DNA of 64,000 nt, taken from Obrimoposthia wandeli. Lineage: Eukaryota. The stretch lies in assembly GCA_977020255.1 (NCBI GenBank), contig CDROCS010000253.1, positions 2,914,001 to 2,978,000 on the forward strand. The letters are read 5' to 3'. Shown here piece after piece: positions 1-64,000 of the stretch. A model generated the notes under the pieces. It did not search any database. It was not told where the DNA came from and worked only from the letters and a program-made list of their open reading frames with translations. Within the stretch, counting starts at the first letter, position 1. Each line of letters opens with the position of its first letter. A program made the position numbers and the translations under genes.

Positions 1-281
1 ACAATAGATGTTTCGCTACGTGTATCAGAAAAAATTAACCAACTTATATCCGTTTCATAATGATATTTAACTTTACCATCATCAAGATAACTTAACTCCC
101 TGATAGCTTTTCCTACAGGGTCTGATTTACGTAATAGCGTATACGTTGCACGAAAAGCAGGAATGGTTTCAGCGAATGAATTTTGTTGTTGCTGGGCTGT
201 TGGTAATGGTGGTGCGTCAGTATCAGTAGCGGAAGCCAATAAAGGTAAGGTCAAAAGGAATAGAGAGAGAAATTTTCGCAT
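1..281 (-). CDS. Secreted protein, probably DUF3108 family (partial, runs off the left edge)
   Basis: Manual translation from ATG at 281: MRKFLSLFLLTLPLLASATDTDAPP...FRATYTLLRKSDPVGKAIRELSY. Signal-peptide-like N-terminus; DUF3108 genes commonly follow purN in Alteromonadales. Not in the ORF track. Confidence 0.6.
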   Translation of the reverse strand, partial: MRKFLSLFLLTLPLLASATDTDAPPLPTAQQQQNSFAETIPAFRATYTLLRKSDPVGKAIRELSYLDDGKVKYHYETDISWLIFSDTRSETSI

Positions 282-428
282 AATAAACAAATAGTCCAGA
301 AGCAATGAGTATGTATTTATACTAACAGCTTCTGCCAGGGGGAGTGAACAATTTGGTAACTATTTGTTGTACTATTTGATGAGAAACTTCATTTAGCTAA
401 CGGTACTAAGATAACAGTATTTAACTAG

Positions 429-1070
429 TTAATCAGCAGCATAACCTGAAATAGGTAGTACATTACCATCTAATACAGCATTATCGCCTTGCATACTAAG
501 TCTTTTCTCAGCAAACCATTTAACTACTAATGGGTAGATGCGGTGTTCTTGCTCATGCACACGGGCTGCTAAATCGTCACTCACATCACCTTCAAATACT
601 GGGACTTTAGCTTGAAGAATTACGGGTCCGCCATCAAGCTCTTCAGTAACAAAGTGTACACTAACACCGTGTACATCATCACCGGCATCAATAGCACGTT
701 GATGGGTATTTAAACCCTGATATTTAGGCAAAAGAGAAGGGTGAATATTTAACAGTTTACTTTGAAAATGTTGAACAAAGCTTGGTGTAAGAATTCGCAT
801 AAAGCCGGCTAATACGATTAAGTCAGCATCAAAGCAATCAATTTCTTTGATTAGTGCTTGGTCGTAATCTTCACGGCTAGCAAATTCTTTATGAGAAAGC
901 GTTACAGCGGTAATATCAGCATTTTCAGCGCGGGTTAAGCCATAAGCATCGGCTTTATTTGAAATCACTCCGACTATTTCTGCAGGATAATTACTATCGG
1001 TACAGGCATCAATGATGGCTTGTAAGTTAGTGCCACCGCCAGAGATCAAAACTACTATTTTGCTCGACAT
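429..1070 (-). CDS. purN: Phosphoribosylglycinamide formyltransferase
   Basis: VVLISGGGTNLQAIID, LLNIHPSLLPKYQGL and LDGGPVILQ motifs. Confidence 0.98.
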   Translation of the reverse strand: MSSKIVVLISGGGTNLQAIIDACTDSNYPAEIVGVISNKADAYGLTRAENADITAVTLSHKEFASREDYDQALIKEIDCFDADLIVLAGFMRILTPSFVQHFQSKLLNIHPSLLPKYQGLNTHQRAIDAGDDVHGVSVHFVTEELDGGPVILQAKVPVFEGDVSDDLAARVHEQEHRIYPLVVKWFAEKRLSMQGDNAVLDGNVLPISGYAAD

Positions 1071-1137
1071 ATACTTTCCTCATGTCTTAATAAAGAGTGA
1101 ATAAAGGGTTAATAAAGAATTGTTAAAATAGAGATAA

Positions 1138-1167
1138 ATAAAAGGGGCTAGTAAATAGCCCCTTTAT
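1138..1167 (-). terminator. Hairpin/intrinsic terminator between purM and purN
   Basis: ATAAAAGGGGCTA-gtaaa-TAGCCCCTTTAT; T-run follows the stem on the minus strand. Confidence 0.65.
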
Positions 1168-1198
1168 AATATATTTGCTTGTTTAAACAGTTAACTGT

Positions 1199-2239
1199 TT
1201 ATGCAAAAACAACAGGCTCTTCACCGTCAGCTTTATCAGCGATTTCGCCAATGTGCCAAGCATTTTCGCCATGTGCTGTTAATATTTCAATACTCTGCGC
1301 TACTTTATCAGCGGGTACTACGATAACCATGCCAACACCACAGTTGAACGTGCGGTACATTTCATGTTCAGTAATGTTGCCGTTTTCTTGTAACCAGTTA
1401 AATATGCTCGGCCATTGCCAGCTATCACCTTTAATAACAGCTTGTGCTGTTTCAGGTAATACACGTGGGATATTTTCCCAGAAGCCACCACCAGTGATAT
1501 GAGAAAGTGCATGCACATCTACATTTTTAAGTAACTCAAGCACAGATTTTACATAAATCTTTGTTGGTTCAAGTAAATGGTCAGCAATTTTCTTGCCTTC
1601 AAGTAATTCATTAGTATCAGTATTGTTTACTTCTAATACTTTACGAATTAAAGAGAAACCATTTGAATGTGGACCTGAAGCACCAAGTGCAATCAGTTGA
1701 TCGCCAGCAGCAACGTTAGTACCGTCAATTAAACGAGACTTTTCAGCTACGCCCACACAAAAACCAGCGATATCGTAATCGCCTTTGTGGTACATACCTG
1801 GCATTTCTGCAGTTTCACCACCAACAAGAGCACAACCTGCTTGAATACAACCTTCAGCAATACCTTCAACCACAGATGATGCAACAGCAATATCCAGTTT
1901 CGCTGTAGCATAATAATCAAGGAAGAATAAAGGCTCTGCACCTTGTACGATAAGATCGTTAACACACATAGCAACTAAGTCGATACCAACGGTATCGTGC
2001 TTAGCTAGATCAATAGCTAAACGTAATTTAGTGCCTACACCGTCGGTACCTGCAACTAAAACAGGTTCTTTATAACCTGTAGGTAATTGACATACCGAAC
2101 CAAAACCACCTAGACCACCCATAACTTCTGGACGTGTTGTACGCTTTACCGCACCTTTAATGTTTTCTACTAGGGCATTACCAGCATCAATATCAACACC
2201 AGCATCTTTATAGCTTAACGACTGTTTTTGTTCGCTCAC
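1199..2239 (-). CDS. purM: Phosphoribosylformylglycinamidine cyclo-ligase (AIR synthase)
   Basis: [38 protein letters not shown]. Confidence 0.99.
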
Positions 2240-2279
2240 GGGAGACCTCAGAAATTACTGACAGTATTTAAAGGGGCGT

Positions 2280-2308
2280 ATTCTACCAGCGCTAAGGCTC
2301 ATACTCAA
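2280..2308 (-). promoter_or_regulatory. Probable sigma70 promoter of purM
   Basis: Minus strand TTGAGT-N17-TAGAAT about 40 nt upstream of the purM start. Confidence 0.6.
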
Positions 2309-2449
2309 GGCGATAAACAGTATCTTCGGTTAGTTTTATTTTATTGGCGTATTTCCAAGGAATTTATTCAGTTTTGCGGGTATTAATTGCTGACAATGTG
2401 GTAAGATAATACATATAAAATCATAGAGTTTTTAAAGTTTTCAACAGAT

Positions 2450-3862
2450 ATGTTTAGATTTTCCTTTATATTAATTATGCTGGTATTTTCGTTACTTAGC
2501 GCTAGTTTAGCAGCCCTTGAAGTAAATGATCTGTACCAAGCCAATGTTGTCGTCGACTCGCAAGCTCGAGAGCAACGTGAACAAGCAATAAAAAAAGCAC
2601 TGCAAAGTGTGTTTTTAAAAGTCGGCGGTAAAAAAAGTGTGTTAACACATGATGTGTTGAAAAAGGCACAAAAAAGAGCCAGTCGCTATATTAGTCAATA
2701 TCGGTATCAACGAAAAGATGAAGAGCTAAGTTTGGTCGTTAGCTTCAATGAAGACAAAGTAAACCAATTATTTAAAGAAGCGGATCTTGCCTTATGGGGG
2801 AGTTTACGCCCACAAGTACTTTTATGGTTAATTGATGAAGAAGGCACAAGCCGCACTATAATAGCTTCTGATGCCGATACTACTATCATTACAAGTATCA
2901 ATGACTTCTCAATACAACGTGGTTTACCTATTGTTATGCCTTTAATGGACTTAACAGATAATGAACAAGTGGTATTAAGTGACTTTTGGGGCTATTTTTC
3001 TGAGCAAATACAGCAAGCTTCACAGCGCTATTCTGCCGACACTATTGTGGTGATGAGGGTTTCAAATTCGAGCTTAGTTATCGAGACTGAGCAAAATGAA
3101 ATATCTATCGCCTCAGATAATACTTCCTGTGGCTTGTTATGTGAACAGCAAGAGATTGTTATCCCTAAAGCGTTAGATTGGCGTGTTTTCACCCAAGGCA
3201 CCATCTATACTCAACAATACCAAGGTATTGATAAAGTCAGTTTGATTGCACAGGGCTTATCTGATATTACCGAATTAATCTATCAATCCTATGCGTTATC
3301 CACAACAGCTGAAAATGATTTTGTTATTGAAGTTAACAATGTCACCTCATTGAAAAGTGACACACAATTATTTGATTTTTTAACGGACTTATCAGCGGTT
3401 AAAGCCGTCACTTTAATGAGTGCCCAAGGTGATGTTCGTCAATTCAAATTAGAGTTAATTGGTTCAAAAGCTTCCTTTTTAGCTTCATTAAAACTAAATA
3501 ATAAGTTAACGCAACAACTTGATAGTCAACTCGATGGCTTTTCTCATGCTCAGCAATTCAATAATCAGCATCTTGCAGGAGGAAATTTCAATAGCCATAA
3601 TCCAATAAAAGTGATTGTTTTAGGCGCTGTTGATATTGAGGAAGACGCACTTGAAAACCCACAAACGAATTTAAACGATAATGAAGGTCGCCTAGATAAT
3701 AGTATCTCTGTGACTAACCCTACGGCAGAGGACAGCAGTAATTTTAATGCTAACTCTGCCGATGAACTTACCAAGAATGACCAATTGCAAACATTAACTG
3801 AAACAAAAAAAACACTTACCATGATACCAAAAATTCCCGTTTTTTATTGGGAGCAAGGATGA
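2450..3862 (+). CDS. DUF2066 family periplasmic protein
   Basis: Signal peptide, DLYQA...AL..VFLKVGG, WGSLRPQVLLWL, LPIVMPLMDLTD; purM-DUF2066-hda synteny. Confidence 0.85.
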   Translation: MFRFSFILIMLVFSLLSASLAALEVNDLYQANVVVDSQAREQREQAIKKALQSVFLKVGGKKSVLTHDVLKKAQKRASRYISQYRYQRKDEELSLVVSFNEDKVNQLFKEADLALWGSLRPQVLLWLIDEEGTSRTIIASDADTTIITSINDFSIQRGLPIVMPLMDLTDNEQVVLSDFWGYFSEQIQQASQRYSADTIVVMRVSNSSLVIETEQNEISIASDNTSCGLLCEQQEIVIPKALDWRVFTQGTIYTQQYQGIDKVSLIAQGLSDITELIYQSYALSTTAENDFVIEVNNVTSLKSDTQLFDFLTDLSAVKAVTLMSAQGDVRQFKLELIGSKASFLASLKLNNKLTQQLDSQLDGFSHAQQFNNQHLAGGNFNSHNPIKVIVLGAVDIEEDALENPQTNLNDNEGRLDNSISVTNPTAEDSSNFNANSADELTKNDQLQTLTETKKTLTMIPKIPVFYWEQG

Positions 3863-4566
3863 AGCAAGTTGCTCAATTAACCTTGATGGTGCAATTACCT
3901 GATGATGAAACGTTTGATAGTTTTAAAAGTGACATTAATCAGGGGATTGTTAGTCAATTAAAATCCTTTATAGAATCAAAGCAAGAAACGCCGCACAGTC
4001 TTTATTTGTTTGGCTTGACGAGTGTTGGTAAATCTCACTTAATGCATGCAAGTAGTGCTTATGCTGCGAAAATTGGAAAATCTTCCGTATGTTTATCTTG
4101 TGCAGAGTTAAAACAATTACCGGTAGAAGTCTTAGATGGCTTAGAGCAAATTGATTTAATCTGTTTAGATGATATTCATTTGATTGCGGGCGATATACGC
4201 TGGCAACAAGCTATTTTTGATTTATATAATAGGGTGCTTGAACAGAATAATTTCTTATTAATTTCAGGTGATGAAAGTGCTCAACAGTTAGGTATAACCT
4301 TGCCTGATTTAGTCTCAAGGCTTACTTGGGGGTTAACTGAGCAGGTTAAGCCACTTGAGGATGAAGAGAAGGTTGTTGCTTTGCAGCACCGTGCCACGCA
4401 ACGAGGTTTGATTTTATCCGATGAAGTGGTAAAATTTTTACTCAATCGTTTGAGCCGAGATATGGGCAGTTTAATCAACTCACTCGATGTTTTAGATAAA
4501 GCTTCTATTCAAGAGCAAAGAAAAATTACCATTCCTTTTATCAAGGAAGTACTAACGCTTCAATAG
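3859..4566 (+). CDS. hda: DnaA regulatory inactivator Hda
   Basis: AQLTLMVQLPDDETFDSF, degenerate Walker A (GLTSVGKSHL), DLVSRLTWG, LDKASIQEQRKITIPFIKEVL. ATG 3859 overlaps the upstream stop (ATGA). Confidence 0.95.
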   Translation: MKQVAQLTLMVQLPDDETFDSFKSDINQGIVSQLKSFIESKQETPHSLYLFGLTSVGKSHLMHASSAYAAKIGKSSVCLSCAELKQLPVEVLDGLEQIDLICLDDIHLIAGDIRWQQAIFDLYNRVLEQNNFLLISGDESAQQLGITLPDLVSRLTWGLTEQVKPLEDEEKVVALQHRATQRGLILSDEVVKFLLNRLSRDMGSLINSLDVLDKASIQEQRKITIPFIKEVLTLQ

Positions 4567-4609
4567 CTTCCTGAAACATGGCGTTAAAATTGAGCTAAGT
4601 AGTCTCTAT

Positions 4610-4649
4610 AATATAAAAAACGCGATTATTTAATCGCGTTTTTTATATT
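4610..4649. terminator. Bidirectional intrinsic terminator
   Basis: AATATAAAAAACGCGATT...AATCGCGTTTTTTATATT between convergent genes. Confidence 0.85.
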
Positions 4650-4705
4650 TGTCTCGATCTGAAGTTAATTAAGTAAATAAGCCGATCAATAACATACAGT
4701 AGGCT

Positions 4706-5019
4706 TATACCCGCTCCACTTGAAGATGCTCGTTTCAGGAAGTTTGAGCGATTCATAATCAAGACGCATTTTTTATTAAGGGTCATTCAGGAGAATGTGC
4801 CTCCTGCATTCTCTAATAAGCTACCTCCATGTAGGGTCCTTAAAAAGAAATCTAACGCAGAGTATGATTTGCTCAGTCTTCCCCAAGGGCTGGTTTAGAA
4901 ACCCTTTATGCTGAGTTATTGATTTTGACAATAGAATAACGATTCTCTTCAATCAAGGCCTTGCCTAAAGGTGTTTCTAATTCCAGCTGAATCATGCATC
5001 TTCAAGTGGAGCGGGTATA
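4706..5019. mobile_element. ERIC-like MITE, 314 bp
   Basis: Perfect 24-bp terminal inverted repeat TATACCCGCTCCACTTGAAGATGC / GCATCTTCAAGTGGAGCGGGTATA; TA at both ends; no coding capacity. Confidence 0.8.
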
Positions 5020-5060
5020 TTACTCGTTTTAGTTTTATGAGAAGCGATACTTATCCTATA

Positions 5061-6998
5061 TTAATGCTTAGGTAGTGGTTTTTGATAATAACGATTGAAG
5101 TCATTTACCGGTTCACTTTGTACGGGGTGCAGACGTATAAAGTCACTTGCAGAGAACGATTTTTTAATACCTTTCACAGTATTATTTCCGTTTTGTTGGT
5201 CTGGACTAATGGTTAGGTTATCCAGCCAATTATTTCCTTCAATCATCTTAATAGGGTTTGGTACTAGGCTCATTGCTGCTTGGCTGTCAAATTCAGGCAA
5301 TACACGGCTAGCACTAAAAAGCACTCTACTTCTTAATTCATCGTCGCCAATGCGACCGCGTTGCCCCCAAGTGACAATATAATTGGCAGCTGAGGTATTA
5401 TCTCCACTAGGCTGGTTGGTAATAGCGACATCACGTATGACAGCAAAACGGTTTTGCATCATTAACTCCTCAAATAACATAGCGTAATCTTCACGTTTAC
5501 TTGAGAAAGCATAAAAGTCTGAGGCGCCATCAGAGCTAAAGAAAATTTCTATATCTGTTGGTAAGTAATTTTTTTGTGTTTTATTTGCGCTCTCGCCAGC
5601 GAAACTAACTTGCGCTAAATCACGCATCTCTTGGCTTTTAAGAGGAAAGGAAATAGCTAATTCATCTGACTCAAACGTTGTACTGACGGCAGCATCGAGC
5701 ACTCGTTGATTACTTTTATGTACATACCATTCATTACTTGGGAAAAAATCATTGGCATGAGCAAGCTCATGATACATCAATGACGTTAAGCGATATAAAG
5801 CATCTGCTGGTGTTCGAGTAATACGTTCCGACTTACTATAACGTTGACTAGCATAAGCATTATCTTTTACGTACCGCCAAGGCATAACGAATTGTAAGTC
5901 GTTACCAAAACCAGCCCGAAAATCTGGTGCTTCATTAATAGTATCGCGCTCTTGCGGGCTTAACCAAAAATTTTCTGCATCTAAATATATCGCGCCTGTC
6001 GTAGCCCAGTAAAATGAAGGGCGCACATCATAAGAAATAACGATTGCTGTGGTTGCTCTAAGCAAGTTTTTTATATCGTTGTTGGTATCATTATGAGTCA
6101 AGAAGTCTTTAAAGCGATCGCCCATCCATCTATGTGACACGACAACGCGATCCATAATGCTTTCTATTGATGGCGTCATTGAGGAGCTTTTAACTTCTTC
6201 TGCAAGTAGAGGTGTTTGGGCTAAAGTACATGAACTGGTTAGGGTATTAGCGTAAACGCAAGTAACTAAATTTTTAGCATAAGGGCTATTACGATTATAA
6301 GTAAAAACCGAGGCTTTACGATCTGAAAAGTAAGCATTACTACCTATGGCAGCAGCCGGCTCTATTAGTACCGACACTTGATCATGATAGGTCGTATTAC
6401 TGTCAGAATCCGTAGCCGATGCCTTGAAGGTAAGAATAGTATCAACATCAACTTGTGGTGCATTAAAGAAAATAGCTAAGGCACCATCACTCTTATCAGT
6501 GGTTAAGGTGACATTAGGTCCCTTTATTTGTTGCCATACCAAAGTGTCGGTATTAATAGTCTCGTGAAGTTGGCTACGCAGTGATACTTTGTTACCAGCT
6601 AAAGTGGCATGAGACAAACGTGAGGTTAACTTATTAATATCCTCGTTAACGGTAATGTTTTTCTTTAGCGTTTGCTCAAAGCCATTATTGAGTATAAAAC
6701 TGACACTGAAACTGTAATCACCTGCAAGCGTTGGAGTAAAAGAAATAACTTTACTCGTTTTTGCTAAAATCAATACCGGCTCACCAGCCGTTTGCTGCCA
6801 GCTAATATTACTTACTTTGTCATTAGGATAGTGAAGAAGAAGATCAATGCCTTGGTTGATATTTTGTACTTCATCAATTTGCACTATGCTATCAAACGGA
6901 TAATTCGTTCCATTATTAGAGTTACTATCACACGCCGTTAATAACGTGACGAGTGATAATGACAGCAGTAAGTTGATGTTTACAATATTTAAGGACAT
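5061..6998 (-). CDS. Lipoprotein with two PKD/Ig-like domains and a putative HExxH metallopeptidase domain
   Basis: Lipobox LLTAC; WQQTAGEPV and WQQIKGPNV PKD-like motifs; YHELAHAND. Confidence 0.7.
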   Translation of the reverse strand: MSLNIVNINLLLSLSLVTLLTACDSNSNNGTNYPFDSIVQIDEVQNINQGIDLLLHYPNDKVSNISWQQTAGEPVLILAKTSKVISFTPTLAGDYSFSVSFILNNGFEQTLKKNITVNEDINKLTSRLSHATLAGNKVSLRSQLHETINTDTLVWQQIKGPNVTLTTDKSDGALAIFFNAPQVDVDTILTFKASATDSDSNTTYHDQVSVLIEPAAAIGSNAYFSDRKASVFTYNRNSPYAKNLVTCVYANTLTSSCTLAQTPLLAEEVKSSSMTPSIESIMDRVVVSHRWMGDRFKDFLTHNDTNNDIKNLLRATTAIVISYDVRPSFYWATTGAIYLDAENFWLSPQERDTINEAPDFRAGFGNDLQFVMPWRYVKDNAYASQRYSKSERITRTPADALYRLTSLMYHELAHANDFFPSNEWYVHKSNQRVLDAAVSTTFESDELAISFPLKSQEMRDLAQVSFAGESANKTQKNYLPTDIEIFFSSDGASDFYAFSSKREDYAMLFEELMMQNRFAVIRDVAITNQPSGDNTSAANYIVTWGQRGRIGDDELRSRVLFSASRVLPEFDSQAAMSLVPNPIKMIEGNNWLDNLTISPDQQNGNNTVKGIKKSFSASDFIRLHPVQSEPVNDFNRYYQKPLPKH

Positions 6999-7020
6999 TA
7001 ACTTCTTCCTTCCTAGTTTA

Positions 7021-7066
7021 TACTCAAGCCACTGAAGCTGCAGGTTTCAAGTGGCTTGGGTATAGC
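7021..7066. repeat. Minimal ERIC-like element (46 bp, ends only)
   Basis: TATACTCAAGCCACTGAAG-ctgcagg-TTTCAAGTGGCTTGGGTATA near-perfect inverted repeat with TATAC...GTATA ends. Confidence 0.7.
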
Positions 7067-7084
7067 GAGCCAAAACGGTTAGAG

Positions 7085-7492
7085 TTATTTACTCTCTGAA
7101 TCGATGTCTTTCTTTTTTCGGATGCTCAAGCCAAGTTCCTGACCACGAAACTTAGCATAATAAGTAGCACCAAAAAACATCGCGCTAGCAAAAATCAACT
7201 CTAACATTGCCCATATTCTGTCCGCGGGTAATACCCAAAGCGTGGTTAAACTATGTAAAAAATAGATTAAAACAATGAAGTTAGACCAAGCATAAGTGAA
7301 TGGATTTCCTTGCAACATACCTTTTAAAGGAAATAATAACGGCAAGGTAAACATTAGTAGTGTCGTTAAAGTACCTAAGCTTTCACTTGGGCTTAGTACT
7401 ATTAACCATAACGGCATAAATACTAATAAAGAAAAATAACCAGCTAAGGCTATTTTTTTGTAATTACTGGTAGAAAGTCTTTGTTTGTTCAT
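7085..7492 (-). CDS. DUF2069 family membrane protein
   Basis: PLLFPLKGMLQGNPFTYAWSNFIVLIYFLH motif; arsC-DUF2069-hda synteny. Confidence 0.88.
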   Translation of the reverse strand: MNKQRLSTSNYKKIALAGYFSLLVFMPLWLIVLSPSESLGTLTTLLMFTLPLLFPLKGMLQGNPFTYAWSNFIVLIYFLHSLTTLWVLPADRIWAMLELIFASAMFFGATYYAKFRGQELGLSIRKKKDIDSESK

Positions 7493-7514
7493 TGGGCTGC
7501 TTATTTAAAAAAGG

Positions 7515-7871
7515 TTACTGTTTAAAAAAAGTTAAAACATTTTCAGGGGGACGACCAATAATTGCTTTGTTACCATCAGTGACGATAGGACGTTCAATTA
7601 GTTTCGCCGTATTTGCCATGGCATTAATTAAGTCTTCTTCATTAGCCCCTTTTAAATTATTGTCAGTAAACTCAGCTTCTTTTACGCGCATCATTTCAAG
7701 CGCAGAACAATTAAGCTGTGCTAATAATTGCTTGATTTGAGCATGATCAAGTGGTGTTTTTAAGTACTCAACAATGGTCACATCTTGCTGTGATTTTTGT
7801 GCTTGTTCTTCAAGTAAAGCAAGTGTTTGGCGACTTTTAGAACACCTTGGATTGTGATAAATAGTAAACAT
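7515..7871 (-). CDS. arsC: Arsenate reductase (glutaredoxin)/YfgD family
   Basis: IYHNPRCSKSR, LIERPIV, AIIGRPPENV. Confidence 0.88.
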   Translation of the reverse strand: MFTIYHNPRCSKSRQTLALLEEQAQKSQQDVTIVEYLKTPLDHAQIKQLLAQLNCSALEMMRVKEAEFTDNNLKGANEEDLINAMANTAKLIERPIVTDGNKAIIGRPPENVLTFFKQ

Positions 7872-7929
7872 TGTTTTCCTTTGATAATTAATTGATGGTT
7901 AAACGATAATATAAATGCTAATAAATGGG

Positions 7930-9399
7930 TTACAAACGTTTTAAACGATTTTCTTGTTCTTGTAATTGTAATATTCGAGCCTTTACTCTTTTTTGCATTA
8001 AAGGCTGCTCGTCAAGAAAGGCATAACTCGTCTGCAATTCGTCAACGGCTTTTGGGTATGCGCCAAGTAAAGCGTAGACTTCAGCTTTACTCATGTGCAT
8101 TAAACCTGTTTTCTCTTGCGAGCGATACAGGTTGGTTAATATATCATAAGCGATAAAGTTACCGGGGTTGACTAATAAAAAGTCATGCAATATTTGTGCG
8201 GCAAGGTCATATTTTTTCACGGTAAGTAGTGCGTTAGCATAGTTTAAACTCACTACTTGATTGTTAGGCATGAATAAGGTTAATCGTTCAAGCATCTTAA
8301 TTGCTTCAGTTGCTTGGTTATTTGCTATGTAGACATCCGTTAAGGCATCAACATAAAATAAATTATTTTCATCGTGTTGCTTTAACATCTCTAATAATTG
8401 CAACGCTTCACTCGTTTGTTTGTTTTCAAAATATGATAGCGCTAAACCATATTGCGCAGCAGCTTTAAGGGAATAGCGTTTTTTCGCTAATTGTTGCTTA
8501 AAAAAGCTGATATTTGATCTAGCATCACCTTGATATCTCGCTTTTAATCTTGCTTTAGTGAGTTCAAAATCTAAGCTAGGTGGTCGTGGTCTTGCTGGAT
8601 AGTTTAAAGCACGTTGGCGAGCATCGGCAATACGAGATTCGGGTAATGGATGGGTAAGCAACATTGCTGGCGGCTTACTGGCATAGCGATATTTAGTCGA
8701 CATCTTACTAAAAAAGCTTGCCGCACCTTGGGGATCATAATTGCTACTTGCTAGTAAGGCAATACCTACTCTATCAGCTTCTTTTTCATTACCACGCGTG
8801 TAGTTAATACTGGCTTGCTGTGTTACGGCCATACTCGCACTAAGTGCGGCCATACCAACGGTGGGGTTAACTAAAGTAAGTAGCACACTAGAAAGCATAG
8901 CGGCCATGGTTAAGCCTTGTGTTTGACTTTGTGATTCAAGACGACGGGCTAAATGGCGCTGAGTAACATGAGAAATTTCATGAGCAATAACAGAAGCCAA
9001 TTCACTTTCAGTGTCAGCCGTTGTTATTAAACCACTATGGATACCTACATGACCGCCAAAAAAAGCAAAAGCGTTTAATTCACTATTATTGATAAGAAAA
9101 AATTCAAACGCGTAATTAACCCCTTGGGCATTTTTTACTAGGGAATTACCTAAGTGGTTAATATACTCAATTAATACTGGGTCTTGAATTAGTGGTTGCG
9201 AGGCGCGTAATTGGCGCATCATAGCTTGACCAATTTGCAGCTCTTTATCTATTGATAATACGCTGTAGCCTGAAATGCCTATGTCGGGTAGTTTATTCTT
9301 ATTGTTATGATTATCAATGGCACTAGCATTAAAGCTAGTCGCTGTAGCAATGCCTAATGTAAATAACAAAGCAGTAAGCATGGGTCTTAGGTTAAACAA
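7930..9399 (-). CDS. bepA: Beta-barrel assembly-enhancing M48 metalloprotease with TPRs
   Basis: NAFAFFGG, HEISH zinc motif, EKEADRVG, LTHPLPESRI. Confidence 0.93.
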   Translation of the reverse strand: MFNLRPMLTALLFTLGIATATSFNASAIDNHNNKNKLPDIGISGYSVLSIDKELQIGQAMMRQLRASQPLIQDPVLIEYINHLGNSLVKNAQGVNYAFEFFLINNSELNAFAFFGGHVGIHSGLITTADTESELASVIAHEISHVTQRHLARRLESQSQTQGLTMAAMLSSVLLTLVNPTVGMAALSASMAVTQQASINYTRGNEKEADRVGIALLASSNYDPQGAASFFSKMSTKYRYASKPPAMLLTHPLPESRIADARQRALNYPARPRPPSLDFELTKARLKARYQGDARSNISFFKQQLAKKRYSLKAAAQYGLALSYFENKQTSEALQLLEMLKQHDENNLFYVDALTDVYIANNQATEAIKMLERLTLFMPNNQVVSLNYANALLTVKKYDLAAQILHDFLLVNPGNFIAYDILTNLYRSQEKTGLMHMSKAEVYALLGAYPKAVDELQTSYAFLDEQPLMQKRVKARILQLQEQENRLKRL

Positions 9400-9455
9400 T
9401 ATTACATCCTAGAGTCATAATTGAAATATACGAAAGTGATAAAGAACACTTAGGC

Positions 9456-10058
9456 TTATAGGGTAAGGATATTACCATTTCTTTTAGCTATTTCTTGGTA
9501 AAACTCCCTTATATTATAACCTTTGACCACAATAATTTGAAAAGATTCGCTTAAAGTTGTGATTAACTCTTCAACTTTGTAATGCGCGTATTTTAACAAT
9601 GCCTTATCTGCTTCATCCCCACTTTGAAAGCAGTAAATAGCAAAAGCAACTAAGCTATTAAGTCGAAAGAGCATCTGCGTCTTCTCAGGTAACCAGTTAT
9701 TAAAAGGGCAGTTGCCTTTATCAATCATACTATGAGTAACTATTTCACCGTCAATAGCAGGGTAACAATGTAACTCATAGCCCATGTCATTAAATTCATG
9801 TCGTAAGCTAATTTGTGGTTTGTTTTTTACCTGGATACTACCATCTGATTTTTTGATTGCACCAAGCAAGGGTAAATTCCATGAATTTGGGTTTAAAACT
9901 TGTTTATATGCACTATCAAACCCATGAGTAAGAATGCCGTCTACCTCACCTAATGAAGAAGAAAATATATGATATATAGAGGATACTTCTCCCCAATTAA
10001 TTTTCTTTTTATACGCATTAATTTCTTTCAAATTAGCTTTCGGGCTTAATGAATGCAT
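9456..10058 (-). CDS. Hypothetical cytoplasmic protein (200 aa)
   Basis: Uninterrupted ORF fitting the gap upstream of bepA; no motif recognised. Confidence 0.75.
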   Translation of the reverse strand: MHSLSPKANLKEINAYKKKINWGEVSSIYHIFSSSLGEVDGILTHGFDSAYKQVLNPNSWNLPLLGAIKKSDGSIQVKNKPQISLRHEFNDMGYELHCYPAIDGEIVTHSMIDKGNCPFNNWLPEKTQMLFRLNSLVAFAIYCFQSGDEADKALLKYAHYKVEELITTLSESFQIIVVKGYNIREFYQEIAKRNGNILTL

Positions 10059-10097
10059 TTAATATTCCTGGCAATAAATTGATTCTCAGAAGACTTA

Positions 10098-10159
10098 ACC
10101 TTGTATAAAGTCATTTTAATTCCCCCTGAAATCCGACACTTTGAATGGTAACGGCTATA
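10098..10159. repeat. Truncated right end of the ERIC-like MITE family
   Basis: TTTTAATTCCCCCTGAAATCCGACACTTTGAATGGTAACGGCTATA closely matches the right end of the element at 21724-22102. Confidence 0.7.
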
Positions 10160-10246
10160 GAGGTACGTTATGATAACTTTAATTAGTACAATGGATTAAT
10201 TGTCGCAAATTAGTGAATTAAACTAAAGCGCTGTTTTAAGTTTTCT

Positions 10247-10477
10247 ATGATTTATAAATATGATGGCAGAGGAGAAAAATGTCCGGTGCCTTTGGTTAAA
10301 TTACGTTTATTACTAAAAAAAATGCAAGATGACGATCAATGTATTATCACCATTGATGATATTGGCTCTATTAATGATATTCCTAAATTGTTAGATAAGC
10401 AGGGCTATTTTTATCAAAAACAGATCAATGAGATGGGTATTGTCGAGATAAGTATTAATACAGGTAAGTCAGACTAA
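10247..10477 (+). CDS. TusA/SirA-like sulfurtransferase-family protein
   Basis: DGRGEKCPVPLVKL (CPxP motif), 76 aa. Confidence 0.85.
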   Translation: MIYKYDGRGEKCPVPLVKLRLLLKKMQDDDQCIITIDDIGSINDIPKLLDKQGYFYQKQINEMGIVEISINTGKSD

Positions 10478-10501
10478 GCAAAAATTAAAGAATGGGTAGT
10501 T

Positions 10502-11584
10502 ATGTTTAAGTTATTTAGTGATTGGTATACACGTAAATTTTCAGATCCTCATGCAGTCACGTTAGTTGTTATTTTAACCTGTATTGCCTTGTTTATTGCT
10601 TTATTTAGCAGCTTACTGATGCCAGTATTTGTTGCAGTAGCATTAGCTTTTTTGTTAGACCTACCGGTAAATAAACTAATGCAGAGCTCAATGTCGCGCT
10701 CTAGTGCAACCGTCGTAGTTGTTGTTACTTTTCTAGGATTTTCCTTATTGGCCGTCTTAGGTTTAATGCCTATTATTTGGAAACAAAGCAGTAATTTATT
10801 ACAAGAAGTTCCTAATATGATCAGTCAAGGACAAGGTTACTTATTGACCTTGCCAGAGAAATACCCTGATTTCGTTCATGTCTCGCAGATTGAAAGTTTT
10901 ATTATCATGGTTAATGATAAGTTGCTCGAATGGGGACAGGTGGCACTGAAAGCATCACTAAACTCAATTTCTGATATCGTTGCTTTAATGGTTTATTTGA
11001 TTCTTGTGCCATTAATGATTTTTTTCTTTTTAAAAGATAAAACGGAGCTAATGAACAGCATTACACGATTTTTACCTAAAGAACGCCGAATGGCTATTAA
11101 GGTGAGTCAGGAAATGAACCAACAAATTTTGAATTATATTCGTGGTAAAGTGATTGAAATTTTGATTGTGGGCTCATCTACGACGATTGCTTTTATGTTT
11201 CTTGATTTGCAATATGCCTTATTATTGGGGGTTTTAGTTGGTTTGTCGGTACTTGTTCCTTATGTAGGTGCAACTGTGGTAACGCTTCCTGTTATGTTAG
11301 TCGCTCTTTTTCAATTTGGATTAAGTAGTGAGTTTGGTTACGTTATGCTTGCTTACGGCATAATTCAAACGATTGATGGTAATGTTATTGTGCCTTTACT
11401 CTTTTCTGAAGCGGTTAATTTACATCCCGTGGTCATTATTATTGCAGTGATATTTTTTGGTGGTTTATGGGGCTTTTGGGGCGTTTTTTTTGCAATCCCC
11501 TTAGCAACATTAGTGAAGGCGGTGATTAATGCTTGGCCTTCAATACCTGAGCCTGAAAGTACCCGTGAAGCTCAGAAGTTGTAA
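10502..11584 (+). CDS. perM: AI-2E family transporter (PerM/YfgO-like)
   Basis: NYIRGKVIEILIVG, VPYVGA, DGNVIVPLLFSEAVNLHP, GGLWGFWG. Confidence 0.88.
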   Translation: MFKLFSDWYTRKFSDPHAVTLVVILTCIALFIALFSSLLMPVFVAVALAFLLDLPVNKLMQSSMSRSSATVVVVVTFLGFSLLAVLGLMPIIWKQSSNLLQEVPNMISQGQGYLLTLPEKYPDFVHVSQIESFIIMVNDKLLEWGQVALKASLNSISDIVALMVYLILVPLMIFFFLKDKTELMNSITRFLPKERRMAIKVSQEMNQQILNYIRGKVIEILIVGSSTTIAFMFLDLQYALLLGVLVGLSVLVPYVGATVVTLPVMLVALFQFGLSSEFGYVMLAYGIIQTIDGNVIVPLLFSEAVNLHPVVIIIAVIFFGGLWGFWGVFFAIPLATLVKAVINAWPSIPEPESTREAQKL

Positions 11585-11604
11585 CCTGTACTGATTTCTA
11601 CATT

Positions 11605-11647
11605 AAAAAGCCCTAAGCTAATATGAATTAGCTTAGGGCTTTTTTTT
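11605..11647. terminator. Bidirectional intrinsic terminator
   Basis: AAAAAGCCCTAAGCTAAT...ATTAGCTTAGGGCTTTTTT. Confidence 0.85.
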
Positions 11648-11658
11648 CATAACGTTAC

Positions 11659-12132
11659 TTATTTTAACTCGTTTAAAACGGCTAAAACCACATCATGATG
11701 TTCTTTAGTTTTAAACTTATTAAAAACATGGCTGATTTTTCCATCAAGACCAATTAAAAAGCTTAAGCGATGAATACCATCATATTCTTTACCCATAAAT
11801 TTTTTCAAACCCCAAACACCAAATTGGTCAGCAACCTGATGGTCAACATCAGATAACAATGAAAAGTTCAGTGCATCACGTTCGCAGAATTTAGTTAAAC
11901 GTTTTACTTCGTCAGGACTAATACCAAAAACAACCGTGTTTAATGCATTAAGCTCCGCTTTAATATCACGTAAACCTTGGGCTTGTACAGTACAACCCGG
12001 TGTCATAGCTTTAGGGTAAAAATAGACTAATACCTGTTGTTTACCAAGATAATCAGCTGATGATACTGACTCATCATTTTCATTGTTTAGAGTAAATAGT
12101 GGCGCGGTATCACCAATTTTTAGAGTATTCAT
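11659..12132 (-). CDS. bcp: Thioredoxin-dependent thiol peroxidase
   Basis: YFYPKAMTPGCTVQA, WGLKKFMGKEYDGIHR. Confidence 0.96.
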   Translation of the reverse strand: MNTLKIGDTAPLFTLNNENDESVSSADYLGKQQVLVYFYPKAMTPGCTVQAQGLRDIKAELNALNTVVFGISPDEVKRLTKFCERDALNFSLLSDVDHQVADQFGVWGLKKFMGKEYDGIHRLSFLIGLDGKISHVFNKFKTKEHHDVVLAVLNELK

Positions 12133-12172
12133 AATAAAGTCACTTCTATTTGTTTTAAAATTCTTTCGCTAA

Positions 12173-12700
12173 TTATAATAAATTAGCATTGGTCTTTTTG
12201 ATTAAACCGTGAACATCGGTTTGCTGACAGAGTTCTAGGAAATCATACTCTAGCTCATCAATACTAATTTTTTCGGTTAAAGCAAAAGATATGTTGGCGC
12301 TCATATAATTGGTTTTAGGGTCTATTTCCGACTTTAACGAAGAGATATCTATTTTACGAGTGGCAAAAAAGGCGGTCATTGCTTTTAAAATACCAGGTTG
12401 GTCTATGCCAGAATACTCCGCTTGATAATGTTTTACTAAGTCAAAAATTCTATGACCAGAGGTACGCTTCATCATAGTGATTAAATCTAAGCTATGAGCA
12501 AGTTTCGGGATCTTAACTTCAATTTTATTAATCGCCCTGGTATCACCAGCAAGCAACATAATGAAAGTAAATTCAGAGCCAAAAATGGCCATTCGGCTGT
12601 CTAATATATTACATCCGCATTCACTTGCTAATTTAGTTAATTCACTAACACAACCAGTTCGGTCCGATCCCATCGCGGTTAGTACTAAATATTGTGGCAT
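12173..12700 (-). CDS. gcvR: Glycine cleavage system transcriptional repressor (ACT domains)
   Basis: YLVLTAMGSDRTG, GCNILDSRMAIFG, DQPGI; gcvR-bcp synteny. Confidence 0.92.
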   Translation of the reverse strand: MPQYLVLTAMGSDRTGCVSELTKLASECGCNILDSRMAIFGSEFTFIMLLAGDTRAINKIEVKIPKLAHSLDLITMMKRTSGHRIFDLVKHYQAEYSGIDQPGILKAMTAFFATRKIDISSLKSEIDPKTNYMSANISFALTEKISIDELEYDFLELCQQTDVHGLIKKTNANLL

Positions 12701-12937
12701 TCATTAAGCCTAAGTTGTCAAGAAAGGCGCATTGTAACTGATCATGATAAAAGTTGGAATCATCTTACATTTTTGTGGTCATATAACTTGTGTTTGTAAA
12801 ATCAGGCAAGTACCATGGGGCGCAATATTTGCTCTGTCTTATATCGTCTTATATCGATTTTATTTTAGTGTTTTTTAGTATTTTTTAGTGAGCTTAGCGG
12901 GTTTTGAATATCAATAACCTAAGCCACAGGAGTTTTA

Positions 12938-14107
12938 ATGAGTTGTAGAGCATTTTATTTATCACTGTTAGCTTTATCACTAACAGCTTGTGGTTCTGTT
13001 AATAATAAACAAGCACAAGGTAGTTTTGATTATCAGCATAAGGCTGAAGCTAACGATCTCGTGATTCCCGCTAATTTGAATAAACCAAAGCAAACGAATG
13101 ATTTTTTTGTTACTAATAAAATAAATCACCAAGGTCCTATTGGTGAAGATATGGATATTAGAGCACCTTCATTGGTTATGCCGGTAGCGGCATCTTCACG
13201 TGTAGTTGAAGAATCTGGTATTGCTATTATTTGGTTTGATAAATTTTTAGAAAATAAAGATTTATTGGCGTTTATAGAAAAAGTTGTCTTAGAGAAATTA
13301 GCAGAAGATCAAGTTACCTACCATTATATTGAAGAAGATACCGAAGTAACCTTAAGCAAGGTTACTGAAGGAGCGATTTCTTTAAAAGAAACCAGCATTA
13401 AGCGAAAAGGCATTAAAACAGCTATTATTGAGTCCGATTGGTATCATAATGAAGTAGATGTTGGTTGGCTTTTTACTGACATTCAGTTTTCAAAGAGTTT
13501 ACGTTTTCGTTTTCAATTGTTATCAAAACCTCATGGCCGGAGTGTTTCATTACGCGTTTCATTAGTTGATTTTTTACAAACTGATGAGAAAGGCGGCAGT
13601 AAAACAATGGACCCTATTGATAAGCAAAGAGCCGAAAAAGCCATGCTTAATGAGCTTATTGCTGCGGTTGATTATAACTATCGTCTTCAACAACGTGCTG
13701 ATCGCTTAACTCGTGCGAATCAAAAGTTAGTGACAATAGGTAAAAATATTGAAGAAGAAGAAGCGTATGTTGTTGAAATGGGCTTAGAAGATCTATGGGG
13801 CAATATGCCATTGTTCTTTGAAAAGCATGGCTTTACGATTTCGGATCTAAATGAAGATAAAAAGATTTACTATGTAGAGTTTGTTAAACCCGAAACGAGT
13901 ATTTGGGACAGTATTTGGGGTGATGATGTGCCCGTTATTGATGTCAGTGATGCCAATTACCAATTTGTGTTAGCGCCTCTAGATGAAGTTAACCAGAAAA
14001 CCTCGGTAACTATCTACAACTCTGATGGCGAACCTTTGACTTTAGAGTCACTTGAACGAATTTTTCCAGTCATGGAAAAGGGACTATCGTTTAGAGATGT
14101 TTTCTAA
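12938..14107 (+). CDS. bamC: Outer membrane protein assembly lipoprotein BamC (NlpB)
   Basis: Lipobox LTAC, DIRAPSLVMP, position divergent from gcvR. Confidence 0.85.
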   Translation: MSCRAFYLSLLALSLTACGSVNNKQAQGSFDYQHKAEANDLVIPANLNKPKQTNDFFVTNKINHQGPIGEDMDIRAPSLVMPVAASSRVVEESGIAIIWFDKFLENKDLLAFIEKVVLEKLAEDQVTYHYIEEDTEVTLSKVTEGAISLKETSIKRKGIKTAIIESDWYHNEVDVGWLFTDIQFSKSLRFRFQLLSKPHGRSVSLRVSLVDFLQTDEKGGSKTMDPIDKQRAEKAMLNELIAAVDYNYRLQQRADRLTRANQKLVTIGKNIEEEEAYVVEMGLEDLWGNMPLFFEKHGFTISDLNEDKKIYYVEFVKPETSIWDSIWGDDVPVIDVSDANYQFVLAPLDEVNQKTSVTIYNSDGEPLTLESLERIFPVMEKGLSFRDVF

Positions 14108-14154
14108 TCTTGGCTTTCACAAAGTAATTATCAAGTAGTTACTTCGTTACTATA

Positions 14155-14197
14155 CAGACATAAAAAAACTCCATTAGTTGGAGTTTTTTTATGTCTG
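14155..14197. terminator. Bidirectional intrinsic terminator
   Basis: CAGACATAAAAAAACTCCA...TGGAGTTTTTTTATGTCTG. Confidence 0.85.
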
Positions 14198-14232
14198 AAA
14201 TCTGACTTCAGTTTTTAAGAATAAGCATTACG

Positions 14233-14421
14233 TTAGTTCTTTTTTTTAGCGACCGGCTCCATTTTATGCGAACTTTTATTCGTTCTTGGTAGTGTTTCTT
14301 CTCGGTCGTTTAAACTGTTTTTACGCATTTTTTGCTTTGAGCTTTTTTGAAATGTACTCAAATTCCCTATGATAATAACGACTGTTATTACGATTATAAA
14401 AATAGCTAACCAATTGTCCAT
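14233..14421 (-). CDS. Small membrane protein, DUF2897-like
   Basis: N-terminal TM helix ending IIGN followed by a basic tail; usual neighbour of the dapE-M15 genes. Confidence 0.65.
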   Translation of the reverse strand: MDNWLAIFIIVITVVIIIGNLSTFQKSSKQKMRKNSLNDREETLPRTNKSSHKMEPVAKKKN

Positions 14422-14480
14422 TGGAGTGCCTCTTGGTAAGTTTGTGAAGTTAATTCGCTAAAATTAGTATTCTAGGATAA

Positions 14481-15194
14481 TTATTTAGGCAGTATAACAT
14501 TGGTTGGTGCTGCACAAACATTGTTAATATAACGCTTTGCTATGTCATCTAAGTTTTCAATAATGACATGCTTGCCTAAGATACTGCTGTTACTTAATGT
14601 TAGTGTTAATAATTCAATATCAAAAGCTTGCTGGTACTGCTGAGCTAACGGCAGGTAAGATATATGCCAAGGCTCTTCGGCAACCCCCCCTTGGAAGCTC
14701 GCATAGGGAAAATAAAACCCAAACTGATGCGCGTGTTGAACAAGCCAAGTAGATAACTTTGCTAAAGGTCCTTGTTCACTATATTCCCATGGTTCAAGTT
14801 GTAACTGATAATTCTTAGCTAATAAATTTGGTGCGTAAATATCAATGTCACAACCCCAATGATGACGGCTTGCACCAGGTAGGGCAGAATAAAGCAAAAT
14901 ACTATGGACTAATTCAAGTGGAGATAAGTGTGTTGGAGAAATGACTTCACCAGCACTATTCTTAATAGGAGTTCTCCCTGAAAATTTGTTATTCCATAGC
15001 ATCAGTTGCCGGTCGAAAGATCTAAAACCACTAGCAATCGTTAACTCAATAGCATCGGCTTTAGCCGCGCTCACCATAACATCAAAGGCAACTTTCATCT
15101 CTTGATGAACGGAAACTCGCTCGCTTAGATGGCAGAGGTGGGCTTCTGTTTGACCCAATAATTGAGCTGAATTGATGTGGTTGCTACACTGCAT
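14481..15194 (-). CDS. M15 family D-Ala-D-Ala carboxypeptidase (VanY-like)
   Basis: SGFRSFDRQ, SALPGASRHHWGCDID, EEPWHISY. Confidence 0.9.
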   Translation of the reverse strand: MQCSNHINSAQLLGQTEAHLCHLSERVSVHQEMKVAFDVMVSAAKADAIELTIASGFRSFDRQLMLWNNKFSGRTPIKNSAGEVISPTHLSPLELVHSILLYSALPGASRHHWGCDIDIYAPNLLAKNYQLQLEPWEYSEQGPLAKLSTWLVQHAHQFGFYFPYASFQGGVAEEPWHISYLPLAQQYQQAFDIELLTLTLSNSSILGKHVIIENLDDIAKRYINNVCAAPTNVILPK

Positions 15195-15207
15195 TGCTCA
15201 AGAAACC

Positions 15208-16413
15208 TTATGAGTAACTAATTGTTTTATGTGTGCATAAAACATTAACCAAACAATGATAGTAAATATCAACAAGCTTTTCTAAATCATCACAAGAAAC
15301 CGATTCATTTACTTGATGAATAGTAGCGTTACAGGGGCCAAGTTCAATAACTTGTGCTCCCGTTGGTGCGATGAATCGACCATCAGATGTCCCACCGGAC
15401 GTTGAAAGCTGAGTTTCCTTACCAGTAACCGACAGTATTGCTTGGCTAACCGCGTTTAAAAATCCATGCTTTGACTCAACATGCTCAGTAATAAATGGCT
15501 TACCATTGAAAGTCCACTTGATATCATAATCAAGTTGATGTTTATCAAGGATAGACTCCACTTGTTCAACAATGATTTGATCCGTTAACTCTGTGCTGTA
15601 ACGTAAATTAAATAATGCAGTGATATGACCAGGGACCACATTAGTTGCACCCGTGCCGGCATTTATATTAGACAGCTGAAAACTAGTCGCAGGGAAATAA
15701 TCATTGCCATGGTCCCATTCTATCTGACTTAATTCTGTTAATGCTGGCATTGCTAAGTGGATTGGATTTCTCACATGATCAGGATAGGCAACATGGCCTT
15801 GTTTACCTTTAATATCTACTTCAGCAGAAATAGAACCGCGGCGACCATTTTTTACGATATCTCCTACAGTATGCGTACTCGAAGGCTCACCGACTATACA
15901 ATAAGTGATTTTTTCATTACGCGCTTCTAGCGTATCAATCACTTTAGTGGTGCCATTGATAAATGGCCCTTCTTCATCACTGGTTATTAAATAAGTAATT
16001 GAACCTTGGTGATCTGGGTGGTCTTGAACAAAGCGTTCTGTCGCGACTATCATTGCGGCTAAACTACCTTTCATGTCTGAAGCACCACGACCATATAACA
16101 TACCATCGATAATGGTTGGCTCAAATGGTGGGGTGTTCCATAATTCAAGGTTACCTGCGGGTACTACATCGGTGTGGCCAGCAAAACAAAAAACTAAGTC
16201 ATCTTCTTTCTTAGCATTAGTGCTATCACGACGAGACCAAAGGTTGGTAGTGTCAGCAAAAATCATGCTTTCATTATTAAATCCGAGTTTTGCTAATCGT
16301 TGTGATATTAGTTTTTGACAACCAGCATCTTCGGGGGTAACTGAAGCTCTAGCCATAAGGTCTATTGCCAGTTCAATAACAGCACTTTGATTTTTTTGTT
16401 CTATTTGACTCAC
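15208..16413 (-). CDS. dapE: Succinyl-diaminopimelate desuccinylase
   Basis: [42 protein letters not shown]. Confidence 0.97.
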
Positions 16414-16452
16414 AATGACTACCTTTATTTAATTTCAATGAAGAGTTTTTAA

Positions 16453-16803
16453 TTATTTATCTGCGAAAATAGCTTGGTACTGATCAGCTTTGAAACCTAG
16501 ATTTAATTCACCATTTAATGGTAACAGAGGCCTTTTAAGTAGGGTCGGTTGTTCAAGTACAGCGGTAAACATCACTTCATCGGTTAAGTTATTTTTTATT
16601 TCATCAGATAGATTACGAAAGGTTGTACTACGTTTATTTAATAATAATGACCAATCGCTTTGATTGACAAATTCTGTTAGCAGTTCGGCTGTTAACGGTT
16701 GCTTTTTAAAGTCATAAAGTTGATGTGCTATGTTGTTTGCTTCAAGCCATTTGGTGGCTTTTTTCACTGTATCGCAATTTTTTATGCCGTATAAGGTGAT
16801 CAT
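16453..16803 (-). CDS. yffB: ArsC/Spx-family protein YffB
   Basis: LYGIKNCDTVKKA, PTLLKRP; yffB-dapE synteny. Confidence 0.9.
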   Translation of the reverse strand: MITLYGIKNCDTVKKATKWLEANNIAHQLYDFKKQPLTAELLTEFVNQSDWSLLLNKRSTTFRNLSDEIKNNLTDEVMFTAVLEQPTLLKRPLLPLNGELNLGFKADQYQAIFADK

Positions 16804-17070
16804 ACTTAATAACTGTCCAATATCTAATAATCAAGGCTTAAGATGATATCAGAAACCATAGGCTATATCCGCTTTCTTAGAATAGATAATGAGAGATAAA
16901 GCGTAAAAAGGCAGAAAGTTAATAATACTTAATATCGCCAAAACGTAAGGAGGTTAGAGAGGTAAGGATCCTCAGATCAAGTTCACTTTTCTGTGTGGTA
17001 ACATATTTAATTAGATCGTCCTATTAGCCATACCATTACATGGTATAGAAAACATATAGAAGAAGAATAA

Positions 17071-17535
17071 ATGAGCAATATTAAAATAGTCCATTTTAAA
17101 GAAGAGTATGCAAATCAAGTTACAAAATTAATGCGCTCTTCAAGTGGTATTGACCACCACACTGACTACACATTATGGCAAGCAGCACATTTTGACCCCG
17201 AGCTGTTTTTTATAGCATTAGTAGATAATCGAGTTGTAGGGTATTTGTTTGGAAGAACGACAAGAGATAGCATATTTTTATGGCAAATGGCGGTAGATAC
17301 AAAAGAACGTGGAAAAGGAACGGGTAAAAAATTAGTGTCAGCGTTTATCTTGTCAGCTAAAAATAGCAAGTTTAAATCTATCCTTACGACGATAACTCCA
17401 GATAATATTGTTTCAAAAGCAACTATTTTTTCAGCTACAAAAGCGTGTGGATTCTTGTTTAATGAAGCAGGTATGACATCAGATTTTGGAGGTTGTATGA
17501 AAATAGAAATGGTCTATGAAATAACATTTAAGTAG
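17071..17535 (+). CDS. GNAT acetyltransferase, EctA-like (orphan)
   Basis: IFLWQMAVD..RGKG and TTITPDN motifs typical of diaminobutyrate acetyltransferases; no ectB/ectC nearby. Confidence 0.7.
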   Translation: MSNIKIVHFKEEYANQVTKLMRSSSGIDHHTDYTLWQAAHFDPELFFIALVDNRVVGYLFGRTTRDSIFLWQMAVDTKERGKGTGKKLVSAFILSAKNSKFKSILTTITPDNIVSKATIFSATKACGFLFNEAGMTSDFGGCMKIEMVYEITFK

Positions 17536-17857
17536 ATATTAGCTATATAAAAAGACAAAAATATAAAATACCACCTTACAATTTTTATGCAATACAGGAT
17601 GAGTATAACCCACTGCACGAATGTTATTTATTATTTGAATCTAAGTTGGATATTCTCTTACTCGCTATTGATAAGCGTAGTGCTTTAATCGCACTAGTTG
17701 TTTGCTTCGATGTTGAATTTGTCGAGATTAACATTTATTTTATCAAGCGCTGAGTATTAAAATGTGTAGTTCTAGGCTAAAGCTATTTTAAGTGGCTATT
17801 TACGAAGGTTTTATTAGACTATCTTTAGGGTAACGTTCTTAGTTTTCTTAGGAAATT

Positions 17858-17892
17858 ATATCCACAAAACCTGTGGGTATAATTGTGGATAA
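17858..17892. promoter_or_regulatory. Cluster of three DnaA boxes (DARS-like core)
   Basis: ATATCCACA-N5-TGTGGGTAT-N3-TGTGGATAA; the third is a perfect TTATCCACA on the minus strand. Confidence 0.7.
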
Positions 17893-18144
17893 ACCTTTGT
17901 GTACTCCTTTACTATATGATAATAAAGGAAAAATCAAGTAGTACATTTTTTGTCTAACGGGCGTTTAAATACTAATAAATAAGATAAGTGATCAAAATAC
18001 CATGTTGACTCTCTTTATCCGTAATAATTAAGGTTTAAGACGGTTAAACTTCCTAAAACTAAGTTTAACCGTCTTGTTATTTAATTTATGTCTAATAAAA
18101 AAACAACGTTAGAACTGTAGAGCAACCAACAACCGCATGTGATA

Positions 18145-20265
18145 TTACATTGTCGCCTGTATTGCTGTTAAGGCGATGGTATAAACAATATCATCGACTA
18201 ATGCGCCGCGTGACAGATCATTAACAGGCTTATTCATCCCTTGTAACATCGGGCCTATGCTTACTAAATCAGCTGAACGTTGTACTGCTTTATAAGTTGT
18301 ATTGCCAGTATTTAAATCAGGGAAGATAAACACTGTTGCTTTACCCGCTACAGGGCTATTTGGCGCTTTTTTCTTGGCAACGTTCTCCATAATGGCTGCA
18401 TCATATTGAAGTGGTCCATCAATAATGAGATCAGGTCGTTTAGCTTTGGCAATTTCAGTTGCTCTAGCTACTTTTTCCACATCAGCGCCATGCCCAGATC
18501 TGCCGGTACTGTAACTTATCATGGCAACTCTTGGTTCAATATCAAATGCTCTAGCTGAGTCGGCAGATTGAATGGCTATATCAGCCAATTGTTCAGCGTT
18601 AGGCTCAGGGTTAATAGCACAGTCACCATAAACAAGTACTTGATCAGGTAGCAACATAAAGAAAACCGATGAAACTAAAGAGCTATCAGGTGCCGTTTTG
18701 ATTAACTGTAAAGCAGGTCTTATGGTGTTTGCTGTGGTATTTACTGCGCCAGAAACAAGGCCATCTACTTGACCAAGCTGTAACATCATAGTCGCTAAAA
18801 CAACATTGTCTTTTAGATTTTCTAGTGCAATAACATCTGTTAGCCCTTTACTTTTACGTAACTCGACCATAGGTCCAACGTAATTATCTCTAATAGAGTC
18901 GGGATCTGTTATTAATAAATTATCAGGTAGGTTAATACCTTGATGTTCAGCAATCTGTAGTATCTCTTCTTTGTTACCTATGAGCTGACAGCGAGCAATA
19001 TTTCGTTCGCAGCATATTGCAGCAGCTTTGATGGTGCGTATATCGGTGCCTTCAGGTAAGACGATTAGCTTATTTGCTTGGCGAGCAAGCTCGGTTAATT
19101 TATGTCTAAAAGCAGGTGGTGATAATAAGTTATAACTATTGTTTTTTGACGTTAGACTTTCCAGCCAATCACTACTTAAGTTATCGGCAACATGTTGTTT
19201 TACTTTATCTTGACGTTGAATATCGTCTTGAGGTATTTCAGGGTTGAAACCCATGATATGACGCGATGTTTGCCAAGTATCCCAAGGGACAGATAAAACA
19301 GGTAAACCCGCATCAAGTGCTTGCTTACATAATTCCCAAACTTGTTCTGATGGTTCAAAGCCATTTGTTAAAATCAAACCACCTAATTTAGTACCATTTA
19401 ACGCCGATAAACAGGCGGCAATAATAATATCTGTACGATCACCTGGAGTAACAATAAGCCGTCCGGGAACTAAGTAACTCACTAGATTTGATACCGTGCG
19501 AGCACAAAATGCGACACTACGAAAACGGCGATGTGCCATATCGCCCTTATTAATCACTTTAGCATCAAGGTAGTTACTAATATCACAGACACGTGGCGCG
19601 ATGAGATCTATTTCCCACTGAACAGTGCCAAGTAAATCAAAGTGTCTGCCTTTAAAAATGGATAAATCTAACCAATGGTTGAGATTAAAATCATTTTCTA
19701 TTTCTTCTTCTTTGGGTAATAAACCATATTCTTCTTGATCTGGGCAATTTAGCTTGTTGATAACACAGCCAATGAGGTGTTTGTTCTTTATGCCACCATA
19801 GGTTTCTGCGCTGACTTCAAGTCTATCTTCAAATTCTTCCGCACTGTCATTACCAGGGCTAGCAACTAATACTATCTCTGCACTAAGTGCTTGGGCGACA
19901 TCACGATTAATGCGACCAGCATAAGGTTGTCTTGGTGTAGGGACTAAGCCTTCAATAATGATAACGTCATGATCTTTTTTAAAGGCATTAAAATTGGCAA
20001 CAATTTCTTCTAAAACGACATCGTGAAGACCATCGCCCATTTTGCCTTCAACATAGCTAAGCGATACGCTAGTACTATTTTGAGATAAGCTAATGGCATC
20101 AATGGTTTTGTTTTTTTTAGCTAAGCTATTTCTCGAAGGTTGGCTAATGGGTTTAAAGTGTCCGACTTTAATGCCTTTTTGCTGGCAAGCATGTAATAAA
20201 CCTAGCGAAACGCTAGTTAAGCCGACGCCTGAACCTACAGGGATTAACATAATTCTATGTGGCAT
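18145..20265 (-). CDS. pta: Phosphate acetyltransferase (long form)
   Basis: GLTSVSLGL, IVLPEG, DGPLQYDAA, PDLNTGNTTYKAVQR, VNDLSRG. Confidence 0.98.
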   Translation of the reverse strand: MPHRIMLIPVGSGVGLTSVSLGLLHACQQKGIKVGHFKPISQPSRNSLAKKNKTIDAISLSQNSTSVSLSYVEGKMGDGLHDVVLEEIVANFNAFKKDHDVIIIEGLVPTPRQPYAGRINRDVAQALSAEIVLVASPGNDSAEEFEDRLEVSAETYGGIKNKHLIGCVINKLNCPDQEEYGLLPKEEEIENDFNLNHWLDLSIFKGRHFDLLGTVQWEIDLIAPRVCDISNYLDAKVINKGDMAHRRFRSVAFCARTVSNLVSYLVPGRLIVTPGDRTDIIIAACLSALNGTKLGGLILTNGFEPSEQVWELCKQALDAGLPVLSVPWDTWQTSRHIMGFNPEIPQDDIQRQDKVKQHVADNLSSDWLESLTSKNNSYNLLSPPAFRHKLTELARQANKLIVLPEGTDIRTIKAAAICCERNIARCQLIGNKEEILQIAEHQGINLPDNLLITDPDSIRDNYVGPMVELRKSKGLTDVIALENLKDNVVLATMMLQLGQVDGLVSGAVNTTANTIRPALQLIKTAPDSSLVSSVFFMLLPDQVLVYGDCAINPEPNAEQLADIAIQSADSARAFDIEPRVAMISYSTGRSGHGADVEKVARATEIAKAKRPDLIIDGPLQYDAAIMENVAKKKAPNSPVAGKATVFIFPDLNTGNTTYKAVQRSADLVSIGPMLQGMNKPVNDLSRGALVDDIVYTIALTAIQATM

Positions 20266-20292
20266 AAATTAAATCCTATTTATATATTTTGT

Positions 20293-21534
20293 TTATTTAC
20301 TTGCTTGAGAAGTTAATAAATTAGCTGATTGTTCGGCAATCACCCACTCTTCATTAGTGGCAATAACCCAACAAGCTCTTGAATCTTTAGCAGCAATATT
20401 ACCTGAAGCACCAAAGCGAGTTTTTTGATTCTTTTCTTCATCTAAAGAAAAATTTAATAACGCAAGTTGCTTAACTATTTCAGTACGTACCCAGCTTGAG
20501 TTCTCACCAATACCACCGGTAAATATAAGGCCATCTAATTTCGTTAAACTGGCGCTATAAGAAGCAATGCTTTTAGCTATACGGTAACAAAAAGCCGTCA
20601 GTGCTAATGTTGCTTGAGCATGGTTATCTTCTAGCATGGCATTTTCTAAAGTACGGCAGTCGTTGCTTAAACCAGAAACACCTAATAAGCCACTTTCTTT
20701 ATTGAGTAATTTTTCTACATCAGCAATTGAGTAACCTAAATTATCGATTAGATGAAAAATAATACCGGCATCGAGATCGCCACAGCGAGTACCCATCATC
20801 ACACCTTCGCCAGGTGTCATGCCCATGCTAGTATCAACACTTTCACCATTTTTAATGACGGTAACACTACAACCATTACCTAAATGAGCACTGATTAAGT
20901 TGCATTGCTCAAGCGGTTTATGTAATTGCTCGGCAGCTTGTTTTGCAACAAAATAATGGCTGGTACCATGGAAGCCATAACGTCTTATGCCATGCTCTTT
21001 GTATAAGGAATAGGGCAGGCCATAAATGTAAGCTTTCTCTGGCATGCTTTGATGAAAAGCTGTATCAAATACGGCCACTTGTGGCAAATCATCAAAGGCT
21101 TGCTGACATGCTTTTATACCGATGAGGTGCGCTGGATTATGTAATGGCGCTAGTTTTGCCAATTGACTAATTGCTTGCTCTACCTCGGTAGTTATAAGTG
21201 TTGGTTGTGAGTATTGTTCACCACCATGAACAACTCTATGGCCTATTGCACTAATATCTTTGACCAAGTTAAGTTGTTGCAGTTGCTCTACCAATATAGA
21301 AAGTGCTGTTTGGTGATTAAAAGGCGCAGGTAATTTATAGGACTGTTTACCATCTTGTCGTTTGATAGTAATTTTTGCATCAGGGCTGAGTAAGCATTCT
21401 GCTAAGCCTGATAATAGTGTGTCACCACTTGCAGGTTTTATTAAGGAAAATTTAATGGAAGAACTGCCACAGTTGATCACTAAAATGGCACCAGTACTAA
21501 CGGATTCTTCGCAATGAGGTTTTTGTTGAGTCAT
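20293..21534 (-). CDS. ackA: Acetate kinase
   Basis: LVINCGSSSIKF, GHRVVHGG, FDTAFH, YGFHGTSH, FTGGIGENS. Confidence 0.98.
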   Translation of the reverse strand: MTQQKPHCEESVSTGAILVINCGSSSIKFSLIKPASGDTLLSGLAECLLSPDAKITIKRQDGKQSYKLPAPFNHQTALSILVEQLQQLNLVKDISAIGHRVVHGGEQYSQPTLITTEVEQAISQLAKLAPLHNPAHLIGIKACQQAFDDLPQVAVFDTAFHQSMPEKAYIYGLPYSLYKEHGIRRYGFHGTSHYFVAKQAAEQLHKPLEQCNLISAHLGNGCSVTVIKNGESVDTSMGMTPGEGVMMGTRCGDLDAGIIFHLIDNLGYSIADVEKLLNKESGLLGVSGLSNDCRTLENAMLEDNHAQATLALTAFCYRIAKSIASYSASLTKLDGLIFTGGIGENSSWVRTEIVKQLALLNFSLDEEKNQKTRFGASGNIAAKDSRACWVIATNEEWVIAEQSANLLTSQASK

Positions 21535-21723
21535 GTCTATTGTCTTTTAAAAAATGAAAAGTTATCGAATAATAATTTTGTCGCCATTATAACAATGGAC
21601 TTAATTATAAATCTTGATGCAATGCAATGAAATGGTTTATTTTAATAATTGTTATTCGTAATAAAGCTTAGTTACATTTCTACATTTCTACCTTTTACCT
21701 ATATCCCCATCCTAATCAAGATG

Positions 21724-22102
21724 TATACCCGTTACCAACCAAAGTGCAGGATTTCAGTGGGAATTAAAATCACTTTAGGCAAGGTAAATAATTTAAGCAT
21801 AGTCATTCTATGGTTTGATTATTTAACGCAGTATAAAGTGATTTTAAACCCATCAAAGAAGCGCTTGAGCAACATCACTTCATCGTTACTGTGACTTATA
21901 ATGGAACAACCATTATTTCATCACAGCGCCTTGAATTGAAATTGCTCAAGCACTCTGAAACCTGCATCTTGAATGATAACGGGTATATGTTACCCAAGCG
22001 CTTCTTCGATGGACTTACAATGACTATGTTTAAATTATTTTTGCTTGCCTACAGACTTTTAATTCCCACTGAAATCCAACACTTTGAATGCTAGCGGGTA
22101 TA
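21724..22102. mobile_element. Composite/nested ERIC-like MITE, 379 bp
   Basis: About 85-bp imperfect terminal IRs starting TATACCCG; an internal second element end (GCATCTTGAATGATAACGGGTATA, about 21965-21988); inner IR CCATCAAAGAAGCGCTTG / CAAGCGCTTCTTCGATGG. Confidence 0.8.
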
Positions 22103-22126
22103 GAGTCTAGCTGCTATAGTAATGGT

Positions 22127-22627
22127 ATGAATATCTCCGTAGTACAACTCATTAAATTGGGTCAAAAATATTTATCTCTTTGGCCTGATAAACCAGAATT
22201 AACTCAATATTTTGAAGACTATCGAGCAGTGCAAAGCGCGCGCTTTGTTTGTCGGTATTTTCCTGCGTTAGCCATGTTTACAGTTATTATGCAGCTCTAT
22301 GTCGCTTCAGGATATCCCCTAGGCCAAGGCTCTATAAATAATGCATTTAATGCACTGCCTCAAGCACTTGTTTATGGTTTGTTTTTATTAAGTATGCCAG
22401 TACAGGCATTAGTTTTTTCAGGTGTCAAAGCAGATAAGTTATTACCACCAGCACTCGCTTCTTGGTATCACAGTGGTTTAGAAAAAGTAAAACAGCAACT
22501 CGCTGAGCAAAGTGAGCGTAGTAATGATCATAAGAATGATAATGCTATCGCTAACTTAGCAAAATATAAACCACGCTACATCGATCTTGCTCAACTTTTA
22601 CAGTTAACTTTCGCGACAACAAAGTAA
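22127..22627 (+). CDS. yfbV: YfbV/DUF412 family (terminus macrodomain insulation protein)
   Basis: GQKYLSLWP, LSMPVQAL..G..A...LPPALASWY, KPRYIDLA; divergent from ackA. ATG 22127 chosen because the longer ORF start lies in the MITE. Confidence 0.85.
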   Translation: MNISVVQLIKLGQKYLSLWPDKPELTQYFEDYRAVQSARFVCRYFPALAMFTVIMQLYVASGYPLGQGSINNAFNALPQALVYGLFLLSMPVQALVFSGVKADKLLPPALASWYHSGLEKVKQQLAEQSERSNDHKNDNAIANLAKYKPRYIDLAQLLQLTFATTK

Positions 22628-22628
22628 T

Positions 22629-22770
22629 TAATACCAATCCCATTAAATTTATGATCTTGTTGTACACAGGGAAAATAAATCAGGGCAAGGCGCTTGATTG
22701 AGTAATAGCTGGCTATTGGGATTGAGAGCAACGCTGAGATTGAGTATTTTAACCCGTACAAGCATAACCT
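22629..22770. mobile_element. Partial MITE (TAATACCAAT-type left end, right end not found)
   Basis: Starts TAATACCAATCCCATTAA right after the yfbV stop; inner arms pair; carries a variant of the shared CAAGGC...CAACG hairpin. Confidence 0.6.
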
Positions 22771-22837
22771 AATAGCTTAAGCTAGTAGTTTCAACTATCT
22801 AAAAGTCGATTTCATCATCATCATCACGATTTAAAAT

Positions 22838-23683
22838 CTAATTAGTCTTTTGGTATAAACGTAAAACAAAGTCAGCTTGGCAGCTAAATTGTTTTTGTTG
22901 TTTCAATTGAGTAAGTAATTCATCACTGGCTTTAAAGGCAAAAGGCGTCATTGCTAATAAATTCAGCACATCGTCACTATCAGAGAAATCCATCAGGTAA
23001 TTCAAGCGTTGTTCTTCAACTAATGTTAATTGCTCAATAACTTGTTTTGCTGTGTCATGTTTATTTGCTTGGCGATATATTAGCGATTTAAGCTCAAACA
23101 AATGATTATCGGCAGGGGTAACCGTTAACAAATAACCTTGATCTTGCAAAATTCGGGTGAACTCATTTTCTAAAATGGGTGCATAAACACTATATAACCA
23201 GCCAAATTTTTCGTTAGCAAATGGTAAGTCAGAGAGGGTTGCTACGCTAAAAAAGCAGTCTTGATAACGTTTTGCTGCAATCTTTATTGTTTCTTTAGCA
23301 ATATCTACACCGTACACGCTGTTGTGCTCAGTTTTATGTTGATGTGTATAAAAACCTTCACCGCAGCCAGCATCAAAAACAGCTGTGTTTTTATCGCCAT
23401 ACTTTTGATATAACGCGAGCATGCTGTCGAGTAAAGGCTGGTAATAGCCTTTATCTAAAAATGCACGTCTAGCTTGTACCATTGCTTTGTTATCGCCAGG
23501 CTCTTTTGAGTGCTTAAACTGCACGGGTAATAAATTAACATAGCCTTGCTTTGCTTGATCAAAACTATGATTATTTTCACAACGGTAGCTCTTTTCATCA
23601 AGTAATAAAGCTTGCTGGCAAAGAGGACAACGATATTGGGCTGATTTTTTACTAGCGACGTTATTAGAGATATCAGTATGCAT
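22838..23683 (-). CDS. rlmA: 23S rRNA m1G745 methyltransferase (RlmA family)
   Basis: Zn finger CPLC...CENNHSFD..KQGYVNLL, RRAFL..GYY, DAGCGEGFY, MTPFAF. Confidence 0.85.
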   Translation of the reverse strand: MHTDISNNVASKKSAQYRCPLCQQALLLDEKSYRCENNHSFDQAKQGYVNLLPVQFKHSKEPGDNKAMVQARRAFLDKGYYQPLLDSMLALYQKYGDKNTAVFDAGCGEGFYTHQHKTEHNSVYGVDIAKETIKIAAKRYQDCFFSVATLSDLPFANEKFGWLYSVYAPILENEFTRILQDQGYLLTVTPADNHLFELKSLIYRQANKHDTAKQVIEQLTLVEEQRLNYLMDFSDSDDVLNLLAMTPFAFKASDELLTQLKQQKQFSCQADFVLRLYQKTN

Positions 23684-23695
23684 TGGCAGTAAACC

Positions 23696-24502
23696 CTATG
23701 AAAATGTTGACCAAATAGGCGCATGGTCTGACGGTTTTTCAATACCACGTAATTCATAGTCTATATCGGCTTCAATACACTGTTCAGCCATATTTTTTGT
23801 AGCAAGTACCACATCAATACGAAGGCCGCGGTTGTCATCAAAGCCACGCGAGCGATAATCAAACCAAGAGTAACGCTCGGTAGTTTCGGGATGCAATTGA
23901 CGGAAAGTATCAATAAAACCCCAATCCATTAACGTTGTTAACCATTCTCTTTCTTCAGGTTGGAAAGAACATTTACCACTTTTTAACCAGCGTTTACTAT
24001 TCACGTCACCAATACCAATATCTAAGTCTTGCGGAGAAATATTAATGTCGCCCATTACAACCACATTTTCGTCATTCACGTGATTGTCATTAAGATAGGT
24101 CATTAAATCTTTATAGAATTTTCTTTTATAAGGATATTTAGTTTCGTGGCTGATATTTTCACCTTGTGGGAAATAGCCATTTAATACGGTAACTTTCTCG
24201 CCTTTATCATTGGTTGTTGTAACCATAATCATTCTACGCTGAGCTTCATCGTCATCAGTAGGAAAACCACGCTGTACTGAATCAGCTTCTTTTTTACATA
24301 ACATGGCAACACCATAATGAGCTTTTTGACCATGAAAATAGACATGATAACCCATGGCTTCAACGGCCTCTAATGGGAAAACTTCATCATGAACTTTGAT
24401 TTCTTGTAAACCAATAATATCAGGCTGATGTTTATCGATAATCGCTTGTAACTGGTGAAGACGAGCACGAAGGCCGTTAATATTAAAAGAGATAATTTTC
24501 AT
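23696..24502 (-). CDS. xthA: Exodeoxyribonuclease III
   Basis: [43 protein letters not shown]. Confidence 0.98.
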
Positions 24503-24605
24503 AGAATTCCTAAAGGCTTTTAGCTAACAATATCGTCATGTATTGTTTGGCAAATTAAGGCAATGATCTTGCGTGTTTATCTAGCTTCTCGCAAGTTTTA
24601 TTTTT

Positions 24606-24619
24606 CACATCTTGTTATA
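24606..24619. promoter_or_regulatory. Possible RstA-type binding box
   Basis: CACATCTTGTTATA versus recalled RstA box TACATNTNGTTACA (2 mismatches), upstream of an RstA-like regulator. Confidence 0.3.
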
Positions 24620-24779
24620 AAATGTAATTTAATCGTAACAACTGGTAGGGCCTATTGTTTAACCGTAATAACTTGTTTAAGCTAACCCTAAATGAGCAAA
24701 ATAATATAGAAAACTGTTAATGCAGGTATCAGAACAGTTATTTATCAATTTGCCTTAAGAATGCGTAATAAATAAGGAA

Positions 24780-25502
24780 ATGAACATGCCAGATAGTAAC
24801 TCAAGCGTAAAAAAAATATTATTGGTTGAAGATGACCGCCAACTGTCCGATTTAGTCACTGACTTTTTAACAAGTGAAGGTTTTCATGTTAAACAAGAAT
24901 TTCGTGGTGACACTGTAGCTAAACGAGTAAAGCTATTCTCTCCTGATCTTATTATTTTAGATGTTATGTTACCCGGTAAGGATGGTTTTGGTGTTTGTCG
25001 TGATTTACGTCCAGAATTTAATGGTCCTGTGTTAATGCTAACAGCAAAAAGCACTGATTTTGATCAGGTACTTGGCTTAGAAATTGGTGCAGATGATTAT
25101 GTTATCAAACCCGTTGAGCCTCGCGTATTACTAGCACGAGTAAACGCATTGTTACGCCGTGGCGATTTACCTAACCAAAGTGAAGAAAAAGGTGAAATTA
25201 CTTGTGGTGGTTTATATATCAATAAAGCATCACGTAAAGTGACTTTGCAAGATGAAAATGTAGACTTAACTAGTCAAGAATTTGATTTATTATGGTTACT
25301 TGCAGGTAAAGCCGGAGAAGTGCAAAATCGTGATTATATATATAAGGCAGTCATTGGCCGTGAATATGATGGCTTAGACAGAAGTGTGGATGTACGTATT
25401 TCTCGCTTACGTAAAAAATTACATGACAGTACCGATACACCCTTTAGAATCAAGACTATTTGGGGTCAAGGTTACTTATTCGTTCCAGATGCTTGGAACT
25501 AG
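24780..25502 (+). CDS. OmpR-family response regulator (RstA-like)
   Basis: LVEDD, LDVMLPGKDG, GLEIGADDY, YDGLDRSVDVRISRLRKKL, IKTIWGQGYLF. Confidence 0.93.
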   Translation: MNMPDSNSSVKKILLVEDDRQLSDLVTDFLTSEGFHVKQEFRGDTVAKRVKLFSPDLIILDVMLPGKDGFGVCRDLRPEFNGPVLMLTAKSTDFDQVLGLEIGADDYVIKPVEPRVLLARVNALLRRGDLPNQSEEKGEITCGGLYINKASRKVTLQDENVDLTSQEFDLLWLLAGKAGEVQNRDYIYKAVIGREYDGLDRSVDVRISRLRKKLHDSTDTPFRIKTIWGQGYLFVPDAWN

Positions 25503-25547
25503 CTCTCGGGCATAATGTCACTGTGATGTTATAGTCATTAAAAATAT

Positions 25548-25588
25548 AAAGGCTTTGTTTACCCATCAGTAGTAACAAAGCCTTTTTT
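25548..25588 (+). terminator. Intrinsic terminator after the response regulator
   Basis: AAAGGCTTTGTT...AACAAAGCCTTTTTT. Confidence 0.7.
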
Positions 25589-25743
25589 AAGCTCATTTTT
25601 ATTACATTTTTTGATAATACCAATTGGACTAATTTATTGATCAACTTAGAACTTCAGTAGCGAGCTTAAAATAAGCAAAAAAAATTAAATATAGTTATTC
25701 TATACTTCATTTTTTTGTGATGTTATCAGTTTGCTAATGTGTT

Positions 25744-25881
25744 CCCAAAGGGCGAGTTTAAAAGGCTTATATGCGGCGTTATTGATTTTGACAAGGGAAT
25801 AACCATTCTCTTCAATCAATGCCTTGCCTCTAAGCCTTTTAACTCTCGCTAAGTGGTCAATTAATTAATTCACTTGATATA
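25744..25881. mobile_element. Partial MITE with nested hairpin
   Basis: GCGAGTTTAAAAGGCTTA / TAAGCCTTTTAACTCTCGC arms around the shared 50-nt module; ends ...CACTTGATATA. Confidence 0.65.
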
Positions 25882-25888
25882 AGGTAAG

Positions 25889-27178
25889 TTGATGAAATTA
25901 GGTCGTTCATTTTTTAATCTTTATTTCTTTATTATCTCCACATTCATCATTTTTTCTTGGGCTCTTGATGAAGTATGGACGTCTTATCTCGAGCAAGATA
26001 TTGAGTCTTATACTGGATATAAAACGCTGATGATGGCTACTGGGGATTATGTTCAAAAACACCCTGAAGCAGAGTGGGAAGAGATAATAGCTGATGCTAG
26101 AGAGCGATGGGAATTACCGCTAAAGTTAGTCTCTTTAGCCGAAGTTGAAGCCATTGATCACACAGACCATCATGTTCTCTCACATTCAAATGCCCATATT
26201 TATTACTTCAATGATCAGGTGATCATTCATTATTTACTTGAAGGCTCTGAATCCGTTATTACCTTAGGCCCATTAGAAATGCCGACGAGGCCAAGAGTAA
26301 AAGCAACTTATCGCGTTATGATTCTTGCTACCTTCGGTGTTGTCATCTTTATTTGGTTATGGCCGATGTCACGAGATTTAGAGCAACTTAAAAAGGCGAC
26401 TAAGGCATTTGGGCAAGGACAGTTTGACAGTAAAGCACCTGCGGCAAAGTCAACCATGATAGCGCCCATGATTTGCTCATTTAATATGATGGCGGCTAGA
26501 ATACGGCGGCTAATTGAAGCCCATAAAGAATTAACCAATGCAGTTTCACATGAGTTGAGAACACCACTCGCACGAACAAAATTTGCCTTACAGATGCTTG
26601 ATTCAATTAAAGATGACGAAAAAAGAGCTAAATATCAGCGACAAATAAAGAATGATGTTTGTGAGTTAGAAGAGCTGATTAATGAAATGCTTATTTATGC
26701 TGCTTTTGATAATGACAAACCTGAGATGAATTTTACCAAAATCAACCTAAGTGAGTTAGTGAAATGTCAGATAGCCAGTCATGACCAGTTTGTTAGCTCG
26801 ATAAAATTAGTTAATAATTTACCTGATGATTATGTTTGTTGTGACGGCCATTTTATGGACAGGGCTGTAAATAACTTTATTAATAATGCCATTAAATATG
26901 GTAACGATAACGTAAGGGTTACGCTTTCGTTAGAAAACGGGCAATGCCAAATCTGCGTTGAGGATAATGGCGACGGAGTATCTGATGAATTTAAACGCGT
27001 TATTTTTGATGCTTTTTCACGTGGCGATCAATCGAGAAACCGAGAAACTGGCGGTTTTGGCCTCGGATTAGCAATTGTGGCTCGTATTATGGAATGGCAT
27101 CAAGGACAAGCTTCTATTGGCGATAGTGAGCTTGGTGGCGCAGCATTCACACTGACTTGGCCAGCAAAGCAAAGTTAG
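25889..27178 (+). CDS. Sensor histidine kinase (RstB/CpxA-like, HAMP-HisKA-HATPase)
   Basis: Two TM segments, AVSHELRTPLAR H-box, NFINNAIKYG, EDNGDGV, GGFGLGLAIV. Confidence 0.93.
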   Translation: MMKLGRSFFNLYFFIISTFIIFSWALDEVWTSYLEQDIESYTGYKTLMMATGDYVQKHPEAEWEEIIADARERWELPLKLVSLAEVEAIDHTDHHVLSHSNAHIYYFNDQVIIHYLLEGSESVITLGPLEMPTRPRVKATYRVMILATFGVVIFIWLWPMSRDLEQLKKATKAFGQGQFDSKAPAAKSTMIAPMICSFNMMAARIRRLIEAHKELTNAVSHELRTPLARTKFALQMLDSIKDDEKRAKYQRQIKNDVCELEELINEMLIYAAFDNDKPEMNFTKINLSELVKCQIASHDQFVSSIKLVNNLPDDYVCCDGHFMDRAVNNFINNAIKYGNDNVRVTLSLENGQCQICVEDNGDGVSDEFKRVIFDAFSRGDQSRNRETGGFGLGLAIVARIMEWHQGQASIGDSELGGAAFTLTWPAKQS

Positions 27179-27334
27179 TTTACTTACTAAATTAACTCAA
27201 TGAGTTAGCTCAATAAGTTAACTTAATAACCGGTAAGGTAATTTATTTTGAATTTATTTCATATATATTGTCTTATCGGCTAAATGTTTTTTACTTTTAG
27301 CCGATAACTTATTTATCAACGCATCGATAAATAA

Positions 27335-28021
27335 GTGAATAGGGCATTGGCAGTAGAGCTTTCACAACAGTTTTCAACAAATAACTTCTCACAAAGTAAT
27401 GAAGTGGTAAAGGACAGTGCTGGGCAATTAGCCACTGACTTTTCATCCGCTGGCGCATTACTTCATGAGTTGCAACTTGGTGAACGACTAAATGAAAGTG
27501 TTGTACAAACGCGTCGAGCTGATTTTTCTTTGATGCTGGCTATGCTAGCTGACGATGTACGTGAACAAAGCCAATTTTTATTGCCAAAAACTCAAGAGGC
27601 AACGCCTGCTGATGTGACGAATATTGCTTTAAGAAAGCAATTTAACCTACCGAACAAAGCGCCATTAGCATTAACTAAGCCGGATGACGTTAAACAATTC
27701 AATCAAGCACAAACTATTGTTGATAACGATCTAGCCAATATACATTTAACTAACGCTATGATGCCTAAGCCTCTAGCATTTCGAGATGACAAAAAATATA
27801 TCGAAAGCCAAGTGCTAAAAAACACCAGCTTATTTACTCAGCTTAAGTATAAACAAGCAGTAGAGCTAAGCCAGGCACACATTAATCAGTTACAAGAAAA
27901 TCAAATAAATCCAAGTTCAATTGATACTGATAAACCACTTAGTCAACCACTCAACTTTAATGCCAAGGCATGGTTAGATGGTATTCAGCAGTCTTTAGTT
28001 AAAGCGCCACTACTTAACTAA
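27335..28021 (+). CDS. VC2046/SO_2500 family protein
   Basis: ELQLGERLN...RRADFSLMLAMLADDV; convergent with ychJ. Confidence 0.7.
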   Translation: MNRALAVELSQQFSTNNFSQSNEVVKDSAGQLATDFSSAGALLHELQLGERLNESVVQTRRADFSLMLAMLADDVREQSQFLLPKTQEATPADVTNIALRKQFNLPNKAPLALTKPDDVKQFNQAQTIVDNDLANIHLTNAMMPKPLAFRDDKKYIESQVLKNTSLFTQLKYKQAVELSQAHINQLQENQINPSSIDTDKPLSQPLNFNAKAWLDGIQQSLVKAPLLN

Positions 28022-28048
28022 ATTAGATCTATTGGTCTGATTACCAGC

Positions 28049-28528
28049 CTACTTAGCACAGCAATGTTTAAACTTTTTACCTTTTTTTACTGACCAAGCC
28101 GTTGGGTAATTGTTGCATGGACAAATGTCATTACGTTTAATATTGGTAATCTCGTTATGAACGGTAATATTGCCATCAATATAGCGCCACTGACCTTGTT
28201 CAAGAGTGAAATTAGACTTTTCTCGTAATTCACACAAGATATTATCAACCACGTAGTAAGCTGAAAACTCTACGGTGTTTTTATCGCTTTTATGTATGTT
28301 CAATGCCAACCACAAACATTCATCAGCCCATGTTTGAATTTCAGTTACCGACTGTTTTAACCGCTGAGCGGCAGCATAAGTATCAAAAATATATTGACCA
28401 TTTTTTGTTGCATAAGCACTAAAGCGTGAGCGCATTAATTGCTCAGGGGTGATGGGGCATTGTTTTTGTGTAATAAAAAGTTGGCAACAAGCACTAAATA
28501 ATAAAGTTGAACCGCAAGGGCAAAGCAT
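28049..28528 (-). CDS. ychJ: YchJ family protein with SEC-C motifs
   Basis: N-terminal CPCGS, PEQLMRSRFSAY, WRYIDG, C-terminal RNDICPC...KKFKHCC; start placed at MLCPCGS. Confidence 0.88.
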   Translation of the reverse strand: MLCPCGSTLLFSACCQLFITQKQCPITPEQLMRSRFSAYATKNGQYIFDTYAAAQRLKQSVTEIQTWADECLWLALNIHKSDKNTVEFSAYYVVDNILCELREKSNFTLEQGQWRYIDGNITVHNEITNIKRNDICPCNNYPTAWSVKKGKKFKHCCAK

Positions 28529-28759
28529 AACAATATGTCCAATGATGGTAGTATGTTCAGTACCCATTATTTTAACGCAGATAAAGCGCTATTGGTCGTT
28601 TTCTTTAACACATTTTTTCCTTTTCGATTAGGATAACGGGCAATAACAATTTCAAGAGCTGCCAGCAGTAGTGTCGTAGTGGCAAAGTTAACTTGGCGCC
28701 TCCTCATTTATTCTTTCTTTAATAAAAGAAGAAAAGAACTCAACAAAAGAATTTATTTT

Positions 28760-31243
28760 ATGAAAATACAACTCATTGCCGCAGCGCTCAGTTTATCATT
28801 AGCCGCTTGTAGTAATACTCAGCTTAATGAGCAACTTAACGAAGCACAGAGTACCAGTGCGCCCGAAAAAGTTCAGGCTGCTGTTGCGACTAATGCACAA
28901 TCAACCGATATTATTACCTTAGAGCAAATAATGGCAGACCCTGATTGGTTTGGTCGTGCGCCAGAATCTTGGTATTGGGGTGATGATAGTAACACTGTCT
29001 ATTATCAGCAAAAGCAATTAGGTAACCCACTACGTGATTTGTATTCACTGGGCCTGTCAAATAGCAATAAGACTGCACAAGTAGCGTTGTCGAATAAACA
29101 TAAAGTTGCTGATGACAATGGGTTACTGAATCAGATGCGCACGCATAAAGTCTACACTTTCAACGGTGATGTTTTTGTAAAAACACTCACTAGTAATGTA
29201 GTGAAACAGCTTACCTTTACCTCAAGCTCTGAACGTAATGCACTCTTTTTGACTAATGGCGATATAGCGTACCAAGTTGGTAATGTTTTTTATGCACATA
29301 ATTTACAAACAGGTCAAATTAAAGAGCTAGCAAATTTACAAACGTCAGCAAAACCTACTGGCGTTACTGTACCTAAAAGTTACTTAGCAAAGGAGCAACA
29401 TAAGTTAATCAACTATATTGCTTTACAGCAGAAAAATAGTAAATTAAAGCAAACTAAACACGAAAAATTAGTGGCTGAAAATAATACAGTAAACGATAGT
29501 AAATTTTATTTTGGCCAAGAGAGTCAAGTAGCGCACGCTAGTTTATCACCAGCGGGTGATAAACTATTAGTGAGTATTACGTCAGCAAAATTTAGTCGTG
29601 ATAAAACCGATATCATGCCTAACTATATCACTAAAGATGGCATCATTGCCGCTGAGAAAGTGCGTGCTCGTGTTGCGAACAACAGACAATATCAAGAGCA
29701 ACTATTTTTACTTGATTTAACTACAGGCACAAAACAAGCGTTAAGTTATGACAGCCTACCTGGCTTTGATGATGATGTTTTAGCCAGTGTTAAAGCTGAA
29801 AATTTTGCTAGAGAAGGAAAAAAATATAAGTCAGAGAAAAAAGCACGTAATATTCATATACTGCAAATGTACAACCCTATTAAATGGAGTAGCGATGGTC
29901 AGTATCTAGCGCTAATGTTAGAAGCGTGGGATAACAAAACTCGCTGGTTAACAACGGTTGATTTTGCTAAAAATGAACTCGTTACTCAACATAAACTTCA
30001 TGATAATGCTTGGATTAACTGGAGCTTTAATGACTTTGGTTGGTTAGCAGCTAATGCCGAAAATAACATTGACGCAAGCCTTTATTATTTATCGGAAGAG
30101 TCTGGTTATTCGCATTTGTACCATAAAGATTTAAACAGTAAGGCCGTTAAGTTAACTGCGGGTAAGTTTGAAGTAAGTAATGTTACTGTAACGCAAGATA
30201 ACCAGAGATTTATCTTTAAAGCCAATAAAAAACATCCTGGTATTTATGAAGTATACCAAGTGGATTTAGCAAAAAACGTAACAGTATTGACTAATTTAGG
30301 TGGTAAAAATGATTACGAAATTAGCCCTGATGAATCAAAATTATTAATTCAGCATTCTACCGTTACCATGCCACCAGAGCTTTATGTTCAAAGTTTAAAT
30401 GGTACAGATGAAGCGAAAAGAATTACTCACACAGTATCGGATCAGTTTTTAGCGATGCCTTGGGTTGCACCTACCGTTGTTGCCATTGCCTCAAGTAAAC
30501 AAAAAGAACCTATTTACTCAAAAGTATATTTACCTAAAAACTTTGATAAAAGCTCAGATAAAAATCGTGCTGTTATGTTTACCCATGGTGCAGGGTACCT
30601 GCAAAACTCACACTTAGGCTGGTCAGGGTATTTCCGTGAATTTATGTTCAACTCACTGTTAGTGCAACAAGGTTATGTTGTTATTGATATGGATTACCGA
30701 GCATCTGCGGGTTACGGACGTGACTGGCGTACCGCTATTTATCGTCATATGGGTAAACCTGAAGTAGAAGATATGCGTGATGGTGTTGAATGGTTAGTTG
30801 CAAACGCGAATGTTGATGCTAAACGTGTCGGTACTTATGGTGGCTCTTACGGTGGTTTCTTAACCTTAATGTCAATGTTCACTGACCCTGATTTATTCGC
30901 TTCTGGCTCAGCGATACGTCTAGTATCGGATTGGGCTTATTATAATCATGGTTATACCTCAAATATTTTAAATACCCCTGAAGATGATGCTATTGCCTAC
31001 GAACGTAGTTCACCCATTTATTTTGCAGAAGGGCTTAAAAAACCATTATTAATTAATGCGCCTATGGTTGATGATAATGTGTTTTTTGAAGATACCGTAC
31101 GACTAGTACAGCGTTTAATTGAGCTTGAAAAGCAAGACTTTGAAACGGCTATCTACCCGGTAGAACCACATGGCTTTGTACAACCGAGCTCTTGGTTAAA
31201 CGAATATCGTCGTATTTATAAGTTATTTGAGAACACTTTATAA
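28760..31243 (+). CDS. S9 family (DPP IV/prolyl oligopeptidase-like) lipoprotein peptidase
   Basis: Lipobox LAAC, GTYGGSYGG nucleophile, DDNV, EPHGF; ATG 28760 preferred. Confidence 0.93.
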   Translation: MKIQLIAAALSLSLAACSNTQLNEQLNEAQSTSAPEKVQAAVATNAQSTDIITLEQIMADPDWFGRAPESWYWGDDSNTVYYQQKQLGNPLRDLYSLGLSNSNKTAQVALSNKHKVADDNGLLNQMRTHKVYTFNGDVFVKTLTSNVVKQLTFTSSSERNALFLTNGDIAYQVGNVFYAHNLQTGQIKELANLQTSAKPTGVTVPKSYLAKEQHKLINYIALQQKNSKLKQTKHEKLVAENNTVNDSKFYFGQESQVAHASLSPAGDKLLVSITSAKFSRDKTDIMPNYITKDGIIAAEKVRARVANNRQYQEQLFLLDLTTGTKQALSYDSLPGFDDDVLASVKAENFAREGKKYKSEKKARNIHILQMYNPIKWSSDGQYLALMLEAWDNKTRWLTTVDFAKNELVTQHKLHDNAWINWSFNDFGWLAANAENNIDASLYYLSEESGYSHLYHKDLNSKAVKLTAGKFEVSNVTVTQDNQRFIFKANKKHPGIYEVYQVDLAKNVTVLTNLGGKNDYEISPDESKLLIQHSTVTMPPELYVQSLNGTDEAKRITHTVSDQFLAMPWVAPTVVAIASSKQKEPIYSKVYLPKNFDKSSDKNRAVMFTHGAGYLQNSHLGWSGYFREFMFNSLLVQQGYVVIDMDYRASAGYGRDWRTAIYRHMGKPEVEDMRDGVEWLVANANVDAKRVGTYGGSYGGFLTLMSMFTDPDLFASGSAIRLVSDWAYYNHGYTSNILNTPEDDAIAYERSSPIYFAEGLKKPLLINAPMVDDNVFFEDTVRLVQRLIELEKQDFETAIYPVEPHGFVQPSSWLNEYRRIYKLFENTL

Positions 31244-31293
31244 TTTTGATAGGCTTCGGTATTAGAAGGTAGAGTAAGCGTTTATTATGCTCT

Positions 31294-31330
31294 AAAAAAA
31301 AGCCCTGATAGTCACTATCAGGGCTTTTTT
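31294..31330. terminator. Bidirectional intrinsic terminator
   Basis: AAAAAAGCCCTGATAG-tca-CTATCAGGGCTTTTTT. Confidence 0.85.
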
Positions 31331-31395
31331 AATGCGTCAATAAGGTCGCACTAGTCTCTAATACGATTAGGTGATGAACCTTAAGCGTAATATAG

Positions 31396-32109
31396 TTATA
31401 TAGACCAAGACACAGTGTCACTAATACTTTGTTGCCACTTGCCTAAGGATTCATTCTTATCGCCGACAACAATGATATTACTGCGATTAAACTCAAGAGA
31501 ACTACCGAAGAGATCTTTATCGTTAAAAGCATCAGTAAAACTTAACTGTTCATTTTTAGGAACAATAAAGACAGTAACAGGGCTCGTTTTACCTTGGTAA
31601 ACTAAATGCAAACTCTTCATACCATCAAATCGACAGTAATCAGCCCACAATAGTTTTCCTAAAGATTGGCTAAAGTTACCATCAAAAGTCGCCATCTTCT
31701 GGTTTAATGATGCTAAAGTAACTCGGCTGCTGGCGTTGTTAGCAATACTACCTTGCTCATGATAAACATGGGCTAGCGCATAATCACCTAGATTGTGATA
31801 AGCACTGGAAAACTGCATAAAGTTAAGCACTAAGCCACCAACAATGGCAACAGAGGCTGCTAATGCAAGATGCACACGAGTTTTACGCTTTTGCACTTGG
31901 TGAGTTGCTAACGTTTGTCGCAAAATCAATTTATCGACTAAATCATCAGGTACAGGGATTTGTAATGCTTGCTTAATTTTTTCATCTAATTGACAAATCT
32001 CTTGAGCAAATTGTTTCTTGCTTGGATCTTGTTGCTGCGCCAAGATAGCATCAGCATCCTGATTATTGGGATCGGCATATATAGCGCGTCTAAACTGCAA
32101 ATCATCCAT
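31396..32109 (-). CDS. DUF3379 family protein (putative anti-sigma factor)
   Basis: MDDLQFRRAIYADP, ALAASVA TM segment; overlaps the ECF sigma gene. Confidence 0.85.
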   Translation of the reverse strand: MDDLQFRRAIYADPNNQDADAILAQQQDPSKKQFAQEICQLDEKIKQALQIPVPDDLVDKLILRQTLATHQVQKRKTRVHLALAASVAIVGGLVLNFMQFSSAYHNLGDYALAHVYHEQGSIANNASSRVTLASLNQKMATFDGNFSQSLGKLLWADYCRFDGMKSLHLVYQGKTSPVTVFIVPKNEQLSFTDAFNDKDLFGSSLEFNRSNIIVVGDKNESLGKWQQSISDTVSWSI

Positions 32110-32617
32110 TGTACATACCTCGTTTTACTGGCTCTGCTTCTAAAGCTTCTTTAAGCTGGTTTCTTGCTCTAAATAAACGTGTCATTACTGTATTCTTATT
32201 TAGATCTAACATAGCGGCAATATCTTCTCCGCTAAAGCCACCTAATACTTGTAAAATTAATGGTTCAGAGTATTCAGGCGGTAGTTGTGAAATTTTCTCT
32301 CTTAACCAGTGATTTTCAAGCTCTTGCTCAGTGGTCACTGATTTAGTATCGGTTATGCTTGCCTCTTCATATTCGCTCATGTCAAAACGTTTTCTCTCGA
32401 AACGTCTAGCATTCTCTCGTCGTAAAATAGTGATTAACCATGACTTAGCTGCTTTTTCATCTTTAAGCGAATCAAGGGCTCGCCAAGCACGTAAAAAAGT
32501 TTCTTGCACTAAGTCTTCAGCCACTTGTTTTTCGTGGCATAACCAAAAGGCATAGCGATATAAATCACTGTGTAGCGCTTTAACTAGCGCCTCATATCTA
32601 ACTTGTTTTGTCATCAT
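32102..32617 (-). CDS. ECF sigma-70 family factor
   Basis: AEDLVQETFLRAW, WLITILRRENAR, TVMTRLFRAR. Confidence 0.92.
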   Translation of the reverse strand: MMTKQVRYEALVKALHSDLYRYAFWLCHEKQVAEDLVQETFLRAWRALDSLKDEKAAKSWLITILRRENARRFERKRFDMSEYEEASITDTKSVTTEQELENHWLREKISQLPPEYSEPLILQVLGGFSGEDIAAMLDLNKNTVMTRLFRARNQLKEALEAEPVKRGMYNG

Positions 32618-32743
32618 ATGTTTATAGACCCTAGCATGAGGAAGTTTATTTCAAGCATTAGTGATTATTTACTTAATAACGTAGTCATTTTTTTGTTAAA
32701 TGACGTTAGTTATTAAGTAAATTATATACGAAAAGTTAAACTT

Positions 32744-34567
32744 TCATGGATTAAGTGGTAATAACTGATGAGAATTTATTTTTGCACTTTGTTGCTTATG
32801 AACCATTTTGATGGCAGTTAACAATGCTAAGCCTTGCCAAGAAGGAGCACCATTGACCGCGCTTTTTCCATAAAGGTGTTGTTGTAAATCATTAAGAGCC
32901 GTGGCAAAACTTTGTTCTTGAACAATGGCTTGCGCTTGGGCAATGTTATTTATTTCTAATGCTGAATCGTTAGTGGTAAGTAATTGTCTTAGCCAAGGCA
33001 ATACTAAATTCAATGTTTGCTCGGCGTTGTTTTTCTTACAGGCCGCTAACAGAGCAACATAATGATTGCCCGAATTAATAACGCTTGCTGTATGATCAGA
33101 GTGAGCTTTGGCATTTTTCTGATGGTTTTGTTTGAAATAAAAGAATTGAACTAACCAGGCCAAACTGGTTAATAACCATAAACTAAGAAATAACCATTGC
33201 AGACGCTTATCTTGGACAAGTACCTCAGAGCCAATAGCAGGAACCTGACCCGCTAAGTTCTCAGTGTTATTAGTCGCGTTAGCACTGTGAGCAACGTTAT
33301 CCGCTTTACTGGCTGTATTATTAAAATCATTAGACGCATTCTCCGCCATACTGCCTTCTGCTGCTTGAACCGAAAGTGTTTTTGATGGCAGTGTCGCCAG
33401 TTCAATTTTATTGGTCATGGTGTTAAACCAAGTAATACTCATTTCTGGTAAGACAAAGTCTCCAGCAGTACTTGGTACTAGGGCAAAGTTTTGTATCTTT
33501 TGGCTGACCAATCGCTCATTCCTTAGGTTGGCATTTAACTCAGCTTGGTCAGGATAAATTTTTAAACCTCGACTACTTTTCATTTCAAGCTTTGGTAGCT
33601 GTGCTTTTGAAAGCCCAGCTGCTGTCAACGTTATAGTACGAGTAATTGGCTCGCCAACGATAAATTGATCATTACCTGTTGGCCACTCTTGATGCAGTGT
33701 CAGTATGTCAGTAGGCAACCATTGGGCATTGGTTGGGTAGTTGGTTGGTATAGGTAAAACAACAATATTTAATGCATCACCTAAAATACTGACCGGTTTC
33801 GTTTGGGCAAAACTTAAAAAACTCGAACGTCGTTTAGATGCTTGTAGTATTTCACCTGAAAATAGCGGAGCTTTTAAAGTAAATTCACCACTTTGTTCTG
33901 GCGTTATAGCATAAGTTTGTTCAATTACCCGGTAACGCTTGCCGTTGATAATATTATCAGATTGCTTGTCTTGGCCTATTTTCTCAATAGTAGCGCCCGT
34001 TAAGCTTGGCTCAGTTAAGTTGCCGCTTTTAAGTTCAACGGCAAAATGTAGTTTTATAGATAAGGTTAATAATTGCTGCACGTAAACTTCATCATTGGAT
34101 AATTCACTGGTAACAAAAATATCAGTTTGGCTGCTGCTAGTATCATTAGCTGCGATAACAGTCAGCTCCACGGGTTCACTTTGCTGGTTTTCAATGGTAA
34201 GGGCAGGAATGATAAATTGCCCGGCGCTGCGAGCAATTAAAACAATTTGCCATTTGGTCATACGGCTTGTTTTAAAATTGACCATACTGGTCTGCGAACT
34301 CACTGATGTTTGACCGACAATAAAGTCGCTAAGTAATGGGCTGGTATCCAAAGCATTACGGTTTACATCGTCATCAGCAGTGACGGTTAATAATATCGAC
34401 TCATTAATCATCGCGGGATTTTTATCAATAACCGCGGTCACTTTTGATAAAGCGAAGACGTTATTGCTGAACAAGAATGTCGCCATGATTAGGATAGTTA
34501 GCATAAGGCTTTGTAAGGGATAAAAAGACCCTTTAGCTGTTACATGCATTGAAAAATTTCTTACCAC
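32744..34567 (-). CDS. batD: BatD family protein
   Basis: DFIVGQTSVSSQTSMVN, VYVQQ, WLPT, IYPDQ, WFNT motifs; operon position. Confidence 0.88.
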   Translation of the reverse strand: MVRNFSMHVTAKGSFYPLQSLMLTILIMATFLFSNNVFALSKVTAVIDKNPAMINESILLTVTADDDVNRNALDTSPLLSDFIVGQTSVSSQTSMVNFKTSRMTKWQIVLIARSAGQFIIPALTIENQQSEPVELTVIAANDTSSSQTDIFVTSELSNDEVYVQQLLTLSIKLHFAVELKSGNLTEPSLTGATIEKIGQDKQSDNIINGKRYRVIEQTYAITPEQSGEFTLKAPLFSGEILQASKRRSSFLSFAQTKPVSILGDALNIVVLPIPTNYPTNAQWLPTDILTLHQEWPTGNDQFIVGEPITRTITLTAAGLSKAQLPKLEMKSSRGLKIYPDQAELNANLRNERLVSQKIQNFALVPSTAGDFVLPEMSITWFNTMTNKIELATLPSKTLSVQAAEGSMAENASNDFNNTASKADNVAHSANATNNTENLAGQVPAIGSEVLVQDKRLQWLFLSLWLLTSLAWLVQFFYFKQNHQKNAKAHSDHTASVINSGNHYVALLAACKKNNAEQTLNLVLPWLRQLLTTNDSALEINNIAQAQAIVQEQSFATALNDLQQHLYGKSAVNGAPSWQGLALLTAIKMVHKQQSAKINSHQLLPLNP

Positions 34568-36663
34568 TTTTTAGTTACTCCTTGGGGCGCACCCTCATTT
34601 CGGCGTTTTTGGTATTCGAGGCGCATTTTATTTCGTAATAGTAAATAAGGATCGTCTGTTACCTTATTTAATAGTTGTTGGTGTTTCTGCTCTGTTTCTT
34701 GCGCTTTGCTGTCACTGGCTTGCTGAGCTAACGATTTTTCATCGCCTTGTTGCTCTTCATCTGTCGATTCGGCTTGCTTTGCTTGTTCAGCTTTATCTTT
34801 TTGCTCTTGCTTTTGTTGCTGATCGTCTTGCTGCTCAGCTTCTTTTTCTGAATCACTTTGCTGTTGGTCACCTGGTTGAGGGTCATCTTGACCATCTTGA
34901 TTTTCTTTGTTCTCTTGCTGGCCATCTTGTGATTGCTTTTCGCCGTCTTGATTTTCGTTTTTATCTTGCTCATCCCCCTCCGATTGATCTTGAGAGTCTT
35001 GATCTTTCTGGGATTTTTCTTCTTGTTTTTTAAGCTCTTCTAGTTTTGCTAAGTTGTCTTTGGCATCGCTTAAGCTAGGATCTTTTTCCAGCGCTTTTTT
35101 ATAAGCGTTAATTGCCTCATCAACTTTTTTTAGCTGTGCTAACGAATTGCCTTGGTTATAGAGTGCTTGAGCTGTATCTCCTTGTTTGAAAGCTTGAAGT
35201 GCTTGTTCATAATCTCCAGCTTTATAGTGAGCACTGCCTTGCCATTGGCTGTCTTCAAACTGTTTAGCGGCTTGTTGATAGTCTTGTTGTTGATAGTGTT
35301 GCTGTGCTTGCTGGTCTGACGTTTTCCATAAATTTTGCCACAGTTGACTAGCGGCAGACTCACCAGTAGCTTCCGCATTAGGTTTGACTGCTGGAGACTC
35401 TGAGGTGACTGGAGCTTGCGTATTGTTAAGCTCAGCGGCATAGCTGACAGGACTTATACTTGCGATGCTACACAATAAAGTCAGTGGCATAAGCCAGGTT
35501 ATTGCCAATATACTGGTGCCACGACGAAAATAGCTTAACAGTAATGGCAGTATAATGAGTAGTAACCAAGGACCTTGTTCTTGGTATTGATCCCCTTGCA
35601 TTGCTTGCTTACTTTGCTGCTCGTTTTGATGTTCATTTGCATTTTTCGATGCCTGTGAGTCCACCTTGTCATCAAGGTTCATACTTAAGTGAGCAGTCAA
35701 TGCTTTAATGTCCGAGTCATCATTGGTCATGGTGTGATAAACCCCTCGGCTGCGCTGACTTATCGCTGCCAGTCTACCCTCTGGTAACTTGGGAATGACG
35801 ATAGCGCCTTTGTTATCTTTGAGTAACTTGCCACTGCTCAACTTTATTGGCGCGCCAGTTTTACTACCAACACCTAATATATTCACTTTATGGTCGTTAT
35901 CATTAGCCCAATCATAAATATCTGACATTTCATCATTTTCAATATCATCAGTGAACCAATAAATATCACCACTAATATGACCGGCATTTTTCAACGTTTT
36001 ATCAGCTAGTATTAGTGCGGCCAAAGCATTTGCCCCATGAACAGGCATAATATCGGGTGACAGTGAAGGTAACAGTAACTCAATATTTTTAATATCTTGC
36101 GTCAATGGGCTAATAATAAAAGCGTCACCGGCATAGGCGATTAAGCCGACATCACCTTCATTGATTTTTTTAAGTAAATCGATGGCTTTATAACGAGCAC
36201 GGGTTAATCGATTGGGCTTTACATCTGTTGCATACATGGAGAAAGACATATCCATAATCAATACCGCACCACGCTCTAGTTGATAAACGGGTTGTGGTAA
36301 TTTTTGCCAAGCGGGTCCGGCGAGGGCGAAAATAATACAATTGCCAATCACTAAAGGTTTTAACCAATAACGTGTTTGTGATGAGCTGGTTTGTACTCCT
36401 TGGCTCTGTGAATTTTCCAATAAAGCGTTAGCTAAGTGAGCAGGTAAAAAATGCTGCCAAGGGGATTGGTAATAACGAATTTTTTTCAAGAGAAATAACA
36501 CTAAAAACAAAGCAGAAAAGCCTAATAACCACCAAGGTCGAATAAAGTGGAAGTTATTGATTATACTTTCAAAATTAGCAGATTCGAAGTTAAGGTTATC
36601 CAAAGTAAAGTCGTTAGCGAATTGCGTTAAGTCAGTTAATAAATTTGTTTGTTCAGCTGACAT
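34561..36663 (-). CDS. VWA + TPR protein (BatB/C-like) with a Q/D/E-rich linker
   Basis: FHFIRPWWLL, MDMSFSM (MIDAS), YNQGNSLA TPR, DDPYLLLRNKM; start MSAEQ at 36663. Confidence 0.88.
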   Translation of the reverse strand: MSAEQTNLLTDLTQFANDFTLDNLNFESANFESIINNFHFIRPWWLLGFSALFLVLFLLKKIRYYQSPWQHFLPAHLANALLENSQSQGVQTSSSQTRYWLKPLVIGNCIIFALAGPAWQKLPQPVYQLERGAVLIMDMSFSMYATDVKPNRLTRARYKAIDLLKKINEGDVGLIAYAGDAFIISPLTQDIKNIELLLPSLSPDIMPVHGANALAALILADKTLKNAGHISGDIYWFTDDIENDEMSDIYDWANDNDHKVNILGVGSKTGAPIKLSSGKLLKDNKGAIVIPKLPEGRLAAISQRSRGVYHTMTNDDSDIKALTAHLSMNLDDKVDSQASKNANEHQNEQQSKQAMQGDQYQEQGPWLLLIILPLLLSYFRRGTSILAITWLMPLTLLCSIASISPVSYAAELNNTQAPVTSESPAVKPNAEATGESAASQLWQNLWKTSDQQAQQHYQQQDYQQAAKQFEDSQWQGSAHYKAGDYEQALQAFKQGDTAQALYNQGNSLAQLKKVDEAINAYKKALEKDPSLSDAKDNLAKLEELKKQEEKSQKDQDSQDQSEGDEQDKNENQDGEKQSQDGQQENKENQDGQDDPQPGDQQQSDSEKEAEQQDDQQQKQEQKDKAEQAKQAESTDEEQQGDEKSLAQQASDSKAQETEQKHQQLLNKVTDDPYLLLRNKMRLEYQKRRNEGAPQGVTKKW

Positions 36664-36664
36664 A

Positions 36665-37684
36665 TTATTTATTCCCCGTAGCGTTAACATCATTTTTAGC
36701 GGGCAATAAAAAACTGAAATGTAAGCTGAGTAAATAAACAAAACAAAGTAGAGTAGCCAAGGCAAGTGGCCAATAATATAAAGCACTCAGTGGTCGCATT
36801 TGTTGCTGCTCTTGTTCAATCGGCTCAAGTTTATCTAATAAACTGTATATTTCACTCATGCCTTGGCTATCACGGGCACGAAAATATTGACCACCCGTTT
36901 TCTCCGCGATAGTTGCTAAACTTTGCTCGTCTAAATCACCTGATGGGTTAATACGTTGTGTTCCCCACATCGACTGTTGCAGCATAACATCGGCGCCAAT
37001 ACCTACGGTATAGATAGTAATACCTTTAGCAACCGCTAACTCTAGTGCTTGCTCTGGTGTTATTTTACCTGCTGTGTTTTGACCATCGGTTAACAATAAT
37101 AAAACCTTATTAGACTCTTTTTTTGCGTCAAAACGTTTTACCGCGAGTGCGATGGCATCGCCAATGGCTGTTTTTCTACCCACAAGGTTAAGCTCACTTT
37201 CATCTAACATTTGCTTTACGGTTTTTCTATCAAAGGTCATCGGTGTTTGCATGTAAGCATCATCGGCAAATAATATTAAACCGAGACGGTCACTCACTCG
37301 GCGCTCTATAAAATCACCAAGTACGACCTTCAGCATCTGTAAGCGGTTTACACTGCGGCCATTAATACTCATATCCTCTATTTCCATGCTGCCGGAAAGA
37401 TCAACAGCAATCATCATTTCACGGCCTTCACTGGGAATATCAATGGCTTCACCAAGCCACTGCGGTCGGCTAATAGCGATAATCAGTAAAATCCAACAAG
37501 TTGTTAAAACCAGCAGAGGAGCTTTTCGCTTTTGCTGATCGCTCACCGTATTACTTATTACATTAAGAAGCACCGGCATGATTAGCGCACTTTGTTGGGT
37601 AGCACTTTTTTTAGCCGGTAAAAAATAGATAATCAGCGGCAGAGGTAATAGGGCAAATAACCACGGCCAAGCAAAACTTATCAT
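36665..37684 (-). CDS. VWA domain protein (BatA-like)
   Basis: FAWPWLF, VDLSGSM, FADDAYMQTPMTFD, LLTDGQNTAG. Confidence 0.92.
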   Translation of the reverse strand: MISFAWPWLFALLPLPLIIYFLPAKKSATQQSALIMPVLLNVISNTVSDQQKRKAPLLVLTTCWILLIIAISRPQWLGEAIDIPSEGREMMIAVDLSGSMEIEDMSINGRSVNRLQMLKVVLGDFIERRVSDRLGLILFADDAYMQTPMTFDRKTVKQMLDESELNLVGRKTAIGDAIALAVKRFDAKKESNKVLLLLTDGQNTAGKITPEQALELAVAKGITIYTVGIGADVMLQQSMWGTQRINPSGDLDEQSLATIAEKTGGQYFRARDSQGMSEIYSLLDKLEPIEQEQQQMRPLSALYYWPLALATLLCFVYLLSLHFSFLLPAKNDVNATGNK

Positions 37685-38298
37685 TCGCTTAATTCCTTTT
37701 CTTTTTCGACTGGCATAGATTTATTAACCGTGGTGGTATTATCCATAGGAAAAGGCTCATCAATAACGAGAGGGCCATTAATAGGAAGCGCATGCGTTAG
37801 CCATAGTTTAGTAGCTTGCTGGCAATCACGATCAATATCATTCGTTGTTGCTGTATTTAAGACTGCTTGCTCAGCTTTATATTGTCCCTGAAATGCGGCA
37901 GTGCTTAACGTAGTAAAATTAGCTTGGTGTTTTTCAGGTAATTGTTTCATTAAAAATCGCTGAAAACTCTCACCGTATAACTTGGCTAATTGTTGACGAT
38001 TAATATATTGCATGGCAGCCCACTTCAATAAGGTAATACACTCTTTAGCACTCAGTAATGGGTTGTTCTCTAGTACCGTTAAGGCCTGTTTTTTCCCCGC
38101 ATTTACCCGTATAAGTTGTTTACGCTTTTTATAAAGCCACACTGTGCTAATAACAAGCAATGCTAACAATAGCCACCAACCGGGTGCGATAGGGAAATTG
38201 TGCACTTGCTCTGGCAGATGAATATCATGCAATTGTAATTGTGCCGATTGATCTGGCAAAGATTGACTAGGCAAAGTCGGCGAGTTTGTTGTAGCCAT
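37681..38298 (-). CDS. DUF4381 family protein
   Basis: LHDIHLP...PIAPGWW motif. Confidence 0.88.
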   Translation of the reverse strand: MATTNSPTLPSQSLPDQSAQLQLHDIHLPEQVHNFPIAPGWWLLLALLVISTVWLYKKRKQLIRVNAGKKQALTVLENNPLLSAKECITLLKWAAMQYINRQQLAKLYGESFQRFLMKQLPEKHQANFTTLSTAAFQGQYKAEQAVLNTATTNDIDRDCQQATKLWLTHALPINGPLVIDEPFPMDNTTTVNKSMPVEKEKELSE

Positions 38299-39392
38299 TA
38301 TAACGATGCCCCATATTTTAATTGTTGCTCGAGGCTTTCACCAGCGCTAAAGTGAATGACTCGGGCATTCGTTGATTGTAACAGTAACTGCATTTTCTCA
38401 TTTTGTGCCAAGGCTTGTTGCTGGTATTGCTCAGCGGTGTTGTTATCACCCAATGTTAATTGCTGTCTATTGCTGCCATCGGTAAATGTTACCGCTAATT
38501 TTAGCGTACTTGCCGGCAATGCTTGCTCTAGAGGATCACTAATTAAACAAATGACCAACTCACAATGTTGACTAATTTGACTTAGGTGCCTTAATGCATG
38601 TTGACAGTTTTTTTCATCTCGAAGCGCATGACCATCAGTGATCAAATAAACAAGTGAGCCGGGTTTAGCAAGGTGTCTTAATCGTGCACAGTGTTGCTCA
38701 AAATGTGAATGACCGAAAGAATCACTTTGATACGGTGCTGAAACGCCTTGTTTTAGCGCTTGCTCATCATCATCACCATCACTTATGGCGGAATTTTGTG
38801 CCTCAACGGGCGTTTTCTTTGTTTGATTATTTAAGGTGGTTAAAGCATGTAGATAATGCAACACACCGGCTTTACGACTACGCGGTTTTAATTCAATATG
38901 TTGTTCATCACAAAATACTAAGCCGCCTATACGGTCGTCACGGTTTTTTGCATGCCAAGCAACGAGTGCTGCTAAATGAGCAGCTTGTACAGATTTAAAA
39001 AGAAGTTTACTGCCAAAACGCATAGTGTGGCTCAAGTCAGTGGCAACCAGTACTGGCCTTTCTATTTCTTCTCGAAAAAGTTTAGTGTGGGTTTTTCCGG
39101 TACGTGCTGTTACTCGCCAGTCAATGGCACGAACATCATCACCTGTTTGATAATGACGAACTTCATCAAACTCCATGCCACGACCTTTACTACGGGATAA
39201 ATAATTACCCGATTGCTTTCCTTGAATATTCTTTTTACCAGCCAAGTCAATTAAACGACTCTTATTTTGGTACTGTAATAGTTCCTGCATAGATAAATCT
39301 ATGCCATCACTATATAAGCTTTTGAGTAAGGATTGGACAGCATCCTTATTCAAGTTATTTGAAGAAGATTTTTTTTGACGATTAAACCACAT
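38298..39392 (-). CDS. DUF58 family protein
   Basis: GRGMEFDEVRHYQTGDDVRAIDWRVTAR. Confidence 0.93.
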   Translation of the reverse strand: MWFNRQKKSSSNNLNKDAVQSLLKSLYSDGIDLSMQELLQYQNKSRLIDLAGKKNIQGKQSGNYLSRSKGRGMEFDEVRHYQTGDDVRAIDWRVTARTGKTHTKLFREEIERPVLVATDLSHTMRFGSKLLFKSVQAAHLAALVAWHAKNRDDRIGGLVFCDEQHIELKPRSRKAGVLHYLHALTTLNNQTKKTPVEAQNSAISDGDDDEQALKQGVSAPYQSDSFGHSHFEQHCARLRHLAKPGSLVYLITDGHALRDEKNCQHALRHLSQISQHCELVICLISDPLEQALPASTLKLAVTFTDGSNRQQLTLGDNNTAEQYQQQALAQNEKMQLLLQSTNARVIHFSAGESLEQQLKYGASL

Positions 39393-39481
39393 AAAGTAAC
39401 TCTACTTGCTCATTCGATTTCATAAGTAACAGTAAGTGCTGGCCTAATAAGTAACGAGGTTACTTCGGCTGAAAGTAGCAA

Positions 39482-40486
39482 CTAAGCTACAGCAACTTGG
39501 GTTAAAATATGATCAAGTACTTGATTGGCAGTAATACCTTCAGCTTCTGCTTGATAGCTTAGTAAAATTCTATGTCTAAGGGCATTATGGAAAACAGCTT
39601 GAATATCTTCAGGGCTGACAAAATCACGATTATGCAACCAAGCACGCGCTCGGGCACAGCGATCTAAAGCAATAGTGGCACGGGGACTAGCGCCATAGGC
39701 AAGCCAGGTCGCTAACTTATCATCATATTTTTCAGGTTGACGGGTTGCCATAATCAAATCAACGATATAATTCTCTAAGGAAGGCGCCATATGTATATTT
39801 AGTACTTGTGCACGTGCAGAAAAAATTTCACTTTGACTTAAAGTGCGTAAACTATTTTCTTTGGTAGAGGTTTCTTTTTTAGCTGTTGTTTTATCACCAT
39901 GATTAGCATTTGATTTTAATGCTTCACCACGGTTTAGTTTTAGTATTGCTAATTCACTTGCCGCATCAGGGTAGCCAATTTCGATATGCATCAAAAAACG
40001 GTCTAATTGTGCTTCAGGCAGCGGGTAAGTGCCTTCTTGCTCAATGGGGTTTTGTGTTGCCATGACTAAAAACAGCTCAGGTAAGTCATATGTTTTACGA
40101 CCAACGGTTATCTGTCCTTCAGCCATCGCTTCTAACAAAGCCGACTGTACTTTGGCTGGCGCGCGGTTGATTTCATCGGCAAGCACTAAGTTTTGAAACA
40201 AAGGACCGGGTTGAAAGACAAAGGTGCCATCTTCTGGGCGATAAATATCGGTACCGGTTAAATCTGCGGGTAACAAATCAGGGGTAAACTGAATTCGATG
40301 GAAATCTGCCTCTAATCCTTGCGCTAACGCATTAACGGCACGTGTTTTTGCTAAACCTGGCGGTCCTTCAACAATTAAGTGACCATTAGCGAGTAGGGCA
40401 ATAAGCAAATTCTCAACTAACGCTTCTTGACCAATGATTTGTGAAGATAAATGTTGTTTTAACGTAGAAAAATGTTCAATTGCCAT
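39482..40486 (-). CDS. moxR: MoxR family AAA+ ATPase
   Basis: GPPGLAKT, RIQFTPDLLPAD, ADEINRAPAKVQSALLEAM, YPLPEAQLDRF. Confidence 0.96.
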   Translation of the reverse strand: MAIEHFSTLKQHLSSQIIGQEALVENLLIALLANGHLIVEGPPGLAKTRAVNALAQGLEADFHRIQFTPDLLPADLTGTDIYRPEDGTFVFQPGPLFQNLVLADEINRAPAKVQSALLEAMAEGQITVGRKTYDLPELFLVMATQNPIEQEGTYPLPEAQLDRFLMHIEIGYPDAASELAILKLNRGEALKSNANHGDKTTAKKETSTKENSLRTLSQSEIFSARAQVLNIHMAPSLENYIVDLIMATRQPEKYDDKLATWLAYGASPRATIALDRCARARAWLHNRDFVSPEDIQAVFHNALRHRILLSYQAEAEGITANQVLDHILTQVAVA

Positions 40487-40596
40487 ACGGATAAATTCTT
40501 TTAATATTGGTCGTTGTAAGATAAAGCTTAGTGATAACTTGGTCTTACATTCGTCTAGGAATGTATTTTTATCTAACCGTTAAACTAAGGGATAAG

Positions 40597-40866
40597 TTAG
40601 GGTCTGTTGATCTTTCGCGGTTAAATTTTGTTCGAGATAAAAGCGTTTTAATCGCGGCGAGTAGTGTGTAGCCTAGTCACTCTAAGCAAATACTACTCAA
40701 CAAAGAGTAAAGCGCTTTTAGCCGAATCCTTCGGACAGCGTTTGTTGGTCATTTTTACGGCGTTATCGCCTTTTTATGTGGAACAACCACATGACAAAGG
40801 CTCTGCCTTGTATAAATACCCAACAAATGGCTGCAAAAACAACCTCAAAAGTTCAACAGACCCTAA
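40597..40866. mobile_element. MITE, 270 bp, TTAGGGTCTGTTGA-type ends
   Basis: TTAGGGTCTGTTGATCTTT / AAAGTTCAACAGACCCTAA terminal IR (1 mismatch); two internal hairpin modules. Confidence 0.8.
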
Positions 40867-41037
40867 TATAAATTAAACTAGTATTTTATATAAGGTTTTT
40901 ATGAAAGAAAACAAGTGAATAGTAACAAAGTTTTAACATAAATTTATAGTAATAAAACGTGAAAAATTGTCATTAGGCTTTTTTGATCTCAGGTAATGAT
41001 TGAATTTTTCCGAGAGTTAGTTAGAATCAAGTTAGTT

Positions 41038-41058
41038 TCAAGAGGTCGGACCTCTTGA
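41038..41058. promoter_or_regulatory. FadR-type operator upstream of fadIJ
   Basis: Perfect palindrome TCAAGAGGTC-G-GACCTCTTGA with the GGTC-N-GACC core of FadR sites, just downstream of a TAGAAT -10-like hexamer. Confidence 0.7.
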
Positions 41059-41094
41059 GTTTACATTAAAAATACTGAGTGTGTGGAGTAATAA

Positions 41095-42402
41095 ATGACA
41101 ATAAAAAGACTAACAACGTCAACGGGTGAGCGCATAGCAATCGTTGCTGGCTTGCGTACTCCGTTTGCTAAACAAGCAACGGCTTTTCATGGTGTACCAG
41201 CGGTTGACTTGGGTAAAATCGTTGTTAACGAATTATTGCAGAAACACGATATTGATCCGGCGATAATTGATCAACTTGTCTTTGGTCAAGTTGTACAAAT
41301 GCCAGAAGCGCCAAACATTGCTCGTGAAATCGTGTTGGGTACCGGAATGAATACCAGTACCGATGCTTACAGTGTGTCTCGCGCCTGTGCTACTAGTTTT
41401 CAATCAACGGTTAATGTTGCTGAATCTATTATGGCTGGCCACGTCGATGTCGGTATTGCTGGTGGCGCTGATTCATCATCAGTAGCACCGATAGGTGTTT
41501 CTAAAAAACTCGCTCGCACCTTAGTTGATCTCACCAAAGCAAGATCATTAGGACAAAGACTTTCATTACTTAGTCGCCTCGGTTTAAAAGATTTATTACC
41601 TGTTTCTCCCGCCGTTGCTGAATACTCTACGGGTATTTCTATGGGCCAAACGGCAGAGCAAATGGCGAAAACCTATCAAATATCGCGTCAAGATCAAGAT
41701 GCTTTAGCACATAGATCACACACTTTAGCGACACAAAGTTGGCAACAAGGTAAATTAGCGGGTGAAGTCATGACGGTTCATTCGGAACCTTACAAAAACT
41801 TTATTGATAAAGATAACTGTATTCGTGAAAACTCAGTTTTAGAAAGTTATGCTAAATTAAAACCCGTATTTGATCGTAAACACGGTACGGTTACCGCAGC
41901 AACAAGTACGCCGCTAACTGATGGTGGTGCTGCTATTTTATTAATGCGTGAAGGCCGAGCGAAAGAGCTAGGTTATAAACCATTAGGTTATATTCGTAGT
42001 TTTGGTTTTGCGGCTATTGATGTATGGCAAGATATGCTGATGGGCCCAAGTTATGCCACGCCAATTGCCTTGCAACGTGCAGGTATGAACTTAGCAGACT
42101 TAGATTTAATTGAAATGCACGAAGCGTTCGCCGCTCAAGCATTAGCGAATATGAAAATGTTTGCTAGTAGAAAATTTGCCCAAGAACAACTTGGCAGAGA
42201 TAAAGCCATTGGTGACATTGATATGGATAAATTTAATGTTATGGGCGGCTCGCTAGCCTACGGACATCCATTCGCTGCAACGGGCGCTAGACTTATCACC
42301 CAAACGCTTAATGAATTAAACCGTCGTGGTGGTGGTGTTGGTTTAACAACGGCTTGTGCTGCAGGCGGTTTAGGCGCAGCAATGATTGTGGAGACAGACT
42401 AA
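41095..42402 (+). CDS. fadI: 3-ketoacyl-CoA thiolase FadI
   Basis: [42 protein letters not shown]. Confidence 0.96.
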
Positions 42403-44684
42403 TGACTGAAAAAATAAATTCAAATAATAGTGAGCAGGTTGCTGTGGATATTGAAAACAGCGATGTCGCTGACGGAAAAGCTACTGATAATGCCTCTCCA
42501 GCAACATCAACGGACAGTGCTTTTACTATAGTTCGCCATGATAATGGTATTGCTCATTTAGTGATTGATGTTATTGGTGAAAATGTTAATACCCTTAAAG
42601 CTGAGTTTACTGAACAAGTTAATGCCGTATTAGCTGAAATTAAAGCCGATAAATTGATTAGTGGTATTGTGCTGTGTAGTGGTAAAAAGGGTTCTTTTGT
42701 TGCTGGCGCTGACATTAATATGCTTGATGCTTGTCAAAGTCGTGAAGAAGTTGTTGCTTTATCTCGACAAGGCCAGCGAATATTCTCTCTGCTAGAACAA
42801 TTTCCTATTCCTATTGTGGCGGCTATTGATGGCGCGTGTTTAGGTGGTGGTTTAGAGTTGGCTATGGCATGCCATGCGAGAGTTTGTAGCGATAATAGTA
42901 AAACAGCGCTGGGTTTACCTGAAGTACAGCTAGGCTTATTGCCCGGTAGTGGTGGCACTCAGCGTTTACCTAAGTTGGTTGGCTTACAAAAAGCCTTAGA
43001 CATGATGCTTACAGGTAAACAATTACGGGCTAAACAAGCACTGAAGTCGGGTTTAGTTGATGATGTGGTGCCAAGCAGTGTATTGCTTAACGTTGCAGAG
43101 CAACTGGCAATATCGTTGCGTCAACGCGGTAAAAAATCTACTAAGGTTAAGCAAGCCTTAATGGATAAATTGTTAGAAAATAATGCGGTTGGTCGTAAAG
43201 TTGTCTACCAACAAGCGCAAAAAACTGTGTTAGCAAAAACTCAAGGTAATTATCCAGCACCCGCTAAAATCATTGATTGTATTCGTACGGGTATCGAATT
43301 TTCGTCTGAAAAGGGCTATAAATTAGAAGCAGAGCATTTCGCCGATTTGGTGATGAGTGATGAATCTGCGCAACTACGCCAGCTGTTTTTTGCTACAACG
43401 GCAATGAAAAAAGAGCAGGGCGTTGCTGATGTCATGCCAGAAAAAATGACAAAAGCCGGTGTTTTAGGCGGTGGTTTAATGGGCGGCGGTATTGCGTTTG
43501 TCACAGCCACTAAAGCGAATATGCCAGTACGCGTTAAGGATATTAACCACAAAGGTATTGGCCAAGCATTAAAATACAGCTATCAAATACTGAATAAAAA
43601 AGTTAAACGTCGCTTTTTACTCAATAGCGAAATGCAAAAACAGTTAGCAATGATCACCGGTAGTGTGAACTACACCGGTTTTAAAGCCCTTGATATTGTA
43701 ATTGAAGCGGTTTTTGAAGATTTAAGTTTGAAACAAAACATGGTGGCTGAAGTAGAAGAGCACGCACATGATAAAACTATTTTTGCCAGTAATACCTCCA
43801 GTTTATCGATAGGAAAAATTGCCGCTAAAGCAAAACGCCCTGAAAATGTTATTGGGCTACATTACTTTTCGCCGGTTGATAAAATGCCGTTAGTGGAAAT
43901 AATTCCTCATGATAAAACCTCAGATCAAACGATTTCAAATACGGTAGCTTTTGCTAAAAAACAGGGCAAAACCCCTATTGTTGTTAAAGATAAAGCCGGT
44001 TTTTATGTTAATCGTATTTTGACGCCTTATATGAATGAAGCCGCTATTTTACTTCTTGATGGCGAGCCTATTGATAAAATTGATAAAGCGCTGGTTAAAT
44101 TTGGTTTCCCTGTTGGGCCTATGCAACTGCTTGATGAAGTGGGCATTGACGTTGGTGCTAAAATTAGTCCAATCTTACAAGCTGAGCTTGGTGAGCGTTT
44201 TGCAGCGCCTGCGGCTTTTAATAAATTACTCGCGGATGGCCGTTTAGGTAAAAAAGTACAAAAAGGTTTTTATCAGTACCAAAAGAATAGCTTAACTAAA
44301 ACCTTACAAAATAGCCTTAAGGGTATTAAGTCGGGACAAAAAAAAGTAGATGAGACCATCTATAGCTTATTAAATATTAAGCCTATGGGAAGTTTATCAG
44401 CAGCAGAGATTAGCAAACGTTGTACTTACATGATGCTAAATGAAGCTGCACGCTGTGTTGATGAAGGCATAGTACGTAATGCTAGAGATGGTGATATTGG
44501 TGCTATCTTCGGTATTGGTTTCCCACCCTTTTTAGGTGGACCGTTGCGCTATATTGATAAAATTGGTGCTAAGTCAGTGGTTGCCCAATTAAGTCAATGG
44601 GCAGAGCAGCATGGTGAACGTTATACGCCATGCGAAGCTTTAGTGACTATGGCTGAGAATGATGAGGTTTACTACCCTAAATAA
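42402..44684 (+). CDS. fadJ: Fatty acid oxidation complex subunit alpha FadJ
   Basis: FVAGADI, GGGLELA, PEVQLGLLPGSGGTQRLP, GGGLMGGG, FASNTSSL; ATG overlaps the fadI stop. Confidence 0.96.
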   Translation: MTEKINSNNSEQVAVDIENSDVADGKATDNASPATSTDSAFTIVRHDNGIAHLVIDVIGENVNTLKAEFTEQVNAVLAEIKADKLISGIVLCSGKKGSFVAGADINMLDACQSREEVVALSRQGQRIFSLLEQFPIPIVAAIDGACLGGGLELAMACHARVCSDNSKTALGLPEVQLGLLPGSGGTQRLPKLVGLQKALDMMLTGKQLRAKQALKSGLVDDVVPSSVLLNVAEQLAISLRQRGKKSTKVKQALMDKLLENNAVGRKVVYQQAQKTVLAKTQGNYPAPAKIIDCIRTGIEFSSEKGYKLEAEHFADLVMSDESAQLRQLFFATTAMKKEQGVADVMPEKMTKAGVLGGGLMGGGIAFVTATKANMPVRVKDINHKGIGQALKYSYQILNKKVKRRFLLNSEMQKQLAMITGSVNYTGFKALDIVIEAVFEDLSLKQNMVAEVEEHAHDKTIFASNTSSLSIGKIAAKAKRPENVIGLHYFSPVDKMPLVEIIPHDKTSDQTISNTVAFAKKQGKTPIVVKDKAGFYVNRILTPYMNEAAILLLDGEPIDKIDKALVKFGFPVGPMQLLDEVGIDVGAKISPILQAELGERFAAPAAFNKLLADGRLGKKVQKGFYQYQKNSLTKTLQNSLKGIKSGQKKVDETIYSLLNIKPMGSLSAAEISKRCTYMMLNEAARCVDEGIVRNARDGDIGAIFGIGFPPFLGGPLRYIDKIGAKSVVAQLSQWAEQHGERYTPCEALVTMAENDEVYYPK

Positions 44685-44706
44685 GATCGTATAGTAATAA
44701 ACAAGT

Positions 44707-44761
44707 AAAGGGCTGTTGAGACTCTTTGAACCTAACCGTTCTTTTAGCCTCAACAGCCTTT
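44707..44761. terminator. Inverted repeat/terminator between fadJ and the M16 gene
   Basis: AAAGGGCTGTTGAG-N28-CTCAACAGCCTTT followed by a T-run. Confidence 0.6.
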
Positions 44762-44778
44762 TTTATTGTCTTTAATAT

Positions 44779-47586
44779 TTAATACTTTAGCGGACTCGCT
44801 TTAATAAATGCTTCAATATCTGTAATTATTTCACCACTGGGTTGTTGTGCCTGTGCTAGCAAATCACTTTGTGAATATAAAATAAATCGGTCAGGCTGAC
44901 ACGCATTGACTAAGCTGCTTTTTACAAATGTTTTTACCTGCGCTAGCGTTAAGTTTAAAACTGCCGCCAGTAAATTTTCTTTTTGCGTAAACTCCTCATC
45001 TTTATTACAAATTGCTGCCCAAAAACGTTGGCTTTTAATACGTAAGTTGTGATCTTTTTCTTGTAATTGACTCGCTAAACCTTGCAGTAAATGTTGCCAT
45101 TGCTCAGTGCCAATATCATCAAGCACGCTAACACTGTCGCTGATAAATTCATCCATAGCTTGCGCTAACGTGAAAGCATCACAATGAGGTGACTGGATAT
45201 AAAAAGCGATACCAGGGTAACTATTAATAGGCACATAACCGACGCCTACTAAATAGCCGTATTGTTTTTCTGTGCGCATTTTTTGAAAAAATAATGGCGA
45301 TAATATATGGCTAGTGATCATAGCAAGTGCTACGGAGTTATCGTCTTTATGCTCAAACGGTGTATAGATAACACAAGCATGATCGTGCTCAGGTAAGCTA
45401 ATAGGAAGTAATACCGTTTCTTTGCTTGCCATATCTGTTACAGGACACAGCATGGCATATTTTTCGTTAACATTACCTTGAAAAGTTTGCTCAATGCTCT
45501 CGCATAATTGCAACGCATGCTCCATCAGCCAATTGCCGTGAATGAGCACTTCTAATGTCACTTGTTGAAATAGTTGTGTAGTAAAACGCTTATATTGACT
45601 AAAGCTTATCTGATTAAGTGCTTGTGCTAATGCTTTGCTGGCAGGATTATTGGGTTGCATAACAGAACTTAGGGTCGCGAATAACTGTGAAATTGATTTA
45701 CTTTTTTCATTGTTGTGCCAATGTTTAACCAACTGTTGCTTGAACAAATTAAAGTGATCTTCAGTTACCTGATGGCTCTTTAATCGTTTTAACAATTTAT
45801 TTAATAACAAATGTTGGTTTTCACTATATCCGGATAGTTGTACCGTTACGCCGCCTTGATGGGCATATAAGTGATAATGTATGCCAGCCAATTCTGCTTC
45901 GTAATTCTCTTCAATTACTGTATCGGTATATAAATCGACAAATAAACGCGTCATGGCAATATTCGCGACATTAGCCACAACAAAAGGAGAATCAATACCT
46001 ATATATAAGTAACCTTTAGGGACTTTAAAAGTCTGATCTTGTTTATACCAGGCAACTAGCCCATTTTTATTAATGATTTTCTCAGGAAGTAGTGCTATTT
46101 CCGGCGTAGCTGCTTGATGTTTATCACTGTGATAAATTTTGGGATCTTCAACAATATAAGGATTTTGATCAGGTAAATACAAACCTTGGATGTGTGCCTT
46201 ATCCGTTAGCTCAATACCGCGCCAGTGAACTAATTGTTGTTCAGAAATAGGCGCTACATGGTAAGGAACTTGGTACCAAAAGCTATTCTTGGAAAAACTA
46301 TTTTGCTGGCTAACATGCATGAGTCGCATATTATCTACCTGTAAATAGCTGAGTAATTTGCTGATGTTGACTCTAGACATTCCTGACATCACATAATCAC
46401 CAAAAATATAATCTTCTTCTGGGTAATATTGCATATTGATGACTAGTTGACTAACACTGTCGAGTGGTCGCATTTTTTCATGATAAATAAAAGCCAGATT
46501 ACTAATCTTTTGTTTTTCTTGATAATAATGTTCTGCTATTTCGGTATTTTTGAGCAGAGCAATATAAGTAAATACTATATCGACTACCTCATTAATATGC
46601 TCTTCACCTAATTCAGTTAAGGCAATACTTACATTAAAGTCTTTAAAATTAGAGCCGTTAATACCTGAGCCAGCTGTTAGTGCTAAAGCCCACTGATGTT
46701 TTTTCAGTAATGATAAAACACTGCCTTCACCTTCATGGCCTAATAAATAAGCAATAATCGACTCAGGTTTATCTAGATAATATTGATCAATGCTTTCCAT
46801 GGCAAAACTGATAATAAGCTGATGATCAGTTTTAACAGGGCAGACATCGATTTTAATTTTTTGATGGTCAGGTAAGTATAAAGGCTGCTCAATTTTAGGC
46901 AGTGGCGAGTCAGCTGACTTTATTGGACTAAAAAGCTGCTCAGCGAGACTGTTAAGCTCGTCTAGGTTTTGCGGTCCTTCAAGTGCTAACGTCATGTGAT
47001 CTGCGCGATAATATTGTTGAAAAAATTCTTGTACTTCTTGGCTTATATTTTGTCCATCTCGATCCGCTAAAGTATCTAGGTTACCAACAGAAAACTGAGA
47101 AAAAGGATGTTTAGGGTTAATGGTGTCTTTGTGAACATCGTATAAGCGCCTGATATCATCTTTTAATTTTAAAGTGAACTCAGCATCAATATTCTCACGT
47201 TCTTTAACGACAAAATCATCAGCGAGCAAGGGGGCAATAAAGAACTCACTAAAGCGCTCTAATGCAGACGAAAAGTGTGTTGCGGTAATATCGAAGAAAA
47301 AACAGGTATGTTCTGTGCCCGTCCAAGCATTATGATTACCGCCATGTTGGCTAATAAATTTTTGATATTCACTGCCATCCGGAAAATTTTTTGTCCCTAA
47401 AAATAACATGTGCTCTAAAAAGTGCGCTAAACCTTGCCTGTCATTGGGATCATTAAAGTGACCGACATTAACAGCCAAAGCCGCTGCCGATTTAGCTGTT
47501 TCATTGTTATGAATAAGCAATACGCGTAAACCATTGTTTAGAGTAATTGCTTGATATTGTTTTGAATCATTCGGACTTTGCTTCAA
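44779..47586 (-). CDS. M16A insulinase/pitrilysin-family zinc protease
   Basis: GLAHFLEHMLFLGT (inverted HxxEH), NAWTGTEHT, LGHEG; start TTG 47586 or GTG 47589 after AGGAG. Confidence 0.93.
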   Translation of the reverse strand: MKQSPNDSKQYQAITLNNGLRVLLIHNNETAKSAAALAVNVGHFNDPNDRQGLAHFLEHMLFLGTKNFPDGSEYQKFISQHGGNHNAWTGTEHTCFFFDITATHFSSALERFSEFFIAPLLADDFVVKERENIDAEFTLKLKDDIRRLYDVHKDTINPKHPFSQFSVGNLDTLADRDGQNISQEVQEFFQQYYRADHMTLALEGPQNLDELNSLAEQLFSPIKSADSPLPKIEQPLYLPDHQKIKIDVCPVKTDHQLIISFAMESIDQYYLDKPESIIAYLLGHEGEGSVLSLLKKHQWALALTAGSGINGSNFKDFNVSIALTELGEEHINEVVDIVFTYIALLKNTEIAEHYYQEKQKISNLAFIYHEKMRPLDSVSQLVINMQYYPEEDYIFGDYVMSGMSRVNISKLLSYLQVDNMRLMHVSQQNSFSKNSFWYQVPYHVAPISEQQLVHWRGIELTDKAHIQGLYLPDQNPYIVEDPKIYHSDKHQAATPEIALLPEKIINKNGLVAWYKQDQTFKVPKGYLYIGIDSPFVVANVANIAMTRLFVDLYTDTVIEENYEAELAGIHYHLYAHQGGVTVQLSGYSENQHLLLNKLLKRLKSHQVTEDHFNLFKQQLVKHWHNNEKSKSISQLFATLSSVMQPNNPASKALAQALNQISFSQYKRFTTQLFQQVTLEVLIHGNWLMEHALQLCESIEQTFQGNVNEKYAMLCPVTDMASKETVLLPISLPEHDHACVIYTPFEHKDDNSVALAMITSHILSPLFFQKMRTEKQYGYLVGVGYVPINSYPGIAFYIQSPHCDAFTLAQAMDEFISDSVSVLDDIGTEQWQHLLQGLASQLQEKDHNLRIKSQRFWAAICNKDEEFTQKENLLAAVLNLTLAQVKTFVKSSLVNACQPDRFILYSQSDLLAQAQQPSGEIITDIEAFIKASPLKY

Positions 47587-47873
47587 CACTAAGGCTCCTA
47601 AGAACACTTTAAACGACAAAAAACGACAAAGCGTATGTTGAGAATATGAATAGTTTTTAATTTAACAGGGAGATAAAGAAAATCCTTAATTACTTAAAAG
47701 AATAAAAAAATCCTATTTATTCTTAACTGTTGTTATTAATACGCGTGTAATTCTATTACTATAGCCGCAAAAATAACTTAGACTCAATACTTTAGCCGAT
47801 AAAATGTGTAAAAAAGCTAAAAATTGAAATATTCCGCTATGGTAATCTATATACATAGTCGTCGAGAGAATTA

Positions 47874-48404
47874 ATGCAACTTTATATAATGCGCCATGGC
47901 GAAGCTCAAAATTTTGTTGAGCAGGGCAGTCGTGATGACAGCCAAAGAGCGCTAACCGCAGAAGGTAAAACTGAAGCGAAAATGATGGGGAATTGGTTGA
48001 AAAAAATGAAGATAAATCCTACGCAAGTCTTTGTTAGCCCTTATATTAGAGCCCAACAAACCTGTGCGATAGCAACTTCGTTGATGCAGACAACTATTAC
48101 CACGTTAGATTTTATTACGCCTTCAGGCGACGCTAAACAGGTACATGACTTTATTGATGGTTGGTGTAGTGAACAATTAGCAACGTTAACTCTGCAAAAT
48201 TCAGGTAAGCAAGTATCAGATCAACAAGAAATAAGCTTGTTGATAATCTCCCACATGCCTTTAGTTAGTTACTTAGTAGCGCAATTAACACAATCGGGTA
48301 ATGCCCCTATTTTTGCTACGGCAGGTATTGCTCAGATTGATTATGATATTGAGAAAATGCAAGGGTCTTTGCAACGTCTCGTTTCACCGATAGAGCTGTG
48401 TTAA
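47874..48404 (+). CDS. sixA: Phosphohistidine phosphatase SixA
   Basis: MRHGEA, SPYIRAQQT, SHMPLVSYL. Confidence 0.93.
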   Translation: MQLYIMRHGEAQNFVEQGSRDDSQRALTAEGKTEAKMMGNWLKKMKINPTQVFVSPYIRAQQTCAIATSLMQTTITTLDFITPSGDAKQVHDFIDGWCSEQLATLTLQNSGKQVSDQQEISLLIISHMPLVSYLVAQLTQSGNAPIFATAGIAQIDYDIEKMQGSLQRLVSPIELC

Positions 48405-48414
48405 TACTTAGCTC

Positions 48415-49131
48415 TTAATTCCGGTTATATTTATCTTTTAATTCGATTAACGCCAAGATAGCACCATTGCCGCCCCACTCTAAGGGTGCTTGATGAAATG
48501 CCATGACATCGGGATGTTGTACCAACCAATGCGGAACTTTATTTTTTAAAATGTGTGAGCCTATGCCATGAACAACGCATATACACTGGGCGTGTTCTTT
48601 TTGGCAGGCAAAGAGCAAGGCAGCCAACTCTTTCTTCGCTTGATGTTGGTCTAAACCATGTAAATCAAGAATGAGATCGGGTCGATAATAGCCGCGGCGA
48701 AGGTTTTTGACTTCAAAGCTGTCAACACCCTCTCGAACATATTTCATCGGACCTTGTTTATTTAAGTTAGGTTCAAATTCATCAGAAAAATGAAATTGCG
48801 CGATGGCCTTATTTGCCTTGTTATACTCTTGGTCATTTTTTAGGGAAGTGTTAGACTTGTGGCCACTTTTAATTAAGCGAACTGTGTCGACGACCAACGG
48901 CTTAACTTGACCGACAGCATCGGCAAAAAGTTGCTTTTCATCAGGCAATACTTCTTTAATTGACTCATTAGTTTTTTGTAATGATTCATCAGTCTTTTTT
49001 TGCTGACTCTTGCTTTGCGCGCTTGCTGCAATATTCGCGCGAACTTTGGCTTTAATTGCAGAAAGTTCGGATTTTAGGGCTCTGTTTTTCATCAATGCAG
49101 TGTAAAACATTTTAGTGCCAATACATAACAA
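48415..49131 (-). CDS. smrB: Smr-domain endonuclease SmrB (YfcN); true start may be further downstream
   Basis: [28 protein letters not shown]; divergent from prmB. Confidence 0.9.
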
Positions 49132-49244
49132 TTAATACTGTTAAGTCACTAACGTAACAGACAAACAGAGCTCCACAGTTAAGCTGTACAATTAAGCTTC
49201 AAGTTTGTGCAGCAAAATATAAGAATACTTTTGAGGAAGAGAAT

Positions 49245-50189
49245 GTGAGCAATACCAACATTGAAAACATAACAGCGCAATTACACACGATTGCTGATTT
49301 TTGTCGTTATGGGGCCAGTATATTTAATCAAGCAGAACTTTTTTATGGTCATGGCAATGACAATGCGTTAAATGAGGCACTTACCTTGGTGATGTTCGCC
49401 TTATCCTTACCCGAGGAAATGAGCGAAGACGTAATGACTTGTCGCTTAGTTGACTACGAGAAGCAACATATTCTAGCACTTTTTGAGCAACGCATTGAAA
49501 CACAGCAACCTGTTGCCTATATCACCAACCTTGCTTATTTTGCCCAGTTACCTTTTTATGTGGATGAACGTGTTTTAGTCCCTCGCTCACCTATTGGTGA
49601 ATTGATTGAAAAACACTTTGCTCCTTATTTTAGTGAGCAAAATCCACCGCAACGAATTTTAGACTTGTGTACCGGTAGTGGTTGTATTGCCATTGCCTGC
49701 GCGAGTTATTTTCCTGATGCTGAAGTTGATGCGGTTGATTTATCGCTCGATGCGTTAAATGTTGCGGAAATGAATATTGAAAACCATGGTTTAAGTGAAC
49801 AAGTTATTCCAATTCAATCTGATGTTTTTTCTGGGGTTGTATCGCAAAAATATGATTTAATTGTCACTAACCCGCCTTACGTTGATCAAGAAGACATGGC
49901 TAGCTTACCGGCGGAATTTACCCATGAACCCGAAATGGGCTTAGGCTGTGGTGAAGACGGTTTAGATATTGTTAGAATTATCTTGGCAGAGAGTGCTTTG
50001 CACCTCAATGATGGTGGCGTACTCATTTGTGAAGTGGGTAACTCACAATATCATGTTGAAGCTCTCTACCCAGAAGTAGACTTTACTTGGTTAACCTTTG
50101 AGCGCGGTGGTCATGGTGTCTTTATGCTAAATAAAGCGCAGTTAGAGCAGCATGCAGAAACATTTTTAGCTGCACTTAAAACAGCATAA
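49245..50189 (+). CDS. prmB: Ribosomal protein L3 N5-glutamine methyltransferase
   Basis: YGHGNDNA, VLVPRSPI, LDLCTGSGCIA, NPPYVD. Confidence 0.96.
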   Translation: MSNTNIENITAQLHTIADFCRYGASIFNQAELFYGHGNDNALNEALTLVMFALSLPEEMSEDVMTCRLVDYEKQHILALFEQRIETQQPVAYITNLAYFAQLPFYVDERVLVPRSPIGELIEKHFAPYFSEQNPPQRILDLCTGSGCIAIACASYFPDAEVDAVDLSLDALNVAEMNIENHGLSEQVIPIQSDVFSGVVSQKYDLIVTNPPYVDQEDMASLPAEFTHEPEMGLGCGEDGLDIVRIILAESALHLNDGGVLICEVGNSQYHVEALYPEVDFTWLTFERGGHGVFMLNKAQLEQHAETFLAALKTA

Positions 50190-50324
50190 AGGTAAATTAG
50201 CAGCTATCTAAGTCGACAGTTCAAAAAATGGACAGTGACAAATAGATAGTACAAAAAATGGCGAATACTAAAAATAAAGCGTATTCGTCGCTTTAAAAAT
50301 TAAATTAATAGGCGGTAATGTTCA

Positions 50325-51446
50325 ATGTCAGGAAATACCTTCGGAAAGTTATTTACAGTCACCTCGTTTGGTGAAAGTCATGGTTTAGGATTAGGCGCTA
50401 TTATCGATGGTTGCCCACCCGGACTTGAATTATCTGAAGCTGACTTACAAATCGATTTAGACAGACGTCGCCCAGGCACCTCTCGATATACTACGGCTCG
50501 CAGAGAAGCGGATGAAGTCAAAATTCTTTCAGGCGTATTCGAAGGTAAAACCACAGGCACGCCTATTGGTTTAATGATTGAAAATACCGACCAACGTTCA
50601 AAAGACTATGGCAACATTGCCGACAGTTTTCGTCCAGGCCATGCAGATTATACTTACTGGCAAAAATACGGATTACGTGATTACCGTGGTGGTGGGCGTT
50701 CTTCTGCGCGTGAAACGGCGATGCGTGTTGCTGCAGGCGCAGTGGCAAAAAAATATTTAGCCGAAAAATTTGGCATGACTATCCAAGCCTGTGTCACTCA
50801 AATTGGTGATATTGTTGCCAGTGGACCAAATGGCACACCGTTTGATGTTAATACTGTTGATTGGGCAAGCGTGGAAGACAATCCATTCTTCTTTCCAGAT
50901 GAGACTAAAATTGAACAACTTGGTGAGTACCTTCGTGGCATCATCAAAGAAAAAGACTCTATTGGCGCAAAAGTGACCGTTGTAGCCACTAATGTACCTG
51001 TGGGCTTAGGTGAGCCTGTTTTTGACCGTTTAGATGCTGATATTGCTCATGGTTTAATGAGTATTAATGCCGTGAAAGGTGTTGAAGTCGGTGATGGTTT
51101 TGCCGTGGTAAATCAAAAAGGCTCCGAGCATAGAGATGAACTTACCCCTGAAGGGTTTTCAACAAACCATTCGGGTGGTGTTTTAGGTGGTATTTCATCA
51201 GGTCAGCAAATTATTGCACATTTAGCCCTTAAACCTACTTCAAGTATTGGTGTAAGTGGTAAAACTGTAGATTTAACTGGTGAAGCGACTGATATTATTA
51301 CTAAAGGTCGTCATGATCCTTGTGTTGGTATTCGTGCGGTACCTATTGCAGAAGCAATGTTAGCATTGACTTTAATGGATCATTTTCTACGTCACCGTGG
51401 ACAAAATGCAGATGTTCAATGTAATACACCAGACATTGAAGCATAG
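50325..51446 (+). CDS. aroC: Chorismate synthase
   Basis: [29 protein letters not shown]. Confidence 0.99.
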
Positions 51447-51462
51447 ATAATAACAGTCTTTA

Positions 51463-51495
51463 GTTTAGTGAGTAGATCTCAGTTTACTCACTAAA
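51463..51495 (+). other. Hairpin between aroC and the MFS gene
   Basis: GTTTAGTGAGTA-N9-TACTCACTAAAC. Confidence 0.55.
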
Positions 51496-51539
51496 CCCCT
51501 GCATTAGTTCCTTTTCTTTTCATCGTAAGGCTCATACGC

Positions 51540-52715
51540 TTGATTCCTTTCAACATGATGTTTGTTCGATTATCTTCGAGTTACTTCTTTTATTTTGCGC
51601 TACTGGGCTTAATTTCCCCCTATTTGTCTATTTTCCTTGATGGACAGGGTTTTACCTCTCGTCAAGTGGGTGAAATTCTTGCCATTATGACCGCGACAAA
51701 AATTATTGCGCCAAGTTTATGGGCAACACTTGCGGATAAAACAGCAAAACCTTTATTCATTATTCGACTCGGTGCTTTGTTAGCGTTGTTTAGCTTTAGC
51801 TTGCTTTATTGGTTTAGCCATTATTGGCCAATCACCTTTTCTTTGGCACTTTTTACCTTATTTTGGACCGCCATTTTACCGCAATTAGAAGTGCACACGT
51901 TAAACTCGATTAAGCAAAGTAGTAAAATTTACGCGCGTGTGCGCTTATGGGGAAGTTTGGGATTTATCGTCTTAGCTGTATTGGCAGGCGAGGCAATGAG
52001 CAGCCTAGGCTATCAAGTATTTACCAGCTTAGGTGTTATTATTTTAGCCTGTCTTTTTGGCAGTACCTTGCTTTTAACCTCGAAAAAATCGGTAAAGCTA
52101 GGCAAAGGAAAGGCAAAAGTTCTAGCCCCCATTTTTAATAAACTCATCGAAGGACGTTTTGTTCGCTTCTTTATCGCAGGTTTATTATTGCAAATTAGCT
52201 TTGCCCCCTATTACGGTTTTTTTGCACTGTTTTTACGTGATTTTCACTACTCAGGCTTGGCCGTTGGCTTATTTATTTCATTGGGCGTTGTTGCCGAAAT
52301 TGTTGCTTTTATCTATATGGGCTCATTATTTAAACGCTTCTCTTTAAACTCATTATTAGTGTTTAGTTTGGCCATTACTGCTTTACGTTGGTTTTTGATG
52401 CCTGTTGTTGCCGACTCAGTATTATGGCTTGGGATAATTCAATTAGGCCACGCCGCCAGTTTTGCTATCTATCATAGCGCCAGCATGAAGTTTATTTCTT
52501 CGCACTTTACTAAGAGCCAGCAAAGTCGAGGGCAAGGTATCTATTTAGGTGGTGTGTATGGTATTGGTGGTGCTATAGGTGCTTATTTTACTGGCATACT
52601 ATGGCTAGACGGGCAGGGCGCGAGTAACGCTTTTATCATGGCAGGCACCAGTGCTTTACTTGGCGCGATAATTATGATTTTCAGTAAAAAACAAATGAGT
52701 CATTCGTTTGGCTAA
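51540..52715 (+). CDS. MFS transporter (HcaT/MFS_1-like)
   Basis: About 12 TM segments, YARVRLWGSLGF, GVVAEIVAF; usual neighbour of aroC. Confidence 0.88.
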   Translation: MIPFNMMFVRLSSSYFFYFALLGLISPYLSIFLDGQGFTSRQVGEILAIMTATKIIAPSLWATLADKTAKPLFIIRLGALLALFSFSLLYWFSHYWPITFSLALFTLFWTAILPQLEVHTLNSIKQSSKIYARVRLWGSLGFIVLAVLAGEAMSSLGYQVFTSLGVIILACLFGSTLLLTSKKSVKLGKGKAKVLAPIFNKLIEGRFVRFFIAGLLLQISFAPYYGFFALFLRDFHYSGLAVGLFISLGVVAEIVAFIYMGSLFKRFSLNSLLVFSLAITALRWFLMPVVADSVLWLGIIQLGHAASFAIYHSASMKFISSHFTKSQQSRGQGIYLGGVYGIGGAIGAYFTGILWLDGQGASNAFIMAGTSALLGAIIMIFSKKQMSHSFG

Positions 52716-52774
52716 GCCATTTTGCTGTATAGTATTTAACAGTGATACATTAACTTAAGAATGAAGGTCATCAT

Positions 52775-53176
52775 ATGAAATATCTCTTCGCTAAAAAAAT
52801 TGCCACAACAATCGTTCTTGCTTTGACATTCGCCACCACATGGCAAGTTTCAGCTAAAGATATTAGTCAAAGCCAACTGCAACAGCTTATGACAAATGAC
52901 AAGCAGGTTGTAGTACTCGATGTTAGAACCGTGGCAGAGTTCGAAGACGGCCATATACCTAACGCAGTCAATATCCCACATAAAGAGCTTGAGGCTCGAT
53001 TAGCCGAACTGTCGGGCGTGAAGAACACCCAAGTCGTTATCTATTGTCGTTCAGGTAGAAGAGCAGAAGTTGCCAGACAAGTATTGGTGAAAAGTGGTTT
53101 TAATCAGTTAGACCATTTATCAGGTGACTTTAATGAATGGAGCAGTAACAATTTACCGACTCAAACAGGTAAGTAA
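52775..53176 (+). CDS. Exported single-domain rhodanese (PspE-like)
   Basis: Signal peptide, LDVRT..EF..GHIPNA, YCRSGRRA. Confidence 0.9.
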   Translation: MKYLFAKKIATTIVLALTFATTWQVSAKDISQSQLQQLMTNDKQVVVLDVRTVAEFEDGHIPNAVNIPHKELEARLAELSGVKNTQVVIYCRSGRRAEVARQVLVKSGFNQLDHLSGDFNEWSSNNLPTQTGK

Positions 53177-53205
53177 ATACTGAACTATTAATCGTTGAAA
53201 CGAAT

Positions 53206-53251
53206 AAAACCACTTTATTTATTAACTGTTTTTAATAAATAAAGTGGTTTT
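53206..53251. terminator. Bidirectional terminator
   Basis: AAAACCACTTTATTTATTA...TAATAAATAAAGTGGTTTT. Confidence 0.75.
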
Positions 53252-53300
53252 TAATTTTAATTGAATACTAAAGCTAAGTTACATAGCTATATAACTTAGT

Positions 53301-53465
53301 TATACCAGTTTCATTAATTAAGTGATCTATTTTATACGTAGGAAAAAACATCAAATACAAGGCATTTATTTTAATAACTAGTTGTTCTAATTATTAAATA
53401 AATAACGACGTAGTTGGTGATTTTAACAAGTAGAAATGATCACATAGTTAGTGAGATTGGTATTA
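53301..53465. mobile_element. MITE, 165 bp, TA(A)TACCA-type ends
   Basis: TATACCAGTTTCATTAATTAAGTGATC / GATCACATAGTTAGTGAGATTGGTATTA imperfect terminal IR; central 50-nt module. Confidence 0.72.
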
Positions 53466-53831
53466 AGCAATATATGCTTTTACGGGTGACCAAACAGCTA
53501 ATTCATTGCCACTAGGCTCGGTAAAATGAAAGCGCCGTCCACCAGGAAAAGAAAAAATAGCTTGGCTAATAGTACCGCCCGCATTCTTTACACGTCGTTC
53601 GGTAGCCTCTAAGTTGTCACTGAGTAAAACCAATAAACAAGCTCCATTGGTCGTACTTGATACGAGTTCAGACAAAAAGAAACCGCCTTCAATACCCGAA
53701 TTACTAAAGGCAGTATACTCTTCACCATAATCTATAAATGACCAAGCAAAGACACGTTCAAAAAAAGCTTTAGTGGCGGGAATGTTTTTTGCGGGTAACT
53801 CTACATAATTAATTACTTCGCGGGGTGTCAT
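53463..53831 (-). CDS. VOC/glyoxalase family protein
   Basis: INYVELPA, FGWS-like AWSF.DYG..Y, FSFPGGRRFHFTEPSGNELAVWS. Confidence 0.9.
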   Translation of the reverse strand: MTPREVINYVELPAKNIPATKAFFERVFAWSFIDYGEEYTAFSNSGIEGGFFLSELVSSTTNGACLLVLLSDNLEATERRVKNAGGTISQAIFSFPGGRRFHFTEPSGNELAVWSPVKAYIA

Positions 53832-53990
53832 AAATAAGCTCTCCTATTTGATAGATACTATAGCTCAGTGTTTACTTTTTTGGGACTTGCAAAAAATTTC
53901 AGCGGCATTTTCATATCCCCAGTAATAAACTTAACTTTATTCTCCAACCATCTATCAGCTCAAGTACAGACTAAAGCGTGATGGGTAATC

Positions 53991-54197
53991 TTACTTATAC
54001 CAAATACTGACCACAATTGTTGATGGTTGAAATGATCCGCCACTTTGAGATTGAGTGATATTCTGAATCCTAATATTTGGTTGTGTCGCTAACCAAATAT
54101 TAATTTCACCTTCTAAACCGTGATCTGTTGCGGTATCTGATTTCGGCAGAAAGCCTATTTTTGGTCGTAAAATCTTAGTAAATATTTTAACTTCCAT
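53991..54197 (-). CDS. Small hypothetical protein (68 aa)
   Basis: Fits the co-directional gene run; MEVKIF...LEGEINIWL...SIWY pattern. Confidence 0.6.
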   Translation of the reverse strand: MEVKIFTKILRPKIGFLPKSDTATDHGLEGEINIWLATQPNIRIQNITQSQSGGSFQPSTIVVSIWYK

Positions 54198-54339
54198 GAT
54201 ATTTCCATACTTCTAATAGAGTTGATAAGCGACTGAACAATAAAGTCAATAAATCATAATTACATTAGTACTAGCCGTGTCATTAAGCTAAATACAATTG
54301 GCGATAATTGTCACTTATTCAAGTGAACTGAGTATAAGT

Positions 54340-55122
54340 TTATATATTTATTTCACCAGACATATAATCTACCGCACTTCCCGTTAAAATAACGCGTTCA
54401 CCTTTTAACTCACAATGCACTATGCCACTTCGATTCGAAATTTGGCGACCTATTAACACCGATAGATTCAATTGAGAGCTCCAATAGGGCGTTAATTCAC
54501 AGTGAGCGGATCCAGTAATAGGATCTTCATTTACACCAAGCTTAGGAAAAAAACATCGACTCACAAAATCAACATCGGTTCCAACAGCCGTTACCACGAC
54601 ACCTCGAAGGTCAAGCGCTAACCATTTAGAAAAATCGGGCTTAAGATTTTTAACTTCCTCCTCACTATCTAAAATAATTATATAGTCGAAAGAGGCCATG
54701 ATTTTTTTAGGTACAACGCTGCCTAGACCAGTTAATAAATTAGTGGGTGCATCAATAATGGCTGGATGAGAAGCTGGGAAGTCCATACTGAAACCTGCAT
54801 CATTTTTTGTGACAACTAATTCACCACTTTTAGTTTGAAATTTTATCATTGGTGATTTAAAGGCTAAGTGTTTATATAATACGTGGGCAGCGGCTAAGGT
54901 GGCATGGCCGCATAGATCTACTTCACCTCTTGGTGTAAACCAACGAAGCTCAATGCCTTGTGCAGTTGAAACAAAAAAAGCCGTTTCTGATAGATTATTC
55001 TCTTCTGCTATTTTTTGAAGAATGTCATCATTTAACCATTCGTCTAATGGACATACTGCGGCAGGATTTCCTTCAAACACGTTTGATGCAAAGGCATCAA
55101 TTTGATATATCTTTATTTTCAT
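54340..55122 (-). CDS. PhzF family isomerase/epimerase
   Basis: DAF...GNPAAV, SETAF, EVDLCGHATLA, EDPITGSAH. Confidence 0.93.
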   Translation of the reverse strand: MKIKIYQIDAFASNVFEGNPAAVCPLDEWLNDDILQKIAEENNLSETAFFVSTAQGIELRWFTPRGEVDLCGHATLAAAHVLYKHLAFKSPMIKFQTKSGELVVTKNDAGFSMDFPASHPAIIDAPTNLLTGLGSVVPKKIMASFDYIIILDSEEEVKNLKPDFSKWLALDLRGVVVTAVGTDVDFVSRCFFPKLGVNEDPITGSAHCELTPYWSSQLNLSVLIGRQISNRSGIVHCELKGERVILTGSAVDYMSGEINI

Positions 55123-55190
55123 GAAATTCCAAAGGGCTATTTATAATAAAATCTAGTTAGTGCTTAGCTAATATCAATTTTAGCGGTTAA

Positions 55191-55559
55191 CTAACGTTGA
55201 GAGGAAACAGAAACGGCGAAGCGCCATATATCATCTACTTCTCCTATTTCTAGCGTAGATTCACCACCTTCAGGGCATAGAGTGAAGCTAGGGTAGAAGA
55301 AAAAATCACCACAGGAAATATCATTTTCAATAAGGAGTGTTTTGTCGGGTTGTGCTGAAACTTTACTTGAATAGGTGCAGTTATCATTGTGCACTTGCTC
55401 CCAATGTCCTTCAATAAGTTTCAATTTGGAACTAATTAGTATTTTATCATTATGTTTCACCGTGGCAGTGAAATGATACGTTTGACTCGCAATAACATTA
55501 ACGCTTGTGACGAAAAGCAATAATGTCAGCAATTTTATATTCATTCTTATGACATCCAT
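55191..55559 (-). CDS. Hypothetical secreted protein (start may be 55544)
   Basis: Signal-peptide-like MNIKLLTLLLFVTSVNVIA; three Cys. Confidence 0.65.
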   Translation of the reverse strand: MDVIRMNIKLLTLLLFVTSVNVIASQTYHFTATVKHNDKILISSKLKLIEGHWEQVHNDNCTYSSKVSAQPDKTLLIENDISCGDFFFYPSFTLCPEGGESTLEIGEVDDIWRFAVSVSSQR

Positions 55560-55585
55560 ATATTAGTAAAGTACTTATTAAAAGG

Positions 55586-55951
55586 CTAAATCCACGCTTG
55601 CTTATCTGAGGATACCGTAAGTTCACTTTGAGTTCCCCCAGTATGAGCTGTAGATGAAGGTTCCACCATCATAAAGTGAGTATCTGGATCTGCTTTCGGG
55701 CAATGCTCAACCCCTTTAGGTACAACATACATTTCACCCGTGTTAAGTACAATATCTCCAGTTCTTAATTGTAAAGTAAGTTGCCCTTTAAAAACGATAA
55801 ACAGTTCATCTTCGTTATCATGCTTGTGCCAAACAAGCTCACCGTTACCCTTAGCTATTTTAACCAACTGGCCATTTGATTCAGCTATAATTTTTGGTGT
55901 CCAATCTTCTGTGAATAATTCAAATTTTTCACTAATATTAATTTTATTCAT
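55586..55951 (-). CDS. Cupin domain protein
   Basis: WHKHDNEDELF, GEMYVVPKGVEHCP. Confidence 0.92.
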   Translation of the reverse strand: MNKINISEKFELFTEDWTPKIIAESNGQLVKIAKGNGELVWHKHDNEDELFIVFKGQLTLQLRTGDIVLNTGEMYVVPKGVEHCPKADPDTHFMMVEPSSTAHTGGTQSELTVSSDKQAWI

Positions 55952-55966
55952 TTGATTAACCTTTGC

Positions 55967-56036
55967 GTATAGCGCCTAAATAACTGACGAAAGCTGTGTA
56001 ACGAAGCCAACTGTATTTTTCAGTTTGATGTTTACG
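55967..56036 (-). mobile_element. Degenerate attC-like site
   Basis: Minus strand ...AAAAATACAGTTGGCTTCG...CAGTTATTTAGGC-GCTATAC; the core site deviates from GTTRRRY by T to C. Confidence 0.5.
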
Positions 56037-56259
56037 TACTTTTAACGAGTAAGTGAGCGGTAAGAATAGGGGTTAACTCTTTAATTAAATTGATCACATT
56101 GTCACTACACTGATTTAATAAAACCCAGCCATCTGTGCCCATAATCTCAATTGAGTCGATATCTATTTTATAAGCTTCCAAATTTTCGTTACACCATAAA
56201 CCTGAAATACGGAAAATACCTAAACTTGTATTGAGTCGACTGATATTAAAATTATTCAC
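56032..56259 (-). CDS. Hypothetical protein (75 aa)
   Basis: GTG start overlaps the upstream TGA; ends at the attC-like site. Confidence 0.6.
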   Translation of the reverse strand: MNNFNISRLNTSLGIFRISGLWCNENLEAYKIDIDSIEIMGTDGWVLLNQCSDNVINLIKELTPILTAHLLVKST

Positions 56260-56582
56260 AAAACTTCAGGTAAAGATAATAATCGCATGCCCAAGCCAAG
56301 AGAACTAATAATTATACCGGTTAAAGTTATATATTTCTGTGTGTTAGCGTTGAACAAAATTGGCGTTTGGGTTTCTTCGAACGCAGACTTTAAAGACATA
56401 GAAAACATCTTAGGAATCAAGCCAACGCTAAAAAAAGTTATTGCTACACCTGTAGAAATAATTAAATTATCTAAAGCACTTTGAGAATTTAAGAAATAAT
56501 ACCAACTAATACTCAGAAATATAAAGCTAGCTCCCCAACAAAACAGTACGACTAATTTTTCTTTGAATAATAAATTATTCAC
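56256..56582 (-). CDS. Hypothetical membrane protein (about 3 TM)
   Basis: AGGAG RBS; GTG start embedded in the GTTAGGT core-site sequence at 56581-56587. Confidence 0.65.
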   Translation of the reverse strand: MNNLLFKEKLVVLFCWGASFIFLSISWYYFLNSQSALDNLIISTGVAITFFSVGLIPKMFSMSLKSAFEETQTPILFNANTQKYITLTGIIISSLGLGMRLLSLPEVL

Positions 56583-56625
56583 CTAACTCTCCTTGTCTAT
56601 TTTATTGTTAAATAACATTAACACA

Positions 56626-56866
56626 TCATTTTATTAAACCAGTTAACACTTTTATATTTTCAAAAGAACAATTTGGTAAAATGTGGTACTTTTCACACCC
56701 GCTATTTAATATGGGAAACCTTTTTATAAATTCTGATGAAGCTAAAAGTATATTTGCTGTTTTACTTAATTCTTCTGTTATTGGCCGAGACATTAAAGTT
56801 TGAATAAACGTGTTACTACACCCTACTATAAAATGACTTTTCAGGCTCTATGAACTTAAATGTCAT
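56626..56866 (-). pseudogene. Possible frameshifted cassette gene remnant
   Basis: MTFKFIEPEK..* in one frame, then an overlapping open frame of about 75 codons (..VGCSNTFIQTLMSRP..LTGLIK*) without its own good start. Confidence 0.3.
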
Positions 56867-56898
56867 CCTTCATTTTCCACTTTGGATAAACTATACAG

Positions 56899-57023
56899 CC
56901 TCAACTCGCTTACTAAGCGGCTAAGTAGCGTTGGTTATAATCGCGCCTGTCATTGATCGTAGTGGTAAGAAATTGTGGACACATTGGCGATACAGTTGTC
57001 CACCTCAGGGCGTGTTGTTAGGT
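56899..57023 (-). mobile_element. attC site (125 bp, partly degenerate)
   Basis: Minus strand ACCTAAC...TTAGCCGCTTAGTAAGCGA-GTTGAGG, starting 2 nt after the lipoprotein stop. Confidence 0.7.
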
Positions 57024-57025
57024 TT

Positions 57026-57565
57026 TTAGTTTATAATTTGAGTGAAATAATTATCAAGAGAAATAGAAGAATGTCTTGTTTCAGGAGTTTCTCCAAGATT
57101 TGAACCAGACTTTTGACCAAAATATAATTTTTCACTATCAATATAAATTAAAGTGTAATTCGGGGTGGAATCGCTATTATCTGAATTATAAATAAAAGTC
57201 TCATTTAGACCGTAGGCTTCAATACTTTCTTCACTTATAACTTTACCTGTAATTTCAAATTTCGAGATATCAATAGTATCAAACATCATTGAATCACATT
57301 CGGTATCAGTTGGACGGAAAAACTCTGTTCTATAAGTGGATTTCAGCGAAGAATCTATACTTAACCTAATGTTAACGTTCCATAAAACTATTGGGTCGTC
57401 ACTCGATAAATTACTGTAAGGAAAACATTCTTTTTTCCAAGAAGTATTCGATAAATTTACTATAGAGTCTTTTTTTGATGTTTCAGTAGCAGCATCTCCT
57501 TCAGAACCACCACAAGAAAACAAAACTATTGACGAAAGAGCAATGATAATCGATATATTTTTCAT
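57026..57565 (-). CDS. Cassette-encoded lipoprotein, unknown function
   Basis: GGAG RBS, MKNISIIIALSSIVLFSC lipobox; flanked by attC sites. Confidence 0.8.
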   Translation of the reverse strand: MKNISIIIALSSIVLFSCGGSEGDAATETSKKDSIVNLSNTSWKKECFPYSNLSSDDPIVLWNVNIRLSIDSSLKSTYRTEFFRPTDTECDSMMFDTIDISKFEITGKVISEESIEAYGLNETFIYNSDNSDSTPNYTLIYIDSEKLYFGQKSGSNLGETPETRHSSISLDNYFTQIIN

Positions 57566-57588
57566 TTGTACTCCATATTCTGATAAAA

Positions 57589-57645
57589 ACCTAACGCCCA
57601 TTTAAAAGCCAACGGTCATTGTCCTTTTTGAATGGCTTGTTATGC
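57589..57645 (-). mobile_element. attC site (57 bp)
   Basis: Minus strand GCATAAC-AAGCCATTCAAAAAG...CTTTTAAATGGGC-GTTAGGT, with inverted inner arms. Confidence 0.85.
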
Positions 57646-57649
57646 CTAA

Positions 57650-58204
57650 TTACACTTGTTTCGGCTTTTCTTCGTGAACAAGCATGTTCATGAATTTTGC
57701 AAACCGCCTTAGTCTGGTTTGGGGTTTCTTAGCACTTATCAACCCGTACGCAATAACATAGCGACTAGATTTATTGAGAGTTTCAAAAAACTCTTTAACA
57801 TTCGGATTACTCTCCAGTGCAGCTAGGAAATCCGCGGGTACTTCCATTTCACTTACCACATAGGCGTTTTCCCAACGACCGTCCGCTTTTTCAGCTCGAA
57901 TATGCACGGGCCCTGATTCCATCATCCGGCTTTCATTTATTAAACGTTCCGCATGTTCTGTGTTCCTTTTAGACCAATTGCTTCGCGTTTTTCTGGGAGT
58001 AATGCGCTGAAGGTAGGCTTGGTCATCGATTGACTTCTTAGCTCCGTCGATCCAACCCCAACATAGAGCCTCGATCACGACATCATTCCAAGTCACGCTC
58101 GGAGTCCCAGTATTTTTCTTGTATATCTTCACCCATAGTTCACTCTGAGATGCGTGATTTTCCTTGATCCACTGGCCAAGATCTTTAGGTGTTACAAATG
58201 TCAT
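57650..58204 (-). CDS. YdeI/OmpD-associated (bacteriocin-protection) family protein, cassette-encoded
   Basis: ELWVKIYKK, EALCWGWIDG, TPRKTRSNWS, AKKPQTRLRR. Confidence 0.88.
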   Translation of the reverse strand: MTFVTPKDLGQWIKENHASQSELWVKIYKKNTGTPSVTWNDVVIEALCWGWIDGAKKSIDDQAYLQRITPRKTRSNWSKRNTEHAERLINESRMMESGPVHIRAEKADGRWENAYVVSEMEVPADFLAALESNPNVKEFFETLNKSSRYVIAYGLISAKKPQTRLRRFAKFMNMLVHEEKPKQV

Positions 58205-58537
58205 GATTCACTATGGATCAGGTTCAGGCATCAAATTAGATTCTCTTCGGCATAATAATTTTATTATGAGGCAAAGTACCTTCTTTCTACAAGAGGTGAT
58301 AAATCGTCCATAATTTATTATGGAAAGAGATTACTTTATTGTTCTCTTTGAATCAATAAGTTAAGAAAATGTATTGAGTGGTTGATGTGTAAAAGAAGAT
58401 AATTTGAGCTTTTTCTTGTAGAAAAAAAGAATTAAGGGTTTCTGTGTGGATATACGGCATGCATAAATAAACATTAATACTATTTTGCTATTAAAATAAT
58501 TTTTTGAAACGCGTTAAACTAATTCATGACCTAGATC

Positions 58538-58572
58538 AAAAAATGCGACTCAGTTGCCATAAGTCGCGTATT
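58538..58572 (-). terminator. Intrinsic terminator of pfaE
   Basis: Minus strand ACGCGACT-N11-AGTCGCAT-TTTTT. Confidence 0.7.
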
Positions 58573-58585
58573 ACTTAAATAATGC

Positions 58586-59434
58586 TTATATTTCCTGATA
58601 ACCAAGCAGAGGCAGGGTATTGAAAAAACGTAATTGATAGTCAGTTTTTTGATTATCACTTTTTGTTCTTATCGATAAAGCGATACGGTGTTCTTGTTTT
58701 TCATCAATGGCAGCCGTTGGGTAAACTAACCAGCTACGCCAAATTTGTGGTTCATCGACTCTGTGCTCAGCAAAGCTTAGGCTAATATCCTGCTTGATAG
58801 TAAATAGGTCATTATGATTATGCTCTGTATCGTTGATTTTAAAACTAAAATCAGTGAGCGGTATCGCTAATCCTAAACCCCAAGCTTTGATATAAGATTC
58901 TTTTAAGGTCCAATAATCAAAAAATCGATTACGTTGTTGCGCTTCTGGCAGTGCGAAAAGTTCATTACTTTCTTTAGGTGAAAAATAACGTTCAGCAATT
59001 GCTAATACATTATTATTGCGGCCGGTGTTTTCAACATCACAACCGATATCATCTTCAAGTGTCACTGCACAAATAATGAGGCTCTTTGTATGGCTGATGT
59101 TAAAGCGCAGCGGTAGTGGGCAATTAATCACTTCAGGTTTATCTTTATTACCTTTTTCAAACTGCCAATCTTGCGGGGCTACCTCAGCATAATAAGATAA
59201 TAAATCACGTACGAAAGCGCGAGTAATCAAGGCATCGTGTCTGTCTTTAGCGAATTTATATCGTTGCTGCTTGGCTAACTCTGTACTCGTGAGTAATGTT
59301 GAATAAGTTGATAATAGCTCATCATTACCGAGTAACTCCTCCGGTTTGGTCACCCATATATGAATTTCATTGGTAGAAAGGTCGAGCTTTTCTTTTGATC
59401 GTGCGGAAAGTTCAGATTGAGAAAAAGAGGTCAT
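58586..59434 (-). CDS. pfaE: 4'-phosphopantetheinyl transferase (Sfp-type) of the PUFA synthase
   Basis: FNISHT, IGCDVE, FFDYWTLKESYIKAWGLGL; next to pfaR/pfaA. Confidence 0.93.
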   Translation of the reverse strand: MTSFSQSELSARSKEKLDLSTNEIHIWVTKPEELLGNDELLSTYSTLLTSTELAKQQRYKFAKDRHDALITRAFVRDLLSYYAEVAPQDWQFEKGNKDKPEVINCPLPLRFNISHTKSLIICAVTLEDDIGCDVENTGRNNNVLAIAERYFSPKESNELFALPEAQQRNRFFDYWTLKESYIKAWGLGLAIPLTDFSFKINDTEHNHNDLFTIKQDISLSFAEHRVDEPQIWRSWLVYPTAAIDEKQEHRIALSIRTKSDNQKTDYQLRFFNTLPLLGYQEI

Positions 59435-59774
59435 AAAAGTATCGGTAGCTTGTGTTGTTGATTTATTGCGTGGTTCATCTGGTGAGGCAATATTTTATCA
59501 TAAACAGTGCAGGGGGTAATTCGTTTTTATGATTTTTTTAAGTTGTTTGATTTAGCGCAAACCCGCTGTTTGTCATTAGTGATAGCAATTAATACTAATT
59601 CTTTCGTAATAGAACCTATTTATAGATAACTGGTGGAACAGTTAAACTCATACCTTAGTCTATAAATTGGTAAAGCTTGTATCGGGTGATTGTATTGGAT
59701 TTGAAACGTGTGTATATTAGCCGCGTTAAGTAATTTACGAATAATTATTGATGACAAATATTAGACGGATGAAA

Positions 59775-60623
59775 ATGAGCAAGCAACCAAAAACGGCATC
59801 TACTCAACACGCTAACGCAACGACTACACCAGAGATGAGAGCATTCATCCATGAATCTGATCTACCCACGGCTGTGCTTGCACGGTTATTAAAGGTGTCA
59901 GAATCTACCATCCGTAAATGGCGTAAACGAGCCTCTCTCGCTGATGCGTCTCATGTTCCAAAGCAACTCAATACCACCTTAAGTGAAGCACAAGAGTATG
60001 TTGTGGTTGAGCTTCGAACACGCTTATTACTTTCTCTTGATGAATTGTTGGTTGTCTGTAAATCATTTATTAATGCCAGTGTATCGCGAGCAGGCTTACA
60101 GCGATGTTTAAAGCGTCACGGTGTTTCTCGCCTTGCAGACATGGAAAATAATGGTGAGAGCAGCAATGCAGACGATACAAGCGCTGCAGAACCAACAACA
60201 GTGCAAGTATTGTTAGAAGATACCCAAGAACACCAGCAACTTATTTCAGATCTCTCTCCTAAAGCAATGCGTGAAGTGTTAAATCGCGCTAACGATTTAA
60301 GTGAAGATGAAGTCGTACAAGTCAAAGTGACTCAAATACCTTATTTTTCAGAAAATGCTAAAGAACAACACAGTAAACGCCACTTATTAATCGCCAATGA
60401 CCCTACGTCAGGTTGGGTATATGTCGATATTTACGATGGTAATGAAAGTGAAGCCGCTAGCCGTTATATGAGCTACGTACTCACCAAAGCCCCTTTTCAT
60501 ATCCGCCGAATTTTAGCGGGAAATTATAATGAATTTTTAAGTCGTTTTCGTTTATTAAATGAAAGTCCAGATGAGGCAACAACATTGTTCTCATCAAAAA
60601 ACTTTCACGGCACTGATACTTAA
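59775..60623 (+). CDS. pfaR: PfaR-type transcriptional regulator; IS481-transposase-derived HTH plus a dead RNase H-like fragment
   Basis: HANATTTPEMR...RKWRKR...GLQRCLKRHGVSRL; position between pfaE and pfaA as in Shewanella/Colwellia pfa loci. Confidence 0.8.
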   Translation: MSKQPKTASTQHANATTTPEMRAFIHESDLPTAVLARLLKVSESTIRKWRKRASLADASHVPKQLNTTLSEAQEYVVVELRTRLLLSLDELLVVCKSFINASVSRAGLQRCLKRHGVSRLADMENNGESSNADDTSAAEPTTVQVLLEDTQEHQQLISDLSPKAMREVLNRANDLSEDEVVQVKVTQIPYFSENAKEQHSKRHLLIANDPTSGWVYVDIYDGNESEAASRYMSYVLTKAPFHIRRILAGNYNEFLSRFRLLNESPDEATTLFSSKNFHGTDT

Positions 60624-60686
60624 ACCGATCAGATACCAAAACGGATAACGAAAATGCAAGCAAATAACAACTTTAGAGAAACCACA

Positions 60687-63600
60687 ATGGCTAAAAAGCA
60701 AAGTACATCTAATAACCCTGTAACGAATGAAGCAGACGAAAAAGCGTTTAATTCTCGTCTTCAAGAATGTCCTATTGCCATTGTTGGCATGGCGTCTATC
60801 TTTGCTGATGCAAAGAATTTAGAAAACTACTGGGACAACATTTTCGAATCAGTCGATGCAATTAAAGATGTACCCAGTGATCGTTGGGCAAAAGATGATT
60901 ATTACTCGAGCGATCCAAAAGAGGCTGATAAAACCTATTGTAAACGTGGTGGTTTCTTACCAGAAATAGACTTCGACCCAATGGAATTTGGTTTGCCACC
61001 AAACATTTTAGAGTTAACTGATATCGCTCAGCTATTGTCTTTAGTGGTTGCACGTGAAGTATTAAACGATGCAGGTATTGGTGATGGCTCTGGTTACGAT
61101 CGTGACAAAGTAGGTATTACGTTAGGTGTAGGTGGTGGACAGAAACAAATTTCGCCATTAACGTCTCGCTTGCAAGGCCCAGTATTAGAGAAAGTATTAA
61201 AAGCGTCAGGTGTTGAAGAAGCTGATCGCGCCATGATCATTGAAAAGTTCAAAAAGGCCTATATCGGTTGGGAAGAAAACTCATTCCCAGGCATGTTAGG
61301 CAATGTTATTTCTGGTCGTATTGCTAACCGTTTTGATTTTGGTGGTACTAACTGTGTTGTTGATGCTGCTTGTGCAGGCTCGCTTGCTGCAATCAAACTG
61401 GCGATTTCTGATTTACTTGAGCACAGATCTGAAGTAATGATCTCTGGTGGCGTTTGTTGTGACAATTCACCATTTATGTATATGTCATTTTCAAAAACTC
61501 CTGCTTTTACAACAGGTGAAGACATTCGCCCATTTGATAATGATTCAAAAGGTATGATGATAGGTGAAGGCATCGGGATGATGGCTTTCAAGCGTTTGGA
61601 AGATGCAGAACGTGATGGTGATAAAGTTTACGCCGTGCTTAAAGGTATTGGTACTTCAAGCGATGGTCGCTTTAAGTCAATTTATGCGCCACGCCCAGAT
61701 GGTCAAGCTAAAGCGCTAAAGCGTGCTTATGAAGATGCAGGCTTTGATCCAAAAAGCTGTGGCATGATTGAAGCGCATGGTACTGGTACTAAAGCAGGTG
61801 ACGCAGCAGAATTTGGCGGCTTAGTTAAACACTTCTCTCAAGATAACGAACAAAAGCAACATATCGCTTTAGGCTCTGTTAAGTCTCAAATTGGTCACGC
61901 TAAAGCAGCCGCTGGCGCAGCAGGTATGATAAAAGCGGTATTAGCGCTTCATCATAAAGTGCTACCAGCAACACTACATATCGACCAGCCTAATACCTCG
62001 TTAGACATTGAAAACAGTCCAATGTATTTAAATAGCGAAACACGTCCTTGGATGGCACGTGAAGATGGTTTACCACGTCGCGCAGGTGTCAGTTCGTTTG
62101 GTTTTGGTGGTACTAACTACCACATGGTATTAGAAGAATACTCGCCAAAAGCACAAGGCCAGTATCGCTTAAATGCAGTGCCACAAACACTTATAGTTAC
62201 AGCGGCTAACGAACAAGCATTAGTGAGTTCATTAACGGATTGGAAAACTAAATTAAGTGTGAAAGCAGATGATCAACCCTATGCTTTTAACGCCTTAGTT
62301 GTTGAAAACACGTTAACGACACCTGCAGTTGATTTAGCTCGCTGTGGTTTTGTTGCAAAAAATGCTGATGAAGCAATCAAAATGATTGAAGGTGCTTTGA
62401 AGCAATTTCAAGCCAAATCAAGCAGTGCCGTTCCTTGTGAAGAATGGTCAGTGCCAACGGGTATTTATTACCGTAAGTCTGGCTTGTCAGTTAGCGGAAA
62501 AGTGGTTGCGTTATTCTCTGGTCAAGGCTCACAATACGTAAATATGGGCCGCGAGCTTGCTTGTAACTTCCCAAGCGTAATGCAAGCTGCTGCAGATATG
62601 GATAGTGAGTTTACACAAGCAGGTTTAGGTCAATTAACCCCGACAACGTATCCAATTCCTGTATTTAGTGATGATGCACGTAAAGCGCAAGATGAAGTTT
62701 TACGTTTAACCCAACACGCACAACCTGCAATTGGCACTTTAAGTGTTGGTCTATATAAAGCGTTTACTAATGCCGGTTTTAAGGCAGACTTTACTGCGGG
62801 GCATAGCTTTGGTGAATTAACCGCTCTTTGGGCTGCTGGTGTAGTAAGTGATAGTGACTATATGATGTTAGCACGTAGTCGTGGTCAAGCAATGGCAGCA
62901 CCTACAGGTGAGGCTGCAGAAGGGTTCGATGCGGGCACTATGATTGCCGTTGTCGGTAGTCCAACTGATATTGCTAATGATATTAAAGACATCAAAGATA
63001 TCTCTATTGCAAACTACAACTCTAATAACCAAGTAGTTGTTGCTGGTGTAAGCACTCAAATAGCAATCGCTATCGATGAGCTAAAAGGCAAAGGCTATAA
63101 AGTCGTACCATTACCAGTGTCTGCCGCGTTCCATACGCCACTTGTGGGCCATGCTCAAAAACCATTTAGCGATGCTATCGATAACGCTAAATTTAATAAG
63201 CCTCTTGTACCTGTTTATTCAAATGGCACGGCAAAAGCGCATTCAAATAAAGCTGCGGATATTAAAAAATCACTGAAAAACCATATTTTGGAGTCAGTGC
63301 ACTTTAACGAAGAAATTGACAATATTTACGCTGATGGCGGACGAGTATTTGTTGAATTCGGTCCTAAAAATGTATTAACCAAGCTTGTTGAAAATATCTT
63401 AAAAGATAAAGAAGACGTTGTTGCTATTGCCGTAAATGCTAATCCCAAGAAATCGGCTGATATGCAAATGCGTCAAGCGGCAGTGCAAATGGCGGTACTT
63501 GGTTTAGAACTTACAGAGATTGACCCGTATTCAGCAGTTAAACGTCCATTATCTGCACCTAAAATGTCACCACTAGCAATGAAGCTAACTGGCGCATCTT

Positions 63601-64000
63601 ATGTTAGCCCTAAAACTAAAAAAGCATTTGATGATGCACTAAATGACGGATGGACAATTAAACAAGCAACGTCAGTACCTGTTGCTGTGCCTGAGCCACA
63701 TGTGGTTGAAAAAATTGTTGAGAGAATCGTTGAAGTAGAACGCATTGTTGAAGTTGAGAAAATTGTTTACCTCAACTCTGACGGAACCGCTGCAGATGGT
63801 AGTCAAGTTACTGCACCAATAACAAGTAATGCGAACGATGTAGCAAATAGTATTGAACGTAGCGTTAGTCAGTTTGTTGATCACCAACAGCAGTTATTAA
63901 ACGTACATGAGCAATATATGCAAGGTCCAAAAGACTACGCAAAAACCTTTGATGCAGTACTTAGTACTCAAGAAGCAGGTGAGTTACCTGAAAGCCTAGA
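60687..64000 (+). CDS. pfaA: Omega-3 PUFA synthase subunit PfaA (KS and MAT domains seen; truncated by the window edge)
   Basis: Manual translation: PIAIVGMASIF, DAACAGS (KS Cys), EAHGTGT, GHSFG (AT Ser), AFHT. Absent from the ORF track, presumably because no stop falls in the window. Confidence 0.96.
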   Translation, partial: MAKKQSTSNNPVTNEADEKAFNSRLQECPIAIVGMASIFADAKNLENYWDNIFESVDAIKDVPSDRWAKDDYYSSDPKEADKTYCKRGGFLPEIDFDPMEFGLPPNILELTDIAQLLSLVVAREVLNDAGIGDGSGYDRDKVGITLGVGGGQKQISPLTSRLQGPVLEKVLKASGVEEADRAMIIEKFKKAYIGWEENSFPGMLGNVISGRIANRFDFGGTNCVVDAACAGSLAAIKLAISDLLEHRSEVMISGGVCCDNSPFMYMSFSKTPAFTTGEDIRPFDNDSKGMMIGEGIGMMAFKRLEDAERDGDKVYAVLKGIGTSSDGRFKSIYAPRPDGQAKALKRAYEDAGFDPKSCGMIEAHGTGTKAGDAAEFGGLVKHFSQDNEQKQHIALGSVKSQIGHAKAAAGAAGMIKAVLALHHKVLPATLHIDQPNTSLDIENSPMYLNSETRPWMAREDGLPRRAGVSSFGFGGTNYHMVLEEYSPKAQGQYRLNAVPQTLIVTAANEQALVSSLTDWKTKLSVKADDQPYAFNALVVENTLTTPAVDLARCGFVAKNADEAIKMIEGALKQFQAKSSSAVPCEEWSVPTGIYYRKSGLSVSGKVVALFSGQGSQYVNMGRELACNFPSVMQAAADMDSEFTQAGLGQLTPTTYPIPVFSDDARKAQDEVLRLTQHAQPAIGTLSVGLYKAFTNAGFKADFTAGHSFGELTALWAAGVVSDSDYMMLARSRGQAMAAPTGEAAEGFDAGTMIAVVGSPTDIANDIKDIKDISIANYNSNNQVVVAGVSTQIAIAIDELKGKGYKVVPLPVSAAFHTPLVGHAQKPFSDAIDNAKFNKPLVPVYSNGTAKAHSNKAADIKKSLKNHILESVHFNEEIDNIYADGGRVFVEFGPKNVLTKLVENILKDKEDVVAIAVNANPKKSADMQMRQAAVQMAVLGLELTEIDPYSAVKRPLSAPKMSPLAMKLTGASYVSPKTKKAFDDALNDGWTIKQATSVPVAVPEPHVVEKIVERIVEVERIVEVEKIVYLNSDGTAADGSQVTAPITSNANDVANSIERSVSQFVDHQQQLLNVHEQYMQGPKDYAKTFDAVLSTQEAGELPESL
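63705..63770 (+). repeat. VE(K/R)I peptide repeat in the PfaA post-MAT linker
   Basis: Encodes VEKIVERIVEVERIVEVEKIVY. Confidence 0.8.

Follow-up and report, generated by a model that had tools for sequence, protein, structure and literature searches.

A hairpin unit as the probable conserved core of ERIC-like MITEs in Gamma- and Betaproteobacteria

Elements and hairpin units in the window

The 64 000 nt stretch of DNA analysed here (the window) contains six elements, A to F, together with a partial element and a fragment (Table 1). They have the features of MITEs: the elements are 165–314 nt long, TIRs are present at every complete element, and hundreds of copies are found across genomes. 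All element ends are TA-flanked. As an earlier note on this sequence had claimed, there are at least three types of TIR, TATACCCG, TAATACCA-type and TAGGGTCTGTTGA being the ones in the window. Of the end sequences TAGGGYCTGTTGA, TATACCCG and TAATACCAATT, the first presumably resembles the ends of the IS5 family.

Seven copies of a 50-nt hairpin module had been described in the window, and all seven were found as described. The module copies are all intergenic. The pattern GTTA-N13-17-GAAYRAC-N15-21-CCTTG has six matches in the window, the six named copies that are not loop variants, where 0.00 were expected from 100 dinucleotide shuffles. The 5' arm is 15 nt in 6/6, in agreement with the fixed loop-G offset that had been reported for them. 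The seventh copy, previously set apart as a loop variant, is genuine; its loop, AATAGCCAGCTATT, defines a conserved subfamily in other Colwellia genomes, and the variant occurs at loci L012, L046, L099 and L108. A covariance model (CM) identified 11 units in 6 elements within the window, among them the inverted second arms of elements A, D and E, which had not been listed previously.

Table 1. Elements, hairpin units and end types in the window
Feature	Position	Strand	Description
Element A	4706..5019	.	two-arm, TATACCCG/CGGGTATA ends, 314 nt (~265 nt + 49-nt nested insert)
Unit with module 4914-4963	4882..4996	+	P1-bracket-P2-loop; CM R1 69.6 bits, pattern match
Element A partner unit	4728..4889	-	CM R1 42.2 bits over 162 nt
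Fragment	10095..10159	+	ACCTTG through P1 3' strand to right end (..ACGGCTATA)
Element B	21724..21987	.	two-arm, 264 nt, TATACCCG ends
Unit with module 21780-21828	21748..21860	-	CM 87.6 bits
Unit with module 21884-21933	21852..21965	+	CM 86.2 bits
Partial element B2	21988..22102	+	half element, internal deletion; keeps 3' half of module and right end
Element C	22630..22858	.	TAATACCA-type ends, one unit, loop-variant subfamily
Unit with variant loop AATAGCCAGCTATT, module 22686-22733	22654..22765	-	CM 17.2 bits
Element D	25615..25882	.	two-arm, 268 nt, TAATACCAATTGG end
Unit with module 25777-25826	25745..25858	+	commonest subfamily, IHF-like AATCAATGCCTTG; CM 101.2 bits
Element D degenerate partner unit	25640..25751	-	loop GAATAAC kept, bracket eroded; CM 29.4 bits
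Element E	40598..40865	.	two-arm, 268 nt, TAGGGTCTGTTGA ends
Unit with module 40761-40810	40729..40843	+	CM 89.4 bits
Element E partner unit	40621..40734	-	TGTTG ... GAGTGAC ... CCGCG variant; CM 57.3 bits
Element F	53301..53465	.	one-arm, 165 nt, TATACCAG/TTGGTATTA ends
Unit with module 53358-53407	53326..53439	-	CM 69.6 bits
TATACCCG end type	4706/5019, 21724/21987
TAATACCA-type ends	22630/22858, 25615/25882, 53301/53465
TAGGGTCTGTTGA end type	40598/40865

Element A has a Y-shaped fold with a right arm similar to elements D and B, and a two-hairpin GGA micro-module of ~49 nt interrupts the loop of its partner unit. The boundaries of element B are also marked by the points at which other copies in RNA-library contigs diverge, which leave loose ends at 21724 and 21986/7. 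Elements C and D are missing from the contigs of relatives (joints 22632->22844 and 25587->25879, respectively), but the empty sites and flanks are too diverged for a clean target-site duplication to be read from them. Copies of element E that are 83% identical were found in Vibrio chromids.

Architecture of the unit

The 50-nt module was shown to form the apical half of an extended hairpin of ~114 nt. This unit consists of a helix, P1, of ~15–17 bp, a conserved internal loop (5'-CTGCGTTR / GCCTTG(CC)-3') and a second helix, P2, in which a small asymmetric bulge (2/3 nt) separates a basal stem of ~9 bp from an apical stem of 5 bp and which is closed by the 7-nt loop G-ARYRA-C. The 166-bp elements contain one unit and the ~268-bp elements contain two, in inverted orientation on either side of a small CCC-NNN-GGG hairpin, so that the two-arm form presents the same architecture on either strand. 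Loop–loop 'kissing' of the two arms was not supported, as the Y/R letters of paired arms match in 11/21 cases against 8.1 expected (p=0.09). An IHF site was also considered as the cause of the CCTTG motif and rejected; a perfect WATCAANNNNTTR is present in 26/210 units, all from one subfamily.

Dimensions are constant across the elements. Whatever the end type, ~55 nt separate the module from the terminus; the end motif follows CCTTG at +43 to +49 in each of the four types, and the elements are 263–270 or 166 in size, with the inverted partner arm 56–61 nt away. It had been proposed that the module was spread by several MITE families, but the overall geometry is common to all end types, which fits a single superfamily in which the ends diverged and the core was kept. 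We conclude that a single, widespread superfamily of TA-flanked, TIR-bounded MITEs in Gamma- and Betaproteobacteria very probably has the hairpin unit as its conserved core.

The start of the module, GTTA, and the retention of structure while sequence varies, which is also a property of integron attC sites, raise the alternative that the module is an attC or a REP/REPIN site served by a RAYT (HUH) enzyme. This is most improbable. The copies lie within TIR-bounded elements, dispersed over both strands, rather than in a co-oriented array following cassettes, and their conserved letters are mid-hairpin and at the tip, not at the base like the R''/R' boxes of attC. They are AT-rich hairpins of ~100 nt, with neither the GTAG/CGTC head nor the GC-rich 20–40-nt palindrome of a REP, and neither an integrase nor a RAYT gene recurs beside the copies at 120 loci among the matches listed. 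The evidence from the window and these loci largely refutes both assignments.

Spread, covariation and fixed spacing

When public genomes were scanned, at least 120 loci were returned. Among the matches listed, 116 are structured copies, all in Gamma- or Betaproteobacteria, and the four unstructured matches are all from outside these classes. Searches with the Rfam 15 covariance models, covering the window and loci from Pseudomonas, Halomonas and Thiodiazotropha, produced nothing at gathering score, and at E<=10 matches to the same sequences were at chance level. A literature search yielded neither a paper that deals with MITEs of Colwellia, Shewanella or Pseudoalteromonas nor one that prints these sequences. 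The superfamily is absent from Rfam and from the literature searched.

Covariation was assessed with 55 diverse units, <75% identical, in a MAFFT alignment that had been made without any fitting to the structure. Paired cells make up 75.3% of the total, versus 33–39% when the partners are slid, and the covariation score is 0.71 versus 0.12–0.19 in the slid controls, a value that 0/500 shuffles reach. Double changes were found at 30/31 pairs and G.T intermediates are rare. RNAalifold independently gave the same helices. Of the 90 model matches that the search pattern does not cover, 78 have a 5' arm of 15 nt and 73 a total unit length of 112–115 nt; as the search pattern and the covariance model both favour the motif, conservation of the motif itself is over-estimated. 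With the loop fixed, hairpins folded with their own arms have a mean energy of -4.9 kcal/mol, versus -1.5 with swapped arms, but energy alone is a poor test because many of the AT-rich stems are individually weak. The basal P2 stem is not paired in the right arms of some Halomonas, Thiodiazotropha and Pseudomonas subfamilies.

The earlier note had described arms that differ almost completely yet pair, and had read this as selection on structure and spacing. The covariance model, covariation test and genome scan agree with this: covariation is above the controls, spacing is fixed rather than free, and both are retained while arm sequences turn over. The arms are therefore not simply diverged copies of one ancestral sequence. 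That the interior has been kept more faithfully than the ends suggests a function for the fold.

An unlikely alternative is that the fold has no function, the palindromes being kept by template switching at quasi-palindromes or by arm-to-arm conversion, with the motifs merely inherited. Templated correction would be expected to produce the dominance of double changes and the rarity of G.T intermediates, many stems are weak and AT-rich, and the mismatch asymmetry considered below is partly family-specific and inherited. However, such correction should also erase asymmetric unpaired features, and the bracket, bulge (2/3 nt) and loop (7 nt) stay at fixed positions across bacterial orders, with arm lengths fixed, while the stems are replaced. 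Inheritance alone leaves unexplained how the motifs have outlasted both stems and ends.

Strand asymmetry and a proposed single-stranded hairpin

On the strand in which the module was originally written, A.C mismatches outnumber G.T mismatches by 133 to 44. A.C exceeds G.T in 46/55 sequences, with the reverse in 1/55, and the excess is also present in well-paired columns (94 vs 26) and in a count of within-family events (50 vs 28, p=0.017). The purine–purine asymmetry of the total counts reverses in the event-based count, and part of the mismatch asymmetry may therefore be inherited rather than repeatedly selected. The asymmetry suggests that the folding strand is the complement, which would read 5'-CAAGGC..GUYRUUC..YAACG-3'. 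The proposal that the module is a recognition site in ssDNA or RNA thus gains support with respect to a single-stranded fold, though the strand predicted to fold is the opposite of that given.

We favour a strand-specific single-stranded hairpin that forms in RNA, as that of ERIC does, and regard ssDNA as a close second. The unit would act single-stranded, the variable stems contributing only shape, and three conserved unpaired motifs at fixed distances (the 5' and 3' sides of the bracket and the apical loop) would form a surface for a conserved protein. The elements would be read through from neighbouring genes, the hairpin serving as a determinant of processing or stability, as it does for ERIC in Yersinia, where an RNA hairpin, RNase E and orientation dependence have been documented experimentally (PMC2229807, PMC2267715). 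The two-arm design would make such an RNA effect independent of the orientation of insertion. Taken jointly, the identity of the unit as the core of ERIC-like MITEs and the RNA-hairpin mechanism have, in our estimate, a probability of about 0.4.

The elements occur in contigs of marine RNA libraries, though these carry no strand or end information, their depth sums many copies and DNA carry-over is possible. One-arm units have no orientation bias relative to upstream genes (26 vs 35), in tandem gene contexts (13 vs 12) or with respect to local GC skew, and the end consensus sequences contain no conserved inward promoter. The strong conserved structure and the high summed depth over the elements might be taken to indicate that the units are small-RNA genes in their own right, each with a promoter and a terminator, that have been spread by the MITE. 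We regard this as very unlikely, given that there is no Rfam family, that the consensus includes no conserved promoter or U-tract terminator, and that the depth comes from many copies in contigs without ends.

The constant distance to the terminus and the better conservation of the interior than of the ends are at least equally compatible with a role in propagating the element itself. It is possible, if less probable than the RNA hairpin, that the unit is a cis-acting DNA transposition signal, extruded as ssDNA or a cruciform at a fixed distance from the ends, whose shape and unpaired motifs are read by a transposase or host factor, as in integron attC sites and rolling-circle single-strand origins. 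Module–terminus distance and total size are constant across end types despite fully substituted stems, and in transposon families an interior better conserved than the ends is normally one on which propagation depends. Which strand is favoured is a property of the element itself, unrelated to the direction of host transcription or replication, and G.A and G.T are of similar frequency on that strand, closer to the stabilities of DNA than of RNA mismatches. The second, tiny element at the loop edge is found at one site and in one orientation, as with ssDNA-targeting elements. Conversely, one-arm elements are abundant even though they offer the favoured strand to one end only, the known TA-duplicating DDE transposases act on ends bound as double strands and need no internal hairpin, and a DNA signal of this kind is not known to have an experimental precedent in ERIC, YPAL or Correia elements.

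A HUH/RAYT enzyme or linked transposase had been suggested as a partner. Clustering of ORFs in 8-kb loci, 120 of them among the matches listed, revealed no recurrent transposase, integrase or HUH/RAYT gene. Long end-pairs enclose ordinary genes and no transposase, and plasmid searches with all three element types returned only unannotated or truncated copies and no transposase. Neither in the 8-kb loci nor in plasmids was an autonomous partner with the same ends, or any other linked protein, found. It is doubtful, but conceivable, that the success of these MITEs comes from a structure-specified, strand-specific cis element rather than from the terminal repeats, the ends being interchangeable. 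We would give similarly little weight to the reading of that cis element by a candidate protein that recognises a folded single strand through its shape and the three unpaired motifs at fixed spacing. If true, this would provide a testable recognition element for ERIC-type repeats and a possible route of transposition via single-stranded DNA.

Relationship to ERIC and other known systems

ERIC-type repeats are used worldwide in strain typing, and their movement and conservation are still puzzling; to our knowledge, their mobilisation has been unexplained since 1990. The present analysis places ERIC in a much larger superfamily of marine and other Gamma- and Betaproteobacteria. In this superfamily, compensatory change maintains the interior fold although both stems and ends have been replaced, which is the reverse of the usual MITE pattern. 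Hundreds of natural 'mutants' define the constraints (bracket YGTTR/CCTWG, loop GARYRAC, arm lengths and strand), and the superfamily is a source of concrete oligos and reporters with which binding partners can be sought.

The published ERIC consensus is TATACCCG..CAG CTGCGTTG (hairpin) GCCTTG CTGCAAC..GGGTATA (PMC2759123 Table 1a). The likeness to the layout of the ERIC hairpin that had been pointed out earlier is real, as the two have similar ends and a central hairpin surrounded by the bracket CTGCGTTG ... GCCTTG, which is present in the ERIC consensus and in the units. Comparison of the end consensus with E. coli ERIC ends revealed 20–22/36 identical positions (shuffle p~5e-4). The ERIC terminal repeats (TATACCCG... 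and ...CTTGAAGT...GGGTATA) are present only in the TATACCCG branch, and the other two end types differ. This branch is related to the ERIC of enterobacteria.

ERIC, also called IRU, is a 127-bp MITE of Enterobacterales and Vibrio (PMC2759123, PMC2229807). Common to both are TA-flanked TATACCCG..GGGTATA ends, a subterminal ..TGCA.CTTGAAG.. and the bracket, as well as an intergenic location, an imperfect palindrome that forms a long hairpin and the lack of a known transposase (PMC2759123, PMC2229807). However, ERIC has no P1 helix, with 26 nt from CCTTG to the end (~55 here), its hairpin measures 61 nt and is tipped by TTAT (40 nt and GARYRAC here), and it has one arm in 127 bp, whereas the present elements have one or two arms in 166 or ~268 bp. 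Neither the ~127-bp length nor the conserved ERIC central core, the ERIC-PCR primer region, was found in them. Element B had no blastn match in E. coli genomes, and a copy of ERIC from E. coli scored 5.4 bits against the unit model, short of significance (E=0.37).

YPAL/RU-2 (167–168 bp, Yersinia) and Correia/NEMIS (Neisseria) are likewise small, structured, intergenic repeats; they are co-transcribed, and their long RNA hairpins are processed by nucleases, RNase III in the case of NEMIS (PMC2229807, PMC2759123). The length of YPAL/RU-2 is close to that of the 166-bp one-arm form, but neither the ends nor the bracket are shared with these repeats. YPAL has in common only the CCTACATGGATGTA hairpin, which is part of the nested micro-module and not of the 50-nt module.

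Two further systems are alike in working principle only. Integron attC sites have a folded single-strand shape, few fixed letters, free stems and strand specificity, and differ in the position of the conserved letters and in their link to arrays and an integrase. In the single-strand origins of rolling-circle plasmids known as ssoA, a hairpin is active in one strand only. The comparison does not extend to sequence, or to passage of these MITEs through an ssDNA circle; rather, ssoA and the present unit have in common a long imperfect hairpin with variable stems, in which the terminal loop and an unpaired internal region each carry a conserved motif, and the unit would likewise function in one strand.

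The window copies and their elements

All seven copies of the 50-nt module were found with the sequences given in the earlier note, and the pattern GTTA-N13-17-GAAYRAC-N15-21-CCTTG matched the six canonical copies exactly, with 0 matches expected from 100 dinucleotide-preserving shuffles of the window. The copies are all intergenic, lying between ORFs (window G+C 38%), and each is within a TA-flanked element bounded by terminal inverted repeats, here named elements A to F. Their folds are of two kinds: a single long hairpin with the module at its tip, or a Y in which both arms are hairpins of this type. The extended unit was modelled by covariance, an approach proposed in that note, and the model recovered 11 units in the six elements, including three inverted partner arms that had been missed. 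Decay, or recombination between copies, has left the half copy and the lone right-end fragment as relics.

Features in the window and units elsewhere that carry the GGA micro-module (L, loci from the public-genome scan)
Feature	Position	Length	Ends	Contents
Element A	4706-5019	314 nt	TATACCCG	module 4914-4963(+); partner arm 4728-4889(-), carries GGA micro-module
Element B	21724-21987	264 nt	TATACCCG	modules 21780-21828(-), 21884-21933(+)
Element C	22630-22858	229 nt	TAATACCA type	loop variant 22686-22733(-); -10-like end 22850-22858
Element D	25615-25882	268 nt	TAATACCA type	module 25777-25826(+); partner arm 25640-25751(-)
Element E	40598-40865	268 nt	TAGGGTCTGTTGA	module 40761-40810(+); partner arm 40621-40734(-)
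Element F	53301-53465	165 nt	TAATACCA type	module 53358-53407(-); -10-like end 53457-53465
Half copy	21988-22102			internal deletion; abuts element B directly
Lone right-end fragment	10095-10159			
Unit in L001	5717-5879			GGA micro-module
Unit in L018	7596-7750			GGA micro-module
Unit in L014	5719-5889			GGA micro-module
Unit in L079	5281-5442			GGA micro-module

The loop variant (..CCCAATAGCCAGCTATTACTCAATC..) is also present in L012, L021, L046, L099 and L108. In several Colwellia genomes it forms a conserved subfamily, not a one-off decay product, in which the tip is GCCNGC in place of GARYRAC. An inserted GGA micro-module of ~48-49 nt, made up of two hairpins (CTACATGGATGTAG and GAGAATGCAGGAGCATATTCTC), accounts for the length of element A, 314 nt in place of ~265 nt. 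Five different units carry this micro-module, always in one orientation and at one site, where the stem ends and the loop G follows (..AAGG^GAAYRAC), which is the 5' edge of the module loop; it looks like a site- and orientation-specific insertion into the hairpin loop. The small hairpin CCTACATGGAYGTAGG, which belongs to the nested micro-module, directly follows CCTTG in several Pseudoalteromonas/Thalassotalea copies (L074, L087, L094, L095, L111) and is also found inside the Yersinia YPAL/RU-2 sequence (PMC2759123 Table 1b), which hints that it travels between repeat families.

Covariation and spacing

Covariation of the arms was assessed in 55 units with <75% mutual identity, aligned using MAFFT almost without gaps and fitted to no structure. 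Over the 31 pairs that make up the helices P1, P2 basal and P2 apical, standard pairs fill 75.3% of cells; sliding the 3' partners by 1-3 columns lowers this to 33-39%, and shuffles give 43.9%. The covariation score is 0.71 vs 0.12-0.19 in the slid controls. Both sides have changed at 30 of the 31 pairs. None of 500 shuffles reached the observed values; as the units are related by descent, shuffles do not yield probabilities and the slid controls are fairer. RNAalifold independently predicted the same helices, adding a loop-closing G-C pair (pentaloop AAYRA) and C-G, G-C and U.G contacts within the bracket, the conserved internal loop between P1 and P2, where covariation is uninformative since these positions are invariant. 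Kissing of the two arm loops was not supported, as the loops do not co-vary as partners would.

The model identified 215 units across the listed loci and the window, 90 of them outside the search pattern. Among these 90, the length is 112-115 nt in 73, a constancy that the model does not impose, and the 5' arm is exactly 15 nt in 78, so the fixed spacing claimed previously holds. Because the model favours its own motif, the following counts among the 90 overstate conservation: CGTTG 31, CGTTA 17 and TGTTG 14 for the 5' bracket (YGTTR); CCTTG 46, CCTAG 12, CCTCG 5 and CCGCG 4 for the 3' bracket (CCTWG-like); and GAATAAC 21, GAACAAC 7, GAGTGAC 6 and GAGTAAC 5 for the loop (GARYRAC). A GCCAGC tip replaces the loop in one subfamily, and long outlier units carry discrete inserts.

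A probable single superfamily with diverging ends

Four end types were distinguished (..CAACAGRCCCTA, ..CGGGTATA, ..TTGGTATAA and ..GGGTTAATA), and in all of them the end motif is +43 to +49 from CCTTG. A second arm, if present, is inverted and 56-61 nt upstream. From Acinetobacter to Thiodiazotropha, complete elements come in two sizes, 263-270 bp with two arms and 166 bp with one. Units run P1 5' strand, CTG-CGTTR, P2, GARYRAC, P2', GCCTTG-CC, P1 3' strand, and the module flanks are likewise conserved. In two-arm elements, a small CCC-NNN-GGG hairpin joins the two inverted units, and an element therefore has the same layout as its reverse complement. The fixed geometry, conserved flanks and common layout argue for a single superfamily that arose by common descent with diverging ends, and not for the passing of a motif between unrelated MITE families envisaged earlier. 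One of the end types may resemble the ends of the IS5 family, and in working principle the hairpin may be likened to plasmid single-strand origins.

Ends of the TAATACCA type (..TTGGTATAA), together with the flanking base, resemble an outward-facing extended -10 box (TGGTATAAT) in elements C and F, L004, L039 and others; therefore, insertions of this branch might supply promoters to adjoining genes.

Distribution

One genome per species was scanned with CGTTA-N15-GAAYRAC-N16-18-CCTTG, a search hence biased to that pattern, and at least 120 loci were returned. Among the matches listed, 116/120 are structured copies, in Colwellia and relatives, Pseudoalteromonas, Shewanella, Psychromonas, Vibrio/Enterovibrio, Halomonas, Thiodiazotropha, Sedimenticola, Wenzhouxiangella, Pseudomonas/Stutzerimonas, Acinetobacter, Deefgea, Sulfuricellaceae and others; only the four hairpin-less matches listed fall outside Gamma/Betaproteobacteria. 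Unannotated copies are on chromids of Vibrio, Pseudoalteromonas and Catenovulum.

Copies in the distant genera Halomonas, Thiodiazotropha and Pseudomonas (L033, L042, L043, L059, L071, L078, L117) have almost the same right-arm module, GTCGTCGTTCATTTGGAATAACCAAAYTTCTCTCCTC, which has no complementary basal stem; it either pairs elsewhere or is retained for another reason. A PrrB/RsmZ small RNA gene (136 bits; L011 7805-7935) ~5.5 kb from a Pseudomonas copy is probably unrelated to it. In a primer list for Legionella pneumophila lpg2920-21 (PMC12457610), a deletion primer ends in TTTAGGGTCTGTTGAC, an end of the TAGGGTCTGTTGA branch, and a copy may therefore adjoin this toxin-antitoxin locus.

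Which strand folds, and as what

On the strand reading GTTA..GAAYRAC..CCTTG, paired columns contain 133 A.C vs 44 G.T mismatches, and 147 pyrimidine-pyrimidine vs 43 G.A/A.G. A.C exceeds G.T in 46/55 sequences and the reverse is seen in 1/55. The A.C excess persists in well-paired columns (94 vs 26) and as within-family single-change events (50 vs 28, p=0.017); the purine-purine excess was lost under the event-based count. The complement, 5'-CAAGGC..GTYRTTC..YAACG-3', can thus wobble-pair at the A.C mismatches. The asymmetry speaks, with moderate strength, for selection on one particular strand to fold single-stranded. The suggestion of an ssDNA/RNA recognition site is supported as to single-strand folding, but the strand that appears to fold is the complement of the one written in the note. 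Each arm of a two-arm element has its favoured strand directed inward, 5' to 3', from the end closest to it.

Marine RNA-library contigs cover the elements heavily, at depths summed over many copies and carrying neither strand nor end information. The limits of element B are marked exactly by these contigs, which also show that relatives lack elements C and D. No conserved inward promoter was seen, and the orientation of one-arm units is unbiased relative to upstream genes and to local GC skew. ERIC is co-transcribed and forms RNA hairpins, and in Yersinia it shows an RNase E effect that depends on orientation (PMC2229807, PMC2267715), a precedent in favour of an RNA-level role for the hairpin, which is our preferred reading with a probability of roughly 0.4. 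The fixed distance of the module from the ends, and an interior better conserved than the ends, point instead to a DNA-level signal in propagation, which we consider somewhat less likely. No transposase recurred near the copies, nor was a full-length partner found in the loci and plasmids searched. A purely mutational origin of the fold is improbable, and other explanations are each remote.

Relationship to ERIC

No Rfam family matched, and attC, REP and, as a general identity, an IHF site were rejected for the module. ERIC (the E. coli copy at L121 110-236 and the published consensus) shares with the TATACCCG branch its ends, a subterminal TGCA.CTTGAAG and the bracket CAG-CTGCGTTG ... GCCTTG-CTGCA, which bears out the likeness in layout to the ERIC central hairpin noted previously. 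For the two other end types, the link is through common architecture alone. Unlike the window units, ERIC lacks P1, and its hairpin is longer with a different tip; blastn found no ERIC match and the unit model does not recognise ERIC. Given the common ends and bracket alongside these differences, we file the window elements not as ERIC proper but as new variants within an ERIC-related superfamily.

Follow-up and report, generated by a model that had tools for sequence, protein, structure and literature searches.

IS481-family transposases, such as those of the ISGlo3, ISRme14 and ISKpn27 types (NCBIfam NF033577), carry a catalytic Asp-Asp-Glu (DDE) triad. DDE transposases bind the ends of their own elements through N-terminal helix-turn-helix (HTH) domains. 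In eukaryotes, transcription factors derived from DDE transposases are well established, and some bind sites derived from transposon ends (for example, SETMAR with Hsmar1 ends). Elements of the IS481 family can also lie directly in front of host-useful genes. In one of the plasmid records examined here (L013, positions 1435-3624), an intact, mobile ISKpn27 with the DDE triad sits directly upstream of, and in the same direction as, blaKPC-2, to which the IS supplies promoter activity.

The regulation of PfaR-type omega-3 (EPA/DHA) synthase genes is poorly understood. A gene named pfaR precedes pfaA in Colwellia psychrerythraea 34H and in Shewanella. Wan et al. 2016 modeled PfaR on the phage Mu transposase (14% identity), stated that it lacks the DDE residues, and described it as an inactive transposase-like regulator rather than a transposase. 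They named neither IS481 nor any relic end. Allemann and Allen 2020 wrote that PfaR matches no class of regulators, while the title of Wei et al. 2023 (Appl Environ Microbiol 89:e0002123) calls it a positive transcription regulator. The general idea of a transposase-like regulator is therefore not new. We found the IS481 assignment and the relic end described below in none of the papers that could be searched, and no searchable paper mentions both IS481 and pfaA. The family assignment, the single origin, the selection data and above all the conserved relic end appear to be new.

The locus analyzed here lies in a 64,000-nt window (positions 2,914,001 to 2,978,000 of contig CDROCS010000253.1, assembly GCA_977020255.1; 38% G+C). 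The assembly comprises 1.35 Gb in 6,912 contigs, and its IS481-profile hits are mostly long integrase-type open reading frames (ORFs). In contrast, this contig is at least 2.98 Mb long and its proteins are closest to Colwellia. It looks like a bacterial associate or contaminant assembled with a eukaryotic genome. The pfaR ORF (59775-60623, + strand) encodes 282 aa from the ATG, with in-frame alternative starts at TTG 59748 and ATG 59751 and 59769. Divergently transcribed upstream is pfaE, encoding a 4'-phosphopantetheinyl transferase (58586-59434, - strand). The 5' part of pfaA, encoding the ketosynthase-led PUFA synthase subunit (60687-64000, + strand), starts 63 nt after the pfaR stop and runs off the window. 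The encoded PfaR is 92% identical to a C. psychrerythraea protein and occupies the same position before pfaA, so the ORF is the gene that the literature calls pfaR.

Homology of PfaR to IS481-family transposases

A preliminary description, made from the sequence alone, had proposed that PfaR is a domesticated, catalytically dead IS481-family transposase. The observation behind this proposal was confirmed. NF033577 (transpos_IS481) matched residues 25-259 against profile positions 9-208 of 284 at an E value of 4.8e-25. The score of 88.6 bits is far below the curated family cut-off of 224, which shows homology but not membership among functional IS481 transposases. A tblastn search against plasmids returned 1,359 records, the best of which were annotated IS481-family transposases with 33-40% identity over residues 12-258 (88% of the protein) and E values down to 5e-34. 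The closest living transposase in this search was from a Desulfotalea plasmid. In contrast, Pfam alone gave only sub-threshold HTH hits, which is why public annotation calls the protein "HTH domain-containing", although JGI annotation calls some homologues "transposase-like protein". As a control, genuine IS481 transposases hit Pfam rve and rve_3, while PfaR does not.

In an alignment with four annotated transposases (a Desulfotalea element and ISGlo3, ISRme14 and ISKpn27 types), all of the sequence blocks cited in the preliminary description lined up, and the order of domains was the same. The N-terminal bipartite HTH/winged-helix DNA-binding region (59808-60149, residues 12-125) is 55% identical to the ISGlo3 transposase, and the first half of the RNase-H core is 31% identical. 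A remnant of the RNase-H-like catalytic core follows at 60315-60560 (residues 181-262). As had been claimed, Lys184 (60324-60326) replaces the first catalytic Asp and Gly249 (60519-60521) replaces the second, and the protein ends before the Glu helix, with the strand-5 and Glu-helix part deleted. The linker between the two regions (60150-60314, residues 126-180) was described as an acidic insertion of about 65 aa. Here, the acidic linker spans about 56 aa (residues 126-181; 13 Asp/Glu against 3 Lys/Arg), with a net insertion of about 35-39 aa relative to IS481 transposases.

Structural comparisons fit the sequence evidence but add little. An AlphaFold model built on 62 sequences (pLDDT 80) predicts two helical DNA-binding subdomains, a less confident linker, and a partial RNase-H-like sheet with two helices. 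Foldseek searches with the whole model gave only borderline hits, to TnsB (E = 1.1e-3) and, lower down, to IstA, Mos1 and MuA. A wider structural search gave Z scores of 5-6.8 for winged-helix domains, Tc3 and IstA N-termini, and, over residues 175-263, retroviral integrase cores, all below the level regarded as safe. Sequence searches of the PDB with either the single protein or the profile found nothing. A homodimer prediction for residues 126-282, run without the alignment, gave a score of 0.00 at a fold pLDDT of about 36 and is not evidence either way.

Conservation of pfaR and selection on the protein

PfaR is encoded once in the whole assembly and once in each of three complete genomes of relatives, which show no other IS481-like match. 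A scan of one genome per species returned 80 loci in Colwellia, Psychromonas, Shewanella, Parashewanella, Motilimonas, Spongiibacteraceae, other Gammaproteobacteria and three Desulfocapsaceae assemblies, thus spanning two phyla. In 78 of the 80 loci pfaA follows directly on the same strand, and the other two are cut by contig ends. The reading frame is intact in all 80, including locus L023. None of the 80 homologues has an Asp at the second catalytic position or a Glu at the third. One shows an Asp in the first column, presumably an alignment effect. About 30 of 45 IS481 representatives keep the triad.

In a maximum-likelihood tree with these 45 representatives, the pfaA-linked proteins form one clade (SH-aLRT 94). 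Adding two basal metagenomic lineages (proteins P0126 and P0127), which also sit upstream of pfaA-like synthases but lack the acidic insert, raises support to 100. The proteins of the three Desulfocapsaceae (Thermodesulfobacteriota) assemblies, whose loci (L055, L056 and L058) carry pfaR, the conserved box described below and pfaA, branch as the supported sister group of the Psychromonas proteins inside an otherwise gammaproteobacterial clade, which points to transfer of the whole module between phyla. Loss of the triad is not confined to PfaR. An IS481 homologue without it (P0183, 358 aa; locus L179, positions 3628-4704) sits directly upstream of, and in the same direction as, a putA-like proline dehydrogenase/aldehyde dehydrogenase gene and may be a second, independent domestication. 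A well-supported small clade of IS481-like proteins, plus one singleton (P0238, P0250, P0261, P0266 and P0139), also lack the triad and are not next to pfaA where context was visible.

Pairwise Nei-Gojobori dN/dS over the whole protein was 0.02-0.20 in 22 pairs, at synonymous divergences of 0.3-2.7 where measurable. By region, dN/dS was 0.01-0.12 in the DNA-binding region, 0.03-0.21 in the linker for all but one pair (0.39), and 0.01-0.36 in the RNase-H remnant, and it approached 0.2-0.6 only in the last 20 residues. Together, these results point to a single, old domestication with the whole protein still under selection. Identity of synonymous codons between orthologues rises from about 0.50 in the 5' half to 0.73-0.84 in the last 50 codons (60450-60620) and reaches 0.84 in the last 20, and synonymous divergence is two- to fourfold lower there than in the DNA-binding region. 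This suggests additional DNA- or RNA-level function at the 3' end, perhaps an embedded pfaA promoter or RNA element.

A conserved box upstream of pfaR resembling IS481 ends

The preliminary description reported no IS ends, which is only half right. A search for flanking inverted repeats around the gene gave only chance-level pairs of 10-15 nt. However, an alignment of the pfaE-pfaR spacer among Colwellia species showed a block at 59679-59725 that is nearly invariant while the rest of the spacer has diverged. Three further short blocks are conserved among Colwellia species, at 59492-59504, 59628-59641 and 59652-59667, beginning ATTTTATCATAAA, AACTGG and ACCTTAGTC, respectively. The first 19 bases of the main block (box 1, 59679-59697, + strand) recur upstream of pfaR, always on the coding strand, in almost every genus, as well as in both basal lineages.

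To test an IS origin, 80 IS481 elements were retrieved from metagenomes, their ends were located, and a position matrix was built from 91 distinct ends. Box 1 corresponds to positions 7-25 of these ends. With that part of the matrix, the box ranked first of 127,964 positions on both strands of the window. The equivalent box ranked first in 56 of 79 related loci of about 10 kb each and in the top five in 74 of 79. One natural IS end and one Shewanella box are identical at 18 of 19 positions. The full 27-nt matrix, which includes the outer TGT, picked out the box in Shewanella-type loci but not in the window, as the outer bases are not kept in Colwellia. In living elements the outer end lies 88-104 nt before the ORF start. 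Similarly, the box lies 87-108 nt before the conserved His motif in Psychromonas and Desulfocapsaceae and 129 nt before it in the window, although box-to-gene spacing varies from 87 to 370 nt among lineages. Twelve upstream regions of pfaA-like genes from genomes in which no PfaR was found had no comparable box (best score, 3.2 bits, against a minimum of 13.3 bits in PfaR loci). As this box matrix was trained on PfaR loci, the control is partly circular; only the IS-derived matrix is an independent test there, and its separation is weaker.

A promoter-like element, read by eye, overlaps box 1 (59690-59718). It consists of TTGTAT (59690-59695, inside the box), a 17-nt spacer and TATATT (59713-59718), and a -10-like hexamer at the same offset is conserved in other genera. 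The region between the left end and the ORF in real IS481 elements shows no promoter geometry shared with pfaR. A weaker direct copy of the box (box 2, 59439-59457, + strand) lies next to the pfaE start codon and is conserved within one Colwellia group, while Shewanella loci carry their second box about 125 nt downstream of the main one. No terminator-like site lies between pfaR and pfaA, and contigs from RNA libraries of three studies bridge the junction. However, these contigs come from related strains and cannot prove a single transcript, and the zero depth over 59501-59634 may simply reflect sequence divergence. One such contig (run X2) lacks 17 nt at the pfaR stop and intergenic junction (60615 region), which is probably strain variation.

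Origin and inferred function of PfaR

Our data support the interpretation that PfaR is a domesticated transposase. The outcomes named in advance as evidence against it were not observed: the match extends well beyond a generic HTH into the RNase-H remnant, and the gene is single copy with no pair of inverted repeats. What the analysis shows is that PfaR descends from the transposase of an IS481-family element that landed just upstream of pfaA in an ancestor of the PfaR-type pfa loci. The element was immobilized by replacement of both catalytic aspartates and loss of the 3' third of the gene, with the Glu helix and the right end. The DNA-binding region, a partial RNase-H-like domain and the inner 19 bp of the left terminal repeat were kept under selection, the repeat on its original strand and, in several lineages, at its original distance from the coding sequence. 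The remainder is inferred, including binding of PfaR to DNA and its control of pfa transcription. We infer that PfaR uses the end-binding domain of the transposase to bind the relic end (box 1, and probably box 2) and thereby controls transcription of pfaR and, through read-through or a promoter inside the pfaR 3' end, of pfaA and the genes after it. The effect is probably positive, although this rests only on the title of Wei et al. 2023. The RNase-H remnant probably serves multimerization or a partner contact rather than catalysis. The proposal in the preliminary description that the operator descends from IS ends gains direct sequence support from the conserved relic left end. In contrast, Allemann and Allen reported, as data not shown, that deletion of pfaR in Shewanella piezotolerans WP3 did not change EPA content. 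Overall, we consider this explanation likely.

Alternatively, PfaR could be a transposase-derived regulator while the box is only the pfaR promoter or the site of another factor, its likeness to IS481 ends being an inherited leftover. PfaR would then act elsewhere, for example inside its own 3' end in front of pfaA. The -35- and -10-like hexamers and the constraint at the pfaR 3' end are consistent with this, and another regulator, PfaF, controls pfa genes in Photobacterium. However, a bare -35 hexamer does not explain 19 conserved bases across lineages whose PfaR proteins are only about 41% identical. Furthermore, the box co-occurs with PfaR and is missing from the PfaR-less pfaA-like loci examined, and the putative end-binding domain is the best conserved part of the protein. 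We therefore regard this alternative as possible but unlikely.

Two other readings are very unlikely. A decaying IS remnant without host function, kept because it lies beside essential pfa genes or because its DNA carries the pfaA promoter, would agree with the WP3 deletion, the loss of the catalytic residues and 3' part, and the DNA-level constraint at the 3' end. It is contradicted by the selection data, and the intact reading frames, the single clade with fixed synteny across two phyla and the title of Wei et al. 2023 also speak against it. In the second reading, PfaR would be a truncated-transposase inhibitor that damps transposition of IS481 relatives rather than a regulator of fatty-acid genes. 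Truncated transposases that keep the DNA-binding domain act as transposition inhibitors in other IS families, and PfaR keeps this domain. However, no IS481 copies were found in the three complete PfaR-bearing genomes, and an inhibitor role would not explain the strict linkage to pfaA.

Compared with living IS481 elements, PfaR lacks the DDE triad, the Glu helix and the right end, carries an acidic insert, and is single copy in a fixed place. Relative to ISKpn27 upstream of blaKPC-2, a living parallel to the proposed ancestral state, it represents the fixed, dead end-state of such an arrangement. As with SETMAR and Hsmar1 ends, a transposase DNA-binding domain would be reused for gene control together with sequence from the element's own ends, but PfaR is bacterial and IS-derived and would form a single cis-trans pair at one locus rather than a dispersed network of sites. 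It is somewhat more likely than not that PfaR and box 1 are a transposase and its own terminal repeat, tamed together. If so, both halves of the protein-DNA recognition pair of an insertion sequence were turned into a transcription factor and its operator and then spread with the pfaR-pfaA module across genera and into another phylum. Our literature searches for bacterial transcription factors derived from DDE transposases returned none. Recognition of PfaR as an IS481 derivative predicts a precise 19-bp candidate operator, amenable to mutation, and explains why pfaR is always attached to pfaA. More widely, a clean bacterial example in which the end of the element also survives as a conserved cis element would be a useful model of how insertion sequences become regulatory circuits.
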